This document shows, one piece after another, positions 1 to 64,000 of a stretch of DNA of 64,000 nucleotides. Numbering within the stretch: the stretch's first letter is position 1; every line of letters starts with the position of its first letter. A program made the translations under genes and the position numbers. Origin of the DNA: Nitrosopumilus sp. (lineage in GTDB: Archaea > Thermoproteota > Nitrososphaeria > Nitrososphaerales > Nitrosopumilaceae); assembly GCA_965203315.1 (NCBI GenBank), contig OZ241857.1, forward strand, positions 576,001 through 640,000, read 5' to 3'. The notes below the pieces were generated by a model that saw nothing but the letters and a program-made list of their open reading frames with translations, was not told where the DNA came from and did no database searches.

Positions 1-492
1 ATCAATGGTGAGATAAAATGGCTCTTTGCAATAACTGATAGTACTACAAGATTTTTTATTTCATATGAACTAGGCGATACAAAAGAGGGACACAATGCAA
101 TCAAAATGTTTAATTCTGCTCAACAAATTACAAGAATGGTTCCTAGCAAAGTGGTATCTGATGGTTCGCCAGTGTATCCCTTTGCCATCAAAAACGCGTT
201 TAAATCTGCAATTAAAAAGCCCACACACATTAAAGAGATTCACATGCAAAAGAAAAGAAAAAACAACAACAAACAAGAACGCTTTAACGGCAGTATAAGA
301 GACCGTGAAAAAGTTCTCAGAGGTTTGAAAACAACCTCTAGTCCATTTTTTGAGGGCATGTGGATAAATTATAATTTCATAAGGCCGCATAGTAGTTTAA
401 ATGGAAACACGCCAGCTGAAAAAGCTGGAATTGTAATACAAGGTGACAATAAATGGCGCATATTGATTGAAAATGCAGCTCTTGCCAACTAG
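1..492 (+). CDS. IS6-family DDE transposase, 5'-partial (runs off window start)
   Basis: Frame 1 is open from base 1 (INGEIKWLFAITDSTTRF...VVSDG...NNKQERFNG...YNFIRPHSSLNGNTPAE); clear paralog of 2272..3417. Confidence 0.85.
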   Translation: MNGEIKWLFAITDSTTRFFISYELGDTKEGHNAIKMFNSAQQITRMVPSKVVSDGSPVYPFAIKNAFKSAIKKPTHIKEIHMQKKRKNNNKQERFNGSIRDREKVLRGLKTTSSPFFEGMWINYNFIRPHSSLNGNTPAEKAGIVIQGDNKWRILIENAALAN

Positions 493-865
493 TGTGTCAT
501 AATTTTAAATCACAAACAACCAGTTTGTAATTATTCTCTATTATTTTTCTGTATTTTGATACATGATTCGTTATTTCTAAAATTTAGTGTCAAATTTGTC
601 AATTTACCACCCCCCGATAAGTTAAAAGAACCCCTGGATTTATCCCAAATTTCTTGGCTTTTTCGAGGATTTTACGGAGTTCATGCGAAAGTCGTTTTGA
701 AGACTCTGGACACCTAGCAACAAAGACATTCCAAATTATAAAGTGATCTCAGGTTTGTGATCTGTGGAATTGTACGATTATGCATGTACGCAGAGTCAAA
801 ACAGTGAATTATACCTTGATATCTTACAATATCATTCTATAAATCACAATGTTGTTGTGTATTAT

Positions 866-2029
866 TTACGCAACTATACGATGAGATAATTTCATCTTTT
901 TTAGTTTAGCCTGTTTTTTACGGTTTATCTTTACTCTCCATGCTGCAACAAGCTCTTCTAATCTAGGACTAGGTCTGCCGTGTTCATGATCCCAAAGAAC
1001 GTGATAGTTGACCAGTGTAGATGCCATCTTGAAGGCATCGTTGTATTGGTCGTCATCTCCTCGGAACATGTTGAACAAGAGTTTAAACTGCTTTACACAT
1101 CCAACTACGTGTTCTACTGTGGCGCGTTCACTGTCTATCTTTTTGTTGTATATCTCTTGTTCTTTTGTGAGTTGCCCACCTTTGGGCTTCTTGTATTTTA
1201 TGCCTATCTTGGCACCTACAAAGATATCTCGAATCCCTAGGAATCCCAGATCTACTAGAATGTACAGTCTTTGACGAAGTGGAGTGTTTGGATCTGTTAA
1301 CGACATGGACCACTTGCCAAGATTCAGTTTGAGCTCTTTGAATATGCTGAAATCGTGTGTCTTACCAGGAAACGTAGAAGACACATGTACTATCAGTCTC
1401 TCTTTTGTACACATCAATAGAGTATTTACCGTATGCATCTTTTTTTTGCCTGATTTGTAGTCATTGCGTATCTCTCTATCTACGGGTGTTGGAACACGAG
1501 TGTGTGATCCATCGAACAAGAATGTGTGATCCTTTACCCATTTTGCGAGCTCTTTCTTTGTCTTGCATTTACTTATCGCATTTGCCAACTCGTCTGGCGA
1601 AAAACCCAAACTCTGAAAAAACTGATTCATGTATGTACAGTACCGGGATACATTACTCTGATCTATACCAAATCTACTGGCAAGATGGCACTGACTGTGA
1701 CCACTTACCAGCCTCAGAATTGCCAAGAGCATGGCATACTCGGGAGTTAGTTTGGATATTCTTCCACGTACTATGAGAACATTACGAAACTGTCTGTGAA
1801 CATCTGCTGCCGGTATCCATTCTATAAACAGGCCGAGCAAAAAGTTAAACATGTCAAAATCCAGCTTTGTATGCTCCCATAGAGTCTTTTCATTGCTAAG
1901 GATATTCTTACATGGAGGGAGCTCGAGTTCTTTTTTTGCTGCTTTGAGCTGTTCTTCTGCTATATCTGCACGTTCTTCGGCTGCTTTGAGTCGTTGTTCA
2001 AGCACTAGTTCCTTGTTCGGATTAGCCAT
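866..2029 (-). CDS. IS5-family (ISL2/HARBI1-like, DDE_Tnp_4) transposase with N-terminal coiled coil
   Basis: HTH (LASRFGIDQSNVSRY), FDGSHT, SGKKKMHTV, HDF, VDLGF, RATVEHVVG motifs; paralog of 60513..61733; termini not confidently located. Confidence 0.85.
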   Translation of the reverse strand: MANPNKELVLEQRLKAAEERADIAEEQLKAAKKELELPPCKNILSNEKTLWEHTKLDFDMFNFLLGLFIEWIPAADVHRQFRNVLIVRGRISKLTPEYAMLLAILRLVSGHSQCHLASRFGIDQSNVSRYCTYMNQFFQSLGFSPDELANAISKCKTKKELAKWVKDHTFLFDGSHTRVPTPVDREIRNDYKSGKKKMHTVNTLLMCTKERLIVHVSSTFPGKTHDFSIFKELKLNLGKWSMSLTDPNTPLRQRLYILVDLGFLGIRDIFVGAKIGIKYKKPKGGQLTKEQEIYNKKIDSERATVEHVVGCVKQFKLLFNMFRGDDDQYNDAFKMASTLVNYHVLWDHEHGRPSPRLEELVAAWRVKINRKKQAKLKKMKLSHRIVA

Positions 2030-2125
2030 ACTCTTGTTTATTCAAATTGGTATTTACCATAGAGTGTCTTAAAAAATTGTCTTGTTGCGTATTCTATTTT
2101 TGGTTAATTTTTTACTCCTCCTCAC

Positions 2126-3631
2126 AGGATCTTTTCGATTTACGTTGGATGGATTTTTTTTTACAGACACATCATTGCAAGACTTTATGGAATTATTGAA
2201 ACGAAATATTCAAACTTTGTATTAAAATGTCAATTAAAAAAACACTTGTTATTTAATTCTGTTAGAATTTACTAGACAAATTTAAAATTATACAGAGTTT
2301 TCACTGCGTTCAGTATTAATGTGCGCCATTTATTTGCTCCTTTTATGATAATTCCAGCTCTGTCGGCTGGTGTGTCACTGTTTAAACCCATATGTGGTCT
2401 AATGTAATTGTAATGTATTCTAATTCCACGAATAAGAAAAGCATTTTTGAAGCCTTTGATTTTTTGTTCAACATGTCTAAACTTTCCATTAAAACTCTCC
2501 ATCTCATTGTTGTGTACATGATCACCTGCCATGTGAATTTCTCTAATGTGAATAGATGACTTGCCTGATTTTGCTTTTGCAAATATCTTCTTAAACGATG
2601 CTTCATAACAAGCTGCGCCATCAGTTATCAGCACAGATGGTGTTTTTTGTGCAATCTTTTCTGCTTCTTTAAATAATTTATTGACTTGTGCTTTATTTTT
2701 CTTCTTGCCAACTTGACTGCCCAGCCAAAACCTTGTTTTACGATCCAGCATCGCAAAGAGATAATGCAGTTTGCCATTGATCTCGAACCACACTTCATCA
2801 GCATGATATATCTCACCAATTTGAGGTGCGAGTGTTGAAATGTACTCATCCATCAATTTGACGTATCTTACAGTCCAGTCGTGAATGGTGGTACACCCAA
2901 CTTTGACACCTTTCTTTGCCAAAAATTGTACGACTTCACTCAAGCTAGATCCTGTAAGATGTAAATGTATTGCATCAGTTACATGCTCTGGTGACGCGGC
3001 TAGTCCCTCAAATCCTACATTTCCAGAAAACGATACCTCGCATATCTTGCAGTAATATTTTTGATTATCATAATTTTTGTTAGGTCTGATGCCATTTTTT
3101 ACAGTCTCTAGTGTGCCACAATGTTTACAACAAATCTTGCCATCATTTAGTGACTCTAGCGTAGTTTCTTTTGTTTTTGTCCCAACCTCCACTACGATAT
3201 CAACCATTTTGACATGTTTGCATCTCTTTTTTCCAAACTTGTAGCCTTTACAAGTGCAAAACCAATTTCCTGGTTCACCCATAACATCGTATGTTTCATC
3301 TCCTGTTTGAATCTTGACTTTGTAGTGGTTATCTTGTACTTTTTTGACACACTTGCACATTTCCAAATATTCTTTTGTAGCATCAGACATGCAGATTTGC
3401 TCTAGATTTTGCTTCACATGTGTAGTAGAAATATACTAGTATATACCACTTTTTTTAAAAAAAGTTAATTTTTTAGTTAAAAAAATTTTATTCATTTAAA
3501 GTTTTCTATCATATACTAAATTACAAATAGAAATCTAGTAAATATGACGCAATCGCTTTATTTTTGAAGTGTTGGGTAGTTTTAGGAAAAAGTCGTCTAA
3601 AAAACCATCCAACGTAAATCGAAAACATCCT
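2126..3631 (-). mobile_element. IS6-like insertion sequence with ~32-bp terminal inverted repeats
   Basis: AGGATCTTTTCGATTTACGTTGGATGG at 2126 vs CCATCCAACGTAAATCGAAAACATCCT ending 3631; no matching target duplication on the flanks. Confidence 0.85.
2272..3417 (-). CDS. IS6-family DDE transposase with N-terminal SWIM-like and CxxC zinc fingers
   Basis: CTC..CKH (SWIM), CKHC..CKIC, HADEVW, LITDG, NNEMESFNG, YNYIRPH motifs. Confidence 0.88.
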   Translation of the reverse strand: MKQNLEQICMSDATKEYLEMCKCVKKVQDNHYKVKIQTGDETYDVMGEPGNWFCTCKGYKFGKKRCKHVKMVDIVVEVGTKTKETTLESLNDGKICCKHCGTLETVKNGIRPNKNYDNQKYYCKICEVSFSGNVGFEGLAASPEHVTDAIHLHLTGSSLSEVVQFLAKKGVKVGCTTIHDWTVRYVKLMDEYISTLAPQIGEIYHADEVWFEINGKLHYLFAMLDRKTRFWLGSQVGKKKNKAQVNKLFKEAEKIAQKTPSVLITDGAACYEASFKKIFAKAKSGKSSIHIREIHMAGDHVHNNEMESFNGKFRHVEQKIKGFKNAFLIRGIRIHYNYIRPHMGLNSDTPADRAGIIIKGANKWRTLILNAVKTLYNFKFV

Positions 3632-4641
3632 AGTTGAGCGTTTTGAGTAACATTTTTACGTGATGTGGCTAACAATTTCGAATCACCATATATTGAATTC
3701 AGTGTATCGGTTTTTGGTCTATTTTCTACTGTCCCTGTCAATAATTCTTGTCGTAACTTGTTAAAACTCTCTTGGCCATAGTTTAGCCACGCTAACTCTA
3801 GAGCATATGTTCTAGTGTAATCATATCTATTGGCATAGGGTGGCGAAGTTATCACTGTGTCAAATGATCTATCGGCATATTTTCTTAGTAGATATAGTGA
3901 AGAGCCAGTGACTAGCTTTGGTCTAGGTGAGGTCCCATATGTCTCTTTTAATAACGGCATGTCTTGTATGATCTCGGTAAATCGTTTGTGTAACGCGGCA
4001 TATAGTGAAGGTATCTCTTTCTTGTATAATCCATTCTTTACATCCCTGCCAGACCTTGCATCCCATCGCAAAAATTGTCCATCTTTTCTAGTATAACTGA
4101 TCTCTTCAAGTACACTCATGCATGTAAAGTTTAGAATTGATTTTATTTTTGGATCTTTGACATTGTCTATGAACTTTCTAGTAATAGCAAGTTCTCTCTC
4201 GGTTTCTGGTGGAAAAGCATGTTGGGTTATTCGTATGTGATTGAATGGAGTTCCGTCAATATTCCTACTTAAATTATCTAACAACTCGGTAAACTTTACT
4301 TCAAGTTCTTGTTTGTTGATATCTTTAGCTATGGACATAATAGCTTTTGCAGTGTTATTTCCCACTGGCATTATCTCGATCCCGGTCGCTTTGATTCCCA
4401 ATCTTGATGCTGTTAATACTGTAGTACCTATGCCTGAAAATGGATCGAGCAGAGATTTTGCATCTATGCTAGACAATATCTTTGATACTAGATCTACAGA
4501 GAATCCTTCCTTGTATCATAACCATCTAAATCCAGGAATAGATCGATTGGCTTGATATGATACAACTTTACGAGTTAGATCCGGATCAATGAAAATCTTG
4601 CCCGATATCTGTTTGTCAAGTACTTGTTGAATACCCATCAT
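3632..4641 (-). pseudogene. Amino (probably N4-cytosine, alpha-type) DNA methyltransferase, inactivated
   Basis: DPFSGIGTT then TSPPY; reading frame from ATG 4641 has an in-frame TGA at 4516-4518 (RWL*YKEGFS); 3' end truncated by the IS terminus at 3631. Confidence 0.8.
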
Positions 4642-4796
4642 GTTTTACAACTATTGTCAATGATTTTAACTTTTAGGATGCCACGGCTACAAGAGGTATA
4701 GACTAGATTGGTTTTTTAACTTTGGAATGGATGGTTTTTGTACAAAATTCTCAAAATTTACAAAATATGAGAATGGTCGAGCAGCGTCTTGTTGAT

Positions 4797-5240
4797 TTAC
4801 CAGGGTGCTATACCTGTCTCATAAACTGCCTTGTTGTATTCCTTGCATAGTCGTCTAGCATCTATGATCTGATATACGAATAGGGCAATATAACCAATGA
4901 AAGATATGCCAAACACGGCAAGAACTAGCTCGGATGACCAAAGTACATCTACTATCGCCAATGAACCTACCATTGCGACAAGTATCCCTAGTGAACCAAC
5001 TAGGAGTGCAATGCCTCGTCTTATCTTTCCTAAATAGATATGTCCTGTTCCATTAAATCCTAGCAATCCTAGTATTGTTGACAGCACCAAAGTCACTCCT
5101 TCGCTTTTGTATATCGTATTCTTGTAGTTTTGATAATTGGGCTCGTCTGAGATGGTTTCAATGTTTTCAACGATTTCATGTTTTGAAGAGTCTAGCATTT
5201 CAGTATCTTTATGAATTGTATCTCTTTCTTTGCTAGACAC
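4797..5240 (-). CDS. TM2-domain-like membrane protein
   Basis: LSTILGLLGFNGTGHIYLGKIRRG motif followed by hydrophobic helices and IIDA. Confidence 0.65.
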   Translation of the reverse strand: MSSKERDTIHKDTEMLDSSKHEIVENIETISDEPNYQNYKNTIYKSEGVTLVLSTILGLLGFNGTGHIYLGKIRRGIALLVGSLGILVAMVGSLAIVDVLWSSELVLAVFGISFIGYIALFVYQIIDARRLCKEYNKAVYETGIAPW

Positions 5241-5262
5241 GTCACATTCAGTGCATATTGTA

Positions 5263-5493
5263 TTAAGAGTCGATATCAGCTAGAATCGATGTCACCAGTA
5301 TGTTGTCTTTGTACAGATACAGATGATATCGAATATCTGAACCTAGTCGTGTTGGACCATTAGATATTAGAGTATAGTTACCATACTTTATTTTGGTACC
5401 TGTATCTGCTGAGAGTATATTGTGTATGACTTTCTCTGGCTGCTGATTCATCTTGTCGCACATCTTGAGAAATGCTCTACTCCGATTCATCAT
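5263..5493 (-). CDS. small hypothetical protein
   Basis: 76-aa ORF co-oriented with neighbours, TATA-like TTTAAATTAAA upstream. Confidence 0.45.
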   Translation of the reverse strand: MMNRSRAFLKMCDKMNQQPEKVIHNILSADTGTKIKYGNYTLISNGPTRLGSDIRYHLYLYKDNILVTSILADIDS

Positions 5494-5698
5494 TGTGTAG
5501 TGCAGAATTTTAATTTAAAGATCAAATATGGCAGTTGAGAAGTGGTTTTTAGATCATGTAGAATCTTATATGTGTGGTTGTGATCTAGTTGCTAGATTAG
5601 GAATCATCTAGGGGATGGAATAATAATGCAATAGCCGAGATTATGCTCTTTGATTTGATGACTCAATATCTGTTAGGCCCCATGTAGATAATCGTCAA

Positions 5699-6061
5699 TC
5701 ATATTTTGTTGTCATTATCAAAATACAAGTACTTGGGCTTTTTACGACCATCAAGGTAACGGTTTATGAGATAGGCTACTGGTAACCACCCTGCCAGATG
5801 TGCCATAATTGTAATCCCTGCATAAATGACTGGCAATATCTCGTCAGGTACTCCATCAAACATGTCTCTATTAGCATCTTGAATCACAGCAAAAATTAGC
5901 AATATTACAGTTGGTACAAAATCTATTGCTGCCAGTATGTGATAATCGATCCAGATACCTGCCTTTTGCAAGACGCCCAATACCATTATCAAATATATCA
6001 CCATACCAAATGTTGGCAATCCAATATATAGAGCAAATTTACGTTTGTGTATATGATTCAT
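5699..6061 (-). CDS. small membrane protein, putative orphan immunity protein (paralog of 6419..6757)
   Basis: KRKFALYIGLPTFG...WLPVAYLINRYLD aligns with KRKIAIYCTLVTFG...WAPIAWGVNKRWD. Confidence 0.6.
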   Translation of the reverse strand: MNHIHKRKFALYIGLPTFGMVIYLIMVLGVLQKAGIWIDYHILAAIDFVPTVILLIFAVIQDANRDMFDGVPDEILPVIYAGITIMAHLAGWLPVAYLINRYLDGRKKPKYLYFDNDNKI

Positions 6062-6231
6062 TATTCAATGTATCCAAGTACAGATAATTTAGATGAGCCA
6101 CAATTTGTACTATATATGCACATAGTATGATTCCGAGTGTTACTGACGTAAATTGTTTGATTAGGCATATAGCGTCTAGTTGTGGTACAGTAACCAAGAC
6201 TACTCTCCAAACAACCGAATCTTACAAACAT
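6061..6231 (-). pseudogene. internally deleted copy of the 308-aa secreted protein gene (56-codon mini-ORF)
   Basis: MFVR...TTTRRYMPNQTIYVSNTRNHTMC...KLSVLGYIE vs MFTK...TTTKAYTPGQTIYVSNTWNHMMD...KVSVP; upstream 6232-6290 matches promoter region 7687-7745; stop overlaps the next ATG (TAATG). Confidence 0.75.
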
Positions 6232-6418
6232 AACCTAGTTACAACATAATTGTTGATAAACGTTACTGATCAATGGTTCTGAAATATCATCTAAGTCGAA
6301 AAGATCAAACCAGCGCGATAACATATCCATTACGTGTAATCTTTAATGCCTTGTTGTGCGTGGTTTTCAGTACAATACAATTTGTATCTAGTTTTTCAAA
6401 TAGATTTCTTTCCACGTT

Positions 6419-6757
6419 TCATTGTGGTTCATTTCTACGAGTACGATGATCGAATTCATCCCATCTCTTATTTACTCCCCATGCAATTGGTGCCCAGAAC
6501 ATGATGTTGGTAATCACGACGATTGTGATTGTTGACCAATTCAAATTTGTTATGGACGTTAAAGTATAAGAATCTGTGCCAGTTATTTCGCCTTGTAATA
6601 CGGATATTGCAAGTTGTAATATATGTGGCGGTAAATTTAAGACATAAAAAAAGATTCTATGATTTACAACTGTAGACGTGCTTACAAGTAATGAAACAAC
6701 AACACCAAATGTCACTAGAGTACAGTATATTGCAATTTTTCGTTTATTCATGATCAA
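6419..6757 (-). CDS. small membrane protein, putative immunity protein
   Basis: 2-3 hydrophobic segments; starts 2 nt after the stop of the secreted 308-aa gene. Confidence 0.6.
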   Translation of the reverse strand: MIMNKRKIAIYCTLVTFGVVVSLLVSTSTVVNHRIFFYVLNLPPHILQLAISVLQGEITGTDSYTLTSITNLNWSTITIVVITNIMFWAPIAWGVNKRWDEFDHRTRRNEPQ

Positions 6758-6759
6758 AA

Positions 6760-7686
6760 CTATGGTACTGAAACTTTGTTCAATCTCGGATTTGTGTCAA
6801 AGGTGTCCATCATGTGATTCCAAGTGTTACTGACGTAAATTGTTTGACCTGGCGTATATGCTTTTGTGGTTGTCCTATGACAACCATGTATATCAAAAAC
6901 GCAATCGTATGTATTAGTTGAACTCCATGTATTATCAAATGTTATCACATTATTATTTTTAATAACAAACATTTCAATATCGTGTACTCTTTTATACAAC
7001 TCTAATCTTATTCTATCATACACAATATCAATTAATGGATGATCTTCATCATAAAACGACAGAACATATGTACGCTCACATGTTTTTGGGTCATCTTTCA
7101 TCGAAACATTATACAAATCATTATTGCCGTTAAAATTGAAAATGCCATATCTACCACCACTAATATCAATTCTTACTTGCTTGTAGTGTGGGTTTGTGGT
7201 GGCAGGGCATGTTGCATGAGCCATTTGAACACCGATCATTTCCATAAAATCAACACTAGTTGTGTCTGAAGAATTATAAGATTTCAGAAATTGTTTATAC
7301 TTTTCATCCTTGATGGTTTCTATAAAGATATAATTAATTGCAGTATCAATCTCTGCATCTGTTAGTGTTGCGGTATTTGTCTCTGTACGTACTCTTTCAA
7401 TAACATCTCTAAAGAAGGAATCATACTCTTGTTTGATTTCGTTCGATTTTATTTCATATGTGTTATCGTCTTCAACATCTATCAGATCTCTAATGTCGCT
7501 TTTGAATCTCTCTTTTACTGTTTCATCAATCTTGTACTTGCTCTCTGTTCCGTTTGAACTTTTAATATCTTGTACTTGTTTTTGCTCTATTTCACTTGTC
7601 TGTGATGCTGTTGCAATATCTGCAACGTAAAATGGTAGAACCGTTGCCATGATAAGAGTTGTGAACAAAATTGCTTTCGTAAACAT
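6760..7686 (-). CDS. secreted protein with acidic pro-region and Cys-containing C-terminal domain (DEDHP...RVHDIE...NTWNH), putative toxin
   Basis: N-terminal signal peptide; low-complexity charged region; internal AHA/TCP processing-like site; compact C-terminal domain. Toxin role inferred from gene architecture. Confidence 0.6.
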   Translation of the reverse strand: MFTKAILFTTLIMATVLPFYVADIATASQTSEIEQKQVQDIKSSNGTESKYKIDETVKERFKSDIRDLIDVEDDNTYEIKSNEIKQEYDSFFRDVIERVRTETNTATLTDAEIDTAINYIFIETIKDEKYKQFLKSYNSSDTTSVDFMEMIGVQMAHATCPATTNPHYKQVRIDISGGRYGIFNFNGNNDLYNVSMKDDPKTCERTYVLSFYDEDHPLIDIVYDRIRLELYKRVHDIEMFVIKNNNVITFDNTWSSTNTYDCVFDIHGCHRTTTKAYTPGQTIYVSNTWNHMMDTFDTNPRLNKVSVP

Positions 7687-7738
7687 GGGTTAGACAGGCC
7701 ATAATATCTAATAAACATTACTCATCAATGGTTCCAAA

Positions 7739-7800
7739 GTTATCACGACAAGAACGTGATCATGTATTTGAATACATGATCATACTCTTGTTTCGATAAC
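7739..7800. repeat. 62-bp imperfect inverted repeat (hairpin/operator) upstream of the secreted-protein gene
   Basis: GTTATC-acg-ACAAGA-acg-TGATCATGTATT tg AATACATGATCA-tac-TCTTGT-ttc-GATAAC; 24/30 arm positions pair. Confidence 0.75.
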
Positions 7801-7836
7801 TGAATATGACGAGTACTTATCCTTGATCATCAAACA

Positions 7837-10272
7837 TCACCTAGAATTCCACACCATCTTGACGACTCTATACAGTACATAAAATACGCCGAGTGTAAAG
7901 AGTATCCAGAATAGTCTCATGGACGTAAACTCTAACCGTTCGTCATCATTGTGTTTTTCTCGTACGATACCAGCAACATTCTCTGCGGTAGCAACTCCGC
8001 CCCACATGTTATACACAACAAAGTCTGTAGGGCAAGTATCAGATAATAACACTAGACACCCATTTGTACTACATGTACTACCAGTGTATCTGGTACCATC
8101 TACATACACTCCAGTCATATTGCCAAAGTATACATCAAATGGAATGATTGCGACATCACGTGCTTTATTCACGTATAGCCGATTATCCGGCGACATGTTT
8201 AGTTGATAGTATACAACAGTAGAGATCTCTGAACCACCCATCTTTAGCGTATTGGTCTTTTCGATATGATCTCTAACTGCAGTTATGGTAACGTCATACC
8301 AAGATGATGCTAGTAGAAACTCTGGAGACGTATCATTTTTGATATCAGTGATGGTGTGTGGCTCTAGATCATCAAATACTTTTGGCTCTGTAATTATCAG
8401 ATTATTTGATACCATCTCATTGTACAGCCTTAGATCGTATTGAATTCCCGTCTTGTTTATCTTTAATAGATGTGTATGCCCAGTTAGATTTTGTATGGGA
8501 TTCATATCGTACATGTCTGACATGTGCATGAACTCAAACTCGTCTGATGTATGCTTGTCTAGATAATACTCTACAAGTGACAAGAATGTTCTATAACCAA
8601 TATCTTCTATAATGTTTACTGACACGATATCGACTGCATCATCATGCTGTGGCTCAAATAGATCATCAATATAATATGCTGTAATATTGAACGGTATCGA
8701 TAGATATCCAAATGGATATTGAAATTTGGTACTGTGAATATACGTGATATCGTCACCGCCATAGTTATGTGATACTAGATTGTCTATTGTTGTAATGTTG
8801 GTGTTTAGTTTTGCAATCTGCTCTGGATCAAAGTCAATATCTCGTAGAATCTTGCCATATCCTGCTGATTCTATCATTGCATCACGTACTGTATCATTCC
8901 AGTATACTCGCGCAGGACTCGCAAATGTATCTACAAATGTATAATTTTCAGGAATGTATTCGTACACAGAGTCATGCACTAATAAATCTGCCAACCCTTG
9001 TGCCAAAGTCATGTTGGCATTTGGACTCCATAATGTGTTTATCTTTTCAGAGCCGTTTGTGATCAAATATACAGAGAATATCTCGGTTATTTTTACTGGT
9101 CTGTTTGGATGTATTATGTCTAGATCATCTGGTCCGCCACCCATCGACCCTTCATAATGTACAGCAATCGTATAACGATTGTCAAATGATTGTAGACCAG
9201 CATCTTCTAATCTAGTCCAAGTCTCAGAGTATGTTATCTGCGGATCGTATCGGACTATTAACGGCTCTGCAATGCCATAGTATTCACCTATGTATCTATC
9301 TAGATTGTACATCTTACTAGCATGATGTACATCTGCAACTCCCAATCTAGCGGATGTATAGTGTGACGACAATAGATCACCATGGTGTATAGTAGTATAG
9401 TATGGACTCATCAAGCTGCCAGATATTGTAACATCACACGTACTTTGACATGATGTGCTATCCATCCTAGTCAACGGATTTGACGTCATGGTACTATCAA
9501 ACGATATTGTACCGTGTCGTTCTCTTTTGTATATCGAGTCTGGTACTGCATGTATGCCTATGGGATCATCTCTATAGTATGTACCATCTAGGTTCTTGGC
9601 AGGAAAGTTATCTGGATCATAAAGTATAGGATATGAGAATGTAATGTTTCCGTATGGTACATGAACTCTGGGCGACACAGTCTCGGTATCTTGTGGATAT
9701 GTGTATCGAATACGATTGTCGCTACCTCGATAGCTGCCTTTACCCTTAACTGTAACTGATAGTTCTGGAGTGGGCATCGCTTGTACGCATTTTTCATATT
9801 TGATATGGTCAAACTTTTTGGTAGAACTGTACGTATTGTACACATCACGGAAACATTCGTGTGGTGCCAGGTCTGACTTGATCTCAACTAGAGCAGATCT
9901 GCACTTGTGTTTTGGTTTTTTGTCTTTACAGTGAGAGTCCTGCCACCCTTTGAACTTATCGTATGATGATTCGTCTTCCCACGGACCACTCCCTGGATTA
10001 TACAGTGTAACATTTGCATCAGACTTGATATTTTCGACACCAAACGATAGACATGTACTGGATCCACGAGCCTTGAATATAACATAGAATGCATCACCTG
10101 GCCAAAACGAACCGTCTGGGTTTTGACGTGGGCTATCTTGATAGATTACAGGCGATATAACCTGGGATACACTTACAGAACAAGGATTCTGTGCATGTAC
10201 CTCTGGCACATGATCAACAGACAGCAACATCATGCAAACAATACATAGACCAATCAAATAGATGATCAACAT
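7837..10272 (-). CDS. large membrane-anchored surface protein (backbone)
   Basis: Signal peptide (…VHA/QNP), acidic beta-rich body, C-terminal TM helix plus basic tail. Confidence 0.75.
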   Translation of the reverse strand: MLIIYLIGLCIVCMMLLSVDHVPEVHAQNPCSVSVSQVISPVIYQDSPRQNPDGSFWPGDAFYVIFKARGSSTCLSFGVENIKSDANVTLYNPGSGPWEDESSYDKFKGWQDSHCKDKKPKHKCRSALVEIKSDLAPHECFRDVYNTYSSTKKFDHIKYEKCVQAMPTPELSVTVKGKGSYRGSDNRIRYTYPQDTETVSPRVHVPYGNITFSYPILYDPDNFPAKNLDGTYYRDDPIGIHAVPDSIYKRERHGTISFDSTMTSNPLTRMDSTSCQSTCDVTISGSLMSPYYTTIHHGDLLSSHYTSARLGVADVHHASKMYNLDRYIGEYYGIAEPLIVRYDPQITYSETWTRLEDAGLQSFDNRYTIAVHYEGSMGGGPDDLDIIHPNRPVKITEIFSVYLITNGSEKINTLWSPNANMTLAQGLADLLVHDSVYEYIPENYTFVDTFASPARVYWNDTVRDAMIESAGYGKILRDIDFDPEQIAKLNTNITTIDNLVSHNYGGDDITYIHSTKFQYPFGYLSIPFNITAYYIDDLFEPQHDDAVDIVSVNIIEDIGYRTFLSLVEYYLDKHTSDEFEFMHMSDMYDMNPIQNLTGHTHLLKINKTGIQYDLRLYNEMVSNNLIITEPKVFDDLEPHTITDIKNDTSPEFLLASSWYDVTITAVRDHIEKTNTLKMGGSEISTVVYYQLNMSPDNRLYVNKARDVAIIPFDVYFGNMTGVYVDGTRYTGSTCSTNGCLVLLSDTCPTDFVVYNMWGGVATAENVAGIVREKHNDDERLEFTSMRLFWILFTLGVFYVLYRVVKMVWNSR

Positions 10273-10304
10273 TTGTATAAATGGATTTTGTATTAAAGCA
10301 ACCG

Positions 10305-11210
10305 TTATCTTGATGTGTTATGGGTAGTAAGTGGCATCTGCTTCTTTATGATGTTGTACACCTTTTTACCATGTGTAACAAACTCTCGGTTGATATCACA
10401 ACCAATAAAATTTCGCCCATGTTTGTACGACATCTCTAACATTGTTGCTGATCCTAGAAAAGGCTCAAAGACAACATCATCTTTATCTGTTGTTGCTAGT
10501 AGTAACTTTTCAACGAGTCTCTCTGGAAATGTTGCCGTATGATTCTTTTTTGGTTGTGTCGGTATCAACCATACCTGATTTGCGAGTCGTTTTTTACCAC
10601 TCTTGCCTGTTACCATATATGGTTCTGGATTAAATTTGTACTTTCCACTTTTAGTAAAATGTAAGACATATTCAGAACTAGATCTAACTCTGTCCTTTGC
10701 ATTATCGGGCATAGGATTTGGTTTCTCCCAGATGATATTTTCACGCCAGATATATCCCATATCTACGAGACCTATTGCAATCCTAAATGGTAAACCACAT
10801 AATGATTTGGATTTAATTGTTTTATGATATGCAGTTACACAACTAGTGTTACCTTGTTTATCTGCATGTAGTCCATCTCGTATCCATGATTGATCCTTGT
10901 TGTTCTCCCAATGATTGTGATGTGTACGTGATATACCTGAACCCATGAAACTATCTTGAATCACAACAAACAATGAACCCGTAGATTTCATCTTGTCAAG
11001 TATCTTTGAGTATAGTTGAATATTTCTGTCCACATAATCTTCTAGTGTCTCTATGCCAAACTCTTGCTTGTTGTTTGTAAACTGTCTCTTGCCCCAGTAT
11101 GTTGGACTGGTAATACAGCATTGTATCATGTGGTCACTAATTTCATCGATACACTCTAGTGCGTTTCCATGATACAGAATACAGTCGCTCTGATCTACTA
11201 GCTTTTTCAT
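10305..11210 (-). CDS. beta-class amino DNA methyltransferase (N4-C/N6-A)
   Basis: TSPTYWG (variant of SPPY), IIWEKPNPMP, HTATFP, EPFLGSAT. Confidence 0.88.
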   Translation of the reverse strand: MKKLVDQSDCILYHGNALECIDEISDHMIQCCITSPTYWGKRQFTNNKQEFGIETLEDYVDRNIQLYSKILDKMKSTGSLFVVIQDSFMGSGISRTHHNHWENNKDQSWIRDGLHADKQGNTSCVTAYHKTIKSKSLCGLPFRIAIGLVDMGYIWRENIIWEKPNPMPDNAKDRVRSSSEYVLHFTKSGKYKFNPEPYMVTGKSGKKRLANQVWLIPTQPKKNHTATFPERLVEKLLLATTDKDDVVFEPFLGSATMLEMSYKHGRNFIGCDINREFVTHGKKVYNIIKKQMPLTTHNTSR

Positions 11211-11902
11211 TTTCTTCTCAACTCTAGAATATTTTGTCGTGTAGGATATATTACATTGTTAGATTCCGGATACGCTAAAGCACATTCTTCACATTTTGGA
11301 TCTTTGCAGAGTTTACATATTTTGTTCTTTTCGCGATTCACAAACGCAGATATTATCTGATAGTTACCAGTCGTGTTTCTGCCACCTTTAAAGAGCGGTC
11401 TTCTATGATCATAGTTTACTGTCTTTAATGACTTGCAAAAAGTATCTATGCCCATAGATATTCTTTCTTGTACTGGTATCTGTGTTATATTGCATAGTCC
11501 ATTACAACTGTCAAATATCTTTTGTTGGTCGTCATTTGAGAGGTTTTTGCGTTGATCTTCTACTCCCAGATAGATCTCAATATCACTTTGAGATGTACAA
11601 TATTTACATAACATTTCGACATCAAGTGCTACTGTCATACTATTTCGATCATCTCTTCCTTCGATTAGATATGGTTGATAACCTTCTTGGTGTTTCAAAT
11701 CATTATATGCTCTGTTTGGATCATTAAAAGTGGCATCGAGATCATTATGGATGTTAAGAGATCTGGGATAAACCTCTAGTATCTTACATAGTACAGTGAA
11801 TGCTCTCTTTATGTTTAGTCTAAAGGTACAAGTCTTGATACCACAAGTGATCTCTAGTGTATGATTAGAATCGTTTAGGACTCTATAACTGACATCATCC
11901 AT
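11207..11902 (-). CDS. HNH endonuclease, probable cognate restriction enzyme
   Basis: CNIT...YDHRRPLFKGG...N...NREKNKICKLC..CEEC; 4-bp overlap with the MTase. Confidence 0.75.
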   Translation of the reverse strand: MDDVSYRVLNDSNHTLEITCGIKTCTFRLNIKRAFTVLCKILEVYPRSLNIHNDLDATFNDPNRAYNDLKHQEGYQPYLIEGRDDRNSMTVALDVEMLCKYCTSQSDIEIYLGVEDQRKNLSNDDQQKIFDSCNGLCNITQIPVQERISMGIDTFCKSLKTVNYDHRRPLFKGGRNTTGNYQIISAFVNREKNKICKLCKDPKCEECALAYPESNNVIYPTRQNILELRRK

Positions 11903-11965
11903 TATTCAAAGTAACCGTATCCCATTATTAACCATATATTATTAGACATCTGATTTGATTTCGCT

Positions 11966-12270
11966 ATGTCTTACCATCTCTGTTATACTAGATCGTTGAG
12001 ATCCAAGGAATGACACTAGTACACCAATAACGATAACAACGATCAGTCCTGTATAGTCTTCGGCATATCGGCACGGCAGTAAACGATTCGGTAGCCGTTA
12101 CTGTAAGGGGGTCTCAATAGATGTCATATTTTGCAGGTAGTCCACTCCAACGATCAAAGATATCTCTGATCAAAAACAATACCACATCTCTAGATGGTGT
12201 AGTACTGTTTGCTCACCCACATCAAACTTCCACCACCTATTCCCCCATCTACGACAATAGTAATCATGGG
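11966..12270 (-). pseudogene. degenerate duplicate of the 3' end of the 1051-aa surface protein gene (15338..15649)
   Basis: ACTAGTACACCAATAACGATAACAACGATCAGTCCTGTATAGTC identical in both; alignment continues with indels to ATAGTAATCATGGG. Confidence 0.85.
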
Positions 12271-12296
12271 TTGGTTCTTTTAATTTAACTAGAGTT

Positions 12297-12480
12297 GGTA
12301 AATTGACAAATTTGGAAATAAATTTCAAAAATAACAATCTGTGTATTAAAATATAAAAATAAGAGAACGATTACACCTACATTGTCTAGTGCTTAAAAAA
12401 TTATAACAAATTAGGCATCGATAGATGTATTTTCAATTAATATGCGCCATTTATTATTGCCTTGTATTACAATTCCAACT
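12297..12480 (-). mobile_element. remnant of the IS6-type element at window start (right end plus last transposase codons)
   Basis: Reverse complement matches 428-608 (GGAATTGTAATACAAGG..AATAAATGGCGCATATT..GAAAAT ... CAAATTTGTCAATTTACC). Confidence 0.75.
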
Positions 12481-13004
12481 TTTATGTGACATTATGAAGT
12501 TATGGAAGAGTTTTGTCAACTTAGAGAAAACACAAAAACATAAAAAACCTTTAACAAAAAAGTAAAACTCTGGAATTAAAACGTATTTTATACAGCATAT
12601 GGTCTTACTACCGCTCACGTTCTTTTGGTTTCTGTGTATTTGTGTACAATTCTGTACAATTATGTACGAACGTACAATATTTTTGCAGTGTCTTTGTTTT
12701 TTATTTTTAATTCCAATAAATTACAGAGTACGTGTTATTTTTTCTGTAATTTAAAACATAACGGATTATTTTAATCAACAAATAGTGTTTATGTGAAAAT
12801 GAATTATACATAATATCTAGCCATAATTTTATTAGATAAACAAAATATAAAAAGTATATGATATAATGTCAGATGCGATTTTCGAGGCATGTGATTTTAT
12901 GCACGATATCCTTGTTTCAAAAATATTTTGTAAACATTCAGATCTAGTATTCATCTATTACGATTGTGGTAATTGTAGATTATGTCAATATGCAGAACAT
13001 AAGA

Positions 13005-13904
13005 TCAATCCGGAATGGCATTCATAAGTGTGGACGGATCTAACTTATATTTGATTGGCTCATATGATATTCCAAAGTAATCTAGATGTTTTGAAAAATG
13101 TTCCAGCATGTTCCCGTCTGCCATTGCAATCCATTTTATATTACGTTTATCTAACTCGGATTTGTTTTGATCCGATAATTTATCTGCAATAAATAATTGA
13201 GTATCTCTAGCTATTGCTCCATCAGCACTTTCTGGATTGCCAAGTCCCATTAATTTAACTTCGCATCTTATGTATTTTCCATCATCTCTGGTTAGAAAAA
13301 AATCAGATTCTCTAGGATTGTTCGATTCCGGAGTAATTTGATTTTGATAATGCTTCAAGTCAACTTTTAACAGTCGGCACAAGGTGTACATTAACGGCTT
13401 TTCAATCTGTTTGCCCATAGTGCTCCAAATGCCTCCTCTCAAACCTGCTCTCATAACAGCTATGGCATTTATCACTATCAATGACTCATCAATTGACAAG
13501 TTTATGCTGACTTGGTTTAATGTTATTGTTATTGATATGTTTATGTTATCCTCTTTAATTAAGTCATTTATGTGTTCCAATAAATCATCATAATGTTTTA
13601 TTGATGCGTCTAAAACTATAGATTTTGTTGTAGAATGATAAATATTGTTAATTGATTTCAAGTTCAATCCCGAATTCCAAGCAATATCCTCTTTGTCAAG
13701 ATCTTTTGATAGCATATTTTGTTTGTACCAATCATTAGTTATGGAGTTATTTTTTAGTTTTGCAGACACAATCTTGCTAAAGAAACCAATCACTCTGTCT
13801 AAAAATACCACATCAATATGTTTTTGTATGATTTCTCTATGATTTACCTCTAATAGTAAGCTCTTAATTATTTCTACTTTGTGCTCTCTAGACAATCTTT
13901 CCAT
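13005..13904 (-). CDS. Type II restriction endonuclease, CfrBI-like family
   Basis: RAGLRGGIWSTMGKQIEKPLM, RESDF, RCEVKLMGLGNPESAD (PD-(D/E)xK); overlaps the upstream MTase. Confidence 0.75.
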   Translation of the reverse strand: MERLSREHKVEIIKSLLLEVNHREIIQKHIDVVFLDRVIGFFSKIVSAKLKNNSITNDWYKQNMLSKDLDKEDIAWNSGLNLKSINNIYHSTTKSIVLDASIKHYDDLLEHINDLIKEDNINISITITLNQVSINLSIDESLIVINAIAVMRAGLRGGIWSTMGKQIEKPLMYTLCRLLKVDLKHYQNQITPESNNPRESDFFLTRDDGKYIRCEVKLMGLGNPESADGAIARDTQLFIADKLSDQNKSELDKRNIKWIAMADGNMLEHFSKHLDYFGISYEPIKYKLDPSTLMNAIPD

Positions 13905-15159
13905 TACGAACCAGTACTCTCTTTATTTCTTTGACATATTTGGATTCCTTTTCAATTAGTAAATATTTTCTATCATTTTCAATGCACGACATACCGACAG
14001 TACCAACACCTGCAAATGGATCCAACACTAGATCACCCACATAGGAATAAAATTTTACAACATCACTAGCTAGTTTTTTTGGAAACGTGGCAGGATGAAC
14101 TTTATTTGCGGTTGGTCCAATGTTCCAGACATTAGTCATCTCATAATCTTCTTTTATTTTACTAGATTCAATTATATCATCATCATATTGCTTCATATTC
14201 CAATCAATCAATTTATCCGTCTTTTTTCTATACACCATAACATACTCTACTATTAGGTTGGGTTTGTATCCTAATGGTTTACGATGCTGAAAGAAACCAC
14301 CGTTTCTATTTTTTGCAGATGGTGCAGGCTTTTTCCATATTATGTCATCAATAAATTCAAATCCAATCTTTTCAAGTCTTGCATGTATGTCAAACGGTAT
14401 TGCATATCTTTTACTCGAATGTTTTCTAGAAGTACGCGGAACAATTATGGGAGATGTGTTCAATACAAAAAATCGACCTTCAGATGTGATTCGGTATACT
14501 TCAGAAAATACTCGTTCAAGAAAGTCTAGATACTCTTCGTAGCTTTGATAAATCGAATAATCTCGTGCATTATAATAGGGCGGAGATGTAAAGGTCAAGT
14601 CGACAATCTCGCCATCGATCTTTTCAAGTACTGACAGTGCATCGTTGTGATAGATTCTGTTCTCGAACGTCTTTTTGTAATCAGAATCCACAACACCAGA
14701 ATTTGAGGATTTGGGTTGAATAAACTCTCGTATTAATTCGTTTTTATGTTTTTTGAGAATCTTTAAACGATTTTTGACTTTTGTGTCAGTTTTAAAACAA
14801 TTTAATGCTCTAAGAGTTTGTAATACTAGCTTTGGATCTGGATCATGAGATAATGATATCAGTACATCTACATTCTCTCTATTTCGTTGCCGACCGATAG
14901 TGGAGATTATCTCTCTCTTTACGATGGAGTTAGTTTCTTGATGGTAAAACTTTACAAGAAATTTAATGTCATGTGCAGTTAGAGTAGTTTGACCCAGCTG
15001 TTTTATTATCGTGATTTTTCTATCTTTGTTTACTTTTGATGTGTCTGTGGATTTTTGGTCAGATAACATGGATGTCAAATACTTTATAGTTTCGGACTTA
15101 CTTGATATGGTTTGAAGTCCTTTCAGTTTGGTGTTTCTATTCAGTGTGCTTTTCATCAT
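13888..15159 (-). CDS. N4-cytosine DNA methyltransferase with N-terminal HEAT-like repeats
   Basis: TSPPYY, HPATFP, DPFAGVGT; N-terminal helical repeats (IVKREIISTIG, DPDPKLVLQTLRAL). Confidence 0.88.
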   Translation of the reverse strand: MMKSTLNRNTKLKGLQTISSKSETIKYLTSMLSDQKSTDTSKVNKDRKITIIKQLGQTTLTAHDIKFLVKFYHQETNSIVKREIISTIGRQRNRENVDVLISLSHDPDPKLVLQTLRALNCFKTDTKVKNRLKILKKHKNELIREFIQPKSSNSGVVDSDYKKTFENRIYHNDALSVLEKIDGEIVDLTFTSPPYYNARDYSIYQSYEEYLDFLERVFSEVYRITSEGRFFVLNTSPIIVPRTSRKHSSKRYAIPFDIHARLEKIGFEFIDDIIWKKPAPSAKNRNGGFFQHRKPLGYKPNLIVEYVMVYRKKTDKLIDWNMKQYDDDIIESSKIKEDYEMTNVWNIGPTANKVHPATFPKKLASDVVKFYSYVGDLVLDPFAGVGTVGMSCIENDRKYLLIEKESKYVKEIKRVLVRNGKIV

Positions 15160-15310
15160 GATATTTAAAGATCCAATCTATTTAAGAGTTGATGAGATCG
15201 TTTGTAGAAGAATATTATCTCGATATGAAAGCATAATGATCTAAACCATTTGACTGAATACTAGATCACCATATTCGAGATTAGAGTAATTGTCTCACGT
15301 TGATCGCGTT

Positions 15311-18300
15311 TTAGCTCTCGGACGAACTAGATTTATCTGTCTTTACCATATACGATATCCTAGATCGTTGTGATATCATAAACGATACTAGTACACCAAT
15401 AACGATAACAACGATCAGTCCTGTATAGTCTGTTTGATACATCGGCACAGCAGTAAACGATTCGGTAGCTGTTACCGTAACAGGTTCTTGATAGAGGCCA
15501 TATTCTACAGGTAATCCGCTCCAACGATCAAAGACGTCTCTGATCAAAAACAATACAACATCACGAGATGGGGCATATAGGATTGTCTGTTCACCTCTGT
15601 CAAATGTTCCGCCACCGATACCTCCATCTACAATAATAGTAATCATGGGCTTGTATACAGCTTTTATCGATGTCGGTTGTAGAATGTTGATATCAAATCT
15701 ACTTTCAGTCTGTATTGTACCATCTGATATCTCGGACATGTTATACACATATCTGGTATCACCGATCTGTAGATCTTGTGGAAACGACACCTGTATAGGA
15801 CCACGTCGAACATACAGTTGATCAGGAGTCTCGACATTTCCCGTAACATCATCATACGATATATTGACTGTGGTTAGTATCTCCTCATCGTCTGTGTTTG
15901 CTGTACGAATAGTTACTAGTGTATCATCTAGTATTTGATACTGTTCTGATTTTTTCTTGGCGATATAACCCTCTTTGGTAAAATCTATTACAACATCATA
16001 GGTACCGGCACGAATGGGTTCTAGTACGATATTGTTTCCTTGTACATTAAACGGAATGTCCGATGTGACATCTATTGATATGTCCTCATCTATTCTCGTC
16101 GTAATGGTATATTTCATGTCTACATACAATACACTACTTCCAAAGTCAACCTGTAATTCATTGTCATCAAATGTATTGTAGAATATATCGACTGTACTAT
16201 TTGTCAGACCATATGGAGTACTAAACACATAGAATGCAGAGTCTTGATAACATTGATACATTGAACCATTACCAGTACAATCTGTATCTATCATGTGACT
16301 AATATCGGATATGGGTTTGTCATCTGCCATCAGATATGCATATACGGGAAATTGCTCCCCTGCACGTACTTTATCTGGTGATTCTAGCAATACTGCAAGA
16401 TCAGATATTGGTTCTGACTTTACAGTCTTTACGATATCATTGTTTATGGCAATTGCCGACATACTAGGAAATTTGATATCTGATTTGCCGTATATGATCG
16501 TGATTGGATTGTTCAATTTGATACGATCTTGTTCAAATTGTACTTCGTCTGATATCAGTCGTATATCGATACTACCAAATGTATCTTGAGGGTTTATGGT
16601 ATTACCATCAGAATCTTGAATCGATATCAAAAACATTGGATAGTACTCACCAGTCAAATGTGGTAATGGAGTCAGATGCAGATGGTACTCTTTTGATTCT
16701 GTTATCTTAACTGTACTAGTAGTTGTAGGTAGATTCGGTGCAGATACATGTATCTCATGCTCTCCTATTATACTACCAGATATTGGAATCAACATGGTCT
16801 GTGTATGTACACCATCATGTAGGAATATTTTCATAGTATCGTGCTCTAGATTCTGAGATGTAATGGTGTATGGTACGAGTTCTATACCAAACGCGGGAAA
16901 CTCTGATTCGTCCAAGATCTCATTACAGTCATCATATGTGTTTAGAATATCTAGTGCGTCCAAAGTACCATCAGGGTTGTTGAGTGTGTCATCTAATGTA
17001 TCCTCTCGTGTGTCATTCAGCAACAAATCTAGTTTGTATATTATATCTACGATATCATTTTCTACATTCAGTTTTAATGCAAGCTCTTTACAATATTCGA
17101 CTAGATCTCTTTCTTGTACCGTACTAAACATAGACACCAACAAGAATGCTGTAGAATCTGTACTTGGAGGGAATATCATACTCTTGAGACTGGTTGGCCG
17201 TTCATACTCTACTTGTTTTACTGGATCGTTGGTTTTGAATAGTTGTGCAGCAGTATACTTTACAGAGACATCGACATATGCAGTACCGTATCCAGGTACA
17301 GATACTGTTATGGTAGATGTACCTGGCCCATGTGTAAAGAACTTGTGATAAAATATACCATCGTTGATGGTAATCCTGGCATCATCATCTAACGAGTCTT
17401 GTGTGCTTGGGCCGTCTCCGAGTGATACTATTCTATCTCCAGAGACGTGTATTGTTCCAGATATTGGTACGGGCGTACGCATTATATTGTCATTTTCGTC
17501 AGTTATCCAACCAAATACATATCCAAACGAGTTTGCAGACACAGTATCAGACGATATGCCGATCTCTATCTTTGATGAATCTCCATTATATGTAATAGGT
17601 ACAGTATCGGATATTGATTGATCTGTGTATGCTGTTAGTGTACCTTGTCCATGTACTATAACAGTAAAGAAGGTATGTGCATCATCTTTAGGAATTGTGA
17701 TATAATCAGGTGCGTCGATATTTGTGCCAACTAACGATACTCGTATGTCAGATTCAGCGTATACGGGGTTGTTAAAATCATCGACAAGATATATCGCAGC
17801 TGTGATCTCTTGAGCAGACGTCTCTTCTGGTAGATACAGCTGTATGTTATAATCACTAGATATCGTATTGTGTATGGTACTGCTAGCCTTCCAAAAGTCT
17901 TGACCAACCTTTGCGATAATGTTTGCATCACCTATGCCGTGTGTCGTTATGTCAAATGTACCATGGTTTCTTCCTTGTGGTATTGTGATATAATCAGGAA
18001 TACGTAGAATGTCTGAGTCAGATGAGAGTTTCACTTGTACGGTATCAAGAGCTGCATCTCGTACAAATACGCCCTTGTATGTACCTTGCTGTAGTATGTG
18101 TCGCGGTACAAAGAGATTCTTTACCGCATCGACCTCTTGTTCTATGCTAGATGATATTGTTATCGGCTGTGAGAGTGTAATATTGTCGTATAGTACAGTG
18201 ACATTTGTCATACCTTGCTTGATGGGTGTGATATCAAATGATAGTGAGTGTTCACCTTTGTACCATATCTTTGTAACAGTCATGTTGATAAAATTTGAAT

Positions 18301-18466
18301 CAAACACAAATGTCACATCGGTCTTATCATCTGCGGCTGTTCTGACCAGCATTCCTTGATCTGTACTATCTACAAACATATTATTTGGTATGTTTAACTG
18401 ATCTGCATACGCGTCAACCGTTGTAATTATTACTATGCCCAACAAGATTAGTAAATACTTTGACAA
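15311..18466 (-). CDS. large acidic multi-Ig-like surface protein with C-terminal membrane anchor
   Basis: Signal peptide (AYA/D), beta-strand-rich repeats, C-terminal TM; SD-like AGGAGTG before TTG; follows the pilin gene. Confidence 0.8.
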   Translation of the reverse strand: MSKYLLILLGIVIITTVDAYADQLNIPNNMFVDSTDQGMLVRTAADDKTDVTFVFDSNFINMTVTKIWYKGEHSLSFDITPIKQGMTNVTVLYDNITLSQPITISSSIEQEVDAVKNLFVPRHILQQGTYKGVFVRDAALDTVQVKLSSDSDILRIPDYITIPQGRNHGTFDITTHGIGDANIIAKVGQDFWKASSTIHNTISSDYNIQLYLPEETSAQEITAAIYLVDDFNNPVYAESDIRVSLVGTNIDAPDYITIPKDDAHTFFTVIVHGQGTLTAYTDQSISDTVPITYNGDSSKIEIGISSDTVSANSFGYVFGWITDENDNIMRTPVPISGTIHVSGDRIVSLGDGPSTQDSLDDDARITINDGIFYHKFFTHGPGTSTITVSVPGYGTAYVDVSVKYTAAQLFKTNDPVKQVEYERPTSLKSMIFPPSTDSTAFLLVSMFSTVQERDLVEYCKELALKLNVENDIVDIIYKLDLLLNDTREDTLDDTLNNPDGTLDALDILNTYDDCNEILDESEFPAFGIELVPYTITSQNLEHDTMKIFLHDGVHTQTMLIPISGSIIGEHEIHVSAPNLPTTTSTVKITESKEYHLHLTPLPHLTGEYYPMFLISIQDSDGNTINPQDTFGSIDIRLISDEVQFEQDRIKLNNPITIIYGKSDIKFPSMSAIAINNDIVKTVKSEPISDLAVLLESPDKVRAGEQFPVYAYLMADDKPISDISHMIDTDCTGNGSMYQCYQDSAFYVFSTPYGLTNSTVDIFYNTFDDNELQVDFGSSVLYVDMKYTITTRIDEDISIDVTSDIPFNVQGNNIVLEPIRAGTYDVVIDFTKEGYIAKKKSEQYQILDDTLVTIRTANTDDEEILTTVNISYDDVTGNVETPDQLYVRRGPIQVSFPQDLQIGDTRYVYNMSEISDGTIQTESRFDINILQPTSIKAVYKPMITIIVDGGIGGGTFDRGEQTILYAPSRDVVLFLIRDVFDRWSGLPVEYGLYQEPVTVTATESFTAVPMYQTDYTGLIVVIVIGVLVSFMISQRSRISYMVKTDKSSSSES

Positions 18467-18490
18467 CTAAACACTCCTGATAATTTTACA

Positions 18491-18510
18491 TAAAAATAGA
18501 AAAAAGGGAA
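18491..18510 (-). terminator. oligo-T archaeal terminator/attenuator after the major pilin gene
   Basis: Minus strand TTCCCTTTTTTCTATTTTTA just after the pilin stop. Confidence 0.5.
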
Positions 18511-18522
18511 TTGATTGCATCT

Positions 18523-18999
18523 CTAAAAGCGTGTAACAGTCACTACACCCGTGGTCACTACTTGACTGCCATCAATGGTACCTGTCACTGTTATGGTATA
18601 AGAATCACCGATGTCCAAGTCATCAGAGTCGGGTATCGTACTAGTAAAGTAGTTTGTTTCACTGCTGTCCATGTTAGGAGTGTTGGCAAAAGTTATGTCA
18701 CATCCAGTGTCACAGTTTGCAGTAAAGTTTAGTACAGTACTGGTAGGACTAGCTATACCTAACGTAATTCCATTCAGAGTTACTGTTACGGAATCTACCT
18801 CTGATGTACCAACGTTCTTTACTTGAACAGTCAATACAGCGTCACTAGTGCCTGCCTTTTTGAGACTAGTCTCCCCAAGTTGCAGACCTTCGTTTGTTGC
18901 TCCACCGAATACACCAGAGCCAACTATGCCTAGCGCACCTGTAGCCATGACAGCTGTAAGTGCAAGCCAGATCAGATTCTCTTTGGTAAACTGTACCAC
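18523..18999 (-). CDS. probable major archaeal type IV pilin
   Basis: N-terminal hydrophobic helix, VQVKNVGT motif, IGDSYTITVTG C-terminal strand; GAGGAG SD upstream of GTG. Confidence 0.7.
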   Translation of the reverse strand: MVQFTKENLIWLALTAVMATGALGIVGSGVFGGATNEGLQLGETSLKKAGTSDAVLTVQVKNVGTSEVDSVTVTLNGITLGIASPTSTVLNFTANCDTGCDITFANTPNMDSSETNYFTSTIPDSDDLDIGDSYTITVTGTIDGSQVVTTGVVTVTRF

Positions 19000-19150
19000 C
19001 TATATCAGCTCCTCAATTTGTACAACGATATCTGTTGTTTGCATTGATGTGGTATACCTGATTTGTATTAAGGAGGAAATATACACATCACTAGCCAGAT
19101 CAGTAAAATTCATAATGTACGTATAATAGTCAATGTGAAATATAGTCAGG

Positions 19151-19828
19151 TTGGATATGGCAATCATACATGGTATTTCAGATAGTGAATTAGAGTTGCT
19201 AAGTCGTTTACCCAACGAGGTCGAAAGCATCTCTGATATCAATAGAGTCAAGAGGGAGTTTGAAGAAAAAATGACAAAGACGAAAGGATTTTGGGGTGGT
19301 TTAAAGCGTTGGAACTACCAACGCCAAATCAACAAATTCGATGGTAGAGAGTTCAAAGTTTGGTTGGCAGGTGCAATCGGTGAAAAAAGAGTCATAGATA
19401 GATTGTCACATCTAGATAACTCTTATCATGTCTTTGGGGGAATAAAACTTCAACCACGATATGGTGACTGGGCTCAAGTCGATTGTTCCGTAGTCGGTCC
19501 AACCGGCATATACATGATCGAGATCAAGAATTGGTCTGATCAATATGCACGTAATCCAATAGATGATCCACACGAACAGGCACAAAGAGCTGGTTTGGCA
19601 TTATACAAATCCATCAATCAGCTTTTTTGGCGTGGAAATATTAGAGTCACTAATGTCATACTGCCTATCAAGAACAATATAATTTACAGAAAAAGTTATC
19701 CACATGTATTAATTGTGAATATCAATAACATTAACACCTTTATCACAAACAACAAAAGGAATTACTTGGACACCAGTAAGATCAAAAAGATTGTTAGACA
19801 TCTATCTAGTCATACTAATTCATATTGA
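19151..19828 (+). CDS. NERD-domain nuclease
   Basis: GAIGEKRV...QVDCSVVGPTGIYMIEIKNW...PHEQA motif set. Confidence 0.85.
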   Translation: MDMAIIHGISDSELELLSRLPNEVESISDINRVKREFEEKMTKTKGFWGGLKRWNYQRQINKFDGREFKVWLAGAIGEKRVIDRLSHLDNSYHVFGGIKLQPRYGDWAQVDCSVVGPTGIYMIEIKNWSDQYARNPIDDPHEQAQRAGLALYKSINQLFWRGNIRVTNVILPIKNNIIYRKSYPHVLIVNINNINTFITNNKRNYLDTSKIKKIVRHLSSHTNSY

Positions 19829-19980
19829 TCTACTCTACTAGACTTTTATCAGCACACTCTGACATAAAATCAGAGCGTGTGGTTGAACATATTGTTATTT
19901 GAACAATTTCTGATATACCTGATCATTTTTTGACGTATTTTAAACGTTGAATTTGTATGCGATCATGATGCATTTGTGGA

Positions 19981-21439
19981 GCTCTGTTCAATGAATATTT
20001 TTGCAATATGATGGTTTAGTGGTGGTTTAGATGAAAACACATCAGATGTGCAATTCGGAATCAATTTCTCATTAAAATTAAAGCTTGTTGTACTGAAATG
20101 TTGTTTTTTACTACAAAATGAACAAGATTCTGACAATCAAAAGTTAGAAATCATTAAAAAAATCAAAGGTTTGCAAGTATTTGTTTTTTAATTATTCGCA
20201 AGTTATGTGCGGCAACCCTAAATAACAATTCTTGAACCATATGTTCCCACAATATCGATTTTAGACCTTCGCCAAACAGACGCTTCATTGTAGAAAATAC
20301 ACCCTCCGATGCAGAGCGTTCACCATAACCGTTTTTTCTCCCCCATCTTGCTTGATTTTTTAATCTATCTTTTTTTGTGATCTTTGTTACATCTTTGCAT
20401 TTTGAGCCAAAAGTTAACTGAATCTGAGCAGTTTTGCTTCTAACAGTTTCAAGATATGTTTTGGCAGTGTATCTTATTGGAATTATTGGTTTAATCCCAC
20501 GCTTTTTACAGTACTCGAAGATTTCAACTGTGTCGTAGCCTTTATCAGCTAGAATTTTAACCTCTATGTCATTAATATTACAACATTTTTGGAGCATACC
20601 GATCGCAAATTCAACGAGTTCAATAAATTGAGATGAATCTGCTTCAGAATCGGTTGTAATGGTACATCCTAGTATTGCCTTTGTTTTTACGTCTATGATT
20701 GGGTGTAATTTAACAAATCCTTTCTTCTTTACTTTGTCCTTTTCTTTCTCGAACCTAAACTCGATCCATCTACCGCCTGCGTGTTGTGTAAATCCAGAGG
20801 CATCCAGGGAAAGAATGACTTCTTTAAAATGATCTGCAACTGCGATATCATTTAAAATGTCTACCTCCTTGTCATTTATTCTAGTAAATAATGTAGTATA
20901 AGCTGGTATATCGAAATCAGGAAAAAATCGTTTTAATTCGTCTTCTAATTCTCTATATGATAATCCTCGCTTAGCTCTTATCATTGCAGCACATCTCAAA
21001 AAAGATTCCGAATAGGCGTATTGACCGCCACGTTTCTTTACGTTCATCTTTTTTAATTCTTTCCTAAACAGTTCTGCAAATTCCTCAGTATCGATTACTC
21101 CAAATTCAAATAATAACAAAACATATCTGACCGTTGAACCTTTACTAAGTTGCTTTGCTATTCTTCTTATTTTATTTCTTTCTTTATTTTGAACTTTTTT
21201 ATCTTTTAAAATTTTGAATGTTGACTTGTTTTTACGTTTCAATATCTTGTAGAAAATAGATACCCTATATAGATCTTTTCATTTAATTTTAAAATTACGT
21301 CACAAAAAACGAAATCATAATTAAAAGCAAACTAACGTGCAATTTAATTTCATAATCTCTAATCAGCTCCGAATTTGACGCAGTTGAGTATTAACTAATG
21401 AGAAATTTTGCAGTTTTGTGCCTATTCATTGAACAGAGC
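19981..21439 (-). mobile_element. IS5-family (IS903-like) insertion sequence
   Basis: Perfect 17-bp TIR GCTCTGTTCAATGAATA; ATTTGTGGA repeated at 19972-19980 and 21441-21449 (8-9 bp target duplication). Confidence 0.9.
20163..21242 (-). CDS. IS5-family DDE transposase
   Basis: LDASG, KLH, ADKGYD, YGERSASEGVFSTMKRLFGE. Confidence 0.92.
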   Translation of the reverse strand: MKRKNKSTFKILKDKKVQNKERNKIRRIAKQLSKGSTVRYVLLLFEFGVIDTEEFAELFRKELKKMNVKKRGGQYAYSESFLRCAAMIRAKRGLSYRELEDELKRFFPDFDIPAYTTLFTRINDKEVDILNDIAVADHFKEVILSLDASGFTQHAGGRWIEFRFEKEKDKVKKKGFVKLHPIIDVKTKAILGCTITTDSEADSSQFIELVEFAIGMLQKCCNINDIEVKILADKGYDTVEIFEYCKKRGIKPIIPIRYTAKTYLETVRSKTAQIQLTFGSKCKDVTKITKKDRLKNQARWGRKNGYGERSASEGVFSTMKRLFGEGLKSILWEHMVQELLFRVAAHNLRIIKKQILANL

Positions 21440-21585
21440 AATTTGTGGACATCATATACCTAACAGACTATTTTAATAGTACATAATGTCACACATACAA
21501 ACGATAACACATTTAGCGATCATAGAATATTCATTTAAGATTATATCGATATTAGAGATATTCAATCACCATTGATGGAATTTCG

Positions 21586-24500
21586 CTACACACCAAATAC
21601 GGCAAGTATCTTTGATACTAATATGGCATCGTTTCCATCTTTACCATAACATATCTCTGTATCTCCTGTTAACTGGTTTGTGGTATCATCAAAGTTTGCA
21701 TCTGTACATTTTTGGATATCATTTGTACTGGTACCGTCATAATAAAATGGTGCGGTACCATTCATACCCACAAATCTCACATACACCTCTTTACTTAGAG
21801 TGAGTTTATCATCTAGTGTGATGCTCGGTGAACCACCACACCTATTGCCCTCTGTAGACGGTCTAAAGGATATATTCAATGTGTTTGTATGTTGTTTAGA
21901 GACTTTTGCACTAGTACCAACTACTAGATCTCCCACATAACAATATTGACCACCTTGTGCGGTGAATTGTTTATTTGTTATCCATGTATCACGGAATATG
22001 GTAATGTATGCTTTATCGTTAACACGGTATGCAGTACCTTCATTTTGGTAAATAGTATCTATTCTTATTCTGTCGCTTATGCCATGGTAAAGATCGATTG
22101 TTTTACCGGTATTATCAAATTCACTAGATTTTGGTACAGTTATTGATATTGTTGGTACGATTGGTGCAGGCGAGAGTTTTGGCGTCAAGTCTTGTGTTGT
22201 AACTCCAAATATTGCTAGTATCTTGGACACTAGTATTGTATCGTTTCCATCTTTACCATAACATGTCTCTGTATCTCCTATTAATTGAGATGTGACATTG
22301 TTAAAGTTCGCACTAGAACATTTTAGTATCTCTGTTGTATCAGATCCATTATAATAAAATGGCACCTGACCATTAGTGCCTACAAACCTCACATATGCCT
22401 CTTTGCCTAGTACTAGTTTACCAGCAAGATCAATACTCGGTGAACCACCACATCTATTACCCTCTGTGGATTGTCTAAATTTAAGATTCAATGTGTTTGT
22501 ATGTTGAATAGATATATCTGCATCTTGACCGACAAGCAAATCAGCTACATAACAGTACTGTCCACCACTGGCTGTAAACTGTTTATTTGTGATCCACGTG
22601 TCGCGGAACATCGTAATGTATGCGTTATCGTTAATATGATATGCCGTACCACCGTCCGAGTACGCTGTGTCTATTCGTAATCTGTCGCTTATACCGTGAT
22701 ACAGATCGATTGTTCTACCAGTAGTGTCATATTCCATGGATTGAGGTATGGTTATCTGTATAGTCTCTGCTTGCGTGGTGTTTTGTACTGGTGGTTGTGG
22801 AGGTGGTTGTTGTGGAGGTGCGTCAGGTACACATTGATCACCCACAAGTCTCGTACCTTGTTCACATTGTGGAGGAGGTGGTTCAGGATCAGGTATAACA
22901 GACTGTACAATAGGTGGAGAGGGATTAACATATTTTATTGAATCTCTATACACACCCAATAGTTTTCCTTCTTGCTTGTTTGTGCCATATATTATAACAT
23001 CATAAACATCATCCGTTTTTAATGGAATGATAAATTTGTAATTATTCTTTATCTTTTCTGTGGTATTACCATGTATAGTATTGTTTGAGTTAGACAAAAC
23101 CCAGTGTAATGTGTTTGGTCTTACTTCTTTGACGGTATTATTTCCAGATTGAAATTTCTGTTTTTCAAATTTGTATGTAACTTCTAATCCCTGAGTCACA
23201 TTTTTAGCTTTTATATTCAAATCAAATATCTTTGCAACTTGTTTTGGCTTGGTCTCACCAAACTCACAAAACACATCTTCATTCAATGTTATGGTGTCAT
23301 CTGAAGGAATGTACACGGTACCAGTTAGACCATCAAGAGTACCAGACACAAATGTGGTCCCATTAACGGCAAAAGGTAATTGTACAGCTATTGAGCCAGA
23401 CTTGTAAAACAGAGGAATCCCATTAGAGTTGTTACTGAATATTTGTGTACTGTTTATTACATTACTGGGCATGAAAAAGAATGATCTTATACCAAGATGA
23501 TCATTATCTGTATTTATCATGTTGTTTGATATCACATTTGTGTATTCAAATTTCTTTGCAGTGCTGGGCAAAGTAGGATTTGACGATACTGCTGTAAATG
23601 TTCCAGAATCATTTTTTATTGTTGTAAATATGGTACCTCCATTAAAATCACCTAGGCTAGAATAAAACACACTCAAGTCACTTGTATTGGACAGTTTTAC
23701 AGATTGCTTAATTGGCGAGTACGTTTGAGTGCAAATCGGTAACATTTTATGTACAATAGCAATTTTTTCATGATCAATATTATTGCCATTTATTGTGTCA
23801 TTGTATACCTCATAGTCTTGAATCGGTAATTGCGTCATGAGATTGACTGTTTGTACAGGGGGTTGTTGTGGTGGTGGCAGAGGTTGTGGTGGTGGGGGTT
23901 GATTTCGTGTTACTTTATGTGATAAATCTTGTGTTGTTATGCCAAACACAGCAAGTATCTTTGAGACCAATATGGTATCGTTTCCATTCTTGCCATAACA
24001 TATTTCAGTATCTCCTATTAACTGGTTTGTGACACCACTCAATCTATTTGTATTATTATCAAAGTTCGCACTAGAACATTTTGGTATCTCTGCTATATTA
24101 GATCCATTATAATAAAATGGTGTTTGGCCATTTGTGCCAACAAACCGTAAATATATTTCTGTGCCTAGTACTAGTTTACCATCAAGATCAATACTCGGTG
24201 AACCACCACATCTATTACCCTCTGTGGATTGTCTAAATTTAAGATTCAATGTGTTTGTATGTTGAATAGATATATCTGCATCTTGACCGACAAGCAAATC
24301 AGCTACATAACAGTACTGTCCACCACTGGCTGTAAACTGTTTATTTGTGATCCATGTATCACGGAACATCGTAATGTATGCGTTATCGTTAATATGATAT
24401 GCTGTACCGCCGTCCGAGTACGCTGTGTCTATTCGTAATCTGTCGCTTATACCGTGATACAGATCGATTGTTCTACCAGTAGTGTCATATTCCATGGATT

Positions 24501-26643
24501 GAGGTATGGTTATCGACATAGTTTGACTGTTATTTTGTGTAGATGATGGCTTAACCAGTGGAGCGTACCTTGTTGATCCAGTATTGTTTACAGGATCAGG
24601 CGCAACAGGTTGTACAGGCTGTTTAACAGATGGTTGTTTAGTGGGCGTTTCCATAGATGTAACAAATGGCACTGTACTTGCAATTGTATAATTTTGTTGC
24701 ATTATTTTTGAACGCATGTTAAGGTGTTCAATGTACGTGGCATGAGTTATGTTAGAATATGTTACAGTCACATCACACTTTCCTTTTGCCAAAGGCTGAA
24801 ATACTACAAATTCACTGGTTTGATGTTTTGAAGTAGCGTCAAGCGTTTGACCACTTGCACATTGTACCTTAAAATTAAGATCTGTGAAAGGGAATATATA
24901 TAATATGTTTGAAGGTTTCTTTATTAGCTCACCTGGTGGATGTACTAGCCAATGAAGGATTATCTTTACTGGTTTTGATGTGTCAGTTATATTGATGGCA
25001 TGTTTTTTTGTAATCGTGTTATTAATATAGTCAGAAATGTATGTGTTTGGTTTATTAACATAGTTAATAGCCTGTTGCGTATTTAATATACCAAACCCCA
25101 CGTTGTTTAATATCTCTAGTGACTGTTCATTATTCGCAATGGTTTTATTGGTGGGCTGTCTTGCAAAAGAACAATTATCTAGAGGGTTACGCTGTTCAAA
25201 CTGTTTAGACGTACATGGTACCGGACCAGTCCAGTTTGCGCCCAACAACAACAATGCTTTTGATTCCGTTGGTGTTAATTGAGGATTTGACTCTAACATT
25301 AATGCCATTGTACCAGATACTAGTGGTGCAGACATGCTTGTACCAGAGTATCTATAATAATATCGTTCATGTATTGGCGAACTGCTTGTTAAAAGATGAA
25401 CTGCCGGTGCAACAATATCTGGTTTCAGTATAGGCGCATTGTTATTAGACGGTCCCCTGCTAGATTCTTCTAACATTTTTAGCGAATTAGGTATACGACC
25501 ATCTATTCCACCAACTGTGATTGCGTTATGAGAGCAACTAATCGCTGTGACGCTGTTATATCGTGGTTTATCATTATAAAGTCCATAATTACCAGCAGAC
25601 GTGACATATATTACTCCTTTTTCAACTAGTTCATCTCCGATTAAATTTATGGTTGATGCTCGCCCTGGATTACATTTTAGTGTAGATGATGCACTAAGAT
25701 TTATTACATCCGCACCTTGTGTATATGCCCAATCTAGTGAATGTGCAAACGAAGATGCACTTCCAATCTTGTATGGTTTTATTTTACTACCATTATTGTA
25801 CTCTACAAACCATAACGCATCTAATAATGTGACCCCTGGTGCGATCCCATTGTTTCTGGACATTCCAGTGGCGGCTAACGGTTGAGCTACAATTGTTCCA
25901 TGAGTAACACCACGAGTACCATTCAATTTACCAAGATCATATGTCACTGTGCCTTGAAGCAATCCATTTTGTATAGTGCAGTTTCCAGAGGGACAATAAA
26001 TTCTCTTTGTCACTTTGTCATTAAGATATATGCTGTTTATGCCAGAATCAACAACAGCTACAGTTACACCCTTGCCTGTGACTTTTGTACCACCATATAA
26101 CGGAATATCTCGAGTCGTTCCTTTAACAATCTTCTTGGCGGCATCTACATTTATTTCAATTTCTTCTTGACCATCGCCGATTTGATACACAATATTGTGT
26201 GTAGCAAGATAAGAGATCGCAGTAATAGGAACATTGGCCGTAATAAAAGACAGAGATTTTGCAACAATGATATCCTTGGCACCAATCTCTTTCAGTATGG
26301 CTACAATCTTTTCTTTGTTTTGTGTCGTGTCTTCAGAAATAGAATCCTGGTCATGTCGTGTGACGTATATTATGACATTGTAAAACTCGTCTAATAAAAG
26401 TGCCACAGTACCATTGCTACTCGGTACACCCGTTATCTCATCATTTATAATCTCTTGAATTTTGTCATAAAACCCAGGATCAAACCTTTCTGAAATATCT
26501 ATGTCCGCATGTACTTGATCAATAGACAGAAACAGCGCTAGTGAAACTATTGCCAACAAACTTGCTGGCAGAGGGAGAGAGAGGAACGTACGAGACCTCA
26601 TGTAAAACCTCAACCAAATGTCATATATAAATCGGTTCTTCAA
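21586..26643 (-). CDS. secreted S8 (subtilisin-like) serine protease with three copies of a ~180-aa C-terminal repeat domain
   Basis: VAVVDSG, THGTIVA, SAGN, KPDIVAP, SGTSMSAP; Pro/Gln linkers; probable start at MRSRT (26601). Confidence 0.9.
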   Translation of the reverse strand: MKNRFIYDIWLRFYMRSRTFLSLPLPASLLAIVSLALFLSIDQVHADIDISERFDPGFYDKIQEIINDEITGVPSSNGTVALLLDEFYNVIIYVTRHDQDSISEDTTQNKEKIVAILKEIGAKDIIVAKSLSFITANVPITAISYLATHNIVYQIGDGQEEIEINVDAAKKIVKGTTRDIPLYGGTKVTGKGVTVAVVDSGINSIYLNDKVTKRIYCPSGNCTIQNGLLQGTVTYDLGKLNGTRGVTHGTIVAQPLAATGMSRNNGIAPGVTLLDALWFVEYNNGSKIKPYKIGSASSFAHSLDWAYTQGADVINLSASSTLKCNPGRASTINLIGDELVEKGVIYVTSAGNYGLYNDKPRYNSVTAISCSHNAITVGGIDGRIPNSLKMLEESSRGPSNNNAPILKPDIVAPAVHLLTSSSPIHERYYYRYSGTSMSAPLVSGTMALMLESNPQLTPTESKALLLLGANWTGPVPCTSKQFEQRNPLDNCSFARQPTNKTIANNEQSLEILNNVGFGILNTQQAINYVNKPNTYISDYINNTITKKHAINITDTSKPVKIILHWLVHPPGELIKKPSNILYIFPFTDLNFKVQCASGQTLDATSKHQTSEFVVFQPLAKGKCDVTVTYSNITHATYIEHLNMRSKIMQQNYTIASTVPFVTSMETPTKQPSVKQPVQPVAPDPVNNTGSTRYAPLVKPSSTQNNSQTMSITIPQSMEYDTTGRTIDLYHGISDRLRIDTAYSDGGTAYHINDNAYITMFRDTWITNKQFTASGGQYCYVADLLVGQDADISIQHTNTLNLKFRQSTEGNRCGGSPSIDLDGKLVLGTEIYLRFVGTNGQTPFYYNGSNIAEIPKCSSANFDNNTNRLSGVTNQLIGDTEICYGKNGNDTILVSKILAVFGITTQDLSHKVTRNQPPPPQPLPPPQQPPVQTVNLMTQLPIQDYEVYNDTINGNNIDHEKIAIVHKMLPICTQTYSPIKQSVKLSNTSDLSVFYSSLGDFNGGTIFTTIKNDSGTFTAVSSNPTLPSTAKKFEYTNVISNNMINTDNDHLGIRSFFFMPSNVINSTQIFSNNSNGIPLFYKSGSIAVQLPFAVNGTTFVSGTLDGLTGTVYIPSDDTITLNEDVFCEFGETKPKQVAKIFDLNIKAKNVTQGLEVTYKFEKQKFQSGNNTVKEVRPNTLHWVLSNSNNTIHGNTTEKIKNNYKFIIPLKTDDVYDVIIYGTNKQEGKLLGVYRDSIKYVNPSPPIVQSVIPDPEPPPPQCEQGTRLVGDQCVPDAPPQQPPPQPPVQNTTQAETIQITIPQSMEYDTTGRTIDLYHGISDRLRIDTAYSDGGTAYHINDNAYITMFRDTWITNKQFTASGGQYCYVADLLVGQDADISIQHTNTLNLKFRQSTEGNRCGGSPSIDLAGKLVLGKEAYVRFVGTNGQVPFYYNGSDTTEILKCSSANFNNVTSQLIGDTETCYGKDGNDTILVSKILAIFGVTTQDLTPKLSPAPIVPTISITVPKSSEFDNTGKTIDLYHGISDRIRIDTIYQNEGTAYRVNDKAYITIFRDTWITNKQFTAQGGQYCYVGDLVVGTSAKVSKQHTNTLNISFRPSTEGNRCGGSPSITLDDKLTLSKEVYVRFVGMNGTAPFYYDGTSTNDIQKCTDANFDDTTNQLTGDTEICYGKDGNDAILVSKILAVFGV
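21589..24520 (-). repeat. three intragenic copies (~21589-22150, 22200-22760, 23940-24520) of an unknown Cys-containing domain; fourth copy at 52334-52890
   Basis: EYDTTGRTIDLYHG...YCYVADLLVG...RCGGSP...ICYGKDGND.ILVSKILA.FG; the copies at 22200 and 23940 are near-identical at nucleotide level over >300 bp. Confidence 0.9.
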
Positions 26644-26764
26644 GATCTCTTTGGTTTACATGGGAGGGTATTTTACAGGTAAATTATTGCAAGACTTGCT
26701 AGACGGCAAAAGTCGTTTGGACCATCTAATATTTACATAAAACTATGTACGCATAATCTTATAC

Positions 26765-26850
26765 TCACCATCTTAGAAAGTCCTCTACCAGACCATCAAT
26801 CACAAAGAATACATCCCAGCCTACAGGCATCATAAATGATGTTCCGAATA
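26765..26850 (-). pseudogene. diverged duplicate of the 3' end of the TadC/FlaJ-like gene (30434..30520)
   Basis: Translates TSFMMPVGWDVFFVIDGLVEDFLRW* vs ISFVILAGWEVFFDIINGLVDDFLG*. Confidence 0.75.
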
Positions 26851-26910
26851 TGACAATTTTGATCAAATCTTCAAATTTAGTCAAATTTATTCAAATATTA
26901 TTATGTATGT

Positions 26911-27852
26911 TCACCGCTTCAATCTATTGATGTTTAACTCATAATTGTTATACATGCTAGTTTTTACAGGTATCTCTTTTTCAGCATTTATTTGAATATC
27001 TTTGTCTCTCAAAGTATGCGGTGTCTTTCCATATGATGATTTAAGAAAGGATGTGTTGGTTTGCCCAATTTTGTTATACGTGTATACGTATCCATTCGTA
27101 TCATATGGATTGATCTCTTTTAGTTTCTCTTTTGTTATTGTACAATAGATATCCGCGATATCCATACCAATATATTTTCTAGCTAGTCTCTTAGCTGCCA
27201 ATACTGTTGTACCAGCTCCCATCATTGGATCAAGTATGATATCGCCTTCATCAGTGCACATCATTATCAGTCTCTCTAGTAGCTGTTCTGGAAGTTGACA
27301 TGGGTGAGCATCACGCCGTTTATTATGTCTAATACGATGTATGTCTGTCCACACGTCACTGAGTAAAGTACCGAAGGGATGCATCAGATATTTTTTACCC
27401 CCATAGTCCTTGTTTACTTCATTACAATTGACACACCTCTTGTGTGGAATACGACAGTCATAAAACTTGAAAGCATCTGATTTTGTGTAATACAGTATAC
27501 CATAATGACTAGGTAACAGAGTCTTACCAAGAGGGCTACCCATCGCGTCCCAAGATATCCAGTGTCTAAATTTCATATTCCTTGTATTGAGATGATTGCC
27601 TAATGGAATAAGCCATCTTGGTATATTATGAATGAATAACGTTCCCGACGGCTTTAAAAGACGAATACATTCATCAAGCCAATCAAAGCACCACTGAAGA
27701 TAATCCGATTCTGTGTGATCGTCTTTGTTATTTTTGTATCTCTTATTTAGATTGAATGGAGGATCAACAAATATCATATCTATTGATTCTGATTTTATCT
27801 TTTTCATTAGTGGTATCGCATCGCCATTGAAGATTTTATTTTTGATAGTCAT
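26911..27852 (-). CDS. beta-class amino DNA methyltransferase
   Basis: VDPPFN, HPCQLP, LDPMMGAGTT. Confidence 0.92.
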   Translation of the reverse strand: MTIKNKIFNGDAIPLMKKIKSESIDMIFVDPPFNLNKRYKNNKDDHTESDYLQWCFDWLDECIRLLKPSGTLFIHNIPRWLIPLGNHLNTRNMKFRHWISWDAMGSPLGKTLLPSHYGILYYTKSDAFKFYDCRIPHKRCVNCNEVNKDYGGKKYLMHPFGTLLSDVWTDIHRIRHNKRRDAHPCQLPEQLLERLIMMCTDEGDIILDPMMGAGTTVLAAKRLARKYIGMDIADIYCTITKEKLKEINPYDTNGYVYTYNKIGQTNTSFLKSSYGKTPHTLRDKDIQINAEKEIPVKTSMYNNYELNINRLKR

Positions 27853-28236
27853 TGCACATCTCCATACTTTTCTAAAATTAACTTTTCAAATTCTTTGAGT
27901 TGAGTATTATGAAAAGTGAATACATAATCAAATGCACCAACAAGACGTTTTAGATCACCTTTTCTGGAAAGCCAACCTGCACCATCAATAAACCCTATAA
28001 ACATACAATTAGGGTAATGTTTCTTGATTTGATTATTTACATTTATTTCATGTTTAGCTTTATCACCCATTGACGATGATGTTGTTGTTTGGTATGACAC
28101 CTCAATTAGTATCTGTGGATCTGTATTGTTTGGTATTGCAAAATCCATTTTCCTATAGTGACATGACGAATTAATTTCACTATTATGTCCCTTAAAACAC
28201 TAAAATTCACGCATTGACACAATTTTTAGTGATATC

Positions 28237-28479
28237 TTGAGTACAAAACACAAAAATCTTCTTCTAGCTCTTAAAAATAAAAAGTACGCGCACATACGAA
28301 CTAGAATCTTTGGTGTAAAGATGGTTCTAATTGATAAAAACACAATATCACGTACAGCAAGGCATGTTGGCAGGACGGAACGTACCGTGTATAATTGGCT
28401 AAGACGATACAAGCGAGAAGGAATTGCAGGACTAGAAGACAAACCAGGTAGAGGAAGAAAGCCACTAACACGAGTTTGA
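28237..28479 (+). CDS. stand-alone HTH protein paralogous to the IS630 transposase N-terminus
   Basis: TARHVGRTERTVYNWLRRY...GLEDKPGRGRKP vs transposase AAKSVGVTERTVYNWLNLF...GLEDKGGRGRKP. Confidence 0.65.
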   Translation: MSTKHKNLLLALKNKKYAHIRTRIFGVKMVLIDKNTISRTARHVGRTERTVYNWLRRYKREGIAGLEDKPGRGRKPLTRV

Positions 28480-28483
28480 CGTA

Positions 28484-29530
28484 TTATGCAACGATCTCTC
28501 TTTTTATGAATGCCAAAAGATCGAGCGTATGTCGTGTCTTTTTTAGATAGTCACGCACAGCAGCTTCCATCTCTTCAACTGTCTCATAGTATACTCCAAC
28601 TTTGATCTCTCGTTTGAGCTGATGCCAATACTCTTCGATTGGATTGAACTCGGGTATTGCTCTTGGCAGATAGACGAGTTTGATATCCTTGCCCTTGATG
28701 AACTCTTCAACATCTTCTCCTTTGTGCGTCTTGGGACCATCGAGCAGCAGTATCACTTTTTTGAAGCGTTTGTACAGGTTTTTCAGAAACTCCAAGAAAC
28801 AGGCCTTGTTTGTACTCTCTACTATCTCAAAGTATTGCACTCTACCTTGACCTATTGCCCCCATTACGATCACTTTATCACGTGACCCCTTTGAGGTAGC
28901 ATATACAGGCCTGCCTATTTTGGTCCAGAATTTAGCACCGTTCTTGGTTTCTAACGTCAAGATTGTCTCGTCCATTGCAAACAGTTTCCAACCTTTCTTC
29001 TTGAGATGTCCATACATGGACAGTACCCTTTTACGGAATGCTTTGATCTCTGGAGGTTTAGCTCGATTTCTGTATGCCGTTTGTGAACGTTTCCTTGACC
29101 ACCCTAACTTTTTCATCCTCTTTCTTATCGTATCAAAGTGTTGTTTCACACCCGTCTCGTCTAAAAGTAACTTGTACATGTCTCTAGGTGTTGTTCTTTC
29201 TTGAGTGTCTAGTATTTGCTCATATGTTTCGTCAGGTATCTTGGGTTTTCTTCCACGACCACCCTTGTCTTCCAGCCCAAAAAGAGCCTTTTCGCTAAAC
29301 AGATTGAGCCAATTGTATACTGTACGTTCTGTTACTCCAACAGATTTTGCAGCAAGTGCTACTGTACAGCCATCGACTATGATCATCTTGAGAGCTATGA
29401 CTTTGTGTCGTATGTGTTGGTGTTTTCTTTTCTTAAGACCCTTCTTGAGTATTTTTCTCTGTGATCCAGACCATCGTCTGGGCGATTTAGATGTCTTTGA
29501 AGTATTGACAGATCTCTTTTTTGATGCCAT
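28484..29530 (-). CDS. IS630-family transposase
   Basis: AMDET, LLDGPKTH, PEFNPIEEYWHQLK. Confidence 0.93.
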   Translation of the reverse strand: MASKKRSVNTSKTSKSPRRWSGSQRKILKKGLKKRKHQHIRHKVIALKMIIVDGCTVALAAKSVGVTERTVYNWLNLFSEKALFGLEDKGGRGRKPKIPDETYEQILDTQERTTPRDMYKLLLDETGVKQHFDTIRKRMKKLGWSRKRSQTAYRNRAKPPEIKAFRKRVLSMYGHLKKKGWKLFAMDETILTLETKNGAKFWTKIGRPVYATSKGSRDKVIVMGAIGQGRVQYFEIVESTNKACFLEFLKNLYKRFKKVILLLDGPKTHKGEDVEEFIKGKDIKLVYLPRAIPEFNPIEEYWHQLKREIKVGVYYETVEEMEAAVRDYLKKTRHTLDLLAFIKREIVA

Positions 29531-30433
29531 TGTAATGTCTAGAACACATTAATTCATAACTTATGATGTCAAAAATAGTTGATACTGAAATTAATTTATC
29601 TTGTCACTATAGATATATCTAAAACTTTTACTTCCTGTTGTGAATGAATTTTATGTTTATTTAAGATTTCTAGAATTTTTTTCAGATGCATTATTTTGGG
29701 TCTTAGCTTTTGAACTACCTTTTATCTTGTAACGTATTATAGTATCTAGTAAGGATTCTAACGAAAAACTAGCTTTAGTTTGATCTAGCTTATTTAATTC
29801 AAAACTAGACATCGTTTTCAAAAGTAGTTGACTTTTTCCGCCATTGAAAAGCAAGTTTATTATTCCTCTAGCCATAATATCATCATGTGTGATGCATTTT
29901 TAAACTATGTTATATTTATCAGTCTTTTTCTCCCACTTGTCAATATGTAGTAAGTTGGATAATTCTATGTCTTTTGAATCAATGGTAAATTTTAAAATCC
30001 TTTCAAGAGTCTCCTTCGATAATCCCATCAATGCCAAAATACACAGCAATCCATGCTCTTTTTGAACATACTCGACAAAGACTTTATATTGAACATGCTG
30101 CATCTTTTCTTGAATTTGATTATGCATATCAATCAGTAAGGATGAAATATTTTTTATATATTCTTCAAAGTTTGCATCAAAATTAGCCATATTGAGAAAA
30201 TACGTGTTCTTTTCCAAGATCGTCTGTGCTTTTCTATCGTTGGCGTCCATGTTTGCAATATCCTACTTTTGGTTGTTTAAACCTTACACTATACGCAAAG
30301 CGATCATCCATGTGAAATGTGTGATATAAATCACGAATCTATGGCTCGATAAACTGCGTTATAATGGGGCAAAGTTCTTGTCATGCATTTGATGATCTAA
30401 ATCAAATAGTACAAGATCGTATGTTATATCACA

Positions 30434-32434
30434 TCATCCCAAAAAGTCATCCACTAGACCATTGATGATATCAAAGAATACTTCCCATCCTGCAAGTATC
30501 ACAAACGATATGCTCGTACATATTCCGACAGGCAGAGTAGCAATTAACGATGAATACGCAACACGCGATACGATAACACCTGCACATACAGACATTATCA
30601 TAACAGCTGGTTTCAATGCATATAGTACACCAGAATAGTCGGGTCTCTCAAATAGCTTCATAGACTCGGCGTTGATACCTGATATGTGGCTGATATCAGG
30701 TATGTTGCTAGTAAATGATATCAACATGCTAGATAGACCAAGCATCGTAACAAAGAATATTGGAGATGCAGCAAATAACAACACAGAGGACATCTTGAGA
30801 GCATCATCAGCACTGTTCTTGATCTCGTTGAGTTTTACAGAGAAACGGTATATTCGCTCTAGTGAAGATATACTCTTTTTGTGTCCACCATCAAATACGG
30901 TCTCTAGTATGAACAATAACATTTGTAGCCTACGAGAGTTTAACGTATCATCATAGAACATTGGTTGTTGTACATCAGACACTACATACTGTCGTGTTCG
31001 TATCGTATTTACGATATCTGCGAATCTGCCATACTTGGCCTGGTTTGTACCGTGTACAACCTTTGATATACTAACAATAAAGTTGGCATCAACTTTGATA
31101 CGTTCTATTAGATCACGAATAAATACCGGAAACCCGTCTGCTGCACTACGCCAACGTGCAATCTGATTCGACACCAGCAGACCGTTCCAGATACACGGTA
31201 TTGCAACTGCAAGTGATACAGCACTTGGTGCATCGTTGTATGTACCATACCATATAATTCCAGGAATTACACCTAGTATAGATAACTTTGTACTGTACAG
31301 TTTAACATCAGATATACTCGAACTAGATACAAACACGTATAGTGTAAATATTATCGGTATTGCAAATATTGTAACCATAATGTATTGTATTGTAATACTA
31401 GATGTCTCGATGAACATCATCACTAGTAGCATTACAGGCGCCATTATCATCGCCATTGCCCCTAGCATGAATACATTAGAGAATTTACCGACTCGTCTCT
31501 CATCTCGTTCCGTAATCTTTACAAACTCTGAATCAGCTGCATTACTTACATAATCATTCAATCCAGAAGGATTTGACTTTGATATCTCGTAATAAGAGTA
31601 CAAGAATAGTTGAAATGTCTTGTGTACATGTTTTGTAGCAAGACGATTTATTGCCATGCTTTCTGTATACCCATCTAATTTGATCCATTTCTTGAGCATT
31701 GCTGTATCCTTTTCTATTGCATGTATGATACCCTTACCTGCTATTCTCATCATACTATCAAAGAGACCAAATCCCGACATTGTAGATATCTGTAAATATG
31801 CCAAAAAGTATGCTAGTTCAGAGTCATACTTTGATGATACGTCTGAACTATTCAGGACATTTGATAGATATGGATATGCTCGAACTAGTACAGGTATAGC
31901 AAACGATATCAGGAATAACGGCTCTGTAAACAGTACAACTCCCATAACAGATATTGTACCAGCAATAAACAACGCAATGATAAATGCGAGTACTATCTGT
32001 CTAGATGTAGTACCGGGCGATACTAGCTGACCCGTAGATATTGCACCACCAAGTGACGTCTGTCGTATATTGTGCGACATTGATGCAAAGAACTCTAGTC
32101 GCAATAGTTTAGAGTATATCATGCCAAGTATGGACTGCTTTGGTCTTTGTACGACGATAGTCTTACCTATAGATATCTGTGGTAACCACCTAGTGTCGAT
32201 ATTTGGTACAAACAACATTGCAGCACCTACACATATCACGGCTAGTGATGGTACGATATCTCCTGCAATGCCAAGTATGACACCTACAAACAGCAGCACA
32301 CACGACACACCATATGTCATCTGCATCACTAGACCTATGCCTTTATCGGTACTAGATACAGTTGCGTGAGATGTGTCTGTACTACCATGTACAGCTGTCC
32401 CAGATATATCCACATCAGATTTTGAACTAGCCAT
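30434..32434 (-). CDS. type IV pilus membrane platform protein (TadC/FlaJ, T2SS-F-like)
   Basis: Two T2SSF-like halves (ELAYFLAYLQIS..G; GFPVFIRDL), multiple TM helices, overlaps the ATPase gene. Confidence 0.8.
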   Translation of the reverse strand: MASSKSDVDISGTAVHGSTDTSHATVSSTDKGIGLVMQMTYGVSCVLLFVGVILGIAGDIVPSLAVICVGAAMLFVPNIDTRWLPQISIGKTIVVQRPKQSILGMIYSKLLRLEFFASMSHNIRQTSLGGAISTGQLVSPGTTSRQIVLAFIIALFIAGTISVMGVVLFTEPLFLISFAIPVLVRAYPYLSNVLNSSDVSSKYDSELAYFLAYLQISTMSGFGLFDSMMRIAGKGIIHAIEKDTAMLKKWIKLDGYTESMAINRLATKHVHKTFQLFLYSYYEISKSNPSGLNDYVSNAADSEFVKITERDERRVGKFSNVFMLGAMAMIMAPVMLLVMMFIETSSITIQYIMVTIFAIPIIFTLYVFVSSSSISDVKLYSTKLSILGVIPGIIWYGTYNDAPSAVSLAVAIPCIWNGLLVSNQIARWRSAADGFPVFIRDLIERIKVDANFIVSISKVVHGTNQAKYGRFADIVNTIRTRQYVVSDVQQPMFYDDTLNSRRLQMLLFILETVFDGGHKKSISSLERIYRFSVKLNEIKNSADDALKMSSVLLFAASPIFFVTMLGLSSMLISFTSNIPDISHISGINAESMKLFERPDYSGVLYALKPAVMIMSVCAGVIVSRVAYSSLIATLPVGICTSISFVILAGWEVFFDIINGLVDDFLG

Positions 32435-33986
32435 ATTTGGACAATATCTCCATTACTTGTCTAGGTGTGTATGCATTATGTTCGATACATCGCTCCAACA
32501 GACTTTTTCTATAGTATAGATCGTCTCGTATGGTACTTGACGCATCTAGTTTTGATATGTATCTCAATTTCTTACTCTTTTGTAATATGTCATTGATGTC
32601 AGCACCTTCAAATGTATCAGATAGCGCGTCATATTTTGCCAAGTTTATCAACTCTATTGTTGTACCGTTCCAGTGTACCTCATCAAAAGAGATACACTTG
32701 CGTATGTGTCGTTTGTCTTTACCTATTATTACTGCCATATGTAAGATAAACCAGAGATGTGCAAATGATGCAGGATGTACGTCTAATTCTGTGGTAATAC
32801 GAGATACTGCAGTATCTGCAGAACTAGCATGGAAAGAGGATAGTGAGCTGTGTCCAGTACTCATCACCTCGAATAGATTTTTAGTTGATCTTCCACGAAC
32901 CTCACCTACTGCAATCATGTCTGGTCTGTGTCGTAGTACGGCATTGAGTAATTCAGCAAATTTTTCAGTATATTGTGGAGATGTTATAGGTACATCGATA
33001 GATAGTGGAGACCAATCAAACTGTGGAATGGCTAGCTCGGCAGCATCCTCTATACTCATTATTTTAGATGATCTATGTAGTAAAGGAAATAGAGTATTTA
33101 GAAACGACGACTTGCCAGCACCTGTACCACCTATTATCAGACCAGTACCCCTAAAGTCCAACATCTTCCAGATTACTGCTATGACGTCTATCGGTATGAC
33201 GTTTTGTTGTAACATGTGCGATATTGTAAATGGTTTGTCTGCCTTGAGACGTATCGATAGAGACGGTACACCAGACATTGTTATCTCGTCAGATATTATT
33301 GCAACTCGATATCGTTCCCCTAGATGAAAGTCAATTATTGGATCAGAAGACGATATATGTTTGCCGCCCATTCTAGAAATACGTTCAAGAAATACGTTCA
33401 TGTGTTGTATAGTCTTGAATCGAACATTTGATCGCAGTACCTTTTGTTCTAGATAGTCTCGATGTATTACACCTACGGATGTATAATCGGAACATGTAAT
33501 GTCTTCGAGATGTTCAGAGTCTTTCATCATTGTATCAAGTATCTCGTATCCAAGGATATCTCGATTCACATAGTACTGGAATGTCTTATAGTTTCGATTT
33601 AATACGTCTAGGAGTCCTAGTTCGTCTGCCGCACTCTTTATCGATGTCATTAATTGATCTAAACTAGTATGTGTAGGATCTGCATGTAACAGCTGTTTAT
33701 AGTCCATTATTGTATCGTATGCGTGTTTATCTTGAATAGTGCGAAACTGTGGCTCTGATACCAGATACTGATGGTCTTGTGTTATTGTAACTGTCGCTGC
33801 ACCTATATCATATCTATCCAGATAGTCATGTACATCAGCTGTAAATGTGCTAGTCTCAAAGATCTCTTTGTCTGGTTTGGATTTGATCTCTTTTCCAGTA
33901 TCGTGTGTTTTATCGTTGTGTGTACCGTTATCTTGTACGGTGTCTTTGAGCTGTGACTTTCTCTTGAGTGATAACTTGAACTTCAA
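32427..33986 (-). CDS. type II/IV secretion-pilus assembly ATPase (FlaI/TadA/VirB11 family)
   Basis: Walker A GGTGAGKS, SIEDAAEL, RHRPDMIAVGEVRG, TGHSSLSSFHA. Confidence 0.95.
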   Translation of the reverse strand: MKFKLSLKRKSQLKDTVQDNGTHNDKTHDTGKEIKSKPDKEIFETSTFTADVHDYLDRYDIGAATVTITQDHQYLVSEPQFRTIQDKHAYDTIMDYKQLLHADPTHTSLDQLMTSIKSAADELGLLDVLNRNYKTFQYYVNRDILGYEILDTMMKDSEHLEDITCSDYTSVGVIHRDYLEQKVLRSNVRFKTIQHMNVFLERISRMGGKHISSSDPIIDFHLGERYRVAIISDEITMSGVPSLSIRLKADKPFTISHMLQQNVIPIDVIAVIWKMLDFRGTGLIIGGTGAGKSSFLNTLFPLLHRSSKIMSIEDAAELAIPQFDWSPLSIDVPITSPQYTEKFAELLNAVLRHRPDMIAVGEVRGRSTKNLFEVMSTGHSSLSSFHASSADTAVSRITTELDVHPASFAHLWFILHMAVIIGKDKRHIRKCISFDEVHWNGTTIELINLAKYDALSDTFEGADINDILQKSKKLRYISKLDASSTIRDDLYYRKSLLERCIEHNAYTPRQVMEILSKYG

Positions 33987-34660
33987 TTCACTACACCCAC
34001 TATACCAGTAACGACAAGCCAGATTATTGCAAACGATATTGTACTGTATACAAACTGTGGATGAGCCGAAAAGACATACTTTGTAGTGTCGTCTAGTCTG
34101 TTGTCTCGACGTATGGATAGGATTATCTTGTTTGGTGTATCCACATACGATGTTGTATCTGTTGTCTTTTGAGCAGAGAGTACAAATCTATCTCTGTCAC
34201 GTCTGCGTCTAGCTAGAAAGAACCAGTATAGTTTGTGTCTAGGTTTCTGTTTGTATACATCTTGGAATAGTTGTTTATCATGTATGATATCTGATACATT
34301 GTACGATACGTTTGATAGTGTAATGCCCCATGCTTGTATAATCAGTGTCAGTATCAATATCGGCAGCCCAGTAGGAATCGGACCTATATTTGGCACTGCA
34401 AAGGATAGTATCAGGATTCCCAGTAGATCAGCTGTGCCAAAGAGTCTAGCTAGATACGCAATAAATACAAAGATGGCAGATACTCCAAACATCACAATAT
34501 CAGACACAAGATAGTCTAGTGCAAATACCATCTTGTTTAGTGCGACAAATGTAGCTAGTCCAACAAACCAGTACAACTTGATCTCTCGATGTTTGATATC
34601 CAGTACAGCAAATCCACAAAAAGCACAAAACATCACAAATGCTAGTACCTCTGAATACAT
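33983..34660 (-). CDS. A24 prepilin peptidase (FlaK/PibD-like)
   Basis: Two aspartate motifs LDIKHREI and FGTADL in a polytopic membrane protein; first gene of the pilus operon. Confidence 0.8.
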   Translation of the reverse strand: MYSEVLAFVMFCAFCGFAVLDIKHREIKLYWFVGLATFVALNKMVFALDYLVSDIVMFGVSAIFVFIAYLARLFGTADLLGILILSFAVPNIGPIPTGLPILILTLIIQAWGITLSNVSYNVSDIIHDKQLFQDVYKQKPRHKLYWFFLARRRRDRDRFVLSAQKTTDTTSYVDTPNKIILSIRRDNRLDDTTKYVFSAHPQFVYSTISFAIIWLVVTGIVGVVN

Positions 34661-35054
34661 GTCATGTTGAATAAAATTTGGTTTTAAGGTAGATCAAGAT
34701 GTTTTGAAATGTACTATTCTGTCGAGATTATCTCTGATGGCATTAGCGACTAGATTTAGAGATATGAAGAGTCAGAGATATCTAGTATCGAGATGTGTAC
34801 ACGATGGGGTTTGAGTCCATAGAGATCTAGAATATTGTGTTGGAGACGAGTCCCATTTAACCGTGCTCTAGCACATGCCCCAAAAATCAATACGACCATA
34901 CGCCTATTGGTATCTATTGCCGACAAGTTGTACTTTACAATTTAGTAAAGGTGTTCTAGACCCTTTTGTACACTTTGTGTACTTGATGTGAATCGTGAAC
35001 TTGTAGTATTCACTAGATCTCTTTGCATTGATCCTTTGGCATTCCACTCATCTA

Positions 35055-37772
35055 TTAGTGAGTTGGATACTCTTCTATCGTCGTCTTTGCTTTGACCATT
35101 TTAGCATATTCAATTAACAGAAACTCTAGTCGCTCATCATCATCTTTGAAGGGCTCTTTACGGTATAGTCTCTCAACGGCTCTATCGAGTTTCTGATGTG
35201 CTTTGAGTAGATCTGGATACATGGTATTTGGATAGTATAGATCAGCTAGAGATGAGGTACTGTATTTAGCTCGTATATCTAGTATGTTTTGGGCGAGTTT
35301 CTCTAGTTTGTCTAACGGCTTGTTTGGAACAGGAAACGTGTTATACACTATGCCTTTCGAATATCTGAATCTGTTATCTAGTCTACCACCAATAACAGAT
35401 AACCAAACCATGTGCATCCTTGATGTCAATAGTCCAAAGAGACCCATGGTGGCATCTTGTACAATCAGAGTAGCATCACTAGGTATTATTGGCGGTTCAA
35501 CGAATCCAATTGGGACATATCTGCGGTTTTCAGAACTGACTCTAGGCACCAGCAAATATGGTTTATTTGGAATTACATTGAGATGATATAACCTTGGCGT
35601 CTCACTTAACTTTCTAGTAGTTTCATCGGGACTGTTTGCTCTGAATTCAGCTACTTTTTTGATTCTTTCTAATACTTTTGGCATACTCTTTAATTGTTTT
35701 GGAGATGTGTCATGTAATGTAAGAATATATCTCATATTGTTGTTAATAAAATCATCAGCTGATAAATATGGTCTAAGTAGATGTTTTGCGCGTGGTTCTT
35801 TTCTTAGAAATTCAATCTTTTTTTGTTTTGTGAATATATAATTTCCATCATCAATAGGCTTAGAACCCATAATCATTTTAGGTAAACCATTGATTGCTTT
35901 TGTTGAGGTTGATACGATTGGCAGTCTTGTTGATGCTTCAATCAAATATGGAGAAATGTGTGGTGTCTCTTTTACATCATCTTTGTGATATAGATATCTT
36001 GTATCATTTGGATTTTTGGATAATCCAATTATGACTACCGTTACAGCAGCTGTGTTCTTTGTTTCAGAACTCCACAAGAATGGCTTGTACGCAAAGATGA
36101 TATCTAGTTTGCAATGATCTAGAAGAATCTGCCATAACTGACCTACCTGTTCACCATGAGTGATGCTCTTTGTGCTGACGAATCCAATCTTGGTATGGTT
36201 TTTGGCATACTGCCCAGCCCTGATAAACCACCCAGAGACAAAATCTAACGTACCGCCTTTAACTTTGAATGGTTTAGTCAATTGTTTTATCTGATTGCGT
36301 TGCTCTTCTGTTGACTGTTTAGAACCACTAAATGGAGGATTACCCAAGATATAGTCACAGTCATCAGATAATAGTATATCATTCCAATCTGCAATCAATG
36401 CGTCCGTACATGTGATGTACGGTTTCTTTGATAATGGCAATCTGTATCGTGTTGGCTCAAACATTGCATTCAACTCAAGATTCATAAGATGATCCATCAT
36501 CCAGAGTGAAACCTCTGCTATCTTTGCAGAGAATCTTGCTAATTCTATGCCATAAAATTGATGAACGTTTATTTGAGATTTAATCTCAGTTGTATCGTCT
36601 AGCTGTTTTAATTTGTATAGTATCTTGTGTTCTAGTTTGCGTAACTCTCTATACGTAATTGACAGAAAATTTCCACTTCCACAAGCAGGGTCTAGAAATT
36701 TAAGACTAGATAGTTTGTGTTGTAGTTGTTTATACAGTTCTAGCTTGTTTGAATCATCAGATGTTACAATATCGTTAAATTCTTGATATAGTTGTGTCAG
36801 GAATAAGGGCCTTGTCACTTTTAGAATGTTCTCTTCCGTGGTATAGTGTGCGCCAATCTCTCTACGAGCATCTTGATCCATAACATTTTGAAACATGGAA
36901 CCGAATATCACAGGTGATACTTTTGACCAATCATAATCACTAGCTTGTATTAGTAATTTACGTGTCTCAGAGGTAAACTCTGGAAATTGAACGTCCGTGT
37001 GATCAAATAGTGCACCATCAATGTATTGGAATTGCTTGAGATTTGAATGCAAATTTTTTGGTCTACGACTATTTGGTGTATCCAAGATATCAAATAGATA
37101 TTTGAGATGCATTCCTAAATCCGAACCATCTGATTTTGTATCTTTGACATATTGCTGAAATGACTTGTGTTCAAATATTCCTGTATTGTCAGCAAATAAA
37201 CAAAATGCAATTCGAGTCAAGAAAAATTCCACAGATCCGCCTTTCTCAAAACTACCTTTCTTTAAAGAATCAAAGATGTCTGCCATTATTTCACCTGCCT
37301 TTTCATTTACAGGATCTGTCTCCACCATGTTGGGTTTGTCTACCATAAACCCAAATAGTCCAATTTTGTCTGGTAGATCTGCCAGAGTAAACTCATAGGT
37401 AGAATTATCCTCTTTGTATTGCAAATACCACTTTTCAAAATTACATGCTAGAACGAATCTAGGTATTTCATCGTATCGTAGTTTCGGATAGTATTCCAGA
37501 GCCTGTTCCATTGCTGAATACACGTCTTTGTCTTTGCTCTTCATCTCTACTAATAGTATGCCTGGCCATATCAGATCGACTCTTGTCTTATCACCATTTG
37601 GATGTTCTTCAAATTTTGCACCGACAACACGACGATTCAGACGAAATATCTCAAAAAAGTCATTTAGAAACGTTTGAGCTTCTCCTAGCTCATACTTGTC
37701 ATTTTTATGTGATTCTACAAACTCTCTAGCACGTTGTTTGGCATCAGTGTGCCAGTCCGTGGTGAGTGCCGT
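35055..37772 (-). CDS. MmeI-family Type IIL restriction-modification enzyme; true N-terminus begins at a non-ATG codon (ACG 37772)
   Basis: Frame open 76 codons above the called ATG: (ACG)ALTTDW...QTFLNDFFEIF...VDLIWPGILLVEMKS, resembling the MmeI N-terminus; GAHYT, LDPACGSGNFL, GNPPF. Confidence 0.88.
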   Translation of the reverse strand, partial: TALTTDWHTDAKQRAREFVESHKNDKYELGEAQTFLNDFFEIFRLNRRVVGAKFEEHPNGDKTRVDLIWPGILLVEMKSKDKDVYSAMEQALEYYPKLRYDEIPRFVLACNFEKWYLQYKEDNSTYEFTLADLPDKIGLFGFMVDKPNMVETDPVNEKAGEIMADIFDSLKKGSFEKGGSVEFFLTRIAFCLFADNTGIFEHKSFQQYVKDTKSDGSDLGMHLKYLFDILDTPNSRRPKNLHSNLKQFQYIDGALFDHTDVQFPEFTSETRKLLIQASDYDWSKVSPVIFGSMFQNVMDQDARREIGAHYTTEENILKVTRPLFLTQLYQEFNDIVTSDDSNKLELYKQLQHKLSSLKFLDPACGSGNFLSITYRELRKLEHKILYKLKQLDDTTEIKSQINVHQFYGIELARFSAKIAEVSLWMMDHLMNLELNAMFEPTRYRLPLSKKPYITCTDALIADWNDILLSDDCDYILGNPPFSGSKQSTEEQRNQIKQLTKPFKVKGGTLDFVSGWFIRAGQYAKNHTKIGFVSTKSITHGEQVGQLWQILLDHCKLDIIFAYKPFLWSSETKNTAAVTVVIIGLSKNPNDTRYLYHKDDVKETPHISPYLIEASTRLPIVSTSTKAINGLPKMIMGSKPIDDGNYIFTKQKKIEFLRKEPRAKHLLRPYLSADDFINNNMRYILTLHDTSPKQLKSMPKVLERIKKVAEFRANSPDETTRKLSETPRLYHLNVIPNKPYLLVPRVSSENRRYVPIGFVEPPIIPSDATLIVQDATMGLFGLLTSRMHMVWLSVIGGRLDNRFRYSKGIVYNTFPVPNKPLDKLEKLAQNILDIRAKYSTSSLADLYYPNTMYPDLLKAHQKLDRAVERLYRKEPFKDDDERLEFLLIEYAKMVKAKTTIEEYPTH

Positions 37773-37881
37773 TATGGGACACCCCTAGTCAGAAATTTGT
37801 TATCTGCTGTATGATACTTTATGGCTACGGAGGTTAACGCAACTGGTTTATTGTTTGACATCAGACAACAACCCGATTGTA

Positions 37882-38688
37882 TCAACCTGTATTATCGCGT
37901 AGTTCCAGATTCTCGGTCTCTAGGTCTTCGATCTTTTTCTTGGCATCGTTTAGTTCTTGAGTAAGTTTCTCTATGGTAAGTTGTTGTTCATTAGAAGTTG
38001 TGTTCATGATTTGATACAGTCGTTGCAGTTCAGATAGTTCATCTGTGATTCTATCTTTGTCATCATTACAAGCTCCATGTTTGTTCTTGAGTTCTTTATT
38101 CTTGTCTTTGAGTTTCTGGATTTGTTCATTAGATACTGATTCTGTTCTATCTGGTTGATTGTTTGGTGTCAAGTTGAATGTTCTTGAAATAAGATTTATG
38201 ATTTCTTGTTTCGTTAATTTTGTTGTTTTTAATTGGTTTGATTCATCAGGAAAATTCCATGTTATAGGTTTAAGCCGCATCATATCCGTAGTATATTTAC
38301 CGTCGATATAATCACCTACATTTCCACACAATGGGTATCCGTTATTATCACCAAATCCTCCAATACTCATATAATCAGGAATAATCACACCATGAAAATG
38401 AATAATATCCTTTTTATCACCTCTGGCAAGATCATAATCACCAACAACCTTTACTCCTTCATGTTCACTATGTTCAAAATGGTTTCTAAAGAAGTTATAG
38501 GAGGTTTCAATCTGCGTTATATTAACAAAATGAATATATCTAGATGTAAACTCTATTGTACTTGTATCACATGTGGATATTATTAATCCTAAATCTACTT
38601 CTTGATATGATTCTGCTTCAGCGTTATCGACTAGACCCATAACTCCAATAAGAGATACTACAGCAAGACCCAAGATTAGAACATTCAT
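37882..38688 (-). CDS. secreted protein with C-terminal coiled coil
   Basis: Signal peptide (AEA/E), heptad-rich C-terminus. Confidence 0.65.
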   Translation of the reverse strand: MNVLILGLAVVSLIGVMGLVDNAEAESYQEVDLGLIISTCDTSTIEFTSRYIHFVNITQIETSYNFFRNHFEHSEHEGVKVVGDYDLARGDKKDIIHFHGVIIPDYMSIGGFGDNNGYPLCGNVGDYIDGKYTTDMMRLKPITWNFPDESNQLKTTKLTKQEIINLISRTFNLTPNNQPDRTESVSNEQIQKLKDKNKELKNKHGACNDDKDRITDELSELQRLYQIMNTTSNEQQLTIEKLTQELNDAKKKIEDLETENLELRDNTG

Positions 38689-38896
38689 TCTTACTTTTGA
38701 GAGATATGTCTGGTTATAAAAGTATGTGATTTTAATGATTGATTAGTGAATGAGAGATTAGTTGATCTCGAATGATCTCACCATATGAATGACATTCAAA
38801 GTAGCGTTCTCATATCTCATATTTTACAATCTTTCATGCTTAAAAACACAGTTCAAAGATTACACAGAATCGACACTCAATGCTTGACAGTCTGTT

Positions 38897-39841
38897 TCAT
38901 TCTTGTTCTGACTTTTCAGCCTTTTTGATGAGTTGCTCAAGTTCCTTAGCACGATGGAAAGATGGATCTAACTCAAGTACAATATTTATTGCCTCTGTTG
39001 CAGGTTTTGTTTGTCCAAGGGCATGTAACGCCGCAGCAAGAGTGTACAATGTTGGTAGATCATAGGCTTCCAGGTTGGTCACTTTTAAGCAGAGATCATA
39101 TGCTTCTTTGAATCTGTCTAGAAAAGTAAGTGCAAATGCTTTTTCTGCCAACAACCTAGCATCATCTGGCTTGATCAACAATCCCTGATCATAACACTCT
39201 AGTGCTTGCCCATATTCTCCGAGATCAATCATGATCTTTCCTTTATCGGCATACAGACCCGCATTAGCAGGATCTTCCAATGCTTTATCATAACAGTACA
39301 GTATAGACTCTACAAGTTTTTTGTCATTGGATTGGATATAAAGATGATGTAATGATGATCCTTTTATGGCATATGTAGTAGGATCTGCCATACCATTTTG
39401 CGTTGCTATGTCGATCCACTCTACTGCTTTATCATATATGCCACATTTGTGTAGCAAGTTTGCTTTATGAAGTGCCAACACTGGCGCAATAATACCATCA
39501 GCGTATCTCAATGACTTGTCAATGCATTTTATTGCTTGAGGGTATCTCTCAAGGTCCTTATAGCAGAATGATTTGACAAGATACAGTGCAAAATCTCCAG
39601 GATTTGTGTCTAGAGCTTTATCACATGCCGCCAACGCTTCTTCATATTTGCCTTGGTTCTCCAATCTGAATATGTTGTCCAATGATGGGTCCATGTCATT
39701 ACTCAGTAAACTTACAATATTTCTTAAACTCACAAATATCGTCCCTTGGCTTGACTTTAAAGTCTTTTGTAAATTGTACATTTGTACAAATAGTACATTT
39801 GTACATATTGTACATGACATGTCAGAGTAATGTACCGTCAA
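38897..39841 (-). CDS. TPR-repeat protein (true start probably MDPSLD near 39694)
   Basis: Repeated YEEALAACDKAL / YGQALECYDQGL TPR signatures; paralog of 40111..40998. Confidence 0.85.
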   Translation of the reverse strand: MTVHYSDMSCTICTNVLFVQMYNLQKTLKSSQGTIFVSLRNIVSLLSNDMDPSLDNIFRLENQGKYEEALAACDKALDTNPGDFALYLVKSFCYKDLERYPQAIKCIDKSLRYADGIIAPVLALHKANLLHKCGIYDKAVEWIDIATQNGMADPTTYAIKGSSLHHLYIQSNDKKLVESILYCYDKALEDPANAGLYADKGKIMIDLGEYGQALECYDQGLLIKPDDARLLAEKAFALTFLDRFKEAYDLCLKVTNLEAYDLPTLYTLAAALHALGQTKPATEAINIVLELDPSFHRAKELEQLIKKAEKSEQE

Positions 39842-40110
39842 CAGGAATGAAGACTAGATTGTGTAGACTTTTCTTGGCAATCTGTACATATACCAAAGTA
39901 CAAAAGTATCTTCCAATATGGCAATCCAAGAAACCATACATGTTTGTGAATATATACATCTTGTAATGACGGCGCATGTGTTATTTCTATAGGTAAAGAT
40001 TGTTCAAATGATGTCTTTTTGATTTCCGTAAGTAGATATTACGCACATACTAGTCTACGATCTAGTAGGAGAATACTTTTGCACTTTAGTATAGAATAAA
40101 AATGTTTGAT

Positions 40111-40998
40111 TCAATTATTCTTTGATCTCAGTTTTGATTCGATCACACGTCTATATTTCTCGCCCTTGGGATTAAAAGGATCTAGATTTATTGCAGTATT
40201 TATGGTATCGAGTGCTTCATCATAGAGTTCTAGACTGTAAAACCTGGCACAAAGAGAATACAATATTTCAGGATCTTGTGGATCTAGTTTTGCCAGATAC
40301 CTGCAACATTTTCTTGATTCCTTGTTTTTACCAATACGATGTAGAGCTGTTGCCTTGTTTGTCAAAGTGTGTACATTGTCAGGACGTATTGACAGTTCCT
40401 CTTCGAAACATTCGATTGCCGCATCATATTTTTTTAGATCAAATAATAATAGTCCCTTGTTGTGTAGAACTTGGTCACTATAGCTACGTTTCGGATTCAG
40501 TAACATTTCATCAAATTCTTCAAGGTCATTATCTTGTAATGCTCTATCGTAATAGTATAGAATCGTTTCTGCAAGATTTCTGTCGGGAGATTTATTATAG
40601 GTATTATGTAGTACTAGTCCCTTAATACTAAACAGCATCGAATTCCCGTGTCCCTGTCGGATAGCTTTTTCTGCCAATTCTGCAGCCTCATCATCTCTTT
40701 CAAGATCATACATCAGTGAAGATTTCATACCAAGATACATTGATGTAATTAGACCACTAGAGTGCTGTATGGCCATATCAAAACATTCAACTGCTTTATC
40801 ATAATCTCCAACTTCTTGAAAATATGTGGATTTGAGCACATATGCAAACGAATCGTTTGGGTTCGCCTTTAACAGATCGTTACAAAAATCTAGTAACGCA
40901 TCAATATCATATTCTGGGTTTAGATTAGCTGTCTTTTCCAATATGTCAAACGCTCGTGCGTATTCACGTATATCGGGGTCAAATTTGTCCAGATTCAT
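40111..40998 (-). CDS. TPR-repeat protein
   Basis: YDKAVECFDMAI, YDAAIECFEEEL, YDEALDTINTAI; shares ILY(C/Y)YD(K/R)AL and LDP with its neighbour. Confidence 0.88.
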   Translation of the reverse strand: MNLDKFDPDIREYARAFDILEKTANLNPEYDIDALLDFCNDLLKANPNDSFAYVLKSTYFQEVGDYDKAVECFDMAIQHSSGLITSMYLGMKSSLMYDLERDDEAAELAEKAIRQGHGNSMLFSIKGLVLHNTYNKSPDRNLAETILYYYDRALQDNDLEEFDEMLLNPKRSYSDQVLHNKGLLLFDLKKYDAAIECFEEELSIRPDNVHTLTNKATALHRIGKNKESRKCCRYLAKLDPQDPEILYSLCARFYSLELYDEALDTINTAINLDPFNPKGEKYRRVIESKLRSKNN

Positions 40999-41284
40999 AT
41001 TGTGTGATAATTTTCTCTTTTTTTAAAGTTTTATGAATTGTGTACCGATCAGGATTTGTATATCGCTGATACCCAAGATCCTAAACCTAGATGTCAGACC
41101 GTAGTTCAGAATCAAGATGTAGTCAATATATCAGCAACCACGAATCTTAATGTTGATAAACATCTACCAAGATAACTATGGTCATCGATCTGATGTAGAG
41201 ACGATGAACTTGTCTTTACGTCTGTGTCTGGAAAGCATGTTTTTGTAAGGCATATCATCGAAAAAGCACTAAATCTATGTGAGA

Positions 41285-44200
41285 TTAATCCTGTAATATC
41301 AATAAAAGACCGTTCTTGACATGAATGTTTGCTGTGGACTGAGATATGCTAAACGATCCACTAGTAAAATCAAAGTCGTTACTGTATGATGTACAACTTC
41401 CCCCTCTGGCAGAATTTAATGCCGAGATACATGCTGTTGGTTTAGGTGGAAATTTACTTACTAGTAGATCGTTGCCAGGAACAGGTAACCCACTACTACT
41501 CACATATGCATTTACAACAAATTCGACCATATCGCCAGACTCTACAGGGATCTGTACAGTAGTCTTTGCATTTTGCAGTGGGAAAGATAACCCAAGCTTA
41601 TTGATCACATTGAATGTATTACTTAGTGATGTTGATGGTTGTGACTGTGCAGATGTACCATAATACAGTATACCAGTAGAGTATAATTCCATATTTTTCA
41701 AAACGGTTAATTCTAATGCCAATACACCCAAACTGCCCGAATTGATACTATCGTGTATTCTCTGATTGTATGCGCTTTGCTTGGCAAACGTTGAATAATA
41801 GTCTAGGGCACCCCTTTGCTTTTCATTAATCTCATCCCAGTCTCGATATTTAGCACCATCAGGAGGGTCATACATTTGAACAAAAGCTGAAGAACATTTT
41901 AAAGCGCTCATTATACTTCCATACCATCTCCATGTATCTGTTACTTTGCCGACACATACAGGGACCCCAACTTGTGATTTCGTTTTAGTGCTGTATGTGG
42001 ATTCAGATGATCCCGCAAAATCTATGTCAAGTACAGCACTCAGGTATCCATCTGCAGAAGCCATGTAAAATCCTGTTGTTTGTACTTTTGCCAAAGATGT
42101 AGCAGCACCATTATACGACACTACATAATCAGATGACTCTTGCTCTGGTATTATCTTGACACGTAGATTGTTCTCTATCCATTTTGTCGCAAGTTCTATG
42201 TATTCGCCATTTATCTTCATTTTGATGAGGGATGATTTGGGAATTAATGGTATGTACATGGCACTATTGTCGTCATATCTCTTATTCAAGTATGGTATAG
42301 AAGTGTCATCTATGTGTAGATCTGTAACTGTTAATGCCTTTGGAAAGACCAATCTAACAAATGCCTGTGGTATATACACACTGTTCTCTTGCCAATCAAA
42401 TTGTATAGAATTAGAATTGTATCCATCTAAAATAACTCCATTGTTTATATCACCTATCCATATCGCAGAGTTTGGGAATATAGATAATTCTATAGGTGTA
42501 TCATCTCTAGCTGGTAGAAACACTTGATCCTTTCTTAATGATATTGTACCTGAACTATCTGAATGTCCTGTAACCAGTACATGTTTCTCAGAACGTATCT
42601 CGTATGGTGTGTTGGGTGGCAGATCTGTTACAGTTAATATTCTGTCTTGGTCCTCATCAGGTATGTTTAACAACCATATCTTTGCTTCTGTGAGTTGGTC
42701 GTCTCCTAGATGTGACTCGTTCCTATTCATCTCAGAGAATACGTGATCACGAGTCAGATATGTTTGCGTGTTAAACAACGGTACCTGTTCTTTTGTTATC
42801 AAGATGTAGTTAGTGCCTGATGTTGGAAAGTTGACAAACAATTGACTATGCGTAGCATTTGAATTGTACGAGTTACACCAAAAAGTACCATAATTCATGG
42901 CACCGAGATTTATCGAATATGTGGTATACCGACTAGATCTATATGAATACGAGTACGAGTCTTGATTAAAAGTACATCCATCATCATTTGACTGTTCTCC
43001 CAAGATATCATAATGTGCAGCAATTGGTCTGTTTAGGGGATGAGGATTCTGCATCTTGAATATGACATTTGAGACTCCTGTTTCGGTATATCTGCCGTGT
43101 GTAGGAAATGTTCCATACGTGCATCTCGTTTCAACAATTGGCAGATAGTTAGACGGGCAACTCGGAAAAGTAAAAGCAGCACCACTTCCATGTAAACCAC
43201 CACTATAACTATAACCGAATCTATTCCAAAAATAGTTATCGGTCATGGTATAATCATTTAATCTGTTTGACTCGCTGTTTAAGATTTGTACATGTAGTCC
43301 AGGTTCTAAAAATGTATGCAACAGTAAAGTTTGACCCTTTAATGAATCGTCTAGTTGTATCAACACCTTGTCTGAGACTTGACTTTGTGGACATGCTTGG
43401 TTATGAGCTATTAACATTCTTGTTGTAGCAGTGTTTGTATAACTACCATAACCAGATGCTGTTTTTCTTGGAAATATATCATAACAATCTGCATTGTGTG
43501 ATCTCTTTTTACATTTCTTAGAATAGGTTTTATCATTAGGGGTTACATCGGAACAGATCTCTTCTGTTGAACCATCAACTGTATTTTTGAATAAAAGATA
43601 ACCAGGATATCGATCAGTGGCTGGAATATACTCTACTTGCTTCTTTCCAACTAGTTTGTGTATCGTGTGATCTCGTAACAGTTCCGGACCCCAATTATCC
43701 CTATATGATTTGGTAAACGTCTTGTCGGGATTGTATCTAAATTTACTATTGTCCATCGAGATAGTAGCAGTTATCTTTTCTCCTCTGTCACGTACAGCTG
43801 CAATCCAATACGTGTCGTCTTGGACTGTACGATATGAAGATAGATCATACTGATAGCCTGTTCTATCTCTAATGCCTTCATATAGTTTACCTGTGATATC
43901 ATAATTTACGATGCTCATAGATACGCCGAGTCCACCAAGTGTTGACTGTCCTATGTTTATGGGATTGCTGGAATTTCCTTGTGTACTAGTTTGAGTGTTA
44001 TTCCTGTTTGGATCTATATCCATAGATATCGGTATCACGTTTCCAAATGATGTGATTATCTCACCAGATGTTGCGTTGGATGGCCAATATTCATTGATGC
44101 TAGGTACGCGTCTCTCCAGAGTACTGTCATTATCATCTAGTGTACCACCTGACAAATCATCCGATTGAATCTCGCGTACAAGATTTGCTGTATTGTCATA

Positions 44201-44419
44201 AAATCGATACTTTACAATATGTGATGTGTCTTTGCCACGATTCTCTAATGTAACATGTGTACCATTATACACAGCATGAATCTCTTCTTGCTTTTTCTGT
44301 TGATCAATACTTGATGATATTGTTGACGTGGTTGATGTCTCTAGTATGGTGGAGCCGACATATGTTCCCATACCAAGTATAGCTGTGATTATTATTGTGG
44401 CTGCGAGTACTTGATTCAT
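41285..44419 (-). CDS. large pilin-like adhesin (minor pilin N-terminus plus Cys-rich extracellular domains)
   Basis: N-terminal hydrophobic helix, LENRG motif and GEIITSFGNVI typical of archaeal minor pilins. Confidence 0.65.
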   Translation of the reverse strand: MNQVLAATIIITAILGMGTYVGSTILETSTTSTISSSIDQQKKQEEIHAVYNGTHVTLENRGKDTSHIVKYRFYDNTANLVREIQSDDLSGGTLDDNDSTLERRVPSINEYWPSNATSGEIITSFGNVIPISMDIDPNRNNTQTSTQGNSSNPINIGQSTLGGLGVSMSIVNYDITGKLYEGIRDRTGYQYDLSSYRTVQDDTYWIAAVRDRGEKITATISMDNSKFRYNPDKTFTKSYRDNWGPELLRDHTIHKLVGKKQVEYIPATDRYPGYLLFKNTVDGSTEEICSDVTPNDKTYSKKCKKRSHNADCYDIFPRKTASGYGSYTNTATTRMLIAHNQACPQSQVSDKVLIQLDDSLKGQTLLLHTFLEPGLHVQILNSESNRLNDYTMTDNYFWNRFGYSYSGGLHGSGAAFTFPSCPSNYLPIVETRCTYGTFPTHGRYTETGVSNVIFKMQNPHPLNRPIAAHYDILGEQSNDDGCTFNQDSYSYSYRSSRYTTYSINLGAMNYGTFWCNSYNSNATHSQLFVNFPTSGTNYILITKEQVPLFNTQTYLTRDHVFSEMNRNESHLGDDQLTEAKIWLLNIPDEDQDRILTVTDLPPNTPYEIRSEKHVLVTGHSDSSGTISLRKDQVFLPARDDTPIELSIFPNSAIWIGDINNGVILDGYNSNSIQFDWQENSVYIPQAFVRLVFPKALTVTDLHIDDTSIPYLNKRYDDNSAMYIPLIPKSSLIKMKINGEYIELATKWIENNLRVKIIPEQESSDYVVSYNGAATSLAKVQTTGFYMASADGYLSAVLDIDFAGSSESTYSTKTKSQVGVPVCVGKVTDTWRWYGSIMSALKCSSAFVQMYDPPDGAKYRDWDEINEKQRGALDYYSTFAKQSAYNQRIHDSINSGSLGVLALELTVLKNMELYSTGILYYGTSAQSQPSTSLSNTFNVINKLGLSFPLQNAKTTVQIPVESGDMVEFVVNAYVSSSGLPVPGNDLLVSKFPPKPTACISALNSARGGSCTSYSNDFDFTSGSFSISQSTANIHVKNGLLLILQD

Positions 44420-44435
44420 GTATTGTTAGGTGTAT

Positions 44436-44444
44436 TTGTATTAA
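44436..44444 (-). promoter_or_regulatory. extended TATA motif TTAATACAA shared by backbone genes (also 5258, 10288, 19063, 53578)
   Basis: Same 9-mer lies 15-17 nt upstream of the starts at 5240, 10272 and 44419, and upstream of both pilin genes. Confidence 0.6.
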
Positions 44445-44519
44445 GAATTGCAAATCTACGAATTAATAGATTAGATCGACTAAGAAGTTTAGATATATTC
44501 AAGTTGTGAACTGTTAGAT

Positions 44520-45367
44520 ATGGTGAAGAGGCGACAGTTGGAGGCATTTGGGGAGATATTTGGTTCTCTTGAATCTGTAAAACGATTCAAAGATAGGAAC
44601 TACAAATGTCCATTTGATGTTCGCATAGACTCTTGTGACAAGCCTAATCGAACTGTTCACAAATACGGAAACTGCTCCGCACGTATCGGAGATCAAAACA
44701 GATAATATGTCCAAGAAGGTTTTATGAAGGTGACTATCAAATCTTAAAGGATATACGCAACTTTGTTTGGGGAAACAGCACCACAGTAAACATACATGAC
44801 GAAGTGAAACTATCCAAAAGTCTAGGATCTGACAAATTTGATTATGGTAATTTGGACTGGATCATGACAGATTGCGAAGATGCTGATAGATTTATTGGTG
44901 TTGAGATTCAATCTGACTCCACAACCGGTACTGGCTCATTTGCCGATGCAATAGATGATCTATTAAATAACAGGCTGCAAGAAAGTTACACCTTTGGCTT
45001 GAATACAATGGCATCTTTCAAGGGATTTCTGCCTCAATTCATCTTTAAAGGCCAGTTATTTGATGAGTGGAAGATGCCATATGTGGCAGTTATGCAGGAT
45101 GAACTATGGGAAAAGTTTGTCTCAAAGTTTAGAATACAATCACACATGATAGACAAATACACTACAGAAACATTTTTGTTTTTCATATACTCGTTGAAAA
45201 AGTCAAACGATGGATATCACATAATCATGAACAAGGTCATGGCCACTAGATGGGTTGATCTGTTGTTATCATTTGCGGTAGATGGAAAACTATTGATAAA
45301 TTATAACGAAGTCAAAGAGATAATAAAGAGAAAGATCGACAAGTATGAGCCAATCTCAACATTCTAA
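44520..45367 (+). pseudogene. NotI-family restriction endonuclease, frameshifted
   Basis: CPF..C.K...GNCS then 1-nt frameshift at ~44701 into IICPRRF...EVKL...GNLDW...GVEIQS; four-Cys metal site typical of the NotI family. Confidence 0.8.
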
Positions 45368-46411
45368 TCCTGTATCCAAAAATTTTTTAATTCGCTGTTC
45401 AGCGTGTTTCAAATATCTCTTGCTTGTGTCAATTCCTATACCGCGCTTGCCATATTTTAACGCGGATATTATGCTTGTGCCTGTACCAACAAATGGATCA
45501 AGTACTATACCATCTTTAGGACATGTCGATTTTATTGGTATCTCTAACAATGTTGTTGGATAAACTGCACAATGAATATCTTTACGATGTGTGTCTTCGG
45601 GTACTATTGACCATAGATCAGTGGGCATAAAACCCTCTGATTTTTGTTCAATGACATAGTATCCATTCATCTGTAGTTCTCTAGTTCTGCCACTTAGTCG
45701 TTCACTATCTCCATGTGATGTTCTCTGTTGACCACGTATGGTCATTCTGAAGTCAACTGTTTTGCCGTTTGCCATGTTATCTATTGCTTGATCAAGTGCA
45801 CGTAATGCATTCTCTTTCTCACTAGTTGTGAGTTTTGTTGATGTGTTTATCTGCTGTCTGTATCTGACACCACTTGTACCCGTAATTGATACCAAACGAC
45901 CATTACGTCTTTTAGGTTGGCTATTGTGCTTGATCAGTATGCTCTTTCTATCGTAATAGTATTTTGGATTCTTTACAAAATGAAACACATACTCATGCAA
46001 ATCTCGTAGTCTGTCTTTTGCACTCTGAGTCATACGAACCTTGTTCCATATTATGTCGTTACGCAGTATCCATCCTCTATCTTTTAATGCTAGTGCTACT
46101 CTCCAAGGCATTCCCAAGAGATCTTTATTTACATACTTGTCACCAATATTGAGCCAGAATGATCCTCGATCATCTAGAACTCTATAGACTTGATCAAAGA
46201 CGTTCAATAGATTTGAGAGATACTCGTCAAAACTACTCTCAAGACCTATACTGCCTTTAACATCATATTCACGTTGACCCCAATACGGTGGTGATGTTAC
46301 AACACAATTTATCGACTTTGCTGTAAACCCCTTCAATACATCTTCTGCCCTACCATGTAGTAAATCAAACTGATCTACGTTATGCGCTTGATAATATGTG
46401 ATATCCATCAT
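45356..46411 (-). CDS. N4-cytosine DNA methyltransferase convergent with the NotI-like gene
   Basis: TSPPYWG, LRNDIIWNK, HCAVYP, DPFVGTGTS. Confidence 0.92.
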   Translation of the reverse strand: MMDITYYQAHNVDQFDLLHGRAEDVLKGFTAKSINCVVTSPPYWGQREYDVKGSIGLESSFDEYLSNLLNVFDQVYRVLDDRGSFWLNIGDKYVNKDLLGMPWRVALALKDRGWILRNDIIWNKVRMTQSAKDRLRDLHEYVFHFVKNPKYYYDRKSILIKHNSQPKRRNGRLVSITGTSGVRYRQQINTSTKLTTSEKENALRALDQAIDNMANGKTVDFRMTIRGQQRTSHGDSERLSGRTRELQMNGYYVIEQKSEGFMPTDLWSIVPEDTHRKDIHCAVYPTTLLEIPIKSTCPKDGIVLDPFVGTGTSIISALKYGKRGIGIDTSKRYLKHAEQRIKKFLDTGLEC

Positions 46412-46830
46412 CTGTTTTGATCGTTTTTTAGATAAAGAACTCGGTATTAATAATTTTGTGTGAATCTATATAACAAGCGATCGTCTTTATGAATGATCCA
46501 TATAGATTTGATAGTCTGCAAGAGATAATGGTAAATTATGATGGTGGCAGTATCGACTCAAATGAACTCCATACATCTGAAGCAAAATCTTGAATTAATC
46601 TAAATATGGATTCTGACATATCTAGCTCTGATTCTTGTGACGTATCATTTAGAGTACTTATGTTATCGTCAGCCGCAATCGAGGCAGTGAGTGGAACATT
46701 AATGACATTCGTTCATGGTATCTGTCGTAACTGCCACAAGTTACTTGGTTCATGCATAGTTAGACCGGTTTATATTAAGAACAGACATTAGTTAAGAGAA
46801 CCATGTTTTGTTCAAAAAGTGTCATCAGAG

Positions 46831-47331
46831 TTATCTGCGAACATGTTTAAAATCTTTAGGCATGTGGAATCTGGAATTGTACAGTAGAGTTAAAATCTCA
46901 TCAGCCTCGTCAAAGCTTTTAATTCCTTTATCTTCCAACATTATGATCAATCCAATTAATCCTGTATGTTTTATTTTTAATTTTAATGCTGATTTTCGTG
47001 CATCGCCATCATCTAATACACAATAAACACTATTCTCATAACCTCCTAATTTTAGATAGGTCAAGATTACATCTATCTCGCCCTCTTTTAATTTAGATGT
47101 GGTTAATTTGAAATTCATAATCTCTACAAATGAATTTCTTTCTGAATATGTGAGTTTACCTTCTTTAATTAGTTTTTGTACATCTATATTTAATGCCTTG
47201 GCATCCACCTCTTTTTGAACATATTTTGGGATCACTAGTTCATGTCCCAACTTTAAAATATCATCAAAGACATCAGGTCTATTGATAAGATCAAATATTC
47301 CAATCAACACAGACGCGTCTAATATCTTCAT
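46831..47331 (-). CDS. vapC: PIN-domain (DUF3368-like) toxin, copy 1
   Basis: ILDASVLI, GEIDVI, LDDGDARK, HTGLIGL. Confidence 0.85.
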   Translation of the reverse strand: MKILDASVLIGIFDLINRPDVFDDILKLGHELVIPKYVQKEVDAKALNIDVQKLIKEGKLTYSERNSFVEIMNFKLTTSKLKEGEIDVILTYLKLGGYENSVYCVLDDGDARKSALKLKIKHTGLIGLIIMLEDKGIKSFDEADEILTLLYNSRFHMPKDFKHVRR

Positions 47332-47942
47332 AACTCTAGTTTCAGTAATCCTCTATCAAGCATCTTACGTTGCATATCATATACTGTTTCACCTAATAGA
47401 TCTCCTCCTCGTCCACCACTAAGATTTTCTTTTGCAATCATTGAAAATATATGCTCTTCGATATCGGGTTTGAGTTTTTCATATGTTTTAGAACCTTTGG
47501 TCATATCTGGATACTCACAATACATGAAAGATAGCATCTCTGGAATAGTTACGTCATTTAGAGTATCTTTATAGTTGTGAAATACCCATCCCATAGTTGG
47601 ATTAAATGCGTCTTCAAACTCTGGGAAACCGCCCTTCTCTTCTCCAATCATTCTGGCGTACTCTGTGCTATGCTTGGTTAATTGAATAGTATCGTCCTGT
47701 TCGATCAGTAGTTCCATTTGTACTAGACGTTCCAAAGTATCGTTCAAAACTGCACTGTAGGGACCATCATCCTTTATTGTAAAATTACACCACTCTCTTA
47801 TTTCTGGATATGGAGCACCTAGCATGTACATCAAGACTTGAAGTTTCTGTCTACCGTATATTGGCTCGTCATCCACATATACGAGTAAAAGTATGTACTT
47901 TTCGAGTTCGCTGATCTCTAGAGTTGCAGTGTCTATTACCAT
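47328..47942 (-). CDS. putative antitoxin: SocA/Panacea(YwgA)-like wHTH fused to UPF0175-like domain, copy 1
   Basis: GRQKLQVLMY...GPYS; C-terminal LSGGRGGDLLG...LDRGL; ATGA overlap with the PIN gene. Confidence 0.7.
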   Translation of the reverse strand: MVIDTATLEISELEKYILLLVYVDDEPIYGRQKLQVLMYMLGAPYPEIREWCNFTIKDDGPYSAVLNDTLERLVQMELLIEQDDTIQLTKHSTEYARMIGEEKGGFPEFEDAFNPTMGWVFHNYKDTLNDVTIPEMLSFMYCEYPDMTKGSKTYEKLKPDIEEHIFSMIAKENLSGGRGGDLLGETVYDMQRKMLDRGLLKLEL

Positions 47943-48275
47943 GTTATTTCAACGGTATAACGACATAAAAACATTTTGAAATTGTACAGTCATGGTACCA
48001 GTGCTGACCTGAAAGCATTTTGTAGATCTGAAACAAAGTCTTGAATTAATCCAACTAGGGTTCTGCTATGTCTGATTCTGATCCTTGTGACGTATCATTC
48101 AGAGTGTTTGTGTTATCGTTAGCCGCAATCGAGGCAGTGAGTGGAACATTAATGATATTAGTTCATGGTATCTGTCGTAACTGCTACAAGTTACTTGGTT
48201 CATGTATAGCTAGTTGTTTATATTAAGAATAACTAGCCAAGAGAATAGTATTTTGTTCAAAAAATATCATAAGAG

Positions 48276-48776
48276 TTATCTACGAATATGTTTAAAATCC
48301 TTAGGCATGTGGAATTTGGAATTGTACAGTAGGGTTAGAATCTCATCAGCCTCGTCAAAGCTTTTAATTCCCTTGTCTGCCAACATTAGGATCAATCCAA
48401 TTAATCCTGTGTGTTTTATTTTTGCTTTTGATGATACTTTTCGTGCATAGCCATCATCTAGTACACAGTAGACGTTATTTTTGTATCCTCCTAGTTTTGT
48501 ATAGGTCAAGATTACATCTATCTCGCCCTCTTTTAATTTACGCGCTGTTGATTTGAAATGCATAATTTCTATAAATGAATTTCTTTCTGAATATGTGAGT
48601 TTACCTTCTTTAATTAGTTTTTGTACATCTATGTTTGTTGACTTGGCTTCCACTTCTTTTTGAACATATTTTGGGATCACTAGTTCATGTCCTAATTTTA
48701 AAATATCGTCAAAGACATCTGGTCTATTGATAAGATCAAATATTCCAATTAACACAGACGCGTCTAATATCTTCAT
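48276..48776 (-). CDS. vapC: PIN-domain (DUF3368-like) toxin, copy 2
   Basis: Near-identical to copy 1. Confidence 0.85.
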   Translation of the reverse strand: MKILDASVLIGIFDLINRPDVFDDILKLGHELVIPKYVQKEVEAKSTNIDVQKLIKEGKLTYSERNSFIEIMHFKSTARKLKEGEIDVILTYTKLGGYKNNVYCVLDDGYARKVSSKAKIKHTGLIGLILMLADKGIKSFDEADEILTLLYNSKFHMPKDFKHIRR

Positions 48777-49387
48777 AACTCTAGTTTCAGTAATCCTCTG
48801 TCAAGCAACTTGCGTTGCATGTCATATACCGTTTCACCCAATAGATCTCCGCCTCGTCCACCACCAAGATTTTCTTTTGCGATCATTGAAAATATATGCT
48901 CTTCAATATCGGGTTTGAGTTTTTCATATGTTTTAGAACCTTTGGTCATATCTGGATACTCACAATACATGAAAGATAGCATCTCTGGAATAGTTACGTC
49001 ATTTATGATATCTTTGTGGTTCTGAAATACCCATGACATTGCTGGATTAAATACATCTAGAACTTCTGGAAATCCGCCTTTCTCTTCTCCTATCATTCTA
49101 GCGTACTCTATACTATGCTTGGTTAATTGAATAGCATCGTCCTGTTCTACTAGTAGATCCATATGTACTAGACGTTCCAGAGTATCGTTCAAAACTGCAC
49201 TGTAGGGACCATCATCTTTTATTGTAAAATTGCACCACTCTCTTATTTCTGGATATGGATCACCTAGCATATACATCAAGAGTTGTAGTTTCTGCCTACC
49301 GTGTATCGGCTCATCATCCACATATACTAGCAAAAGTATGTACTTTTCTAGCTCGCTGATCTCTAGGGTTGCAGTATCTATTGCCAT
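48773..49387 (-). CDS. putative antitoxin (wHTH + UPF0175-like), copy 2
   Basis: Near-identical to copy 1. Confidence 0.7.
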   Translation of the reverse strand: MAIDTATLEISELEKYILLLVYVDDEPIHGRQKLQLLMYMLGDPYPEIREWCNFTIKDDGPYSAVLNDTLERLVHMDLLVEQDDAIQLTKHSIEYARMIGEEKGGFPEVLDVFNPAMSWVFQNHKDIINDVTIPEMLSFMYCEYPDMTKGSKTYEKLKPDIEEHIFSMIAKENLGGGRGGDLLGETVYDMQRKLLDRGLLKLEL

Positions 49388-49720
49388 GTTATTTCATCTG
49401 TATAACGACATAAAAACATTTTGAAATCGTACAGTCATGGTACCAGTGCTGACCTGAAAGCATTTTGTAGATCTGAAACAAAGTCTTGAATTAATCCAAC
49501 TAGGGTTCTGCTATGTCTGATTCTGATCCTTGTGACGTATCATTTAGAGTGTTTGTGTTATCGTTAGCCGCAATCGAGGCAGTGAGGGGAACATTAATGA
49601 TATTAGTTCATGGTATCTGTCGTAACTGCTACAAGTTACTTGGTTCATGTATAGCTAGTTGTTTATATTAAGAATAACTAGCCAAGAGAATAGTATTTTG
49701 TTCAAAAAATATCATAAGAG

Positions 49721-50354
49721 TTATCTACGAATATGTTTAAAATCCTTAGGCATATGGAATTTTGAATTATACAGTAGGGTTAGAAGCTCATCAGCCTCGT
49801 CAAAGCTTTTAATTCCCTTGTCTGCCAACATTAGTATCAATCCAATTAATCCTGTATGTTTTATTTTTAATTTTGATGCTGACTTTCGTGCATTACCATC
49901 ATCTAATACACAATAGACGTTATTTTTGTGTCCTCCTAGTTTCAGATAGGTCAAGATTACATCTATCTCACCCTCTTTTAATTTTCGCGCATTTGGTTTG
50001 AAATTCATGATCTCTGCTAATGAATTTTTTTCTAAACTGGTGAGTTTGCCTTGTTTGATTAATTCTTGTACATCTATAGTCACGAACGGAATTGTTTTCT
50101 TGTTTACTTTTGCATATGTGAGATCAGAGACGAAATTTACCTCTAGCGGAACGGATAATGCCAAATTGTGATACTATGCACTCGGAAAATTATTATGTTC
50201 ACGACTATATATTTGATGGCTTAGCCTCTAACTCTTTTTGAACATATTTTGGGATCACTAGTTCATGTCCTAATTTTAAAATATCATCAAAGACATCTGG
50301 CCTATTGATAAGATCAAATACGCCAATCAACACAGACGTGTCCAATATCTTCAT
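49721..50354 (-). pseudogene. PIN toxin copy 3, interrupted by a MITE
   Basis: MKILDTSVLIG start present at 50354; removing 50077-50207 plus TA restores colinearity with copies 1 and 2. Confidence 0.85.
50077..50207. mobile_element. 131-bp IS630-type MITE
   Basis: Imperfect TIRs TAGTCACGAACGGAATTGTTTTC / GAAAATTATTATGTTCACGACTA; TA duplication; absent from the paralogous copies. Confidence 0.85.
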
Positions 50355-50965
50355 AACTCTAGTTTCAGTAATCCTCTGTCAAGCAACTTGCGTTGCATAT
50401 CGTATGCAGTTTCGCCCAACAACTCTCCTCCTCGTCCACCACTAATCTTTTCTTTTGCAATTATTGAAAATATGTGTTCTTCAATATCTGGTTTGAGTTT
50501 TTCATATGTTTTAGAACCTTTGGTCATATCCGGATACTCACAATACATGAAGGATAACATCTCTGGAATAGTTACGTCATTTATGATATCTTTATGATTA
50601 TGAAATACCCATCCCATAGTTGGATTAAATGCGTCTTCAAACTCTGGGAATCCACCTTTCTCTTCTCCAATCATTATGGCGTACTCTATGCTATGTTTGG
50701 TTAATTGAATAGTATTGTTTTTTTCGACTAGCATATCCATGTCTACGAGACGCCCCAAAGTATCGTCTAAAGATACACTGTATGGACCATCATCCTTTAT
50801 TGTAAAATCACACCACTCTCTGATCTCTGGATATACATCACCTATCATGTACATCAGGACTTGGAGCTTTTGCCTACCGTATATGGGCTCATCATCCACA
50901 TATACTAGCAAAAGTATGTACTTTTCTAGCTCGCTGATCTCTAGGGTTGCAGTATCTATTGCCAT
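50351..50965 (-). CDS. putative antitoxin (wHTH + UPF0175-like), copy 3
   Basis: Paralog of copies 1 and 2 (KISGGRGGELLG). Confidence 0.7.
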   Translation of the reverse strand: MAIDTATLEISELEKYILLLVYVDDEPIYGRQKLQVLMYMIGDVYPEIREWCDFTIKDDGPYSVSLDDTLGRLVDMDMLVEKNNTIQLTKHSIEYAIMIGEEKGGFPEFEDAFNPTMGWVFHNHKDIINDVTIPEMLSFMYCEYPDMTKGSKTYEKLKPDIEEHIFSIIAKEKISGGRGGELLGETAYDMQRKLLDRGLLKLEL

Positions 50966-51012
50966 GTTATTTCATCTGTATAAAGACATAAAAACATTCT
51001 GAAATCACACAG

Positions 51013-52242
51013 TCATGGTACCGGTGCTGACCTGAAAGCATTTTGTAGATCTGAAACAAAGTCTTGAATTAATCCAATTAGAGATTCTATCAGATCTGGT
51101 TCTGTCTGTGATTCATTATCTTGCGGGTTTGATCCTCGGGATGTATCGTTTAGAGTATCTGTGATGTCGTCAACTAGAATCAATGTATTGGATGAAACAT
51201 TAGTGACGTCGTTCATGGTATCTATCACAACTAGTACATCTGTTGTACCGTTAGGTAAAGTCTCTTCAGATATAGTTGATAGCTCGTCTGAAGAGATCAT
51301 GTCCAAAGATACATTAGATAAAGAGTCGTCCGACACATCTAGAGTATTGTTGTCCAAAGTATCATTAGAAATTAGAGATACAATATCTGTACCTATCTCA
51401 TTTGTTGTATCCGTGATATCATCTGTGATATCATTGTTATCGTCAAGATCATTAAATGTACCGTCAAAGATACTGTCAATAACAGACGTATCATCAAATA
51501 TTGGAATACTATCTGAGATATCTATACCACGTGTCAGAGATACCAGATCAAATGTAAACAACTGCCTATCTTGTATTGTTTGTGGAATGTACATCACACC
51601 CGATACGGGTAAACCAATGTCATCTTGGAACTGCAAATGCCCTGATATCAGCTCACCATCAAACGATACACGAAACTCTGCAATGTCGAATTCGGTATAC
51701 TCGTCAATTATCACTGGCGAGTATAGATGATTGGCAGGTATGTCATCACCAAGTCTTGGGTCGAGGCTAGAGATACGTGCATCATGGTATATCCAGAATA
51801 GGGTATTTGATAGGGTATCAGCTACATATCTAGAAGATAGTGATCGTACATCGTATGTTGTATCATCAATCAGTATGATATCGCCCATCATATCGCCTAT
51901 ATCGCCTATATCACCTGGCATATTATCCATCATATGGTCCAACACGTCATTCTGAATATGACTTTGTGTGTAATCTAGTGATATATCTGAGCCTATAGAG
52001 CTAGAGTTTGTTATGATTGTTTGTGCAATCCAGACGGTATTTGATCCAGATATGCCTGTATCCAGTATCAATAGTTGTAAGGTATAGCACAAGTGTAGTC
52101 TAGATATGTCACGATTTATTGTCCGATAGTCACATATATCGTACACATATACGTCACCTGGTACAAATCCTCCAAACTCCCAACCATGTACGTTTGGTAC
52201 AAAAAACATAACTAGAATTAGAGACAACAAGTAAATCTTCAT
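51013..52242 (-). CDS. secreted acidic protein with Asp/Thr/Ser-rich C-terminal region (backbone)
   Basis: Signal peptide (VHG/W), very acidic low-complexity tail. Confidence 0.75.
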   Translation of the reverse strand: MKIYLLSLILVMFFVPNVHGWEFGGFVPGDVYVYDICDYRTINRDISRLHLCYTLQLLILDTGISGSNTVWIAQTIITNSSSIGSDISLDYTQSHIQNDVLDHMMDNMPGDIGDIGDMMGDIILIDDTTYDVRSLSSRYVADTLSNTLFWIYHDARISSLDPRLGDDIPANHLYSPVIIDEYTEFDIAEFRVSFDGELISGHLQFQDDIGLPVSGVMYIPQTIQDRQLFTFDLVSLTRGIDISDSIPIFDDTSVIDSIFDGTFNDLDDNNDITDDITDTTNEIGTDIVSLISNDTLDNNTLDVSDDSLSNVSLDMISSDELSTISEETLPNGTTDVLVVIDTMNDVTNVSSNTLILVDDITDTLNDTSRGSNPQDNESQTEPDLIESLIGLIQDFVSDLQNAFRSAPVP

Positions 52243-52330
52243 TTATGATTCACTCTCCAGATAATCGATCTCGTGATGTTTTATATAATCAAAGAGCAGA
52301 TATTGATGTATATTACATATCACCAATTCT

Positions 52331-53530
52331 CTATTTTACTCCAAATGTGGCCAGTATCTTGGATACCAGCAAGATATCATTACCATCTCTGCCATAACAG
52401 ATCTCTGCATTTCTCTTGAGCTTGTTTTGTTTTTTGTTAAAATTTTTGTTATCACATTTATCAATCTCTACTAGATTACTACCGTTGCCATCACCATAAT
52501 GGTAAAATGGTACTTTGCCAATCTTGTCTACAAATCTTACATAGACCTCTTTGTTTAAGAATAATTTATCAGCGAGTTCGATATCTGGTGAGCCATTACA
52601 CCTAGCAGGATCATCTGATTCTCTAAACTGTATGTGTAATGTGGTATCATGCTGTACAGATATAGATGGGCTTGGACCTACGAGTAGATCACCAACATAA
52701 CAGTACGGATTACCTTGTGACACAAATGATTTACTAGTTATCTCTGTATCTCGAAATATTGTGATGAATGCCTTGTCGTTTATGTGATATCTAGTACCCT
52801 TGTCACCAAAATAATGAGTATCGATTCTTATCTTACTAGTAACGCCTGTGTACAGATCAATGGTTCTACCAGTAGTATCAAATTCCTCTGTTTTTGGTGG
52901 TTCTGTTACTCTTTTGGTTTGCGATGGTTTAGGTGTCTGTGGATTGGACGACATACTTGTAGGTACAGTTAGAGTTTCTAGATTGTTTGGTGGATCAGGC
53001 TGTACAGTTGGAGACTGTGTGTTCTCTGGACTGGTTGACATACTAGTGGATATACTAGGATCTGCACAAGGCGAAGGAAGCGGTACAGTATCTGGTACAC
53101 TGCCGTTCAATCTATGAATTTTTACATCAAGGATATTCCTAGCACCAGTTATCACTAGGATATTATCATGAATGAGACTATTTGGTATGCTACAAACTAG
53201 TTCTTGTGGTGCGTCTGGAGTTATTGTCGAATTAGTACAAGGGCACTCGTTACCATCTGCATCAATTACAGCAAGTATCTTACTGTCAGTAGTGCCATAG
53301 TTTGTCAAGACTAGACTCACATTGCCATTTACATGTCTGTCTGCAGATATGACATCGATCTTTTCGTTTAGAATCGCCAATCTAACCTCGTTTATTCTAC
53401 CTAGCGTCTCACTCATTACGCCGATATTCTCAGAGAATGCAGCTAGTAATCCAATTAGTAATACTCCAACAGCTGCAGATATCAACAAGAACTCGTTTGT
53501 AAAAGATACACCTGACAAAGGAGTCGACAT
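52331..53530 (-). CDS. pilin-like protein with Pro/Thr linker and C-terminal domain shared with the subtilase repeats
   Basis: Hydrophobic N-helix, LNEKIDVI, LTNYGT, VITGARNI; then EEFDTTGRTIDLYTG...LVSKILATFG; likely start MSTPL at 53530. Confidence 0.7.
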   Translation of the reverse strand: MSTPLSGVSFTNEFLLISAAVGVLLIGLLAAFSENIGVMSETLGRINEVRLAILNEKIDVISADRHVNGNVSLVLTNYGTTDSKILAVIDADGNECPCTNSTITPDAPQELVCSIPNSLIHDNILVITGARNILDVKIHRLNGSVPDTVPLPSPCADPSISTSMSTSPENTQSPTVQPDPPNNLETLTVPTSMSSNPQTPKPSQTKRVTEPPKTEEFDTTGRTIDLYTGVTSKIRIDTHYFGDKGTRYHINDKAFITIFRDTEITSKSFVSQGNPYCYVGDLLVGPSPSISVQHDTTLHIQFRESDDPARCNGSPDIELADKLFLNKEVYVRFVDKIGKVPFYHYGDGNGSNLVEIDKCDNKNFNKKQNKLKRNAEICYGRDGNDILLVSKILATFGVK

Positions 53531-53718
53531 CCTCTGCCAGATATATTGGTGCAATAACAATACGATACTAGTACACATTGTATTAACTGCGATATCAGAT
53601 GTGATCTATTCGATGATTGTTTTAAGAGATTACTCCGACATATGAGGGATTGATAGTTTTGTGCCTAACCATCACTAGTCTGCTAGATTCGACACAAGAT
53701 ACAGTATCAGATACAGTA

Positions 53719-54648
53719 CTAGCTAGTATCTACAAATATCAAGAAATTCTTGTTGTAGAGTCTACGCTTTAATGCAGACCAGTCATCGATATCCTTGGAT
53801 GATATTACAGTTGGTGGAGTCTCTGGAGTTATGTGTAGATGTTTCTTGTATTTGTCTGGAACATAATGTGGCTCTGACTTGTCCTCTCCTGATATCAGTA
53901 TGACGCCATCTTTCTCTTCTTTTAGTCCAACGTGGTTTGGCGTTATCACTATATCTGCATTACAATGTTCGCACTGATACTCTCGAATGTCATTTACTGC
54001 AGTACGTTCTTTCTTTACTTTTGGCCTCTCTGATTTGATAAGATCTAGTAGATTACCTGCGGGCCAATTAAATTTAGATTTTGTGGCATTAATCATGTCT
54101 TGTAGTTTTTTCATAATCATCTTTGTCTCTTGTGGCGTAGTTTTTTGTAAAATTTCAAATACTTTAACAGGAACTATTGTTTGTGCATCAAACGTATATG
54201 CCAGATGTATTATTCGCTCAAAGTCTTTAATGACGTGTGGTTTTGGATAATATGGATATAATCTAGCATACATTGAGTTTAGATGGAACGTCTTTGTAGT
54301 ATGTTCGATACCGTCTCTTTCTACATACGGTTTGATCAGTCTCAGCACAGTTACTGGATTTGGCAGTGGTTTTAGAGATAGTGTCATGTGGGATGTAAAG
54401 GTATCATGTTCCTTTAGTACAGCACAGTTTATCGTCTTTCTTCCTTTTGTTCTAGCTGCTACATATACCTCATATCTGTCGATCAACGTATACTTGCCTT
54501 TGGATTCAACTACAATTGGAAAGAACAATGCCTCAGACTCTGTTCCAAATGTATCTGCAATAGATTGTCGCTTTTGATCTGATACTACAGATATGACATC
54601 CTTTGGTATAGATATCTCGGATACCTTTAGTTTTTGAAACTTAGCCAA
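53719..54648 (-). CDS. ParB/Srx N-terminal-like protein with CxxC zinc ribbon
   Basis: LKVSEISIP...PIVV...YTLIDRYEVYVAA...INCAV resembles ParB_N with a degenerate G-x-R-R motif; YQCEHC. Confidence 0.55.
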   Translation of the reverse strand: MAKFQKLKVSEISIPKDVISVVSDQKRQSIADTFGTESEALFFPIVVESKGKYTLIDRYEVYVAARTKGRKTINCAVLKEHDTFTSHMTLSLKPLPNPVTVLRLIKPYVERDGIEHTTKTFHLNSMYARLYPYYPKPHVIKDFERIIHLAYTFDAQTIVPVKVFEILQKTTPQETKMIMKKLQDMINATKSKFNWPAGNLLDLIKSERPKVKKERTAVNDIREYQCEHCNADIVITPNHVGLKEEKDGVILISGEDKSEPHYVPDKYKKHLHITPETPPTVISSKDIDDWSALKRRLYNKNFLIFVDTS

Positions 54649-55291
54649 GACTACTCAAATACTCCTGTATTGTTTTTGCCCTCTTTTCTGCCTTGCCTGT
54701 GAATACATTCATCAGTTTGACAGCTGTGTGATGATATTTGGGCTCAACATGTTTACGAATGTAATAGTTGTCTGGAATCTGTATTGTATTTACTAGATTC
54801 ATATCTTGAGCAGTCGGCTTTATTGCGTATATTGCCTCACGCATGTTAAAGTATCTCTTTAGATTGAATCTAGCTCGTACTGTTTGGATTATCTCATCTC
54901 CATTACATATCGCCCCAGAATCTATACATGCTTGATGTATAGCAAATGCAGCTGTCTTGCCTGTGCCAAGTTTCTTTGGCAACAGTTTCCTAAAGATTAA
55001 CGTTGCTGATCTAGTTGTTATATCGTTTAGATTCAATACATTACAACACGCAACAAAATTGTTTAGGTACTGATTGTTATGTTGTATTATTTGTGAGGTC
55101 TTTGTTTTATTGACGTGTTGTAACTTTAGTTTTGGATCTATTAGATTCTTTGATCCTAGATTTGCTGTATCATATGCAGGACCGGTATCTGCTTGTTCAA
55201 TTGTATCGCATACGACACCACAGACACAAATTATCTCATGCTCGTCTGTTATTCTCTTTGTACTACCACATATTCGACAAGATTTTTCCAT
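54641..55291 (-). CDS. divergent, shortened TFIIB/TFB-like protein
   Basis: CRICG...EIICVCGVV zinc ribbon followed by one cyclin-like repeat (CNVLNL...ATLIFRK...AAFAIHQAC). Confidence 0.7.
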   Translation of the reverse strand: MEKSCRICGSTKRITDEHEIICVCGVVCDTIEQADTGPAYDTANLGSKNLIDPKLKLQHVNKTKTSQIIQHNNQYLNNFVACCNVLNLNDITTRSATLIFRKLLPKKLGTGKTAAFAIHQACIDSGAICNGDEIIQTVRARFNLKRYFNMREAIYAIKPTAQDMNLVNTIQIPDNYYIRKHVEPKYHHTAVKLMNVFTGKAEKRAKTIQEYLSSLG

Positions 55292-55555
55292 TATTGCACC
55301 ACAAATAATAGATCAGATTAGTATTTAATAATAGGTTTTATGCATGATTCTTGTCGTTTTAATTTATGTACTTTTAATTCTAGAAACATACTTTCTGATT
55401 GCAGATATCAAATAATTTGCCACACATGTTTATAAAAACAGTACTTGCATAATTAAATTGTCCAATGCGTCTTTTAAAAATGACGTACAATTACTCCTCA
55501 TTATTTAGTATTCCACAATACCGAATAATCGGGACTTGGTTATTTGTTGACATGT

Positions 55556-57028
55556 CTATTCTAGAAACTCGAATGTGTCTACAGTCTTGGTTGAACTGTT
55601 CATACGTTTCATAATTACCACTAAACATATTGCTATCACTATTACTAGTGCCAATATGCTTATAAAGATTAACTCCATGTTGTTTTCAACAGCAGATATA
55701 ATTGCAGTGTTGTTTGTAGAATTTGTTATGATATTTGAGATATTATCTTCCAGAGTATCATTTGTAGTAGCGTTTATGGTATTTGTAATAATAGTAGATA
55801 CTTCAGTAGGTGGCTCTTCTTTAGGGCACTCATCATCTAGCCATGTTTCATCTGCAAATTCAGAGTCATTGCAGGAAAAGTCATAGACTTGTGCAAGACC
55901 AGCTGTGTATAGTGACTCGTTTAGTAGAATATCGCCACACGTCACCATTGCTATGGTTCTGCCAAATTTGTCAGTAGGTTGATTATCATCTGGGTCTACC
56001 AAAACTCTCATGCCTACTGGACACGTCCTAGATGTGTGAGCAGTAGCTGTATCATAGTTATCACGTCCTTCGTTTGGAGTATCTGTTAGTGCCAATCTGA
56101 CATATTTTTCATCGACATAGAGGGTGTCACCATCTTCGATCTCTGTTACAATACCAGTCCAACACATTGAACAGCTGGTATCATATGTGTATTGTACTAT
56201 ATCGACACCGTCTGTATGGTCTGAGGGTATATCAGATATTGTGCCTGCTATGGTACTAGTCACGTTTGGGCTAGTGAGTTCTGCTGTTCGATATTGTAGT
56301 GTAGAGACTCGAACAATGTCTACGTGACCACCTATCCAGGGATGTATCAAGCATCGATAGTCGATCTCACCCGATCTAGTTGGAAAAACAATCCCATCAC
56401 CGTTTGGCAGTATTATGCCTGTATTTGCAGCACCTATACTCATCTGATGTGTACGATAATCATCATTCCAGAATCTCATCCCGAATGTAAGTGGAATTTT
56501 GGTATATGTAGGAGATAGACACTCATCAGATATGTTGATTCCAGATGTCTCACATCCAATTGCTGCGTTTCGTTTGATATCTAGATGTAACAATCCATCA
56601 TAGTCGCCTAGAAAAAAGTATGAAGTTAATTTACTATCTCTAAAATTTGTATCGTTGTATGAGTGTACTTGAACTGTATACAGTCCACTTGGTAGTTTAT
56701 CCGATATTACAATGAACGGATTTATGACTCCCTGTTTTGTAACTTTGAGCTGAGAGTTTTTTACTGTATTATCTGGATAGATTACCGTCATATTTGCACG
56801 AGTTGTAGATACGTGTCCGTTTATCTCGATTGTGTTTGATGAACCTTTCTTGCGTACTATATTATCTTGGATGTCAATCCAATCTGCAGATGCCAAGTTG
56901 GTGATTGAGATACTAAATAGCATTACACCAAAGACAAGAGCTAGTAAGCGATAATCAACAATAGAAAGACTAGAACTATTGATCATATTTATCAAGATGA
57001 GGAAATAGCGTACCATCACTTTGATCAC
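55556..57028 (-). CDS. membrane-anchored protein with cupredoxin-like and thermonuclease (SNase) domains
   Basis: YRCLIHPWI; IEDGDTL...VRLALTDTP...DKFGRTIA...LNESLYTAGLA; C-terminal TM. Confidence 0.85.
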   Translation of the reverse strand: MIKVMVRYFLILINMINSSSLSIVDYRLLALVFGVMLFSISITNLASADWIDIQDNIVRKKGSSNTIEINGHVSTTRANMTVIYPDNTVKNSQLKVTKQGVINPFIVISDKLPSGLYTVQVHSYNDTNFRDSKLTSYFFLGDYDGLLHLDIKRNAAIGCETSGINISDECLSPTYTKIPLTFGMRFWNDDYRTHQMSIGAANTGIILPNGDGIVFPTRSGEIDYRCLIHPWIGGHVDIVRVSTLQYRTAELTSPNVTSTIAGTISDIPSDHTDGVDIVQYTYDTSCSMCWTGIVTEIEDGDTLYVDEKYVRLALTDTPNEGRDNYDTATAHTSRTCPVGMRVLVDPDDNQPTDKFGRTIAMVTCGDILLNESLYTAGLAQVYDFSCNDSEFADETWLDDECPKEEPPTEVSTIITNTINATTNDTLEDNISNIITNSTNNTAIISAVENNMELIFISILALVIVIAICLVVIMKRMNSSTKTVDTFEFLE

Positions 57029-57833
57029 CGCTAGACATGACTGGACTTGCTGCAGTATCTAGACCCAAGATGTGTGGTTGTTCAGGGAACTTTACAAACG
57101 GTCTAATATCTTGCTCAGATAGTATAGTCTTTCTAGACTTTGGTTTAGACTTTACTGTTTTTTGTAGTATCTTTGTAGCAGCATCTAGATTCTTTTGCCT
57201 AGCTGTGAACACGCGACTTGTGATGAGATGATTTGGTTCTAGTGTATCACTTGTGTACGGTATAGTCTTTTCAAAGGGCTCGATGTCTGATATCTTTTTT
57301 ACTCCATAAAATATCTCTGCATAGTAAAATGATGTAGACTCTGCCTTTTGCTTGGCAAACTTTTCATATGGATCAACATGTACAGTATCTTGAGCTTTTT
57401 TACTCTTTTTTAGTAAGCTCTTGTATCTACGTGTTACGTGTTTGGAAGGAGCATGTCCTAGTTTGATACCAAATACGCCACAAGGCGCATCAGATATTAT
57501 AGAGTATACATCAGAGGATAGTTTGATATCAGGTACGAGTGGATAGACATAGTTCTTGGCAAGTTTTAGTGTAACGTATGCATCGAGTTTTGTAACTAGC
57601 GGATACTCGTTATGTACAATACCAAACGACTGTATTGACTCCATCATGCTTTGGTATATTTTTGGCACACGCATTGCAATAGTCATTCCACTAGACTGTA
57701 ACTTGAATATCAGAAACAAGATATCGGGTATATTTCTGCACAGCATGAGCAGATCCTCGTCTTTTGTATCATCATACTTTTCTCCAACAGCTGTGGAATA
57801 TGGTAATAGTTTGTACCAGATATACTCGATCAA
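56976..57833 (-). CDS. hypothetical backbone protein
   Basis: Long ORF overlapping both neighbours in an operon; no motif recognised. Confidence 0.6.
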   Translation of the reverse strand: MIEYIWYKLLPYSTAVGEKYDDTKDEDLLMLCRNIPDILFLIFKLQSSGMTIAMRVPKIYQSMMESIQSFGIVHNEYPLVTKLDAYVTLKLAKNYVYPLVPDIKLSSDVYSIISDAPCGVFGIKLGHAPSKHVTRRYKSLLKKSKKAQDTVHVDPYEKFAKQKAESTSFYYAEIFYGVKKISDIEPFEKTIPYTSDTLEPNHLITSRVFTARQKNLDAATKILQKTVKSKPKSRKTILSEQDIRPFVKFPEQPHILGLDTAASPVMSSGDQSDGTLFPHLDKYDQ

Positions 57834-58471
57834 TGTTGTATCTCTGCATCACTGACAGAATCAGATTGATCTATGACCATTGGTTTGTTTTTTATGGTTG
57901 TGGCGTTATTTGCAGATGTATAGTCAAAACTAGATGGATCTACCCCTACCTCATCCTCGACATATATGATCAAATGTTCCAAGTCATCCCCAAGTGTATC
58001 TTTTATCATCTCTTCTGTCTCATCTGTGGTATGTATCATCCAATGTCTGTGACCAGTAATGACATATCCTTTATTGACTAGACGCGTCAGTGCGTTCCAT
58101 ACTGTTTGACGACTAAAATTAGATTTTGAACATACAAATTCATCATCTAGATGATATCTCCGATAGACATGTTCTCCACCACCAAATCGTCTATGAATTT
58201 GTAATACGCTGATCAGACGTGCCAGTATACACAATTCCAAGAAAGAGAGTCCAAGATCTGCTGCAGACAGCAACCATCTAGCATATATTGTAACTTTACC
58301 ATTCTTGATCAGATATTGGAAATTACCTTCTGGTAATGGGCCGTATTTTAACATTTTATAAATTGCTGATCCTTTGACTATTCTGGAGCTCTTCATATTG
58401 AATTTACTTTCACGTCTACGACGTATCGACAGTGTGTTCTTTACAAGCTCTTTACATGTGCCTCTAGGCAC
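57830..58471 (-). CDS. winged-helix DNA-binding protein (possible replication/regulatory protein)
   Basis: LSFLELCILARL...SNFSRQTVWNALTRLVNKGYV. Confidence 0.6.
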   Translation of the reverse strand: MPRGTCKELVKNTLSIRRRRESKFNMKSSRIVKGSAIYKMLKYGPLPEGNFQYLIKNGKVTIYARWLLSAADLGLSFLELCILARLISVLQIHRRFGGGEHVYRRYHLDDEFVCSKSNFSRQTVWNALTRLVNKGYVITGHRHWMIHTTDETEEMIKDTLGDDLEHLIIYVEDEVGVDPSSFDYTSANNATTIKNKPMVIDQSDSVSDAEIQH

Positions 58472-58547
58472 TCGTGCAGGTTTCAGTATATTACTGATTA
58501 TTTAGAAGACTTGTTGTCATTAGTGCCTACTTGCTGAATCTAGCCAG

Positions 58548-58883
58548 TCAATAGTTTAAGAGTTTTGATTCTAAATTCGATAAAGCACTCAGTGCCTCAT
58601 CTCTGTATTCTAAAGTTATTTCCAACTCTTCGTATCTAGCAACCATACTCGCTTCAAACAAAAAATCATAATTATTCATCAAATCCGAAAAATGTTTTTC
58701 AACCATTTTGTTTCGTACTGCATGATTGTTAGGTAATGCATGTCCATTTCTTTCAAAATGGTCGTCAACCAAATGCAATGCAGCATAAAATAATATGGTC
58801 ACTTGCCAATCATAAGAATTTGAGTCACTTTCATACAGATGATCAAATACCCTTTGTTGTGCTTGTATCTTTTGCAGTGCCAT
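58548..58883 (-). CDS. HEPN-domain protein
   Basis: YDWQVTILFYAALH...NH..R...ASMVARY. Confidence 0.75.
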   Translation of the reverse strand: MALQKIQAQQRVFDHLYESDSNSYDWQVTILFYAALHLVDDHFERNGHALPNNHAVRNKMVEKHFSDLMNNYDFLFEASMVARYEELEITLEYRDEALSALSNLESKLLNY

Positions 58884-58893
58884 GTCATGAGTG

Positions 58894-59298
58894 CTATTCT
58901 CTCTTAAAAACAGTGGTTGTGTTATCTAGACGCTTTGGTTTAATTTCAGATGTCTTGAAAAATAACATCTCCATATCAGAGTCTGGGAATTGATCTTTTA
59001 ATTCGCTATATTTTTTAAATATCGTCTTCACTGCAAAGCTAAAGTCATCATGCTCATAAATTACAATTAGTTTTATCACATTACAATGAAAATTGTTTTC
59101 ATAACATACCTGTTTTATGAAATCAAGATCAAACGCTTCAATAATTTTAGGCTTTATGCTGTCCATGCCTATGTCTTGCTGAGCGAGTCTGTTTACGCTA
59201 GTTTGCAGTTGATCCATACTAGTTTGTAGATGTTTGATGCGAGTCAACATTTCACTCATCTCTGATTTCTCTGCACGCTTTACTTGAACACTTGCCAT
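58894..59298 (-). CDS. putative antitoxin partner of HEPN (degenerate minimal nucleotidyltransferase-like fold, N-terminal coiled coil)
   Basis: Directly upstream of HEPN; IKQVCY...IKLIVIY...DMEMLFF strand pattern without the GS/DxD motif. Confidence 0.45.
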   Translation of the reverse strand: MASVQVKRAEKSEMSEMLTRIKHLQTSMDQLQTSVNRLAQQDIGMDSIKPKIIEAFDLDFIKQVCYENNFHCNVIKLIVIYEHDDFSFAVKTIFKKYSELKDQFPDSDMEMLFFKTSEIKPKRLDNTTTVFKRE

Positions 59299-60295
59299 TT
59301 TCAGTCACTCTAGTATCTGTTATTTGAGACATAAATCCTTTATGTACATGTAGGTTGTCTGTCAAACGGAATTATGTGAGAAAAATGCGGATATGTACTA
59401 GTCTAAATTTGAATACTGATCTTAGCTCAGATGGGGCAGATCTCGATATAGTATGGAAATGGTTATGTCACCTATAGGTACGTCTATTGGCATCTTTGGT
59501 TACTGGTTGCCAGGTTCCATCATCTCGCAGTGTGATGGACTTTAGTAATTTGTCATGAGGAAATTTCATGGTAAACTCTAACTTGATTTTTGATTCAGAG
59601 AATTCATCACGCTGCGGTTGATCGGCTATCTCTTCAGCTCGTTTTACTAGTTTGCGCATATGTTTGATGTATTTCTCTCTCTCAGGCGTATAGTTATGAT
59701 CTAGTTCTGCTTTACGTAGTTCTTCTTTGATATATGCCAAGGCATCATAACTACGAACAGCTTGATCTACTCCAACAGATTCTGAAGGATCCCAGTCAGT
59801 CGGTTCAAATTCTTTTGGTAATCCTTTAATGATCTTGTCGGATTCTGCTCCAACATAGACTAGTCGCTGAATCATTGCTATTGTCTTTTCTTCGGTCATT
59901 GTTTCAGTTGGATCATTTACTATGCCACTGTCCTTGTCTGTTGTTTTACGGTATCGATCTATGACCCATTCGATTGGAGTCCTGCCGTTTACTGTGTATT
60001 TTATTTCAGGTAGGTCAAAGACTTCGATGCCGTTTATGAATAGTCGAGTCTTGTCTGGAATCTTTTTACCGTTTTTTGTTACTTTGGGGAATGCCATCTT
60101 TACTAGCTTGCCAAACTTGGCTTTAGGTTTGAGCGGATATTTTTTACAGGTCTCGTAGTGTATATGTAGATCTGCTAGTTTACGTCCAGCTGTTTTGAAT
60201 GTATGGAAGTTTGGCGCCATTGGGATTCGTGGTAGTTCTTTGGATAGGTTGCTTGTGAATTTCTTTTTGTATTTTTCATGGTGTAACACACCATA

Positions 60296-61788
60296 AGAGC
60301 CCATTCATAATTCCCTTTTCATTAGTCCACAGTTTTGATAACTTTGTAAAATATATTGTAATCAACGTTGCAGAGCAAAGTTTGTAACACGAAATGCAAA
60401 AGATAATGTCCAGTTTGATAATAAAATATTCAAATCGATGCAAAGAATATACAAATATCATAAAAATCCAAAACATCGTGCGCAGTCGTATGGTGCTGCA
60501 ATACACTCTGTGTTATTTGATTCCGGCTATCTCTTTTAGCTTTTTGAGTCGCGCAGTTGGTCTGTCTCTTATTTTATCCCAAAGACGATTGTAATTAACC
60601 AGAGTAGCTATTCCTTGCATCAGTAGGTTGTGATCATCATCGTTTCCTTGAAACTGGTGCTGCAAGATTGCATACTGTTTACCTTCACCTATTACATTCT
60701 CTATTATTACACGAATTGCTCGTTGCCATCTGTTAAACTCCATCTGTTCTTTTGTGAGTTGACCTTTTGGTGGTCTCTTGTATGGTGTGATTACATTAAC
60801 GCCAAGATAATCTTCGCCAGCTGATATGTACACAGCATCCAAATAGAGATCAAACTTTTCCTTGTCTGGCGTGTTTGGATCTTTCATTGCTAGCCCCCAT
60901 TTACCCCAGTCCAGTTCCATCTCTCTAAGAATCACTATGTCGCTTTTAGGCCCAGGATATGTCTTGGTGATGTCCAAGATCTCTTTTCTGTTGTTTGTCA
61001 GAACGCCCTCCTTTACTGTATGATGGTGCTTGTATCCAGAGTAATAGTCTTCATTTAACTCCTCGTCTGTAGGTACATTAATGAACGACTCTGTACAGTC
61101 TCCAAACAGTTCTAAATTTGGTATCCACTCTTTGAGCTCTTTAATCGTCTTGCAGTTCTTGATTGCTTTGCTGAATCCACCAGTTGACGCAAAAAATATC
61201 GGAAGAAACTTTTGGACATATGCTACATACCTTGATATCGTGGGTTGCGATATTGAAAAGTGGCTGCCTAGTCTATCTTGTGTTAACCCTGTTGTCATGT
61301 ATGCTAATGCCAAAAATAAGATATGTCGTAACGTGACCATACAGACTTTTCCTTGTCCAAACTCTGTATCCGAACATTGTGGTACTCTTCCACACTTGTC
61401 TGCGTATTTGTTAAATTCGTCATACATCTCATCAAATTGCTGTGGCGTCATCTTTATGTTATGATGTAGTTTATTTGGGTCGTCGAGTATCTCATCAATT
61501 AATTCTAGAGCATGTTGTAGACTCGTCTTTGTCTCATCACGTTTATCTACATATCTCCACATTGCTCTCTCTGATTCTAGTTTAGATTCAGCTTTGGCCA
61601 GAGCCGCTTCTGCTCTTATTCGTCTCTTTCTCTCTGATTCTAGTTCAGATTCTAGTGTACAACAAGTTTGACAATCCATGTTTACTGTACAACAGATTAA
61701 AACTAAAGCATTACTGCTGAAATGTGTTGACAAAATGGTAAAAAACTAGAGCACAATACGAGCCAAAAGAGAATTATGAATGGGCTCT
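60296..61788 (-). mobile_element. IS5-family (ISL2-like) insertion sequence
   Basis: Perfect 18-bp TIR AGAGCCCATTCATAATTC; 3-bp ATA target duplication (60293-95, 61789-91). Confidence 0.93.
60513..61733 (-). CDS. IS5-family (DDE_Tnp_4) transposase with N-terminal coiled coil
   Basis: LGSHFSISQPTISRY, GDCTE, YSGYKHHHTVK, LDAVY, RVIIENVIG; paralog of 866..2029. Confidence 0.88.
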   Translation of the reverse strand: MSTHFSSNALVLICCTVNMDCQTCCTLESELESERKRRIRAEAALAKAESKLESERAMWRYVDKRDETKTSLQHALELIDEILDDPNKLHHNIKMTPQQFDEMYDEFNKYADKCGRVPQCSDTEFGQGKVCMVTLRHILFLALAYMTTGLTQDRLGSHFSISQPTISRYVAYVQKFLPIFFASTGGFSKAIKNCKTIKELKEWIPNLELFGDCTESFINVPTDEELNEDYYSGYKHHHTVKEGVLTNNRKEILDITKTYPGPKSDIVILREMELDWGKWGLAMKDPNTPDKEKFDLYLDAVYISAGEDYLGVNVITPYKRPPKGQLTKEQMEFNRWQRAIRVIIENVIGEGKQYAILQHQFQGNDDDHNLLMQGIATLVNYNRLWDKIRDRPTARLKKLKEIAGIK

Positions 61789-64000
61789 ATACGTATAATA
61801 AAAGATGTCCTCTTTGGTTATTGCCTTGTCGTTATAGTGATCTTGGTATTGTGTTAAGATATAGTCTGTAATGTTGATTCTCTTCTTTCCATTTTCATAT
61901 GTGTATAATGGAAAACATTGACCATGATGGATTACTTCTAGATCAGGAGTGATATCAACAATGAATGTGGATGGGTTGCCGTGATATTTGTAGGGGACGA
62001 TGATGGCGAGGTTTTTGGTAGTTTCGGTTGGAAATATTTTTGAGATTTGATAATGACTTTCATTGTATATTTCATCAAAGTACAAATATTGTGTAAAAAA
62101 TGGCCTATACGCTGCTAACCTAATTTTATTTGTTTTAAAAATCGGCGTCTTGTTTTTTAATCGGTGTATGAGTACTGAACTCCACTTTACTTGTTTTGGA
62201 TCTCTTTCAGGAGACTTCAAATTTTGTTTATTACAATAATCTATGGTTTTTTTCATGTTGTTTGACAATATGTTTTTAGATGAATTATATGCCCAATATT
62301 GTCTAGCAGTGTTTATTCCAAGCGAATATAACTTGAATATGGAATCAGAAGTCTTGCCAGCCTTGGTCTCTTTGTTGCCCATTGCTGTGTACTGTTCAAA
62401 CTCGTCGGAGCGTTGACCAACCCAGTCGTGGTGCTTGTCGGGTGTGATGGTATCCCAGTCTTTGATACCTTGTATCGAGTTCAACTCTTTAATTCGTTTA
62501 CGTTTATCTGGGCCAGAATAGTATTTGTCTTCCAATGCTTTGTAGTGGATGGTGTGTTTTTTCTTGTTTGGGTTTTTGACTAGAATTACAATTGCGATTG
62601 GAGTTCTAGAACCACCAGTACTTTTCCCAGGATACTCAAACACATTCCGTCCATCACCTGTACGTCTGCCATCACCTCGCAGGTCAAAGCAGTAAATGTC
62701 GGTGAATTCCTCGTGGAGAGAGGCGCGGACGCCTGATGTTGTGTCTGAGTTGATGAAGCTTGCGTTGGTTACAAAACCAATGATGCCAGATTTACCTATT
62801 CGATCTGTGGCCCAACGTAAGGAACGTATGTACGAGTCATATAATGACTTTTTATCATGTGTTGTTGCTTTCTGCATGTAGGTTTTGACTATCTGAGCAT
62901 CCAATTCTGGATATTGTTGGTTAGGATTTTGATCATCAAAATTACTCTGGCCTTTAGAATAAGGTGGATTCCCCATTATCACGTGTAGATGAGACCACCT
63001 CTGAGCATGTACTCGTTCATGTGCCTGTTTGAACTGCCCTGTAAATGGTTTGAGTTGTACTCGATGTCTCTCGTCTTCTCTATATTGTGGATTTATCTTT
63101 AGAGTATCTGTGTAACTGATGCCGTCAAACGGTACATGTCTGTGTCCATGTCGTACACTAGAGTATACCGTCTCGATGTTTACAGTTGCGACATAGTATG
63201 CTAGCAGGATCAGTTCGTTTGCGTACAGGTCATGCTTGTACTTTTCATAAATGTTGTCGTCCAGATATCCAGAGTTTATCAGTTGTGCAAGGAACGTTCC
63301 TGTGCCGGTAAATGGATCTAGAACCTTGACCTGTCTGTCTGCAAATTCGGTGCCAAACTCTTTCTTGAGAATATACTGTACACTATGTATAATGAAATCG
63401 ACTATCTCTATGGGTGTGTACACAATGCCGTGCTGTTCTGTGCCTTTCTTGTCTGCTCCTTTGAAAAAGTTGTCATATATTTTCTTGATAAACTCTTGTC
63501 TAGCTGTATCGGTTTTAATTCTGGCTATCTCTTGTCTTGCTTCTTCATAAAAGTCGTCTAGCTCTCTTAACTCTTCCCCTAGTCCTATCTTTTGTACAAT
63601 ATCCTCAAATGCCTTTGATATTGGATTCTGTGTTGTAAAGTCTCCTGAAAAGAGTTGATTGAATATTGGTGCTAGAACCATGTGCTGGGATATAGCTTGT
63701 AATGTACTTGCAAATGTTACAGTATCGTTTATCAATATTTTGAGATTCTCGTGAAACTCTTCAATCTCTTTTTTGATAGAGTCGTCAGTTTCAATTCTGT
63801 TCTCGATCTGAGCCAAGATGGTTCGAGATTTGTAACCAGCTGTCTCGCCAAATTTATCGTAGTGATTACTTTCGCCCACCATCTTTACGATCTTGGACTT
63901 GGCCTTGTCGAAGAAACTAGTAAGAGGCTTGGTCTCTGTAAAGTCTTCATCAAGTACAGATATACTGGTTCGTGCAGTTAATTCGGATGTGACTTCTGTA

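Follow-up and report, generated by a model that had tools for sequence, protein, structure and literature searches.

The window analysed here, a stretch of 64,000 nucleotides from the ammonia-oxidising archaeon Nitrosopumilus sp., holds a chromosomal type-IV-pilus-like gene cluster of about 20 kb, which cargo inserted at four junctions expands to about 51 kb. Why does cargo in this cluster stand between a backbone gene and a second, diverged copy of that gene's 3' end? A first-pass annotation had described this architecture at three loci and proposed that cassettes travel with the tail of the flanking gene as a homology arm and stack into integron-like arrays without an integrase. Sequence self-alignments do find diverged orphan 3' ends behind cargo at all three loci. 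Are these tails alleles or fresh duplicates? What made their borders? Is a recombinase involved?

The backbone cluster and its relatives

Synteny of the cluster is kept in other Nitrosopumilus and Nitrosarchaeum genomes. The order 213-285-490-216-309-415-409-1044-225-ATPase-TadC-158-1051-811 is found again in G009, G093, G098, G082 and L052/L076, with 24-66% amino acid identity between syntenic homologues (the 490-aa protein has an SNase-like domain). The homologues of the 1051- and 811-aa genes lie about 30-120 nt apart in G009, G093, G098 and L076 and 5.0 kb apart here; for TadC and the 158-aa gene the spacing is 43-56 nt in G009, G093 and L074 and 11.4 kb here. As the first-pass annotation had led one to expect, cargo between the same backbone genes differs among relatives: an MNT-HEPN pair follows TadC in L076, its NTase also stands after TadC in L053, and G093 has a type II methylase between the 1044 and 225 homologues. 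The four intergenic junctions of the cluster are cargo hotspots. Orphan tails were found by DNA self-comparison in none of 13 related loci, and an orphan copy of the TadC tail was found at the protein level in none of the four searched. Across all collections searched, no sibling allele was close enough to reveal a donor, the best relative being at 61-62% amino acid identity; two genome-contig scans and two metagenome scans returned relatives at 35-56% only.

Table 1. Features of the cluster and its cargo, in window coordinates
Feature	Position	Strand	Remarks
Fourth tail instance	5699..7686	-	120-aa membrane protein, paralogous to 112-aa protein (5699-6061); orphan copy, last 36 codons of 308-aa gene (6079-6186); 112-aa membrane protein, after 308-aa gene (6419-6757); secreted 308-aa gene (6760-7686)
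Backbone 811-aa gene	7837..10272	-	directly after 1051-aa homologue in relatives
Locus 1 cargo B	10305..11902	-	N6_N4 methylase (10305-11210), 231-aa type II REase-like (11207-11902)
Orphan tail 1	11967..12270	-	decayed allele, last ~100 codons of 1051-aa gene
Truncated end of diverged IS	12273..12483	-	terminal inverted repeat adjoins orphan tail 1
Second multi-copy repeat, fragment	12503..12827	.	5 copies elsewhere
Locus 1 cargo A	13005..15159	-	CfrBI-like endonuclease (13005-13904), N6_N4 methylase (13888-15159)
Backbone 1051-aa surface protein	15311..18466	-	C-terminal membrane anchor; in-gene tail 15338-15649
IS with DDE_Tnp_1 transposase	19979..21440	-	12 copies elsewhere, up to 99.9% identical
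1685-aa subtilase ("cargo B" of locus 2)	21586..26643	-
Solo IS end	26644..26697	.	resembles terminus of IS6/IS240-like element starting at 2127
Orphan tail 2	26756..26840	-	open copy, last ~25-30 codons and stop of TadC-like gene
Locus 2 cargo A	26911..30250	-	N6_N4 methylase (26911-27852), C-terminal piece of DpnII-like endonuclease (27849-28148), IS630-like element splitting the endonuclease gene (28153-29614), 116-aa ORF (29900-30250)
Backbone core	30434..34660	-	TadC/UpsF-like membrane protein (30434-32434; in-gene tail 30421-30509), T2SSE-type ATPase (32427-33986), 225-aa protein
Fourth cargo site	35055..40998	-	MmeI-like RM, 268-aa coiled-coil protein, two TPR proteins
Backbone 1044-aa gene	41285..44419	-
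Locus 3 terminal cargo	44804..46411	.	N6_N4 methylase (45356-46411, -), convergent 187-aa ORF
Terminal orphan tail T	46536..46732	-
Three TA-like cassettes	46831..50965	-	chimeric orphan tails M1 (47990-48188) and M2 (49435-49633) between them
Backbone 409-aa gene	51013..52242	-	in-gene tail P about 51016-51238
Upstream backbone genes	52331..58471	-	415, 309, 216, 490, 285, 213 aa; syntenic in relatives

Orphan tails at the three loci

At locus 1 the orphan tail and the 3' end of the 1051-aa gene align over 312 columns with 80.8% identity (E 3e-76); the orphan carries three frame-breaking deletions and one stop. Is it a decayed fresh duplicate? Against its parent dN/dS is 0.31 (bootstrap 0.18-0.53) at a dS of 0.53, and polarisation with the outgroup P0002 (61% amino acid identity) puts 5 amino acid changes on the orphan branch and 6 on the in-gene branch, with 7 unresolved. 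Had the orphan alone evolved neutrally and were the omega of the gene 0.2, at least 6 of 11 in-gene changes would have a probability of 0.005. Orphan tail 1 represents a functional allele that has diverged, rather than a fresh duplicate in decay. Its border tells another story from the one first proposed: the tail starts right at the inverted repeat that terminates a truncated IS, a scar that the first-pass annotation missed, and this border therefore stems from transposition and not from a homology arm. IS insertion and later deletion may accordingly have shaped tail 1. The IS fragment is 77% identical to a 1470-bp element with full copies at C1:575164-576633, 446433-447902 and 471369-472882; the second repeat fragment has three long matches at ~77% identity and a shorter one at up to 84%.

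The match at locus 2 is shorter, 74% over 89 nt (E 5.5e-9 in a search of the window, about 2e-7 in the whole genome). The subtilase behind it had been counted as a defence cassette. It is a surface protein whose C-terminus has three repeats that share 45-59% identity with the C-terminal half of the backbone 415-aa protein, and so it is not a recognised defence gene. Two other labels are not borne out by family matches: the "HNH" system of locus 1 cargo B contains a 231-aa protein that matches only the PADLOC type II REase model, and the "NotI-like" system of locus 3 is an N6_N4 methylase with a convergent 187-aa ORF that matches no known family.

Locus 3 is a tandem array (46572-51238, period about 1450 nt, identity 84.6-90.5%) of one in-gene and three orphan tails. 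Each TA-like cassette consists of a 204-aa protein and a 166-aa DUF3368-type PIN protein (PADLOC PDC-S70), the third PIN gene being interrupted by a MITE at 50073-50213. The middle tails M1 and M2 are chimeric, part terminal and part in-gene tail, which shows that tails recombine: with the breakpoint picked to maximise the contrast, their 5' side has 35 T-like against 7 P-like sites and their 3' side 1-2 T-like against 26-27 P-like. Units U1 and U2 have 3 differences in the first 230 columns and 134 in the remaining 1225 (Poisson P 4e-8), and their genes have diverged under purifying selection (dS 0.29-0.35, omega 0.13-0.23). A 1-nt deletion is also present in M1 and M2. The claim that the orphan copies are diverged alleles, which holds for tail 1, does not extend to these tails, whose dN/dS of about 0.9 (0.4-2.2) does not indicate allelic history. 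On contig C5 a further copy of the TA-like cassette lies between two MITE copies with the 409-aa gene tail split around it, so that this copy brings the tail along, circularly permuted.

Does the pattern occur elsewhere? A fourth instance, at 5699..7686, lies outside the region annotated first, with 88.6% identity at the DNA level (6128-6171 against 6815-6858) and 58% over 36 aa at the protein level (E 9e-7); its 112- and 120-aa membrane proteins are 24-25% identical. The ends of 1,665 ORFs, each 150 aa or longer, were scanned with criteria fixed after the fact, and 6 genes in the genome fit the tail pattern. Four of the six lie within one 46-kb stretch that makes up 1.9% of the genome (P about 2e-6 in a binomial test, a value that overstates the clustering because the stretch was delimited after the hits were seen). 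Five DDE transposase genes are present in the window, and IS or MITE fragments are found close to or right at the junctions of loci 1, 2 and 3. The absence of an integrase from the window stands: a genome-wide search gave two weak or moderate tyrosine recombinase matches, of which the nearer lies about 163 kb away from where the window starts, and no serine recombinase match.

How the tails may have arisen

What is common to the three junctions and the one further gene is that the long, diverged direct repeats around the cargo consist of the final 90-310 nt of the gene upstream. On balance, the tails were probably left behind by exchange with diverged sibling alleles, an exchange that adds DNA and needs no recombinase. 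Incoming DNA, perhaps from another cell, would carry an allele of the backbone gene with its own downstream cargo and would be anchored by homologous recombination within the gene. Its far side would be joined illegitimately, as may have happened at loci 2 and 3, or via an IS copy, so that the resident gene end and its cargo, presumably the earlier arrivals, would be left downstream as an orphan. Once formed, the repeats could recombine with each other, duplicating or stacking cassettes, and might also loop them out as circles. In favour of this reading stand the shared backbone with its hotspots, the allelic origin of tail 1, the recombined tails of locus 3, a recent event of like build elsewhere in the genome (the TIR insertion described below), the clustering of such genes, the lack of a recombinase nearby and the contigs that bridge loci 1 and 2. 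Against it stand the missing donor allele, the related loci and other TA-like cassette copies that show no such tails or repeats, the IS terminus at tail 1, the dN/dS of the locus 3 tails and the contigs without a deletion or circle junction. To our knowledge, Nitrosopumilus has no known transformation or DNA-exchange system.

Could the tails have formed in place? An insertion behind the stop codon might duplicate the resident gene end, both copies then diverging where they stand. A fresh case of such an insertion exists elsewhere in the genome, where 207-bp repeats (C1:1566526-1566732 and 1568720-1568926, 206/207 identical, borders sharp on both sides) flank a 1987-bp insert of 33.9% GC with a TIR gene, and by the account in PMC2853133 the process is known for bacterial RM systems whatever their type, the repeats measuring 46-423 bp and sometimes overlapping a gene's 3' end. 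We nevertheless hold it unlikely here: divergence at locus 1 is mostly synonymous, its 5:6 split between orphan and in-gene copies is not expected if the orphan alone drifted, and in-gene tail P of locus 3 holds a 27-nt segment missing from all three orphans. Transposition of IS or MITE copies into backbone genes, followed by IS-IS recombination or deletion, would strand gene ends and bring in cargo as IS-flanked pieces. The terminal inverted repeat at tail 1 with the second repeat fragment adjoining, the IS6-like solo end between orphan tail 2 and the subtilase, the split DpnII-like gene, the PIN gene broken by a MITE, the C5 copy between MITEs and a weaker sixth candidate of the genome scan, starting about 70 nt past an IS end, all point that way. 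Such scrambling is improbable as the explanation, however, since it leaves the intact second allele of each gene end and the chimeric tails unexplained, and no IS-derived sequence turned up at the 5' borders of orphan tail 2 and of the locus 3 tails.

In integrons, cargo that looks promoterless is arrayed in order behind a fixed point, the newest presumably nearest, and the cargo here is arranged likewise. Is there, then, a dedicated capture system, with cassettes that routinely travel with a gene tail as homology arm and stack in order at set positions of a mobile element? The concentration of the pattern (four instances within 46 kb, two in the rest of the genome), hotspots common to relatives, chimeric tails of the kind a looped-out circle would carry and the permuted tail on C5 would suit it. 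The first-pass proposal is borne out in part, in that tails recombine, hotspots exist and no recombinase is seen. Unlike integrons, the locus lacks IntI, attI and attC, and its junctions have no site or cassette-end motif in common. Flanking tails or long repeats accompany 0 of 10 other genomic copies of the TA-like cassette, orphan tails were seen in none of 13 related loci, no tail of the 1044-aa gene is orphaned at the fourth cargo site, and MITEs bound the C5 copy. We hold dedicated capture very unlikely. Still more doubtful is a silent reservoir for surface-protein C-termini, like pilS or orphan Rhs/CDI modules: the tails come from genes for surface or membrane proteins, recombination among tails has taken place at locus 3 and the 308-aa module resembles a toxin/immunity-style orphan array, but tail 1 is broken as described, a 1-nt deletion is present in M1 and M2, and the tails are short and code for conserved anchors rather than variable domains. 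Finally, repeats that are 74-90% identical might have led an assembler to join strains, which is scarcely credible here because the locus 1 and 2 junctions are bridged, with 0 differences, by contigs that came out identical in runs of two studies (12030-15416 and 24485-28183 in X1/X2; 12030-15431, in three contigs, and 24485-28183 in X4). The architecture of loci 1 and 2 is not a misassembly. No deletion or circle junction appeared in the contigs searched, which are Logan contigs and drop rare variants.

Resemblance to known systems

Recombinase-free, repeat-flanked insertion is already a published idea for bacteria, and the exchange with sibling alleles favoured above would leave an archaeal footprint of that kind, best fitted by a process resembling long target duplication or C-terminal displacement. 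The published hypothesis for RM units has three steps, insertion with long direct repeats, amplification on those repeats and release (PMC2853133, 2010; Nobusato et al. 2000 is cited for insertion with long target duplication). As described there, units are below 20 kb, direct repeats exceed 30 bp and no integrase is involved, likewise here; some repeats reach into the upstream gene's 3' end, as the tails do, and the proposed "life cycle" fits the locus 3 amplification and the TIR insertion. The published repeats are near-identical (44/46 to 417/423), whereas those here are at 74-84% and demonstrably allelic at locus 1, TA-like pairs are also among the cargo, and IS scars are present. No archaeal case passed the filters of that study, by its own account. 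Homology-facilitated illegitimate recombination (PMC3240628; de Vries & Wackernagel 2002 and Prudhomme 2002, as cited in PMC5361080) equally combines a homologous anchor with a non-homologous join, additively and without a recombinase; experimental proof, as presented there, is in bacteria only, and here the process is read from sequence.

Variable defence cargo between conserved genes, without dedicated mobility genes, is also what defence hotspots show (P. aeruginosa core, PMC10250203; Oliveira 2017, PMC5635113; for P2/P4, bioRxiv 10.1101/2021.01.21.427644). The abstracts of these reports do not give orphaned gene ends as a recurrent footprint, and the backbone here, unlike theirs, is a pilus-like cluster of an archaeon. 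Similar in layout is the sequential displacement of T6SS effector-immunity modules by homology-facilitated illegitimate recombination (Kirchberger et al. 2017, PMC5361080), together with Rhs C-terminal displacement (Jackson 2009, Poole 2011 and Koskiniemi 2014, as cited there): a main gene and its cargo are followed by orphaned 3' pieces, each with its own cargo, and the proposed mechanism is again a homologous anchor upstream with an illegitimate join downstream. Its authors liken the T6SS arrays to integron arrays, without integrase involvement. There the displaced 3' end is a variable toxin domain and the cargo an immunity gene, whereas the 3' ends here are conserved membrane-anchor tails from genes of the pilus cluster and the cargo is unrelated RM or TA; the toxin/immunity form is resembled only by the 308-aa module.

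Gene tails behind inserted cargo

At three loci on the minus strand of the window, the strand that holds nearly all of its genes, a diverged copy of a backbone gene's 3' end (an orphan tail) stands behind inserted cargo. The first-pass annotation had reported this pattern, and window self-comparison and alignments bear it out; the observation is confirmed and is extended here. Locus 1 lies behind a gene for a 1051-aa protein, locus 2 behind a TadC-like gene and locus 3 behind a gene for a 409-aa protein, with cargo A upstream of the orphan and cargo B behind it (see the table). In the self-comparison the repeat of locus 1 (~304-312 bp) is 80.8% identical over 312 columns, and in the tandem array of locus 3 (repeats of ~200 bp) the distal units are 90.5% identical to each other and 84.6% to the proximal unit. 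The locus 2 repeat (~85-100 bp) is weaker than the others, matching at 74% of 89 nt (E 5.5e-9 against the window, ~2e-7 against the genome), and a shorter word size was needed to detect it; its orphan extends through the stop codon and by eye is an open copy of the TadC-like C-terminus. The host genome, a Nitrosopumilus assembly of 2.47 Mb in 7 contigs, is archaeal and 99.98% complete, with one archaeal SSU rRNA and amoA present and mcrA absent when searched for. The main contig has a GC content of 38.6%, and values within the window range over 31-42%.

What is the cargo? Two labels of the first-pass annotation were not verified: 'HNH' for cargo B of locus 1, whose 231-aa protein matches only a PADLOC type II REase model, and 'NotI-like' for the terminal unit of locus 3, a methylase with a convergent ORF that has no family match. 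A TA-like reading of the protein pairs at locus 3 is reasonable because the 166-aa protein matches PADLOC PDC-S70 and DUF3368-type PIN clusters in the protein atlas (score 0.96, 210/256 features). At its C-terminus the subtilase of locus 2 has three repeats that match the C-terminal half of the 415-aa backbone protein at 45-59% identity and may represent a shared surface or pilus-association domain.

Features of the window, the rest of the genome and related loci (plain coordinates are window positions; C1 and C5, contigs)
Feature	Place	Coordinates	Strand	Remark
Backbone	window	58471 down to 7837		~51 kb
308-aa module	window	5699-7686		
Locus 1 repeat	locus 1	11967-12270 vs 15338-15649		
Truncated IS fragment	locus 1	12273-12483		
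Fragment of second repeat	locus 1	12503-12827		
CfrBI-like endonuclease + N6_N4 methylase	locus 1, cargo A	13005-15159	minus	insert ~3 kb
Second methylase + 231-aa protein	locus 1, behind orphan			231-aa protein: match only to PADLOC type II REase model
1685-aa subtilase	locus 2, behind orphan	21586-26643		
IS6-like solo end	locus 2	26644-26697		downstream of orphan tail 2
Locus 2 repeat	locus 2	26756-26840 vs 30421-30509		
N6_N4 methylase + C-terminal piece of DpnII-like endonuclease	locus 2, cargo A			split by IS630-like element
IS630-like element	locus 2	28153-29614		splits DpnII-like endonuclease
Tandem array	locus 3	46572-51238		
Three 204-aa + 166-aa protein pairs	locus 3			
MITE	locus 3	50073-50213		
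N6_N4 methylase + convergent ORF without family	locus 3, terminal unit			
415-aa protein	window	52331-53578		
490-aa protein	window	55556-57028		
Type ISP RM gene	window	59468-63882		
IS with DDE_Tnp_4 transposase	window	60513-61733		
188-aa gene, CDC48-N-like, with TIR insert and repeats	L060	C1:1566149-1568926		207-bp direct repeats, 206/207 identical
186-aa gene and copy of its end (weak case)	L079	C1:1505760-1512325		66%-identical copy of last ~240 nt, 5.8 kb downstream
Further cassette copy	L078	C5:228758-230775		
Tandem repeats, 409-aa homologues	G009 (L041-L043 joined); L052; L076	43504-43932; 4898-5144; 4984-5164		
Repeat family	G082 (L048-L049 joined)	2888-3364, 6600-7160, 18759-19547, 28025-28222		

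Could the layout be a strain-chimeric misassembly? The stretch is present in five sequencing runs from three studies, and the contig check of junctions covered 11400-31300, i.e. loci 1 and 2. Contigs of X1/X2 (one study) and X4 (another) run over 12030-15416 with 0 differences, X4 in three contigs reaching 15431; at locus 2 they cover 24485/24722-28183 and 29585/29873-30693 or beyond, again with 0 differences. All junctions of loci 1 and 2 are thus bridged by contigs of two studies, which rules against such a chimera there. X1-X3 may be the source sample, and X4 is an independent run. Deletion, skip or circle joints at the repeats were not listed among the contigs of four runs, a form in which rare variants are dropped. 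The parts of loci 1 and 2 left uncovered in X5 are not evidence of an alternative form, and an X5 joint, 12728>26481, was rejected as one, having only 21 letters on one side at a depth of 330.

Allelic tails and mobile-element scars

Are the tails diverged alleles, as first proposed, or local duplicates that drifted? For tail 1 the comparison of parent and orphan gives dN 0.16, dS 0.53 and omega 0.31 (bootstrap 0.18-0.53, 107 codons). With P0002, the closest homologue of the 1051-aa protein in any search (61-62% aa, 61% over 1023 residues), as outgroup, 5 of the 18 amino acid differences are assigned to the orphan branch and 6 to the in-gene branch, 7 being unresolved; 6 of 11 changes on the in-gene branch has P 0.005 if the orphan alone drifted, at omega 0.2. 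The orphan also carries three frame-breaking deletions and one stop. Judged by these substitutions, orphan tail 1 is a true allele that decayed afterwards, so the allelic claim holds for locus 1, on omega and on the 5:6 branch split, whereas an omega of ~0.9 (0.4-2.2) for the locus 3 tails makes no decision on their allelic history.

The locus 3 tails record recombination. On their 5' side the two middle orphans, M1 and M2, are like the terminal orphan T (35 T-like vs 7 P-like sites, with a 27-nt gap in common); on their 3' side they are like the in-gene tail P (1-2 T-like vs 26-27 P-like sites). Because the breakpoint near column 175 was picked for maximal contrast, the Fisher P (1e-10 to 1e-11) is inflated. 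Such chimeric tails fit the product of an unequal crossover between T and P, or equally of a circle looped out between them. The cassette units U1 and U2 differ at 3/230 first columns vs 134/1225 remaining ones (P 4e-8), their genes have dS 0.29-0.35 and omega 0.13-0.23, and the third unit has dS ~0.47. On these figures the cassettes are diverged, selected copies linked by nearly identical tails. This fits either stacking of different alleles by tail crossovers or old duplicates with recent tail conversion. Alleles ~20% diverged have recombined in this lineage, and this implies that strains exchange DNA.

The first-pass account of diverged tails behind cargo stands, but it overlooked scars of IS and MITE activity. 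At orphan tail 1 the 5' border comes within 0-2 nt of a terminal inverted repeat. This inverted repeat belongs to a truncated IS fragment that shares 77% identity with a 1470-bp IS, itself present in the genome as three full copies, and a fragment of a second repeat is next in line. Transposition into a copy of the 1051-aa gene therefore produced the border, and the original orphan tail may have been longer. The IS fragment looks foreign or old because it is as diverged as the tail, the resident IS copies being 96-99% alike. The 5' borders of orphan 2 and of the locus 3 tails yielded no IS-derived sequence; within locus 3 a MITE interrupts the third PIN gene. IS and MITE activity contributes to cargo stacking. 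The genome is rich in such elements for its genus, with at least 12 copies of a 1451-bp IS, ~8 IS6/IS240-like and ~11 IS630-like copies, and two MITE families of >40 and >80 copies; elsewhere in the window, a type ISP RM gene is split by an IS.

Hotspots along the backbone and cases beyond it

Around matches to the backbone proteins a gene order recurs: 213-285-490(SNase-like)-216-309-415-409-1044-225-ATPase-TadC-158-1051-811. The TadC-like protein has matches at E<=1e-10 in 13/101 genus genomes, including the one studied here, five of them near full length at 36-55%; the 1051-aa protein has a strong match in G009 only and reaches E<=1e-3 in 6/41 genomes, again with ours included. The backbone is compact in G009 (~19.5 kb) and at the Nitrosarchaeum locus L076, its order is partly seen in G093, G098, G082, G084 and L051-L057, and its greater span in the window is due to cargo at four junctions. 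With gaps in relatives approximate, being taken from tblastn coordinates, 1051>811 measures 30-120 nt in G009, G093, G098 and L076 vs 5.0 kb here; TadC>158 43-56 nt in G009, G093 and L074, 0.65-1.9 kb in L051, G082, G084, G098 and L076, and 11.4 kb here; 409>1044 0.3-0.8 kb in G009, L052 and L076, 7.3 kb in G093 and 6.6 kb here; and 1044>225 0.2-0.5 kb in G009, G098, L052 and L076, 4.1 kb in G093, ~5.7 kb in G082 and 6.6 kb here. After TadC, L076 carries an MNT-HEPN pair and L053 the same NTase, and G093 carries a type II methylase as cargo. The backbone is real and, since gaps vary and relatives hold different cargo between the same backbone gene pairs, these junctions are shared hotspots.

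Relatives in which the flanking genes are adjacent belong to other species (24-66% aa) and are not alignable as DNA with the repeats here. DNA self-comparison found orphan tails at 0/13 related loci, a protein-level search for a TadC-tail orphan at 0/4, and a search for an orphan copy of the 1044-aa gene found none. Single-protein scans (1051-aa against genome contigs, TadC against metagenome contigs) returned no relative, and alignment-based scans of both kinds of contigs returned relatives only at 35-56% aa. PHROGs had no matches to the backbone proteins. The 490-aa backbone protein has a staphylococcal-nuclease-like domain and is encoded beside a T2SSE ATPase and a TadC/UpsF-like protein; such a pilus-like cluster could handle DNA.

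How general is the arrangement? The ends of 1,665 non-nested ORFs were compared with the genome, giving 81 downstream same-strand matches, 31 of them with five or fewer copies. Six genes were kept by criteria set post hoc (matches >=44 nt reaching the gene's last 100 nt, neither full paralogue nor post-stop repeat), and four of these, the 308-aa, 1051-aa, TadC-like and 409-aa genes, lie in the window, i.e. 4/6 in 1.9% of the genome (binomial P 2e-6 for a region defined post hoc). The fifth, CDC48-N-like, has its last 187 nt within the direct repeats around a 1987-bp insert of 33.9% GC with a TIR-domain gene and a 188-aa ORF; an empty-site search was uninformative, matching only the N-domain of full-length CDC48 in 55/60 other genus genomes. 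The copy of the sixth gene's end lies ~70 nt past the end of an IS6/IS240-like element, beside an AAA_21/DUF4276 pair. One candidate, C1:565023-565156 (compared with the end of gene 553378-556737), was a ~135-nt MITE with >40 copies and was dropped. In the 308-aa module the genes for a secreted 308-aa protein and a small membrane protein are followed by an orphan of the 308-aa gene's final 36 codons, behind which a second small membrane protein, paralogous to the first, is encoded; this layout looks like toxin/immunity orphan modules. The TA-like pair family has ~25 copies across the genome at 65-91% identity, and 0/10 other copies examined had flanking direct repeats within 600 nt. One further copy, on C5, has the tail of the 409-aa gene split around the cassette, with the 3' part preceding and the 5' part following it, and lies between two copies of a 141-nt MITE that occurs >80 times in the genome; this may be a MITE-bounded mobile form.

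Proposed stacking without a recombinase

How did cargo come to stand behind duplicated gene ends? The first-pass annotation had proposed integron-like capture without an integrase. An integron has an IntI-type recombinase beside its array; here a whole-genome search gave two tyrosine recombinase hits (PF00589, C1:1468056 and C1:412469), neither of them closer to the window than 160 kb, and serine recombinases were absent genome-wide, so the 'without an integrase' part of the proposal is upheld. Integron cassettes also end in attC-like sites, and all-against-all comparison of 13 junction segments found no motif common to the loci. The integron-like reading is partly supported: the fit to additive, recombinase-free growth and the recombining tails speak for it, the missing shared site and the other TA-like copies without repeats against it. 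A composite transposon or IS26-like unit has two bounding IS copies; cargo between two IS copies with a target-site duplication was not found, cargo A of locus 1 having one truncated IS end, and only the C5 copy lies between two elements, both MITEs. Nor were VirB4/VirD4 found in the backbone with Pfam; in Krupovic et al. 2019 (PMC6563490), the thaumarchaeal integrated elements listed are defined by integrases and the conjugative ones carry VirB4/VirD4.

Closer parallels come from bacteria. In Furuta et al. (PMC2853133), RM units are hypothesized to insert with long repeats, amplify on them and then be released; the repeats are near-identical, 46-423 bp long and in some cases overlap a gene's 3' end, and no archaeal case is described as passing the filters. 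Those units hold endonuclease and methylase in an insert of <20 kb, as loci 1 and 2 do, locus 3 holding TA-like pairs and not RM. Such units also have direct repeats of >30 bp that answer to one copy at a related genome's empty site; the window's repeats could be set only against relatives too distant for DNA alignment. A further property of these units, no other linked mobile element, differs from the inserts here, with IS sequences at loci 1 and 2 and a MITE copy inside the TIR insertion. Kirchberger et al. 2017 (PMC5361080) describe T6SS effector-immunity modules displaced sequentially, propose homology-facilitated illegitimate recombination and liken the result to strings of orphaned Rhs 3' regions and to integron arrays without integrase. 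Rhs, CDI and T6SS arrays share with the window orphan 3' fragments downstream, each with its own cargo, but their displaced end is a variable toxin domain and their cargo the cognate immunity gene; the tails here are conserved C-terminal anchors (74-81% nt identity) with RM or TA cargo, and only the 308-aa module is compatible with toxin/immunity. Defence hotspots between conserved genes, known from bacteria and P2/P4, have the same flanking genes with different cargo in relatives, as found here.

The observations fit additive recombination without a site-specific recombinase. An incoming backbone-gene allele with its own downstream cargo would be anchored by homology inside the gene and joined on the far side by an illegitimate event or through IS homology. 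Behind the incoming DNA the resident gene end and resident cargo would remain, and the repeats could later promote amplification and renewed exchange. That such an architecture continues to form is shown by the near-perfect TIR case, which either true target duplication or an exchange with a near-identical strain would explain. In a more far-reaching version, which we regard as improbable, marine ammonia-oxidising archaea would have in their pilus-like island an element open to exchange that captures and stacks defence cargo without a recombinase; circles with one tail would loop out on gene-tail repeats, pass between cells (possibly via the island's pilus/nuclease machinery) and re-enter sibling islands by recombination in that tail. 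It would yield ordered integron-like arrays whose orphan tails record acquisition history.

Ammonia-oxidising archaea are abundant and hard to manipulate, and to our knowledge little is known of how their defence islands grow. On the reading set out above, this locus shows that archaeal defence cargo can build up at fixed junctions of a conserved operon by general recombination alone, and the stranded gene ends are fossils that could, given sibling genomes, give the order of acquisition. We would place the additive recombination set out here among the known kinds of recombinase-free cargo stacking, as an archaeal variant. It carries long target duplication of RM units and C-terminal displacement, both modelled in bacteria, over to archaea and to structural genes that are conserved, with no claim to be a first archaeal example. 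Its fossils are unusually clear, with four cases in a single pilus-like island and with tails that are allelic orphans or chimeras.

Other repeats were seen in relatives. Three of them have short tandem repeats (period ~60-90 nt, 80-95% identical) that lie either at the 3' part of the 409-aa homologue or immediately after it, and G082 has a family of 175-380-nt repeats within and near the backbone, one of its sites adjoining the TadC homologue on the downstream side.
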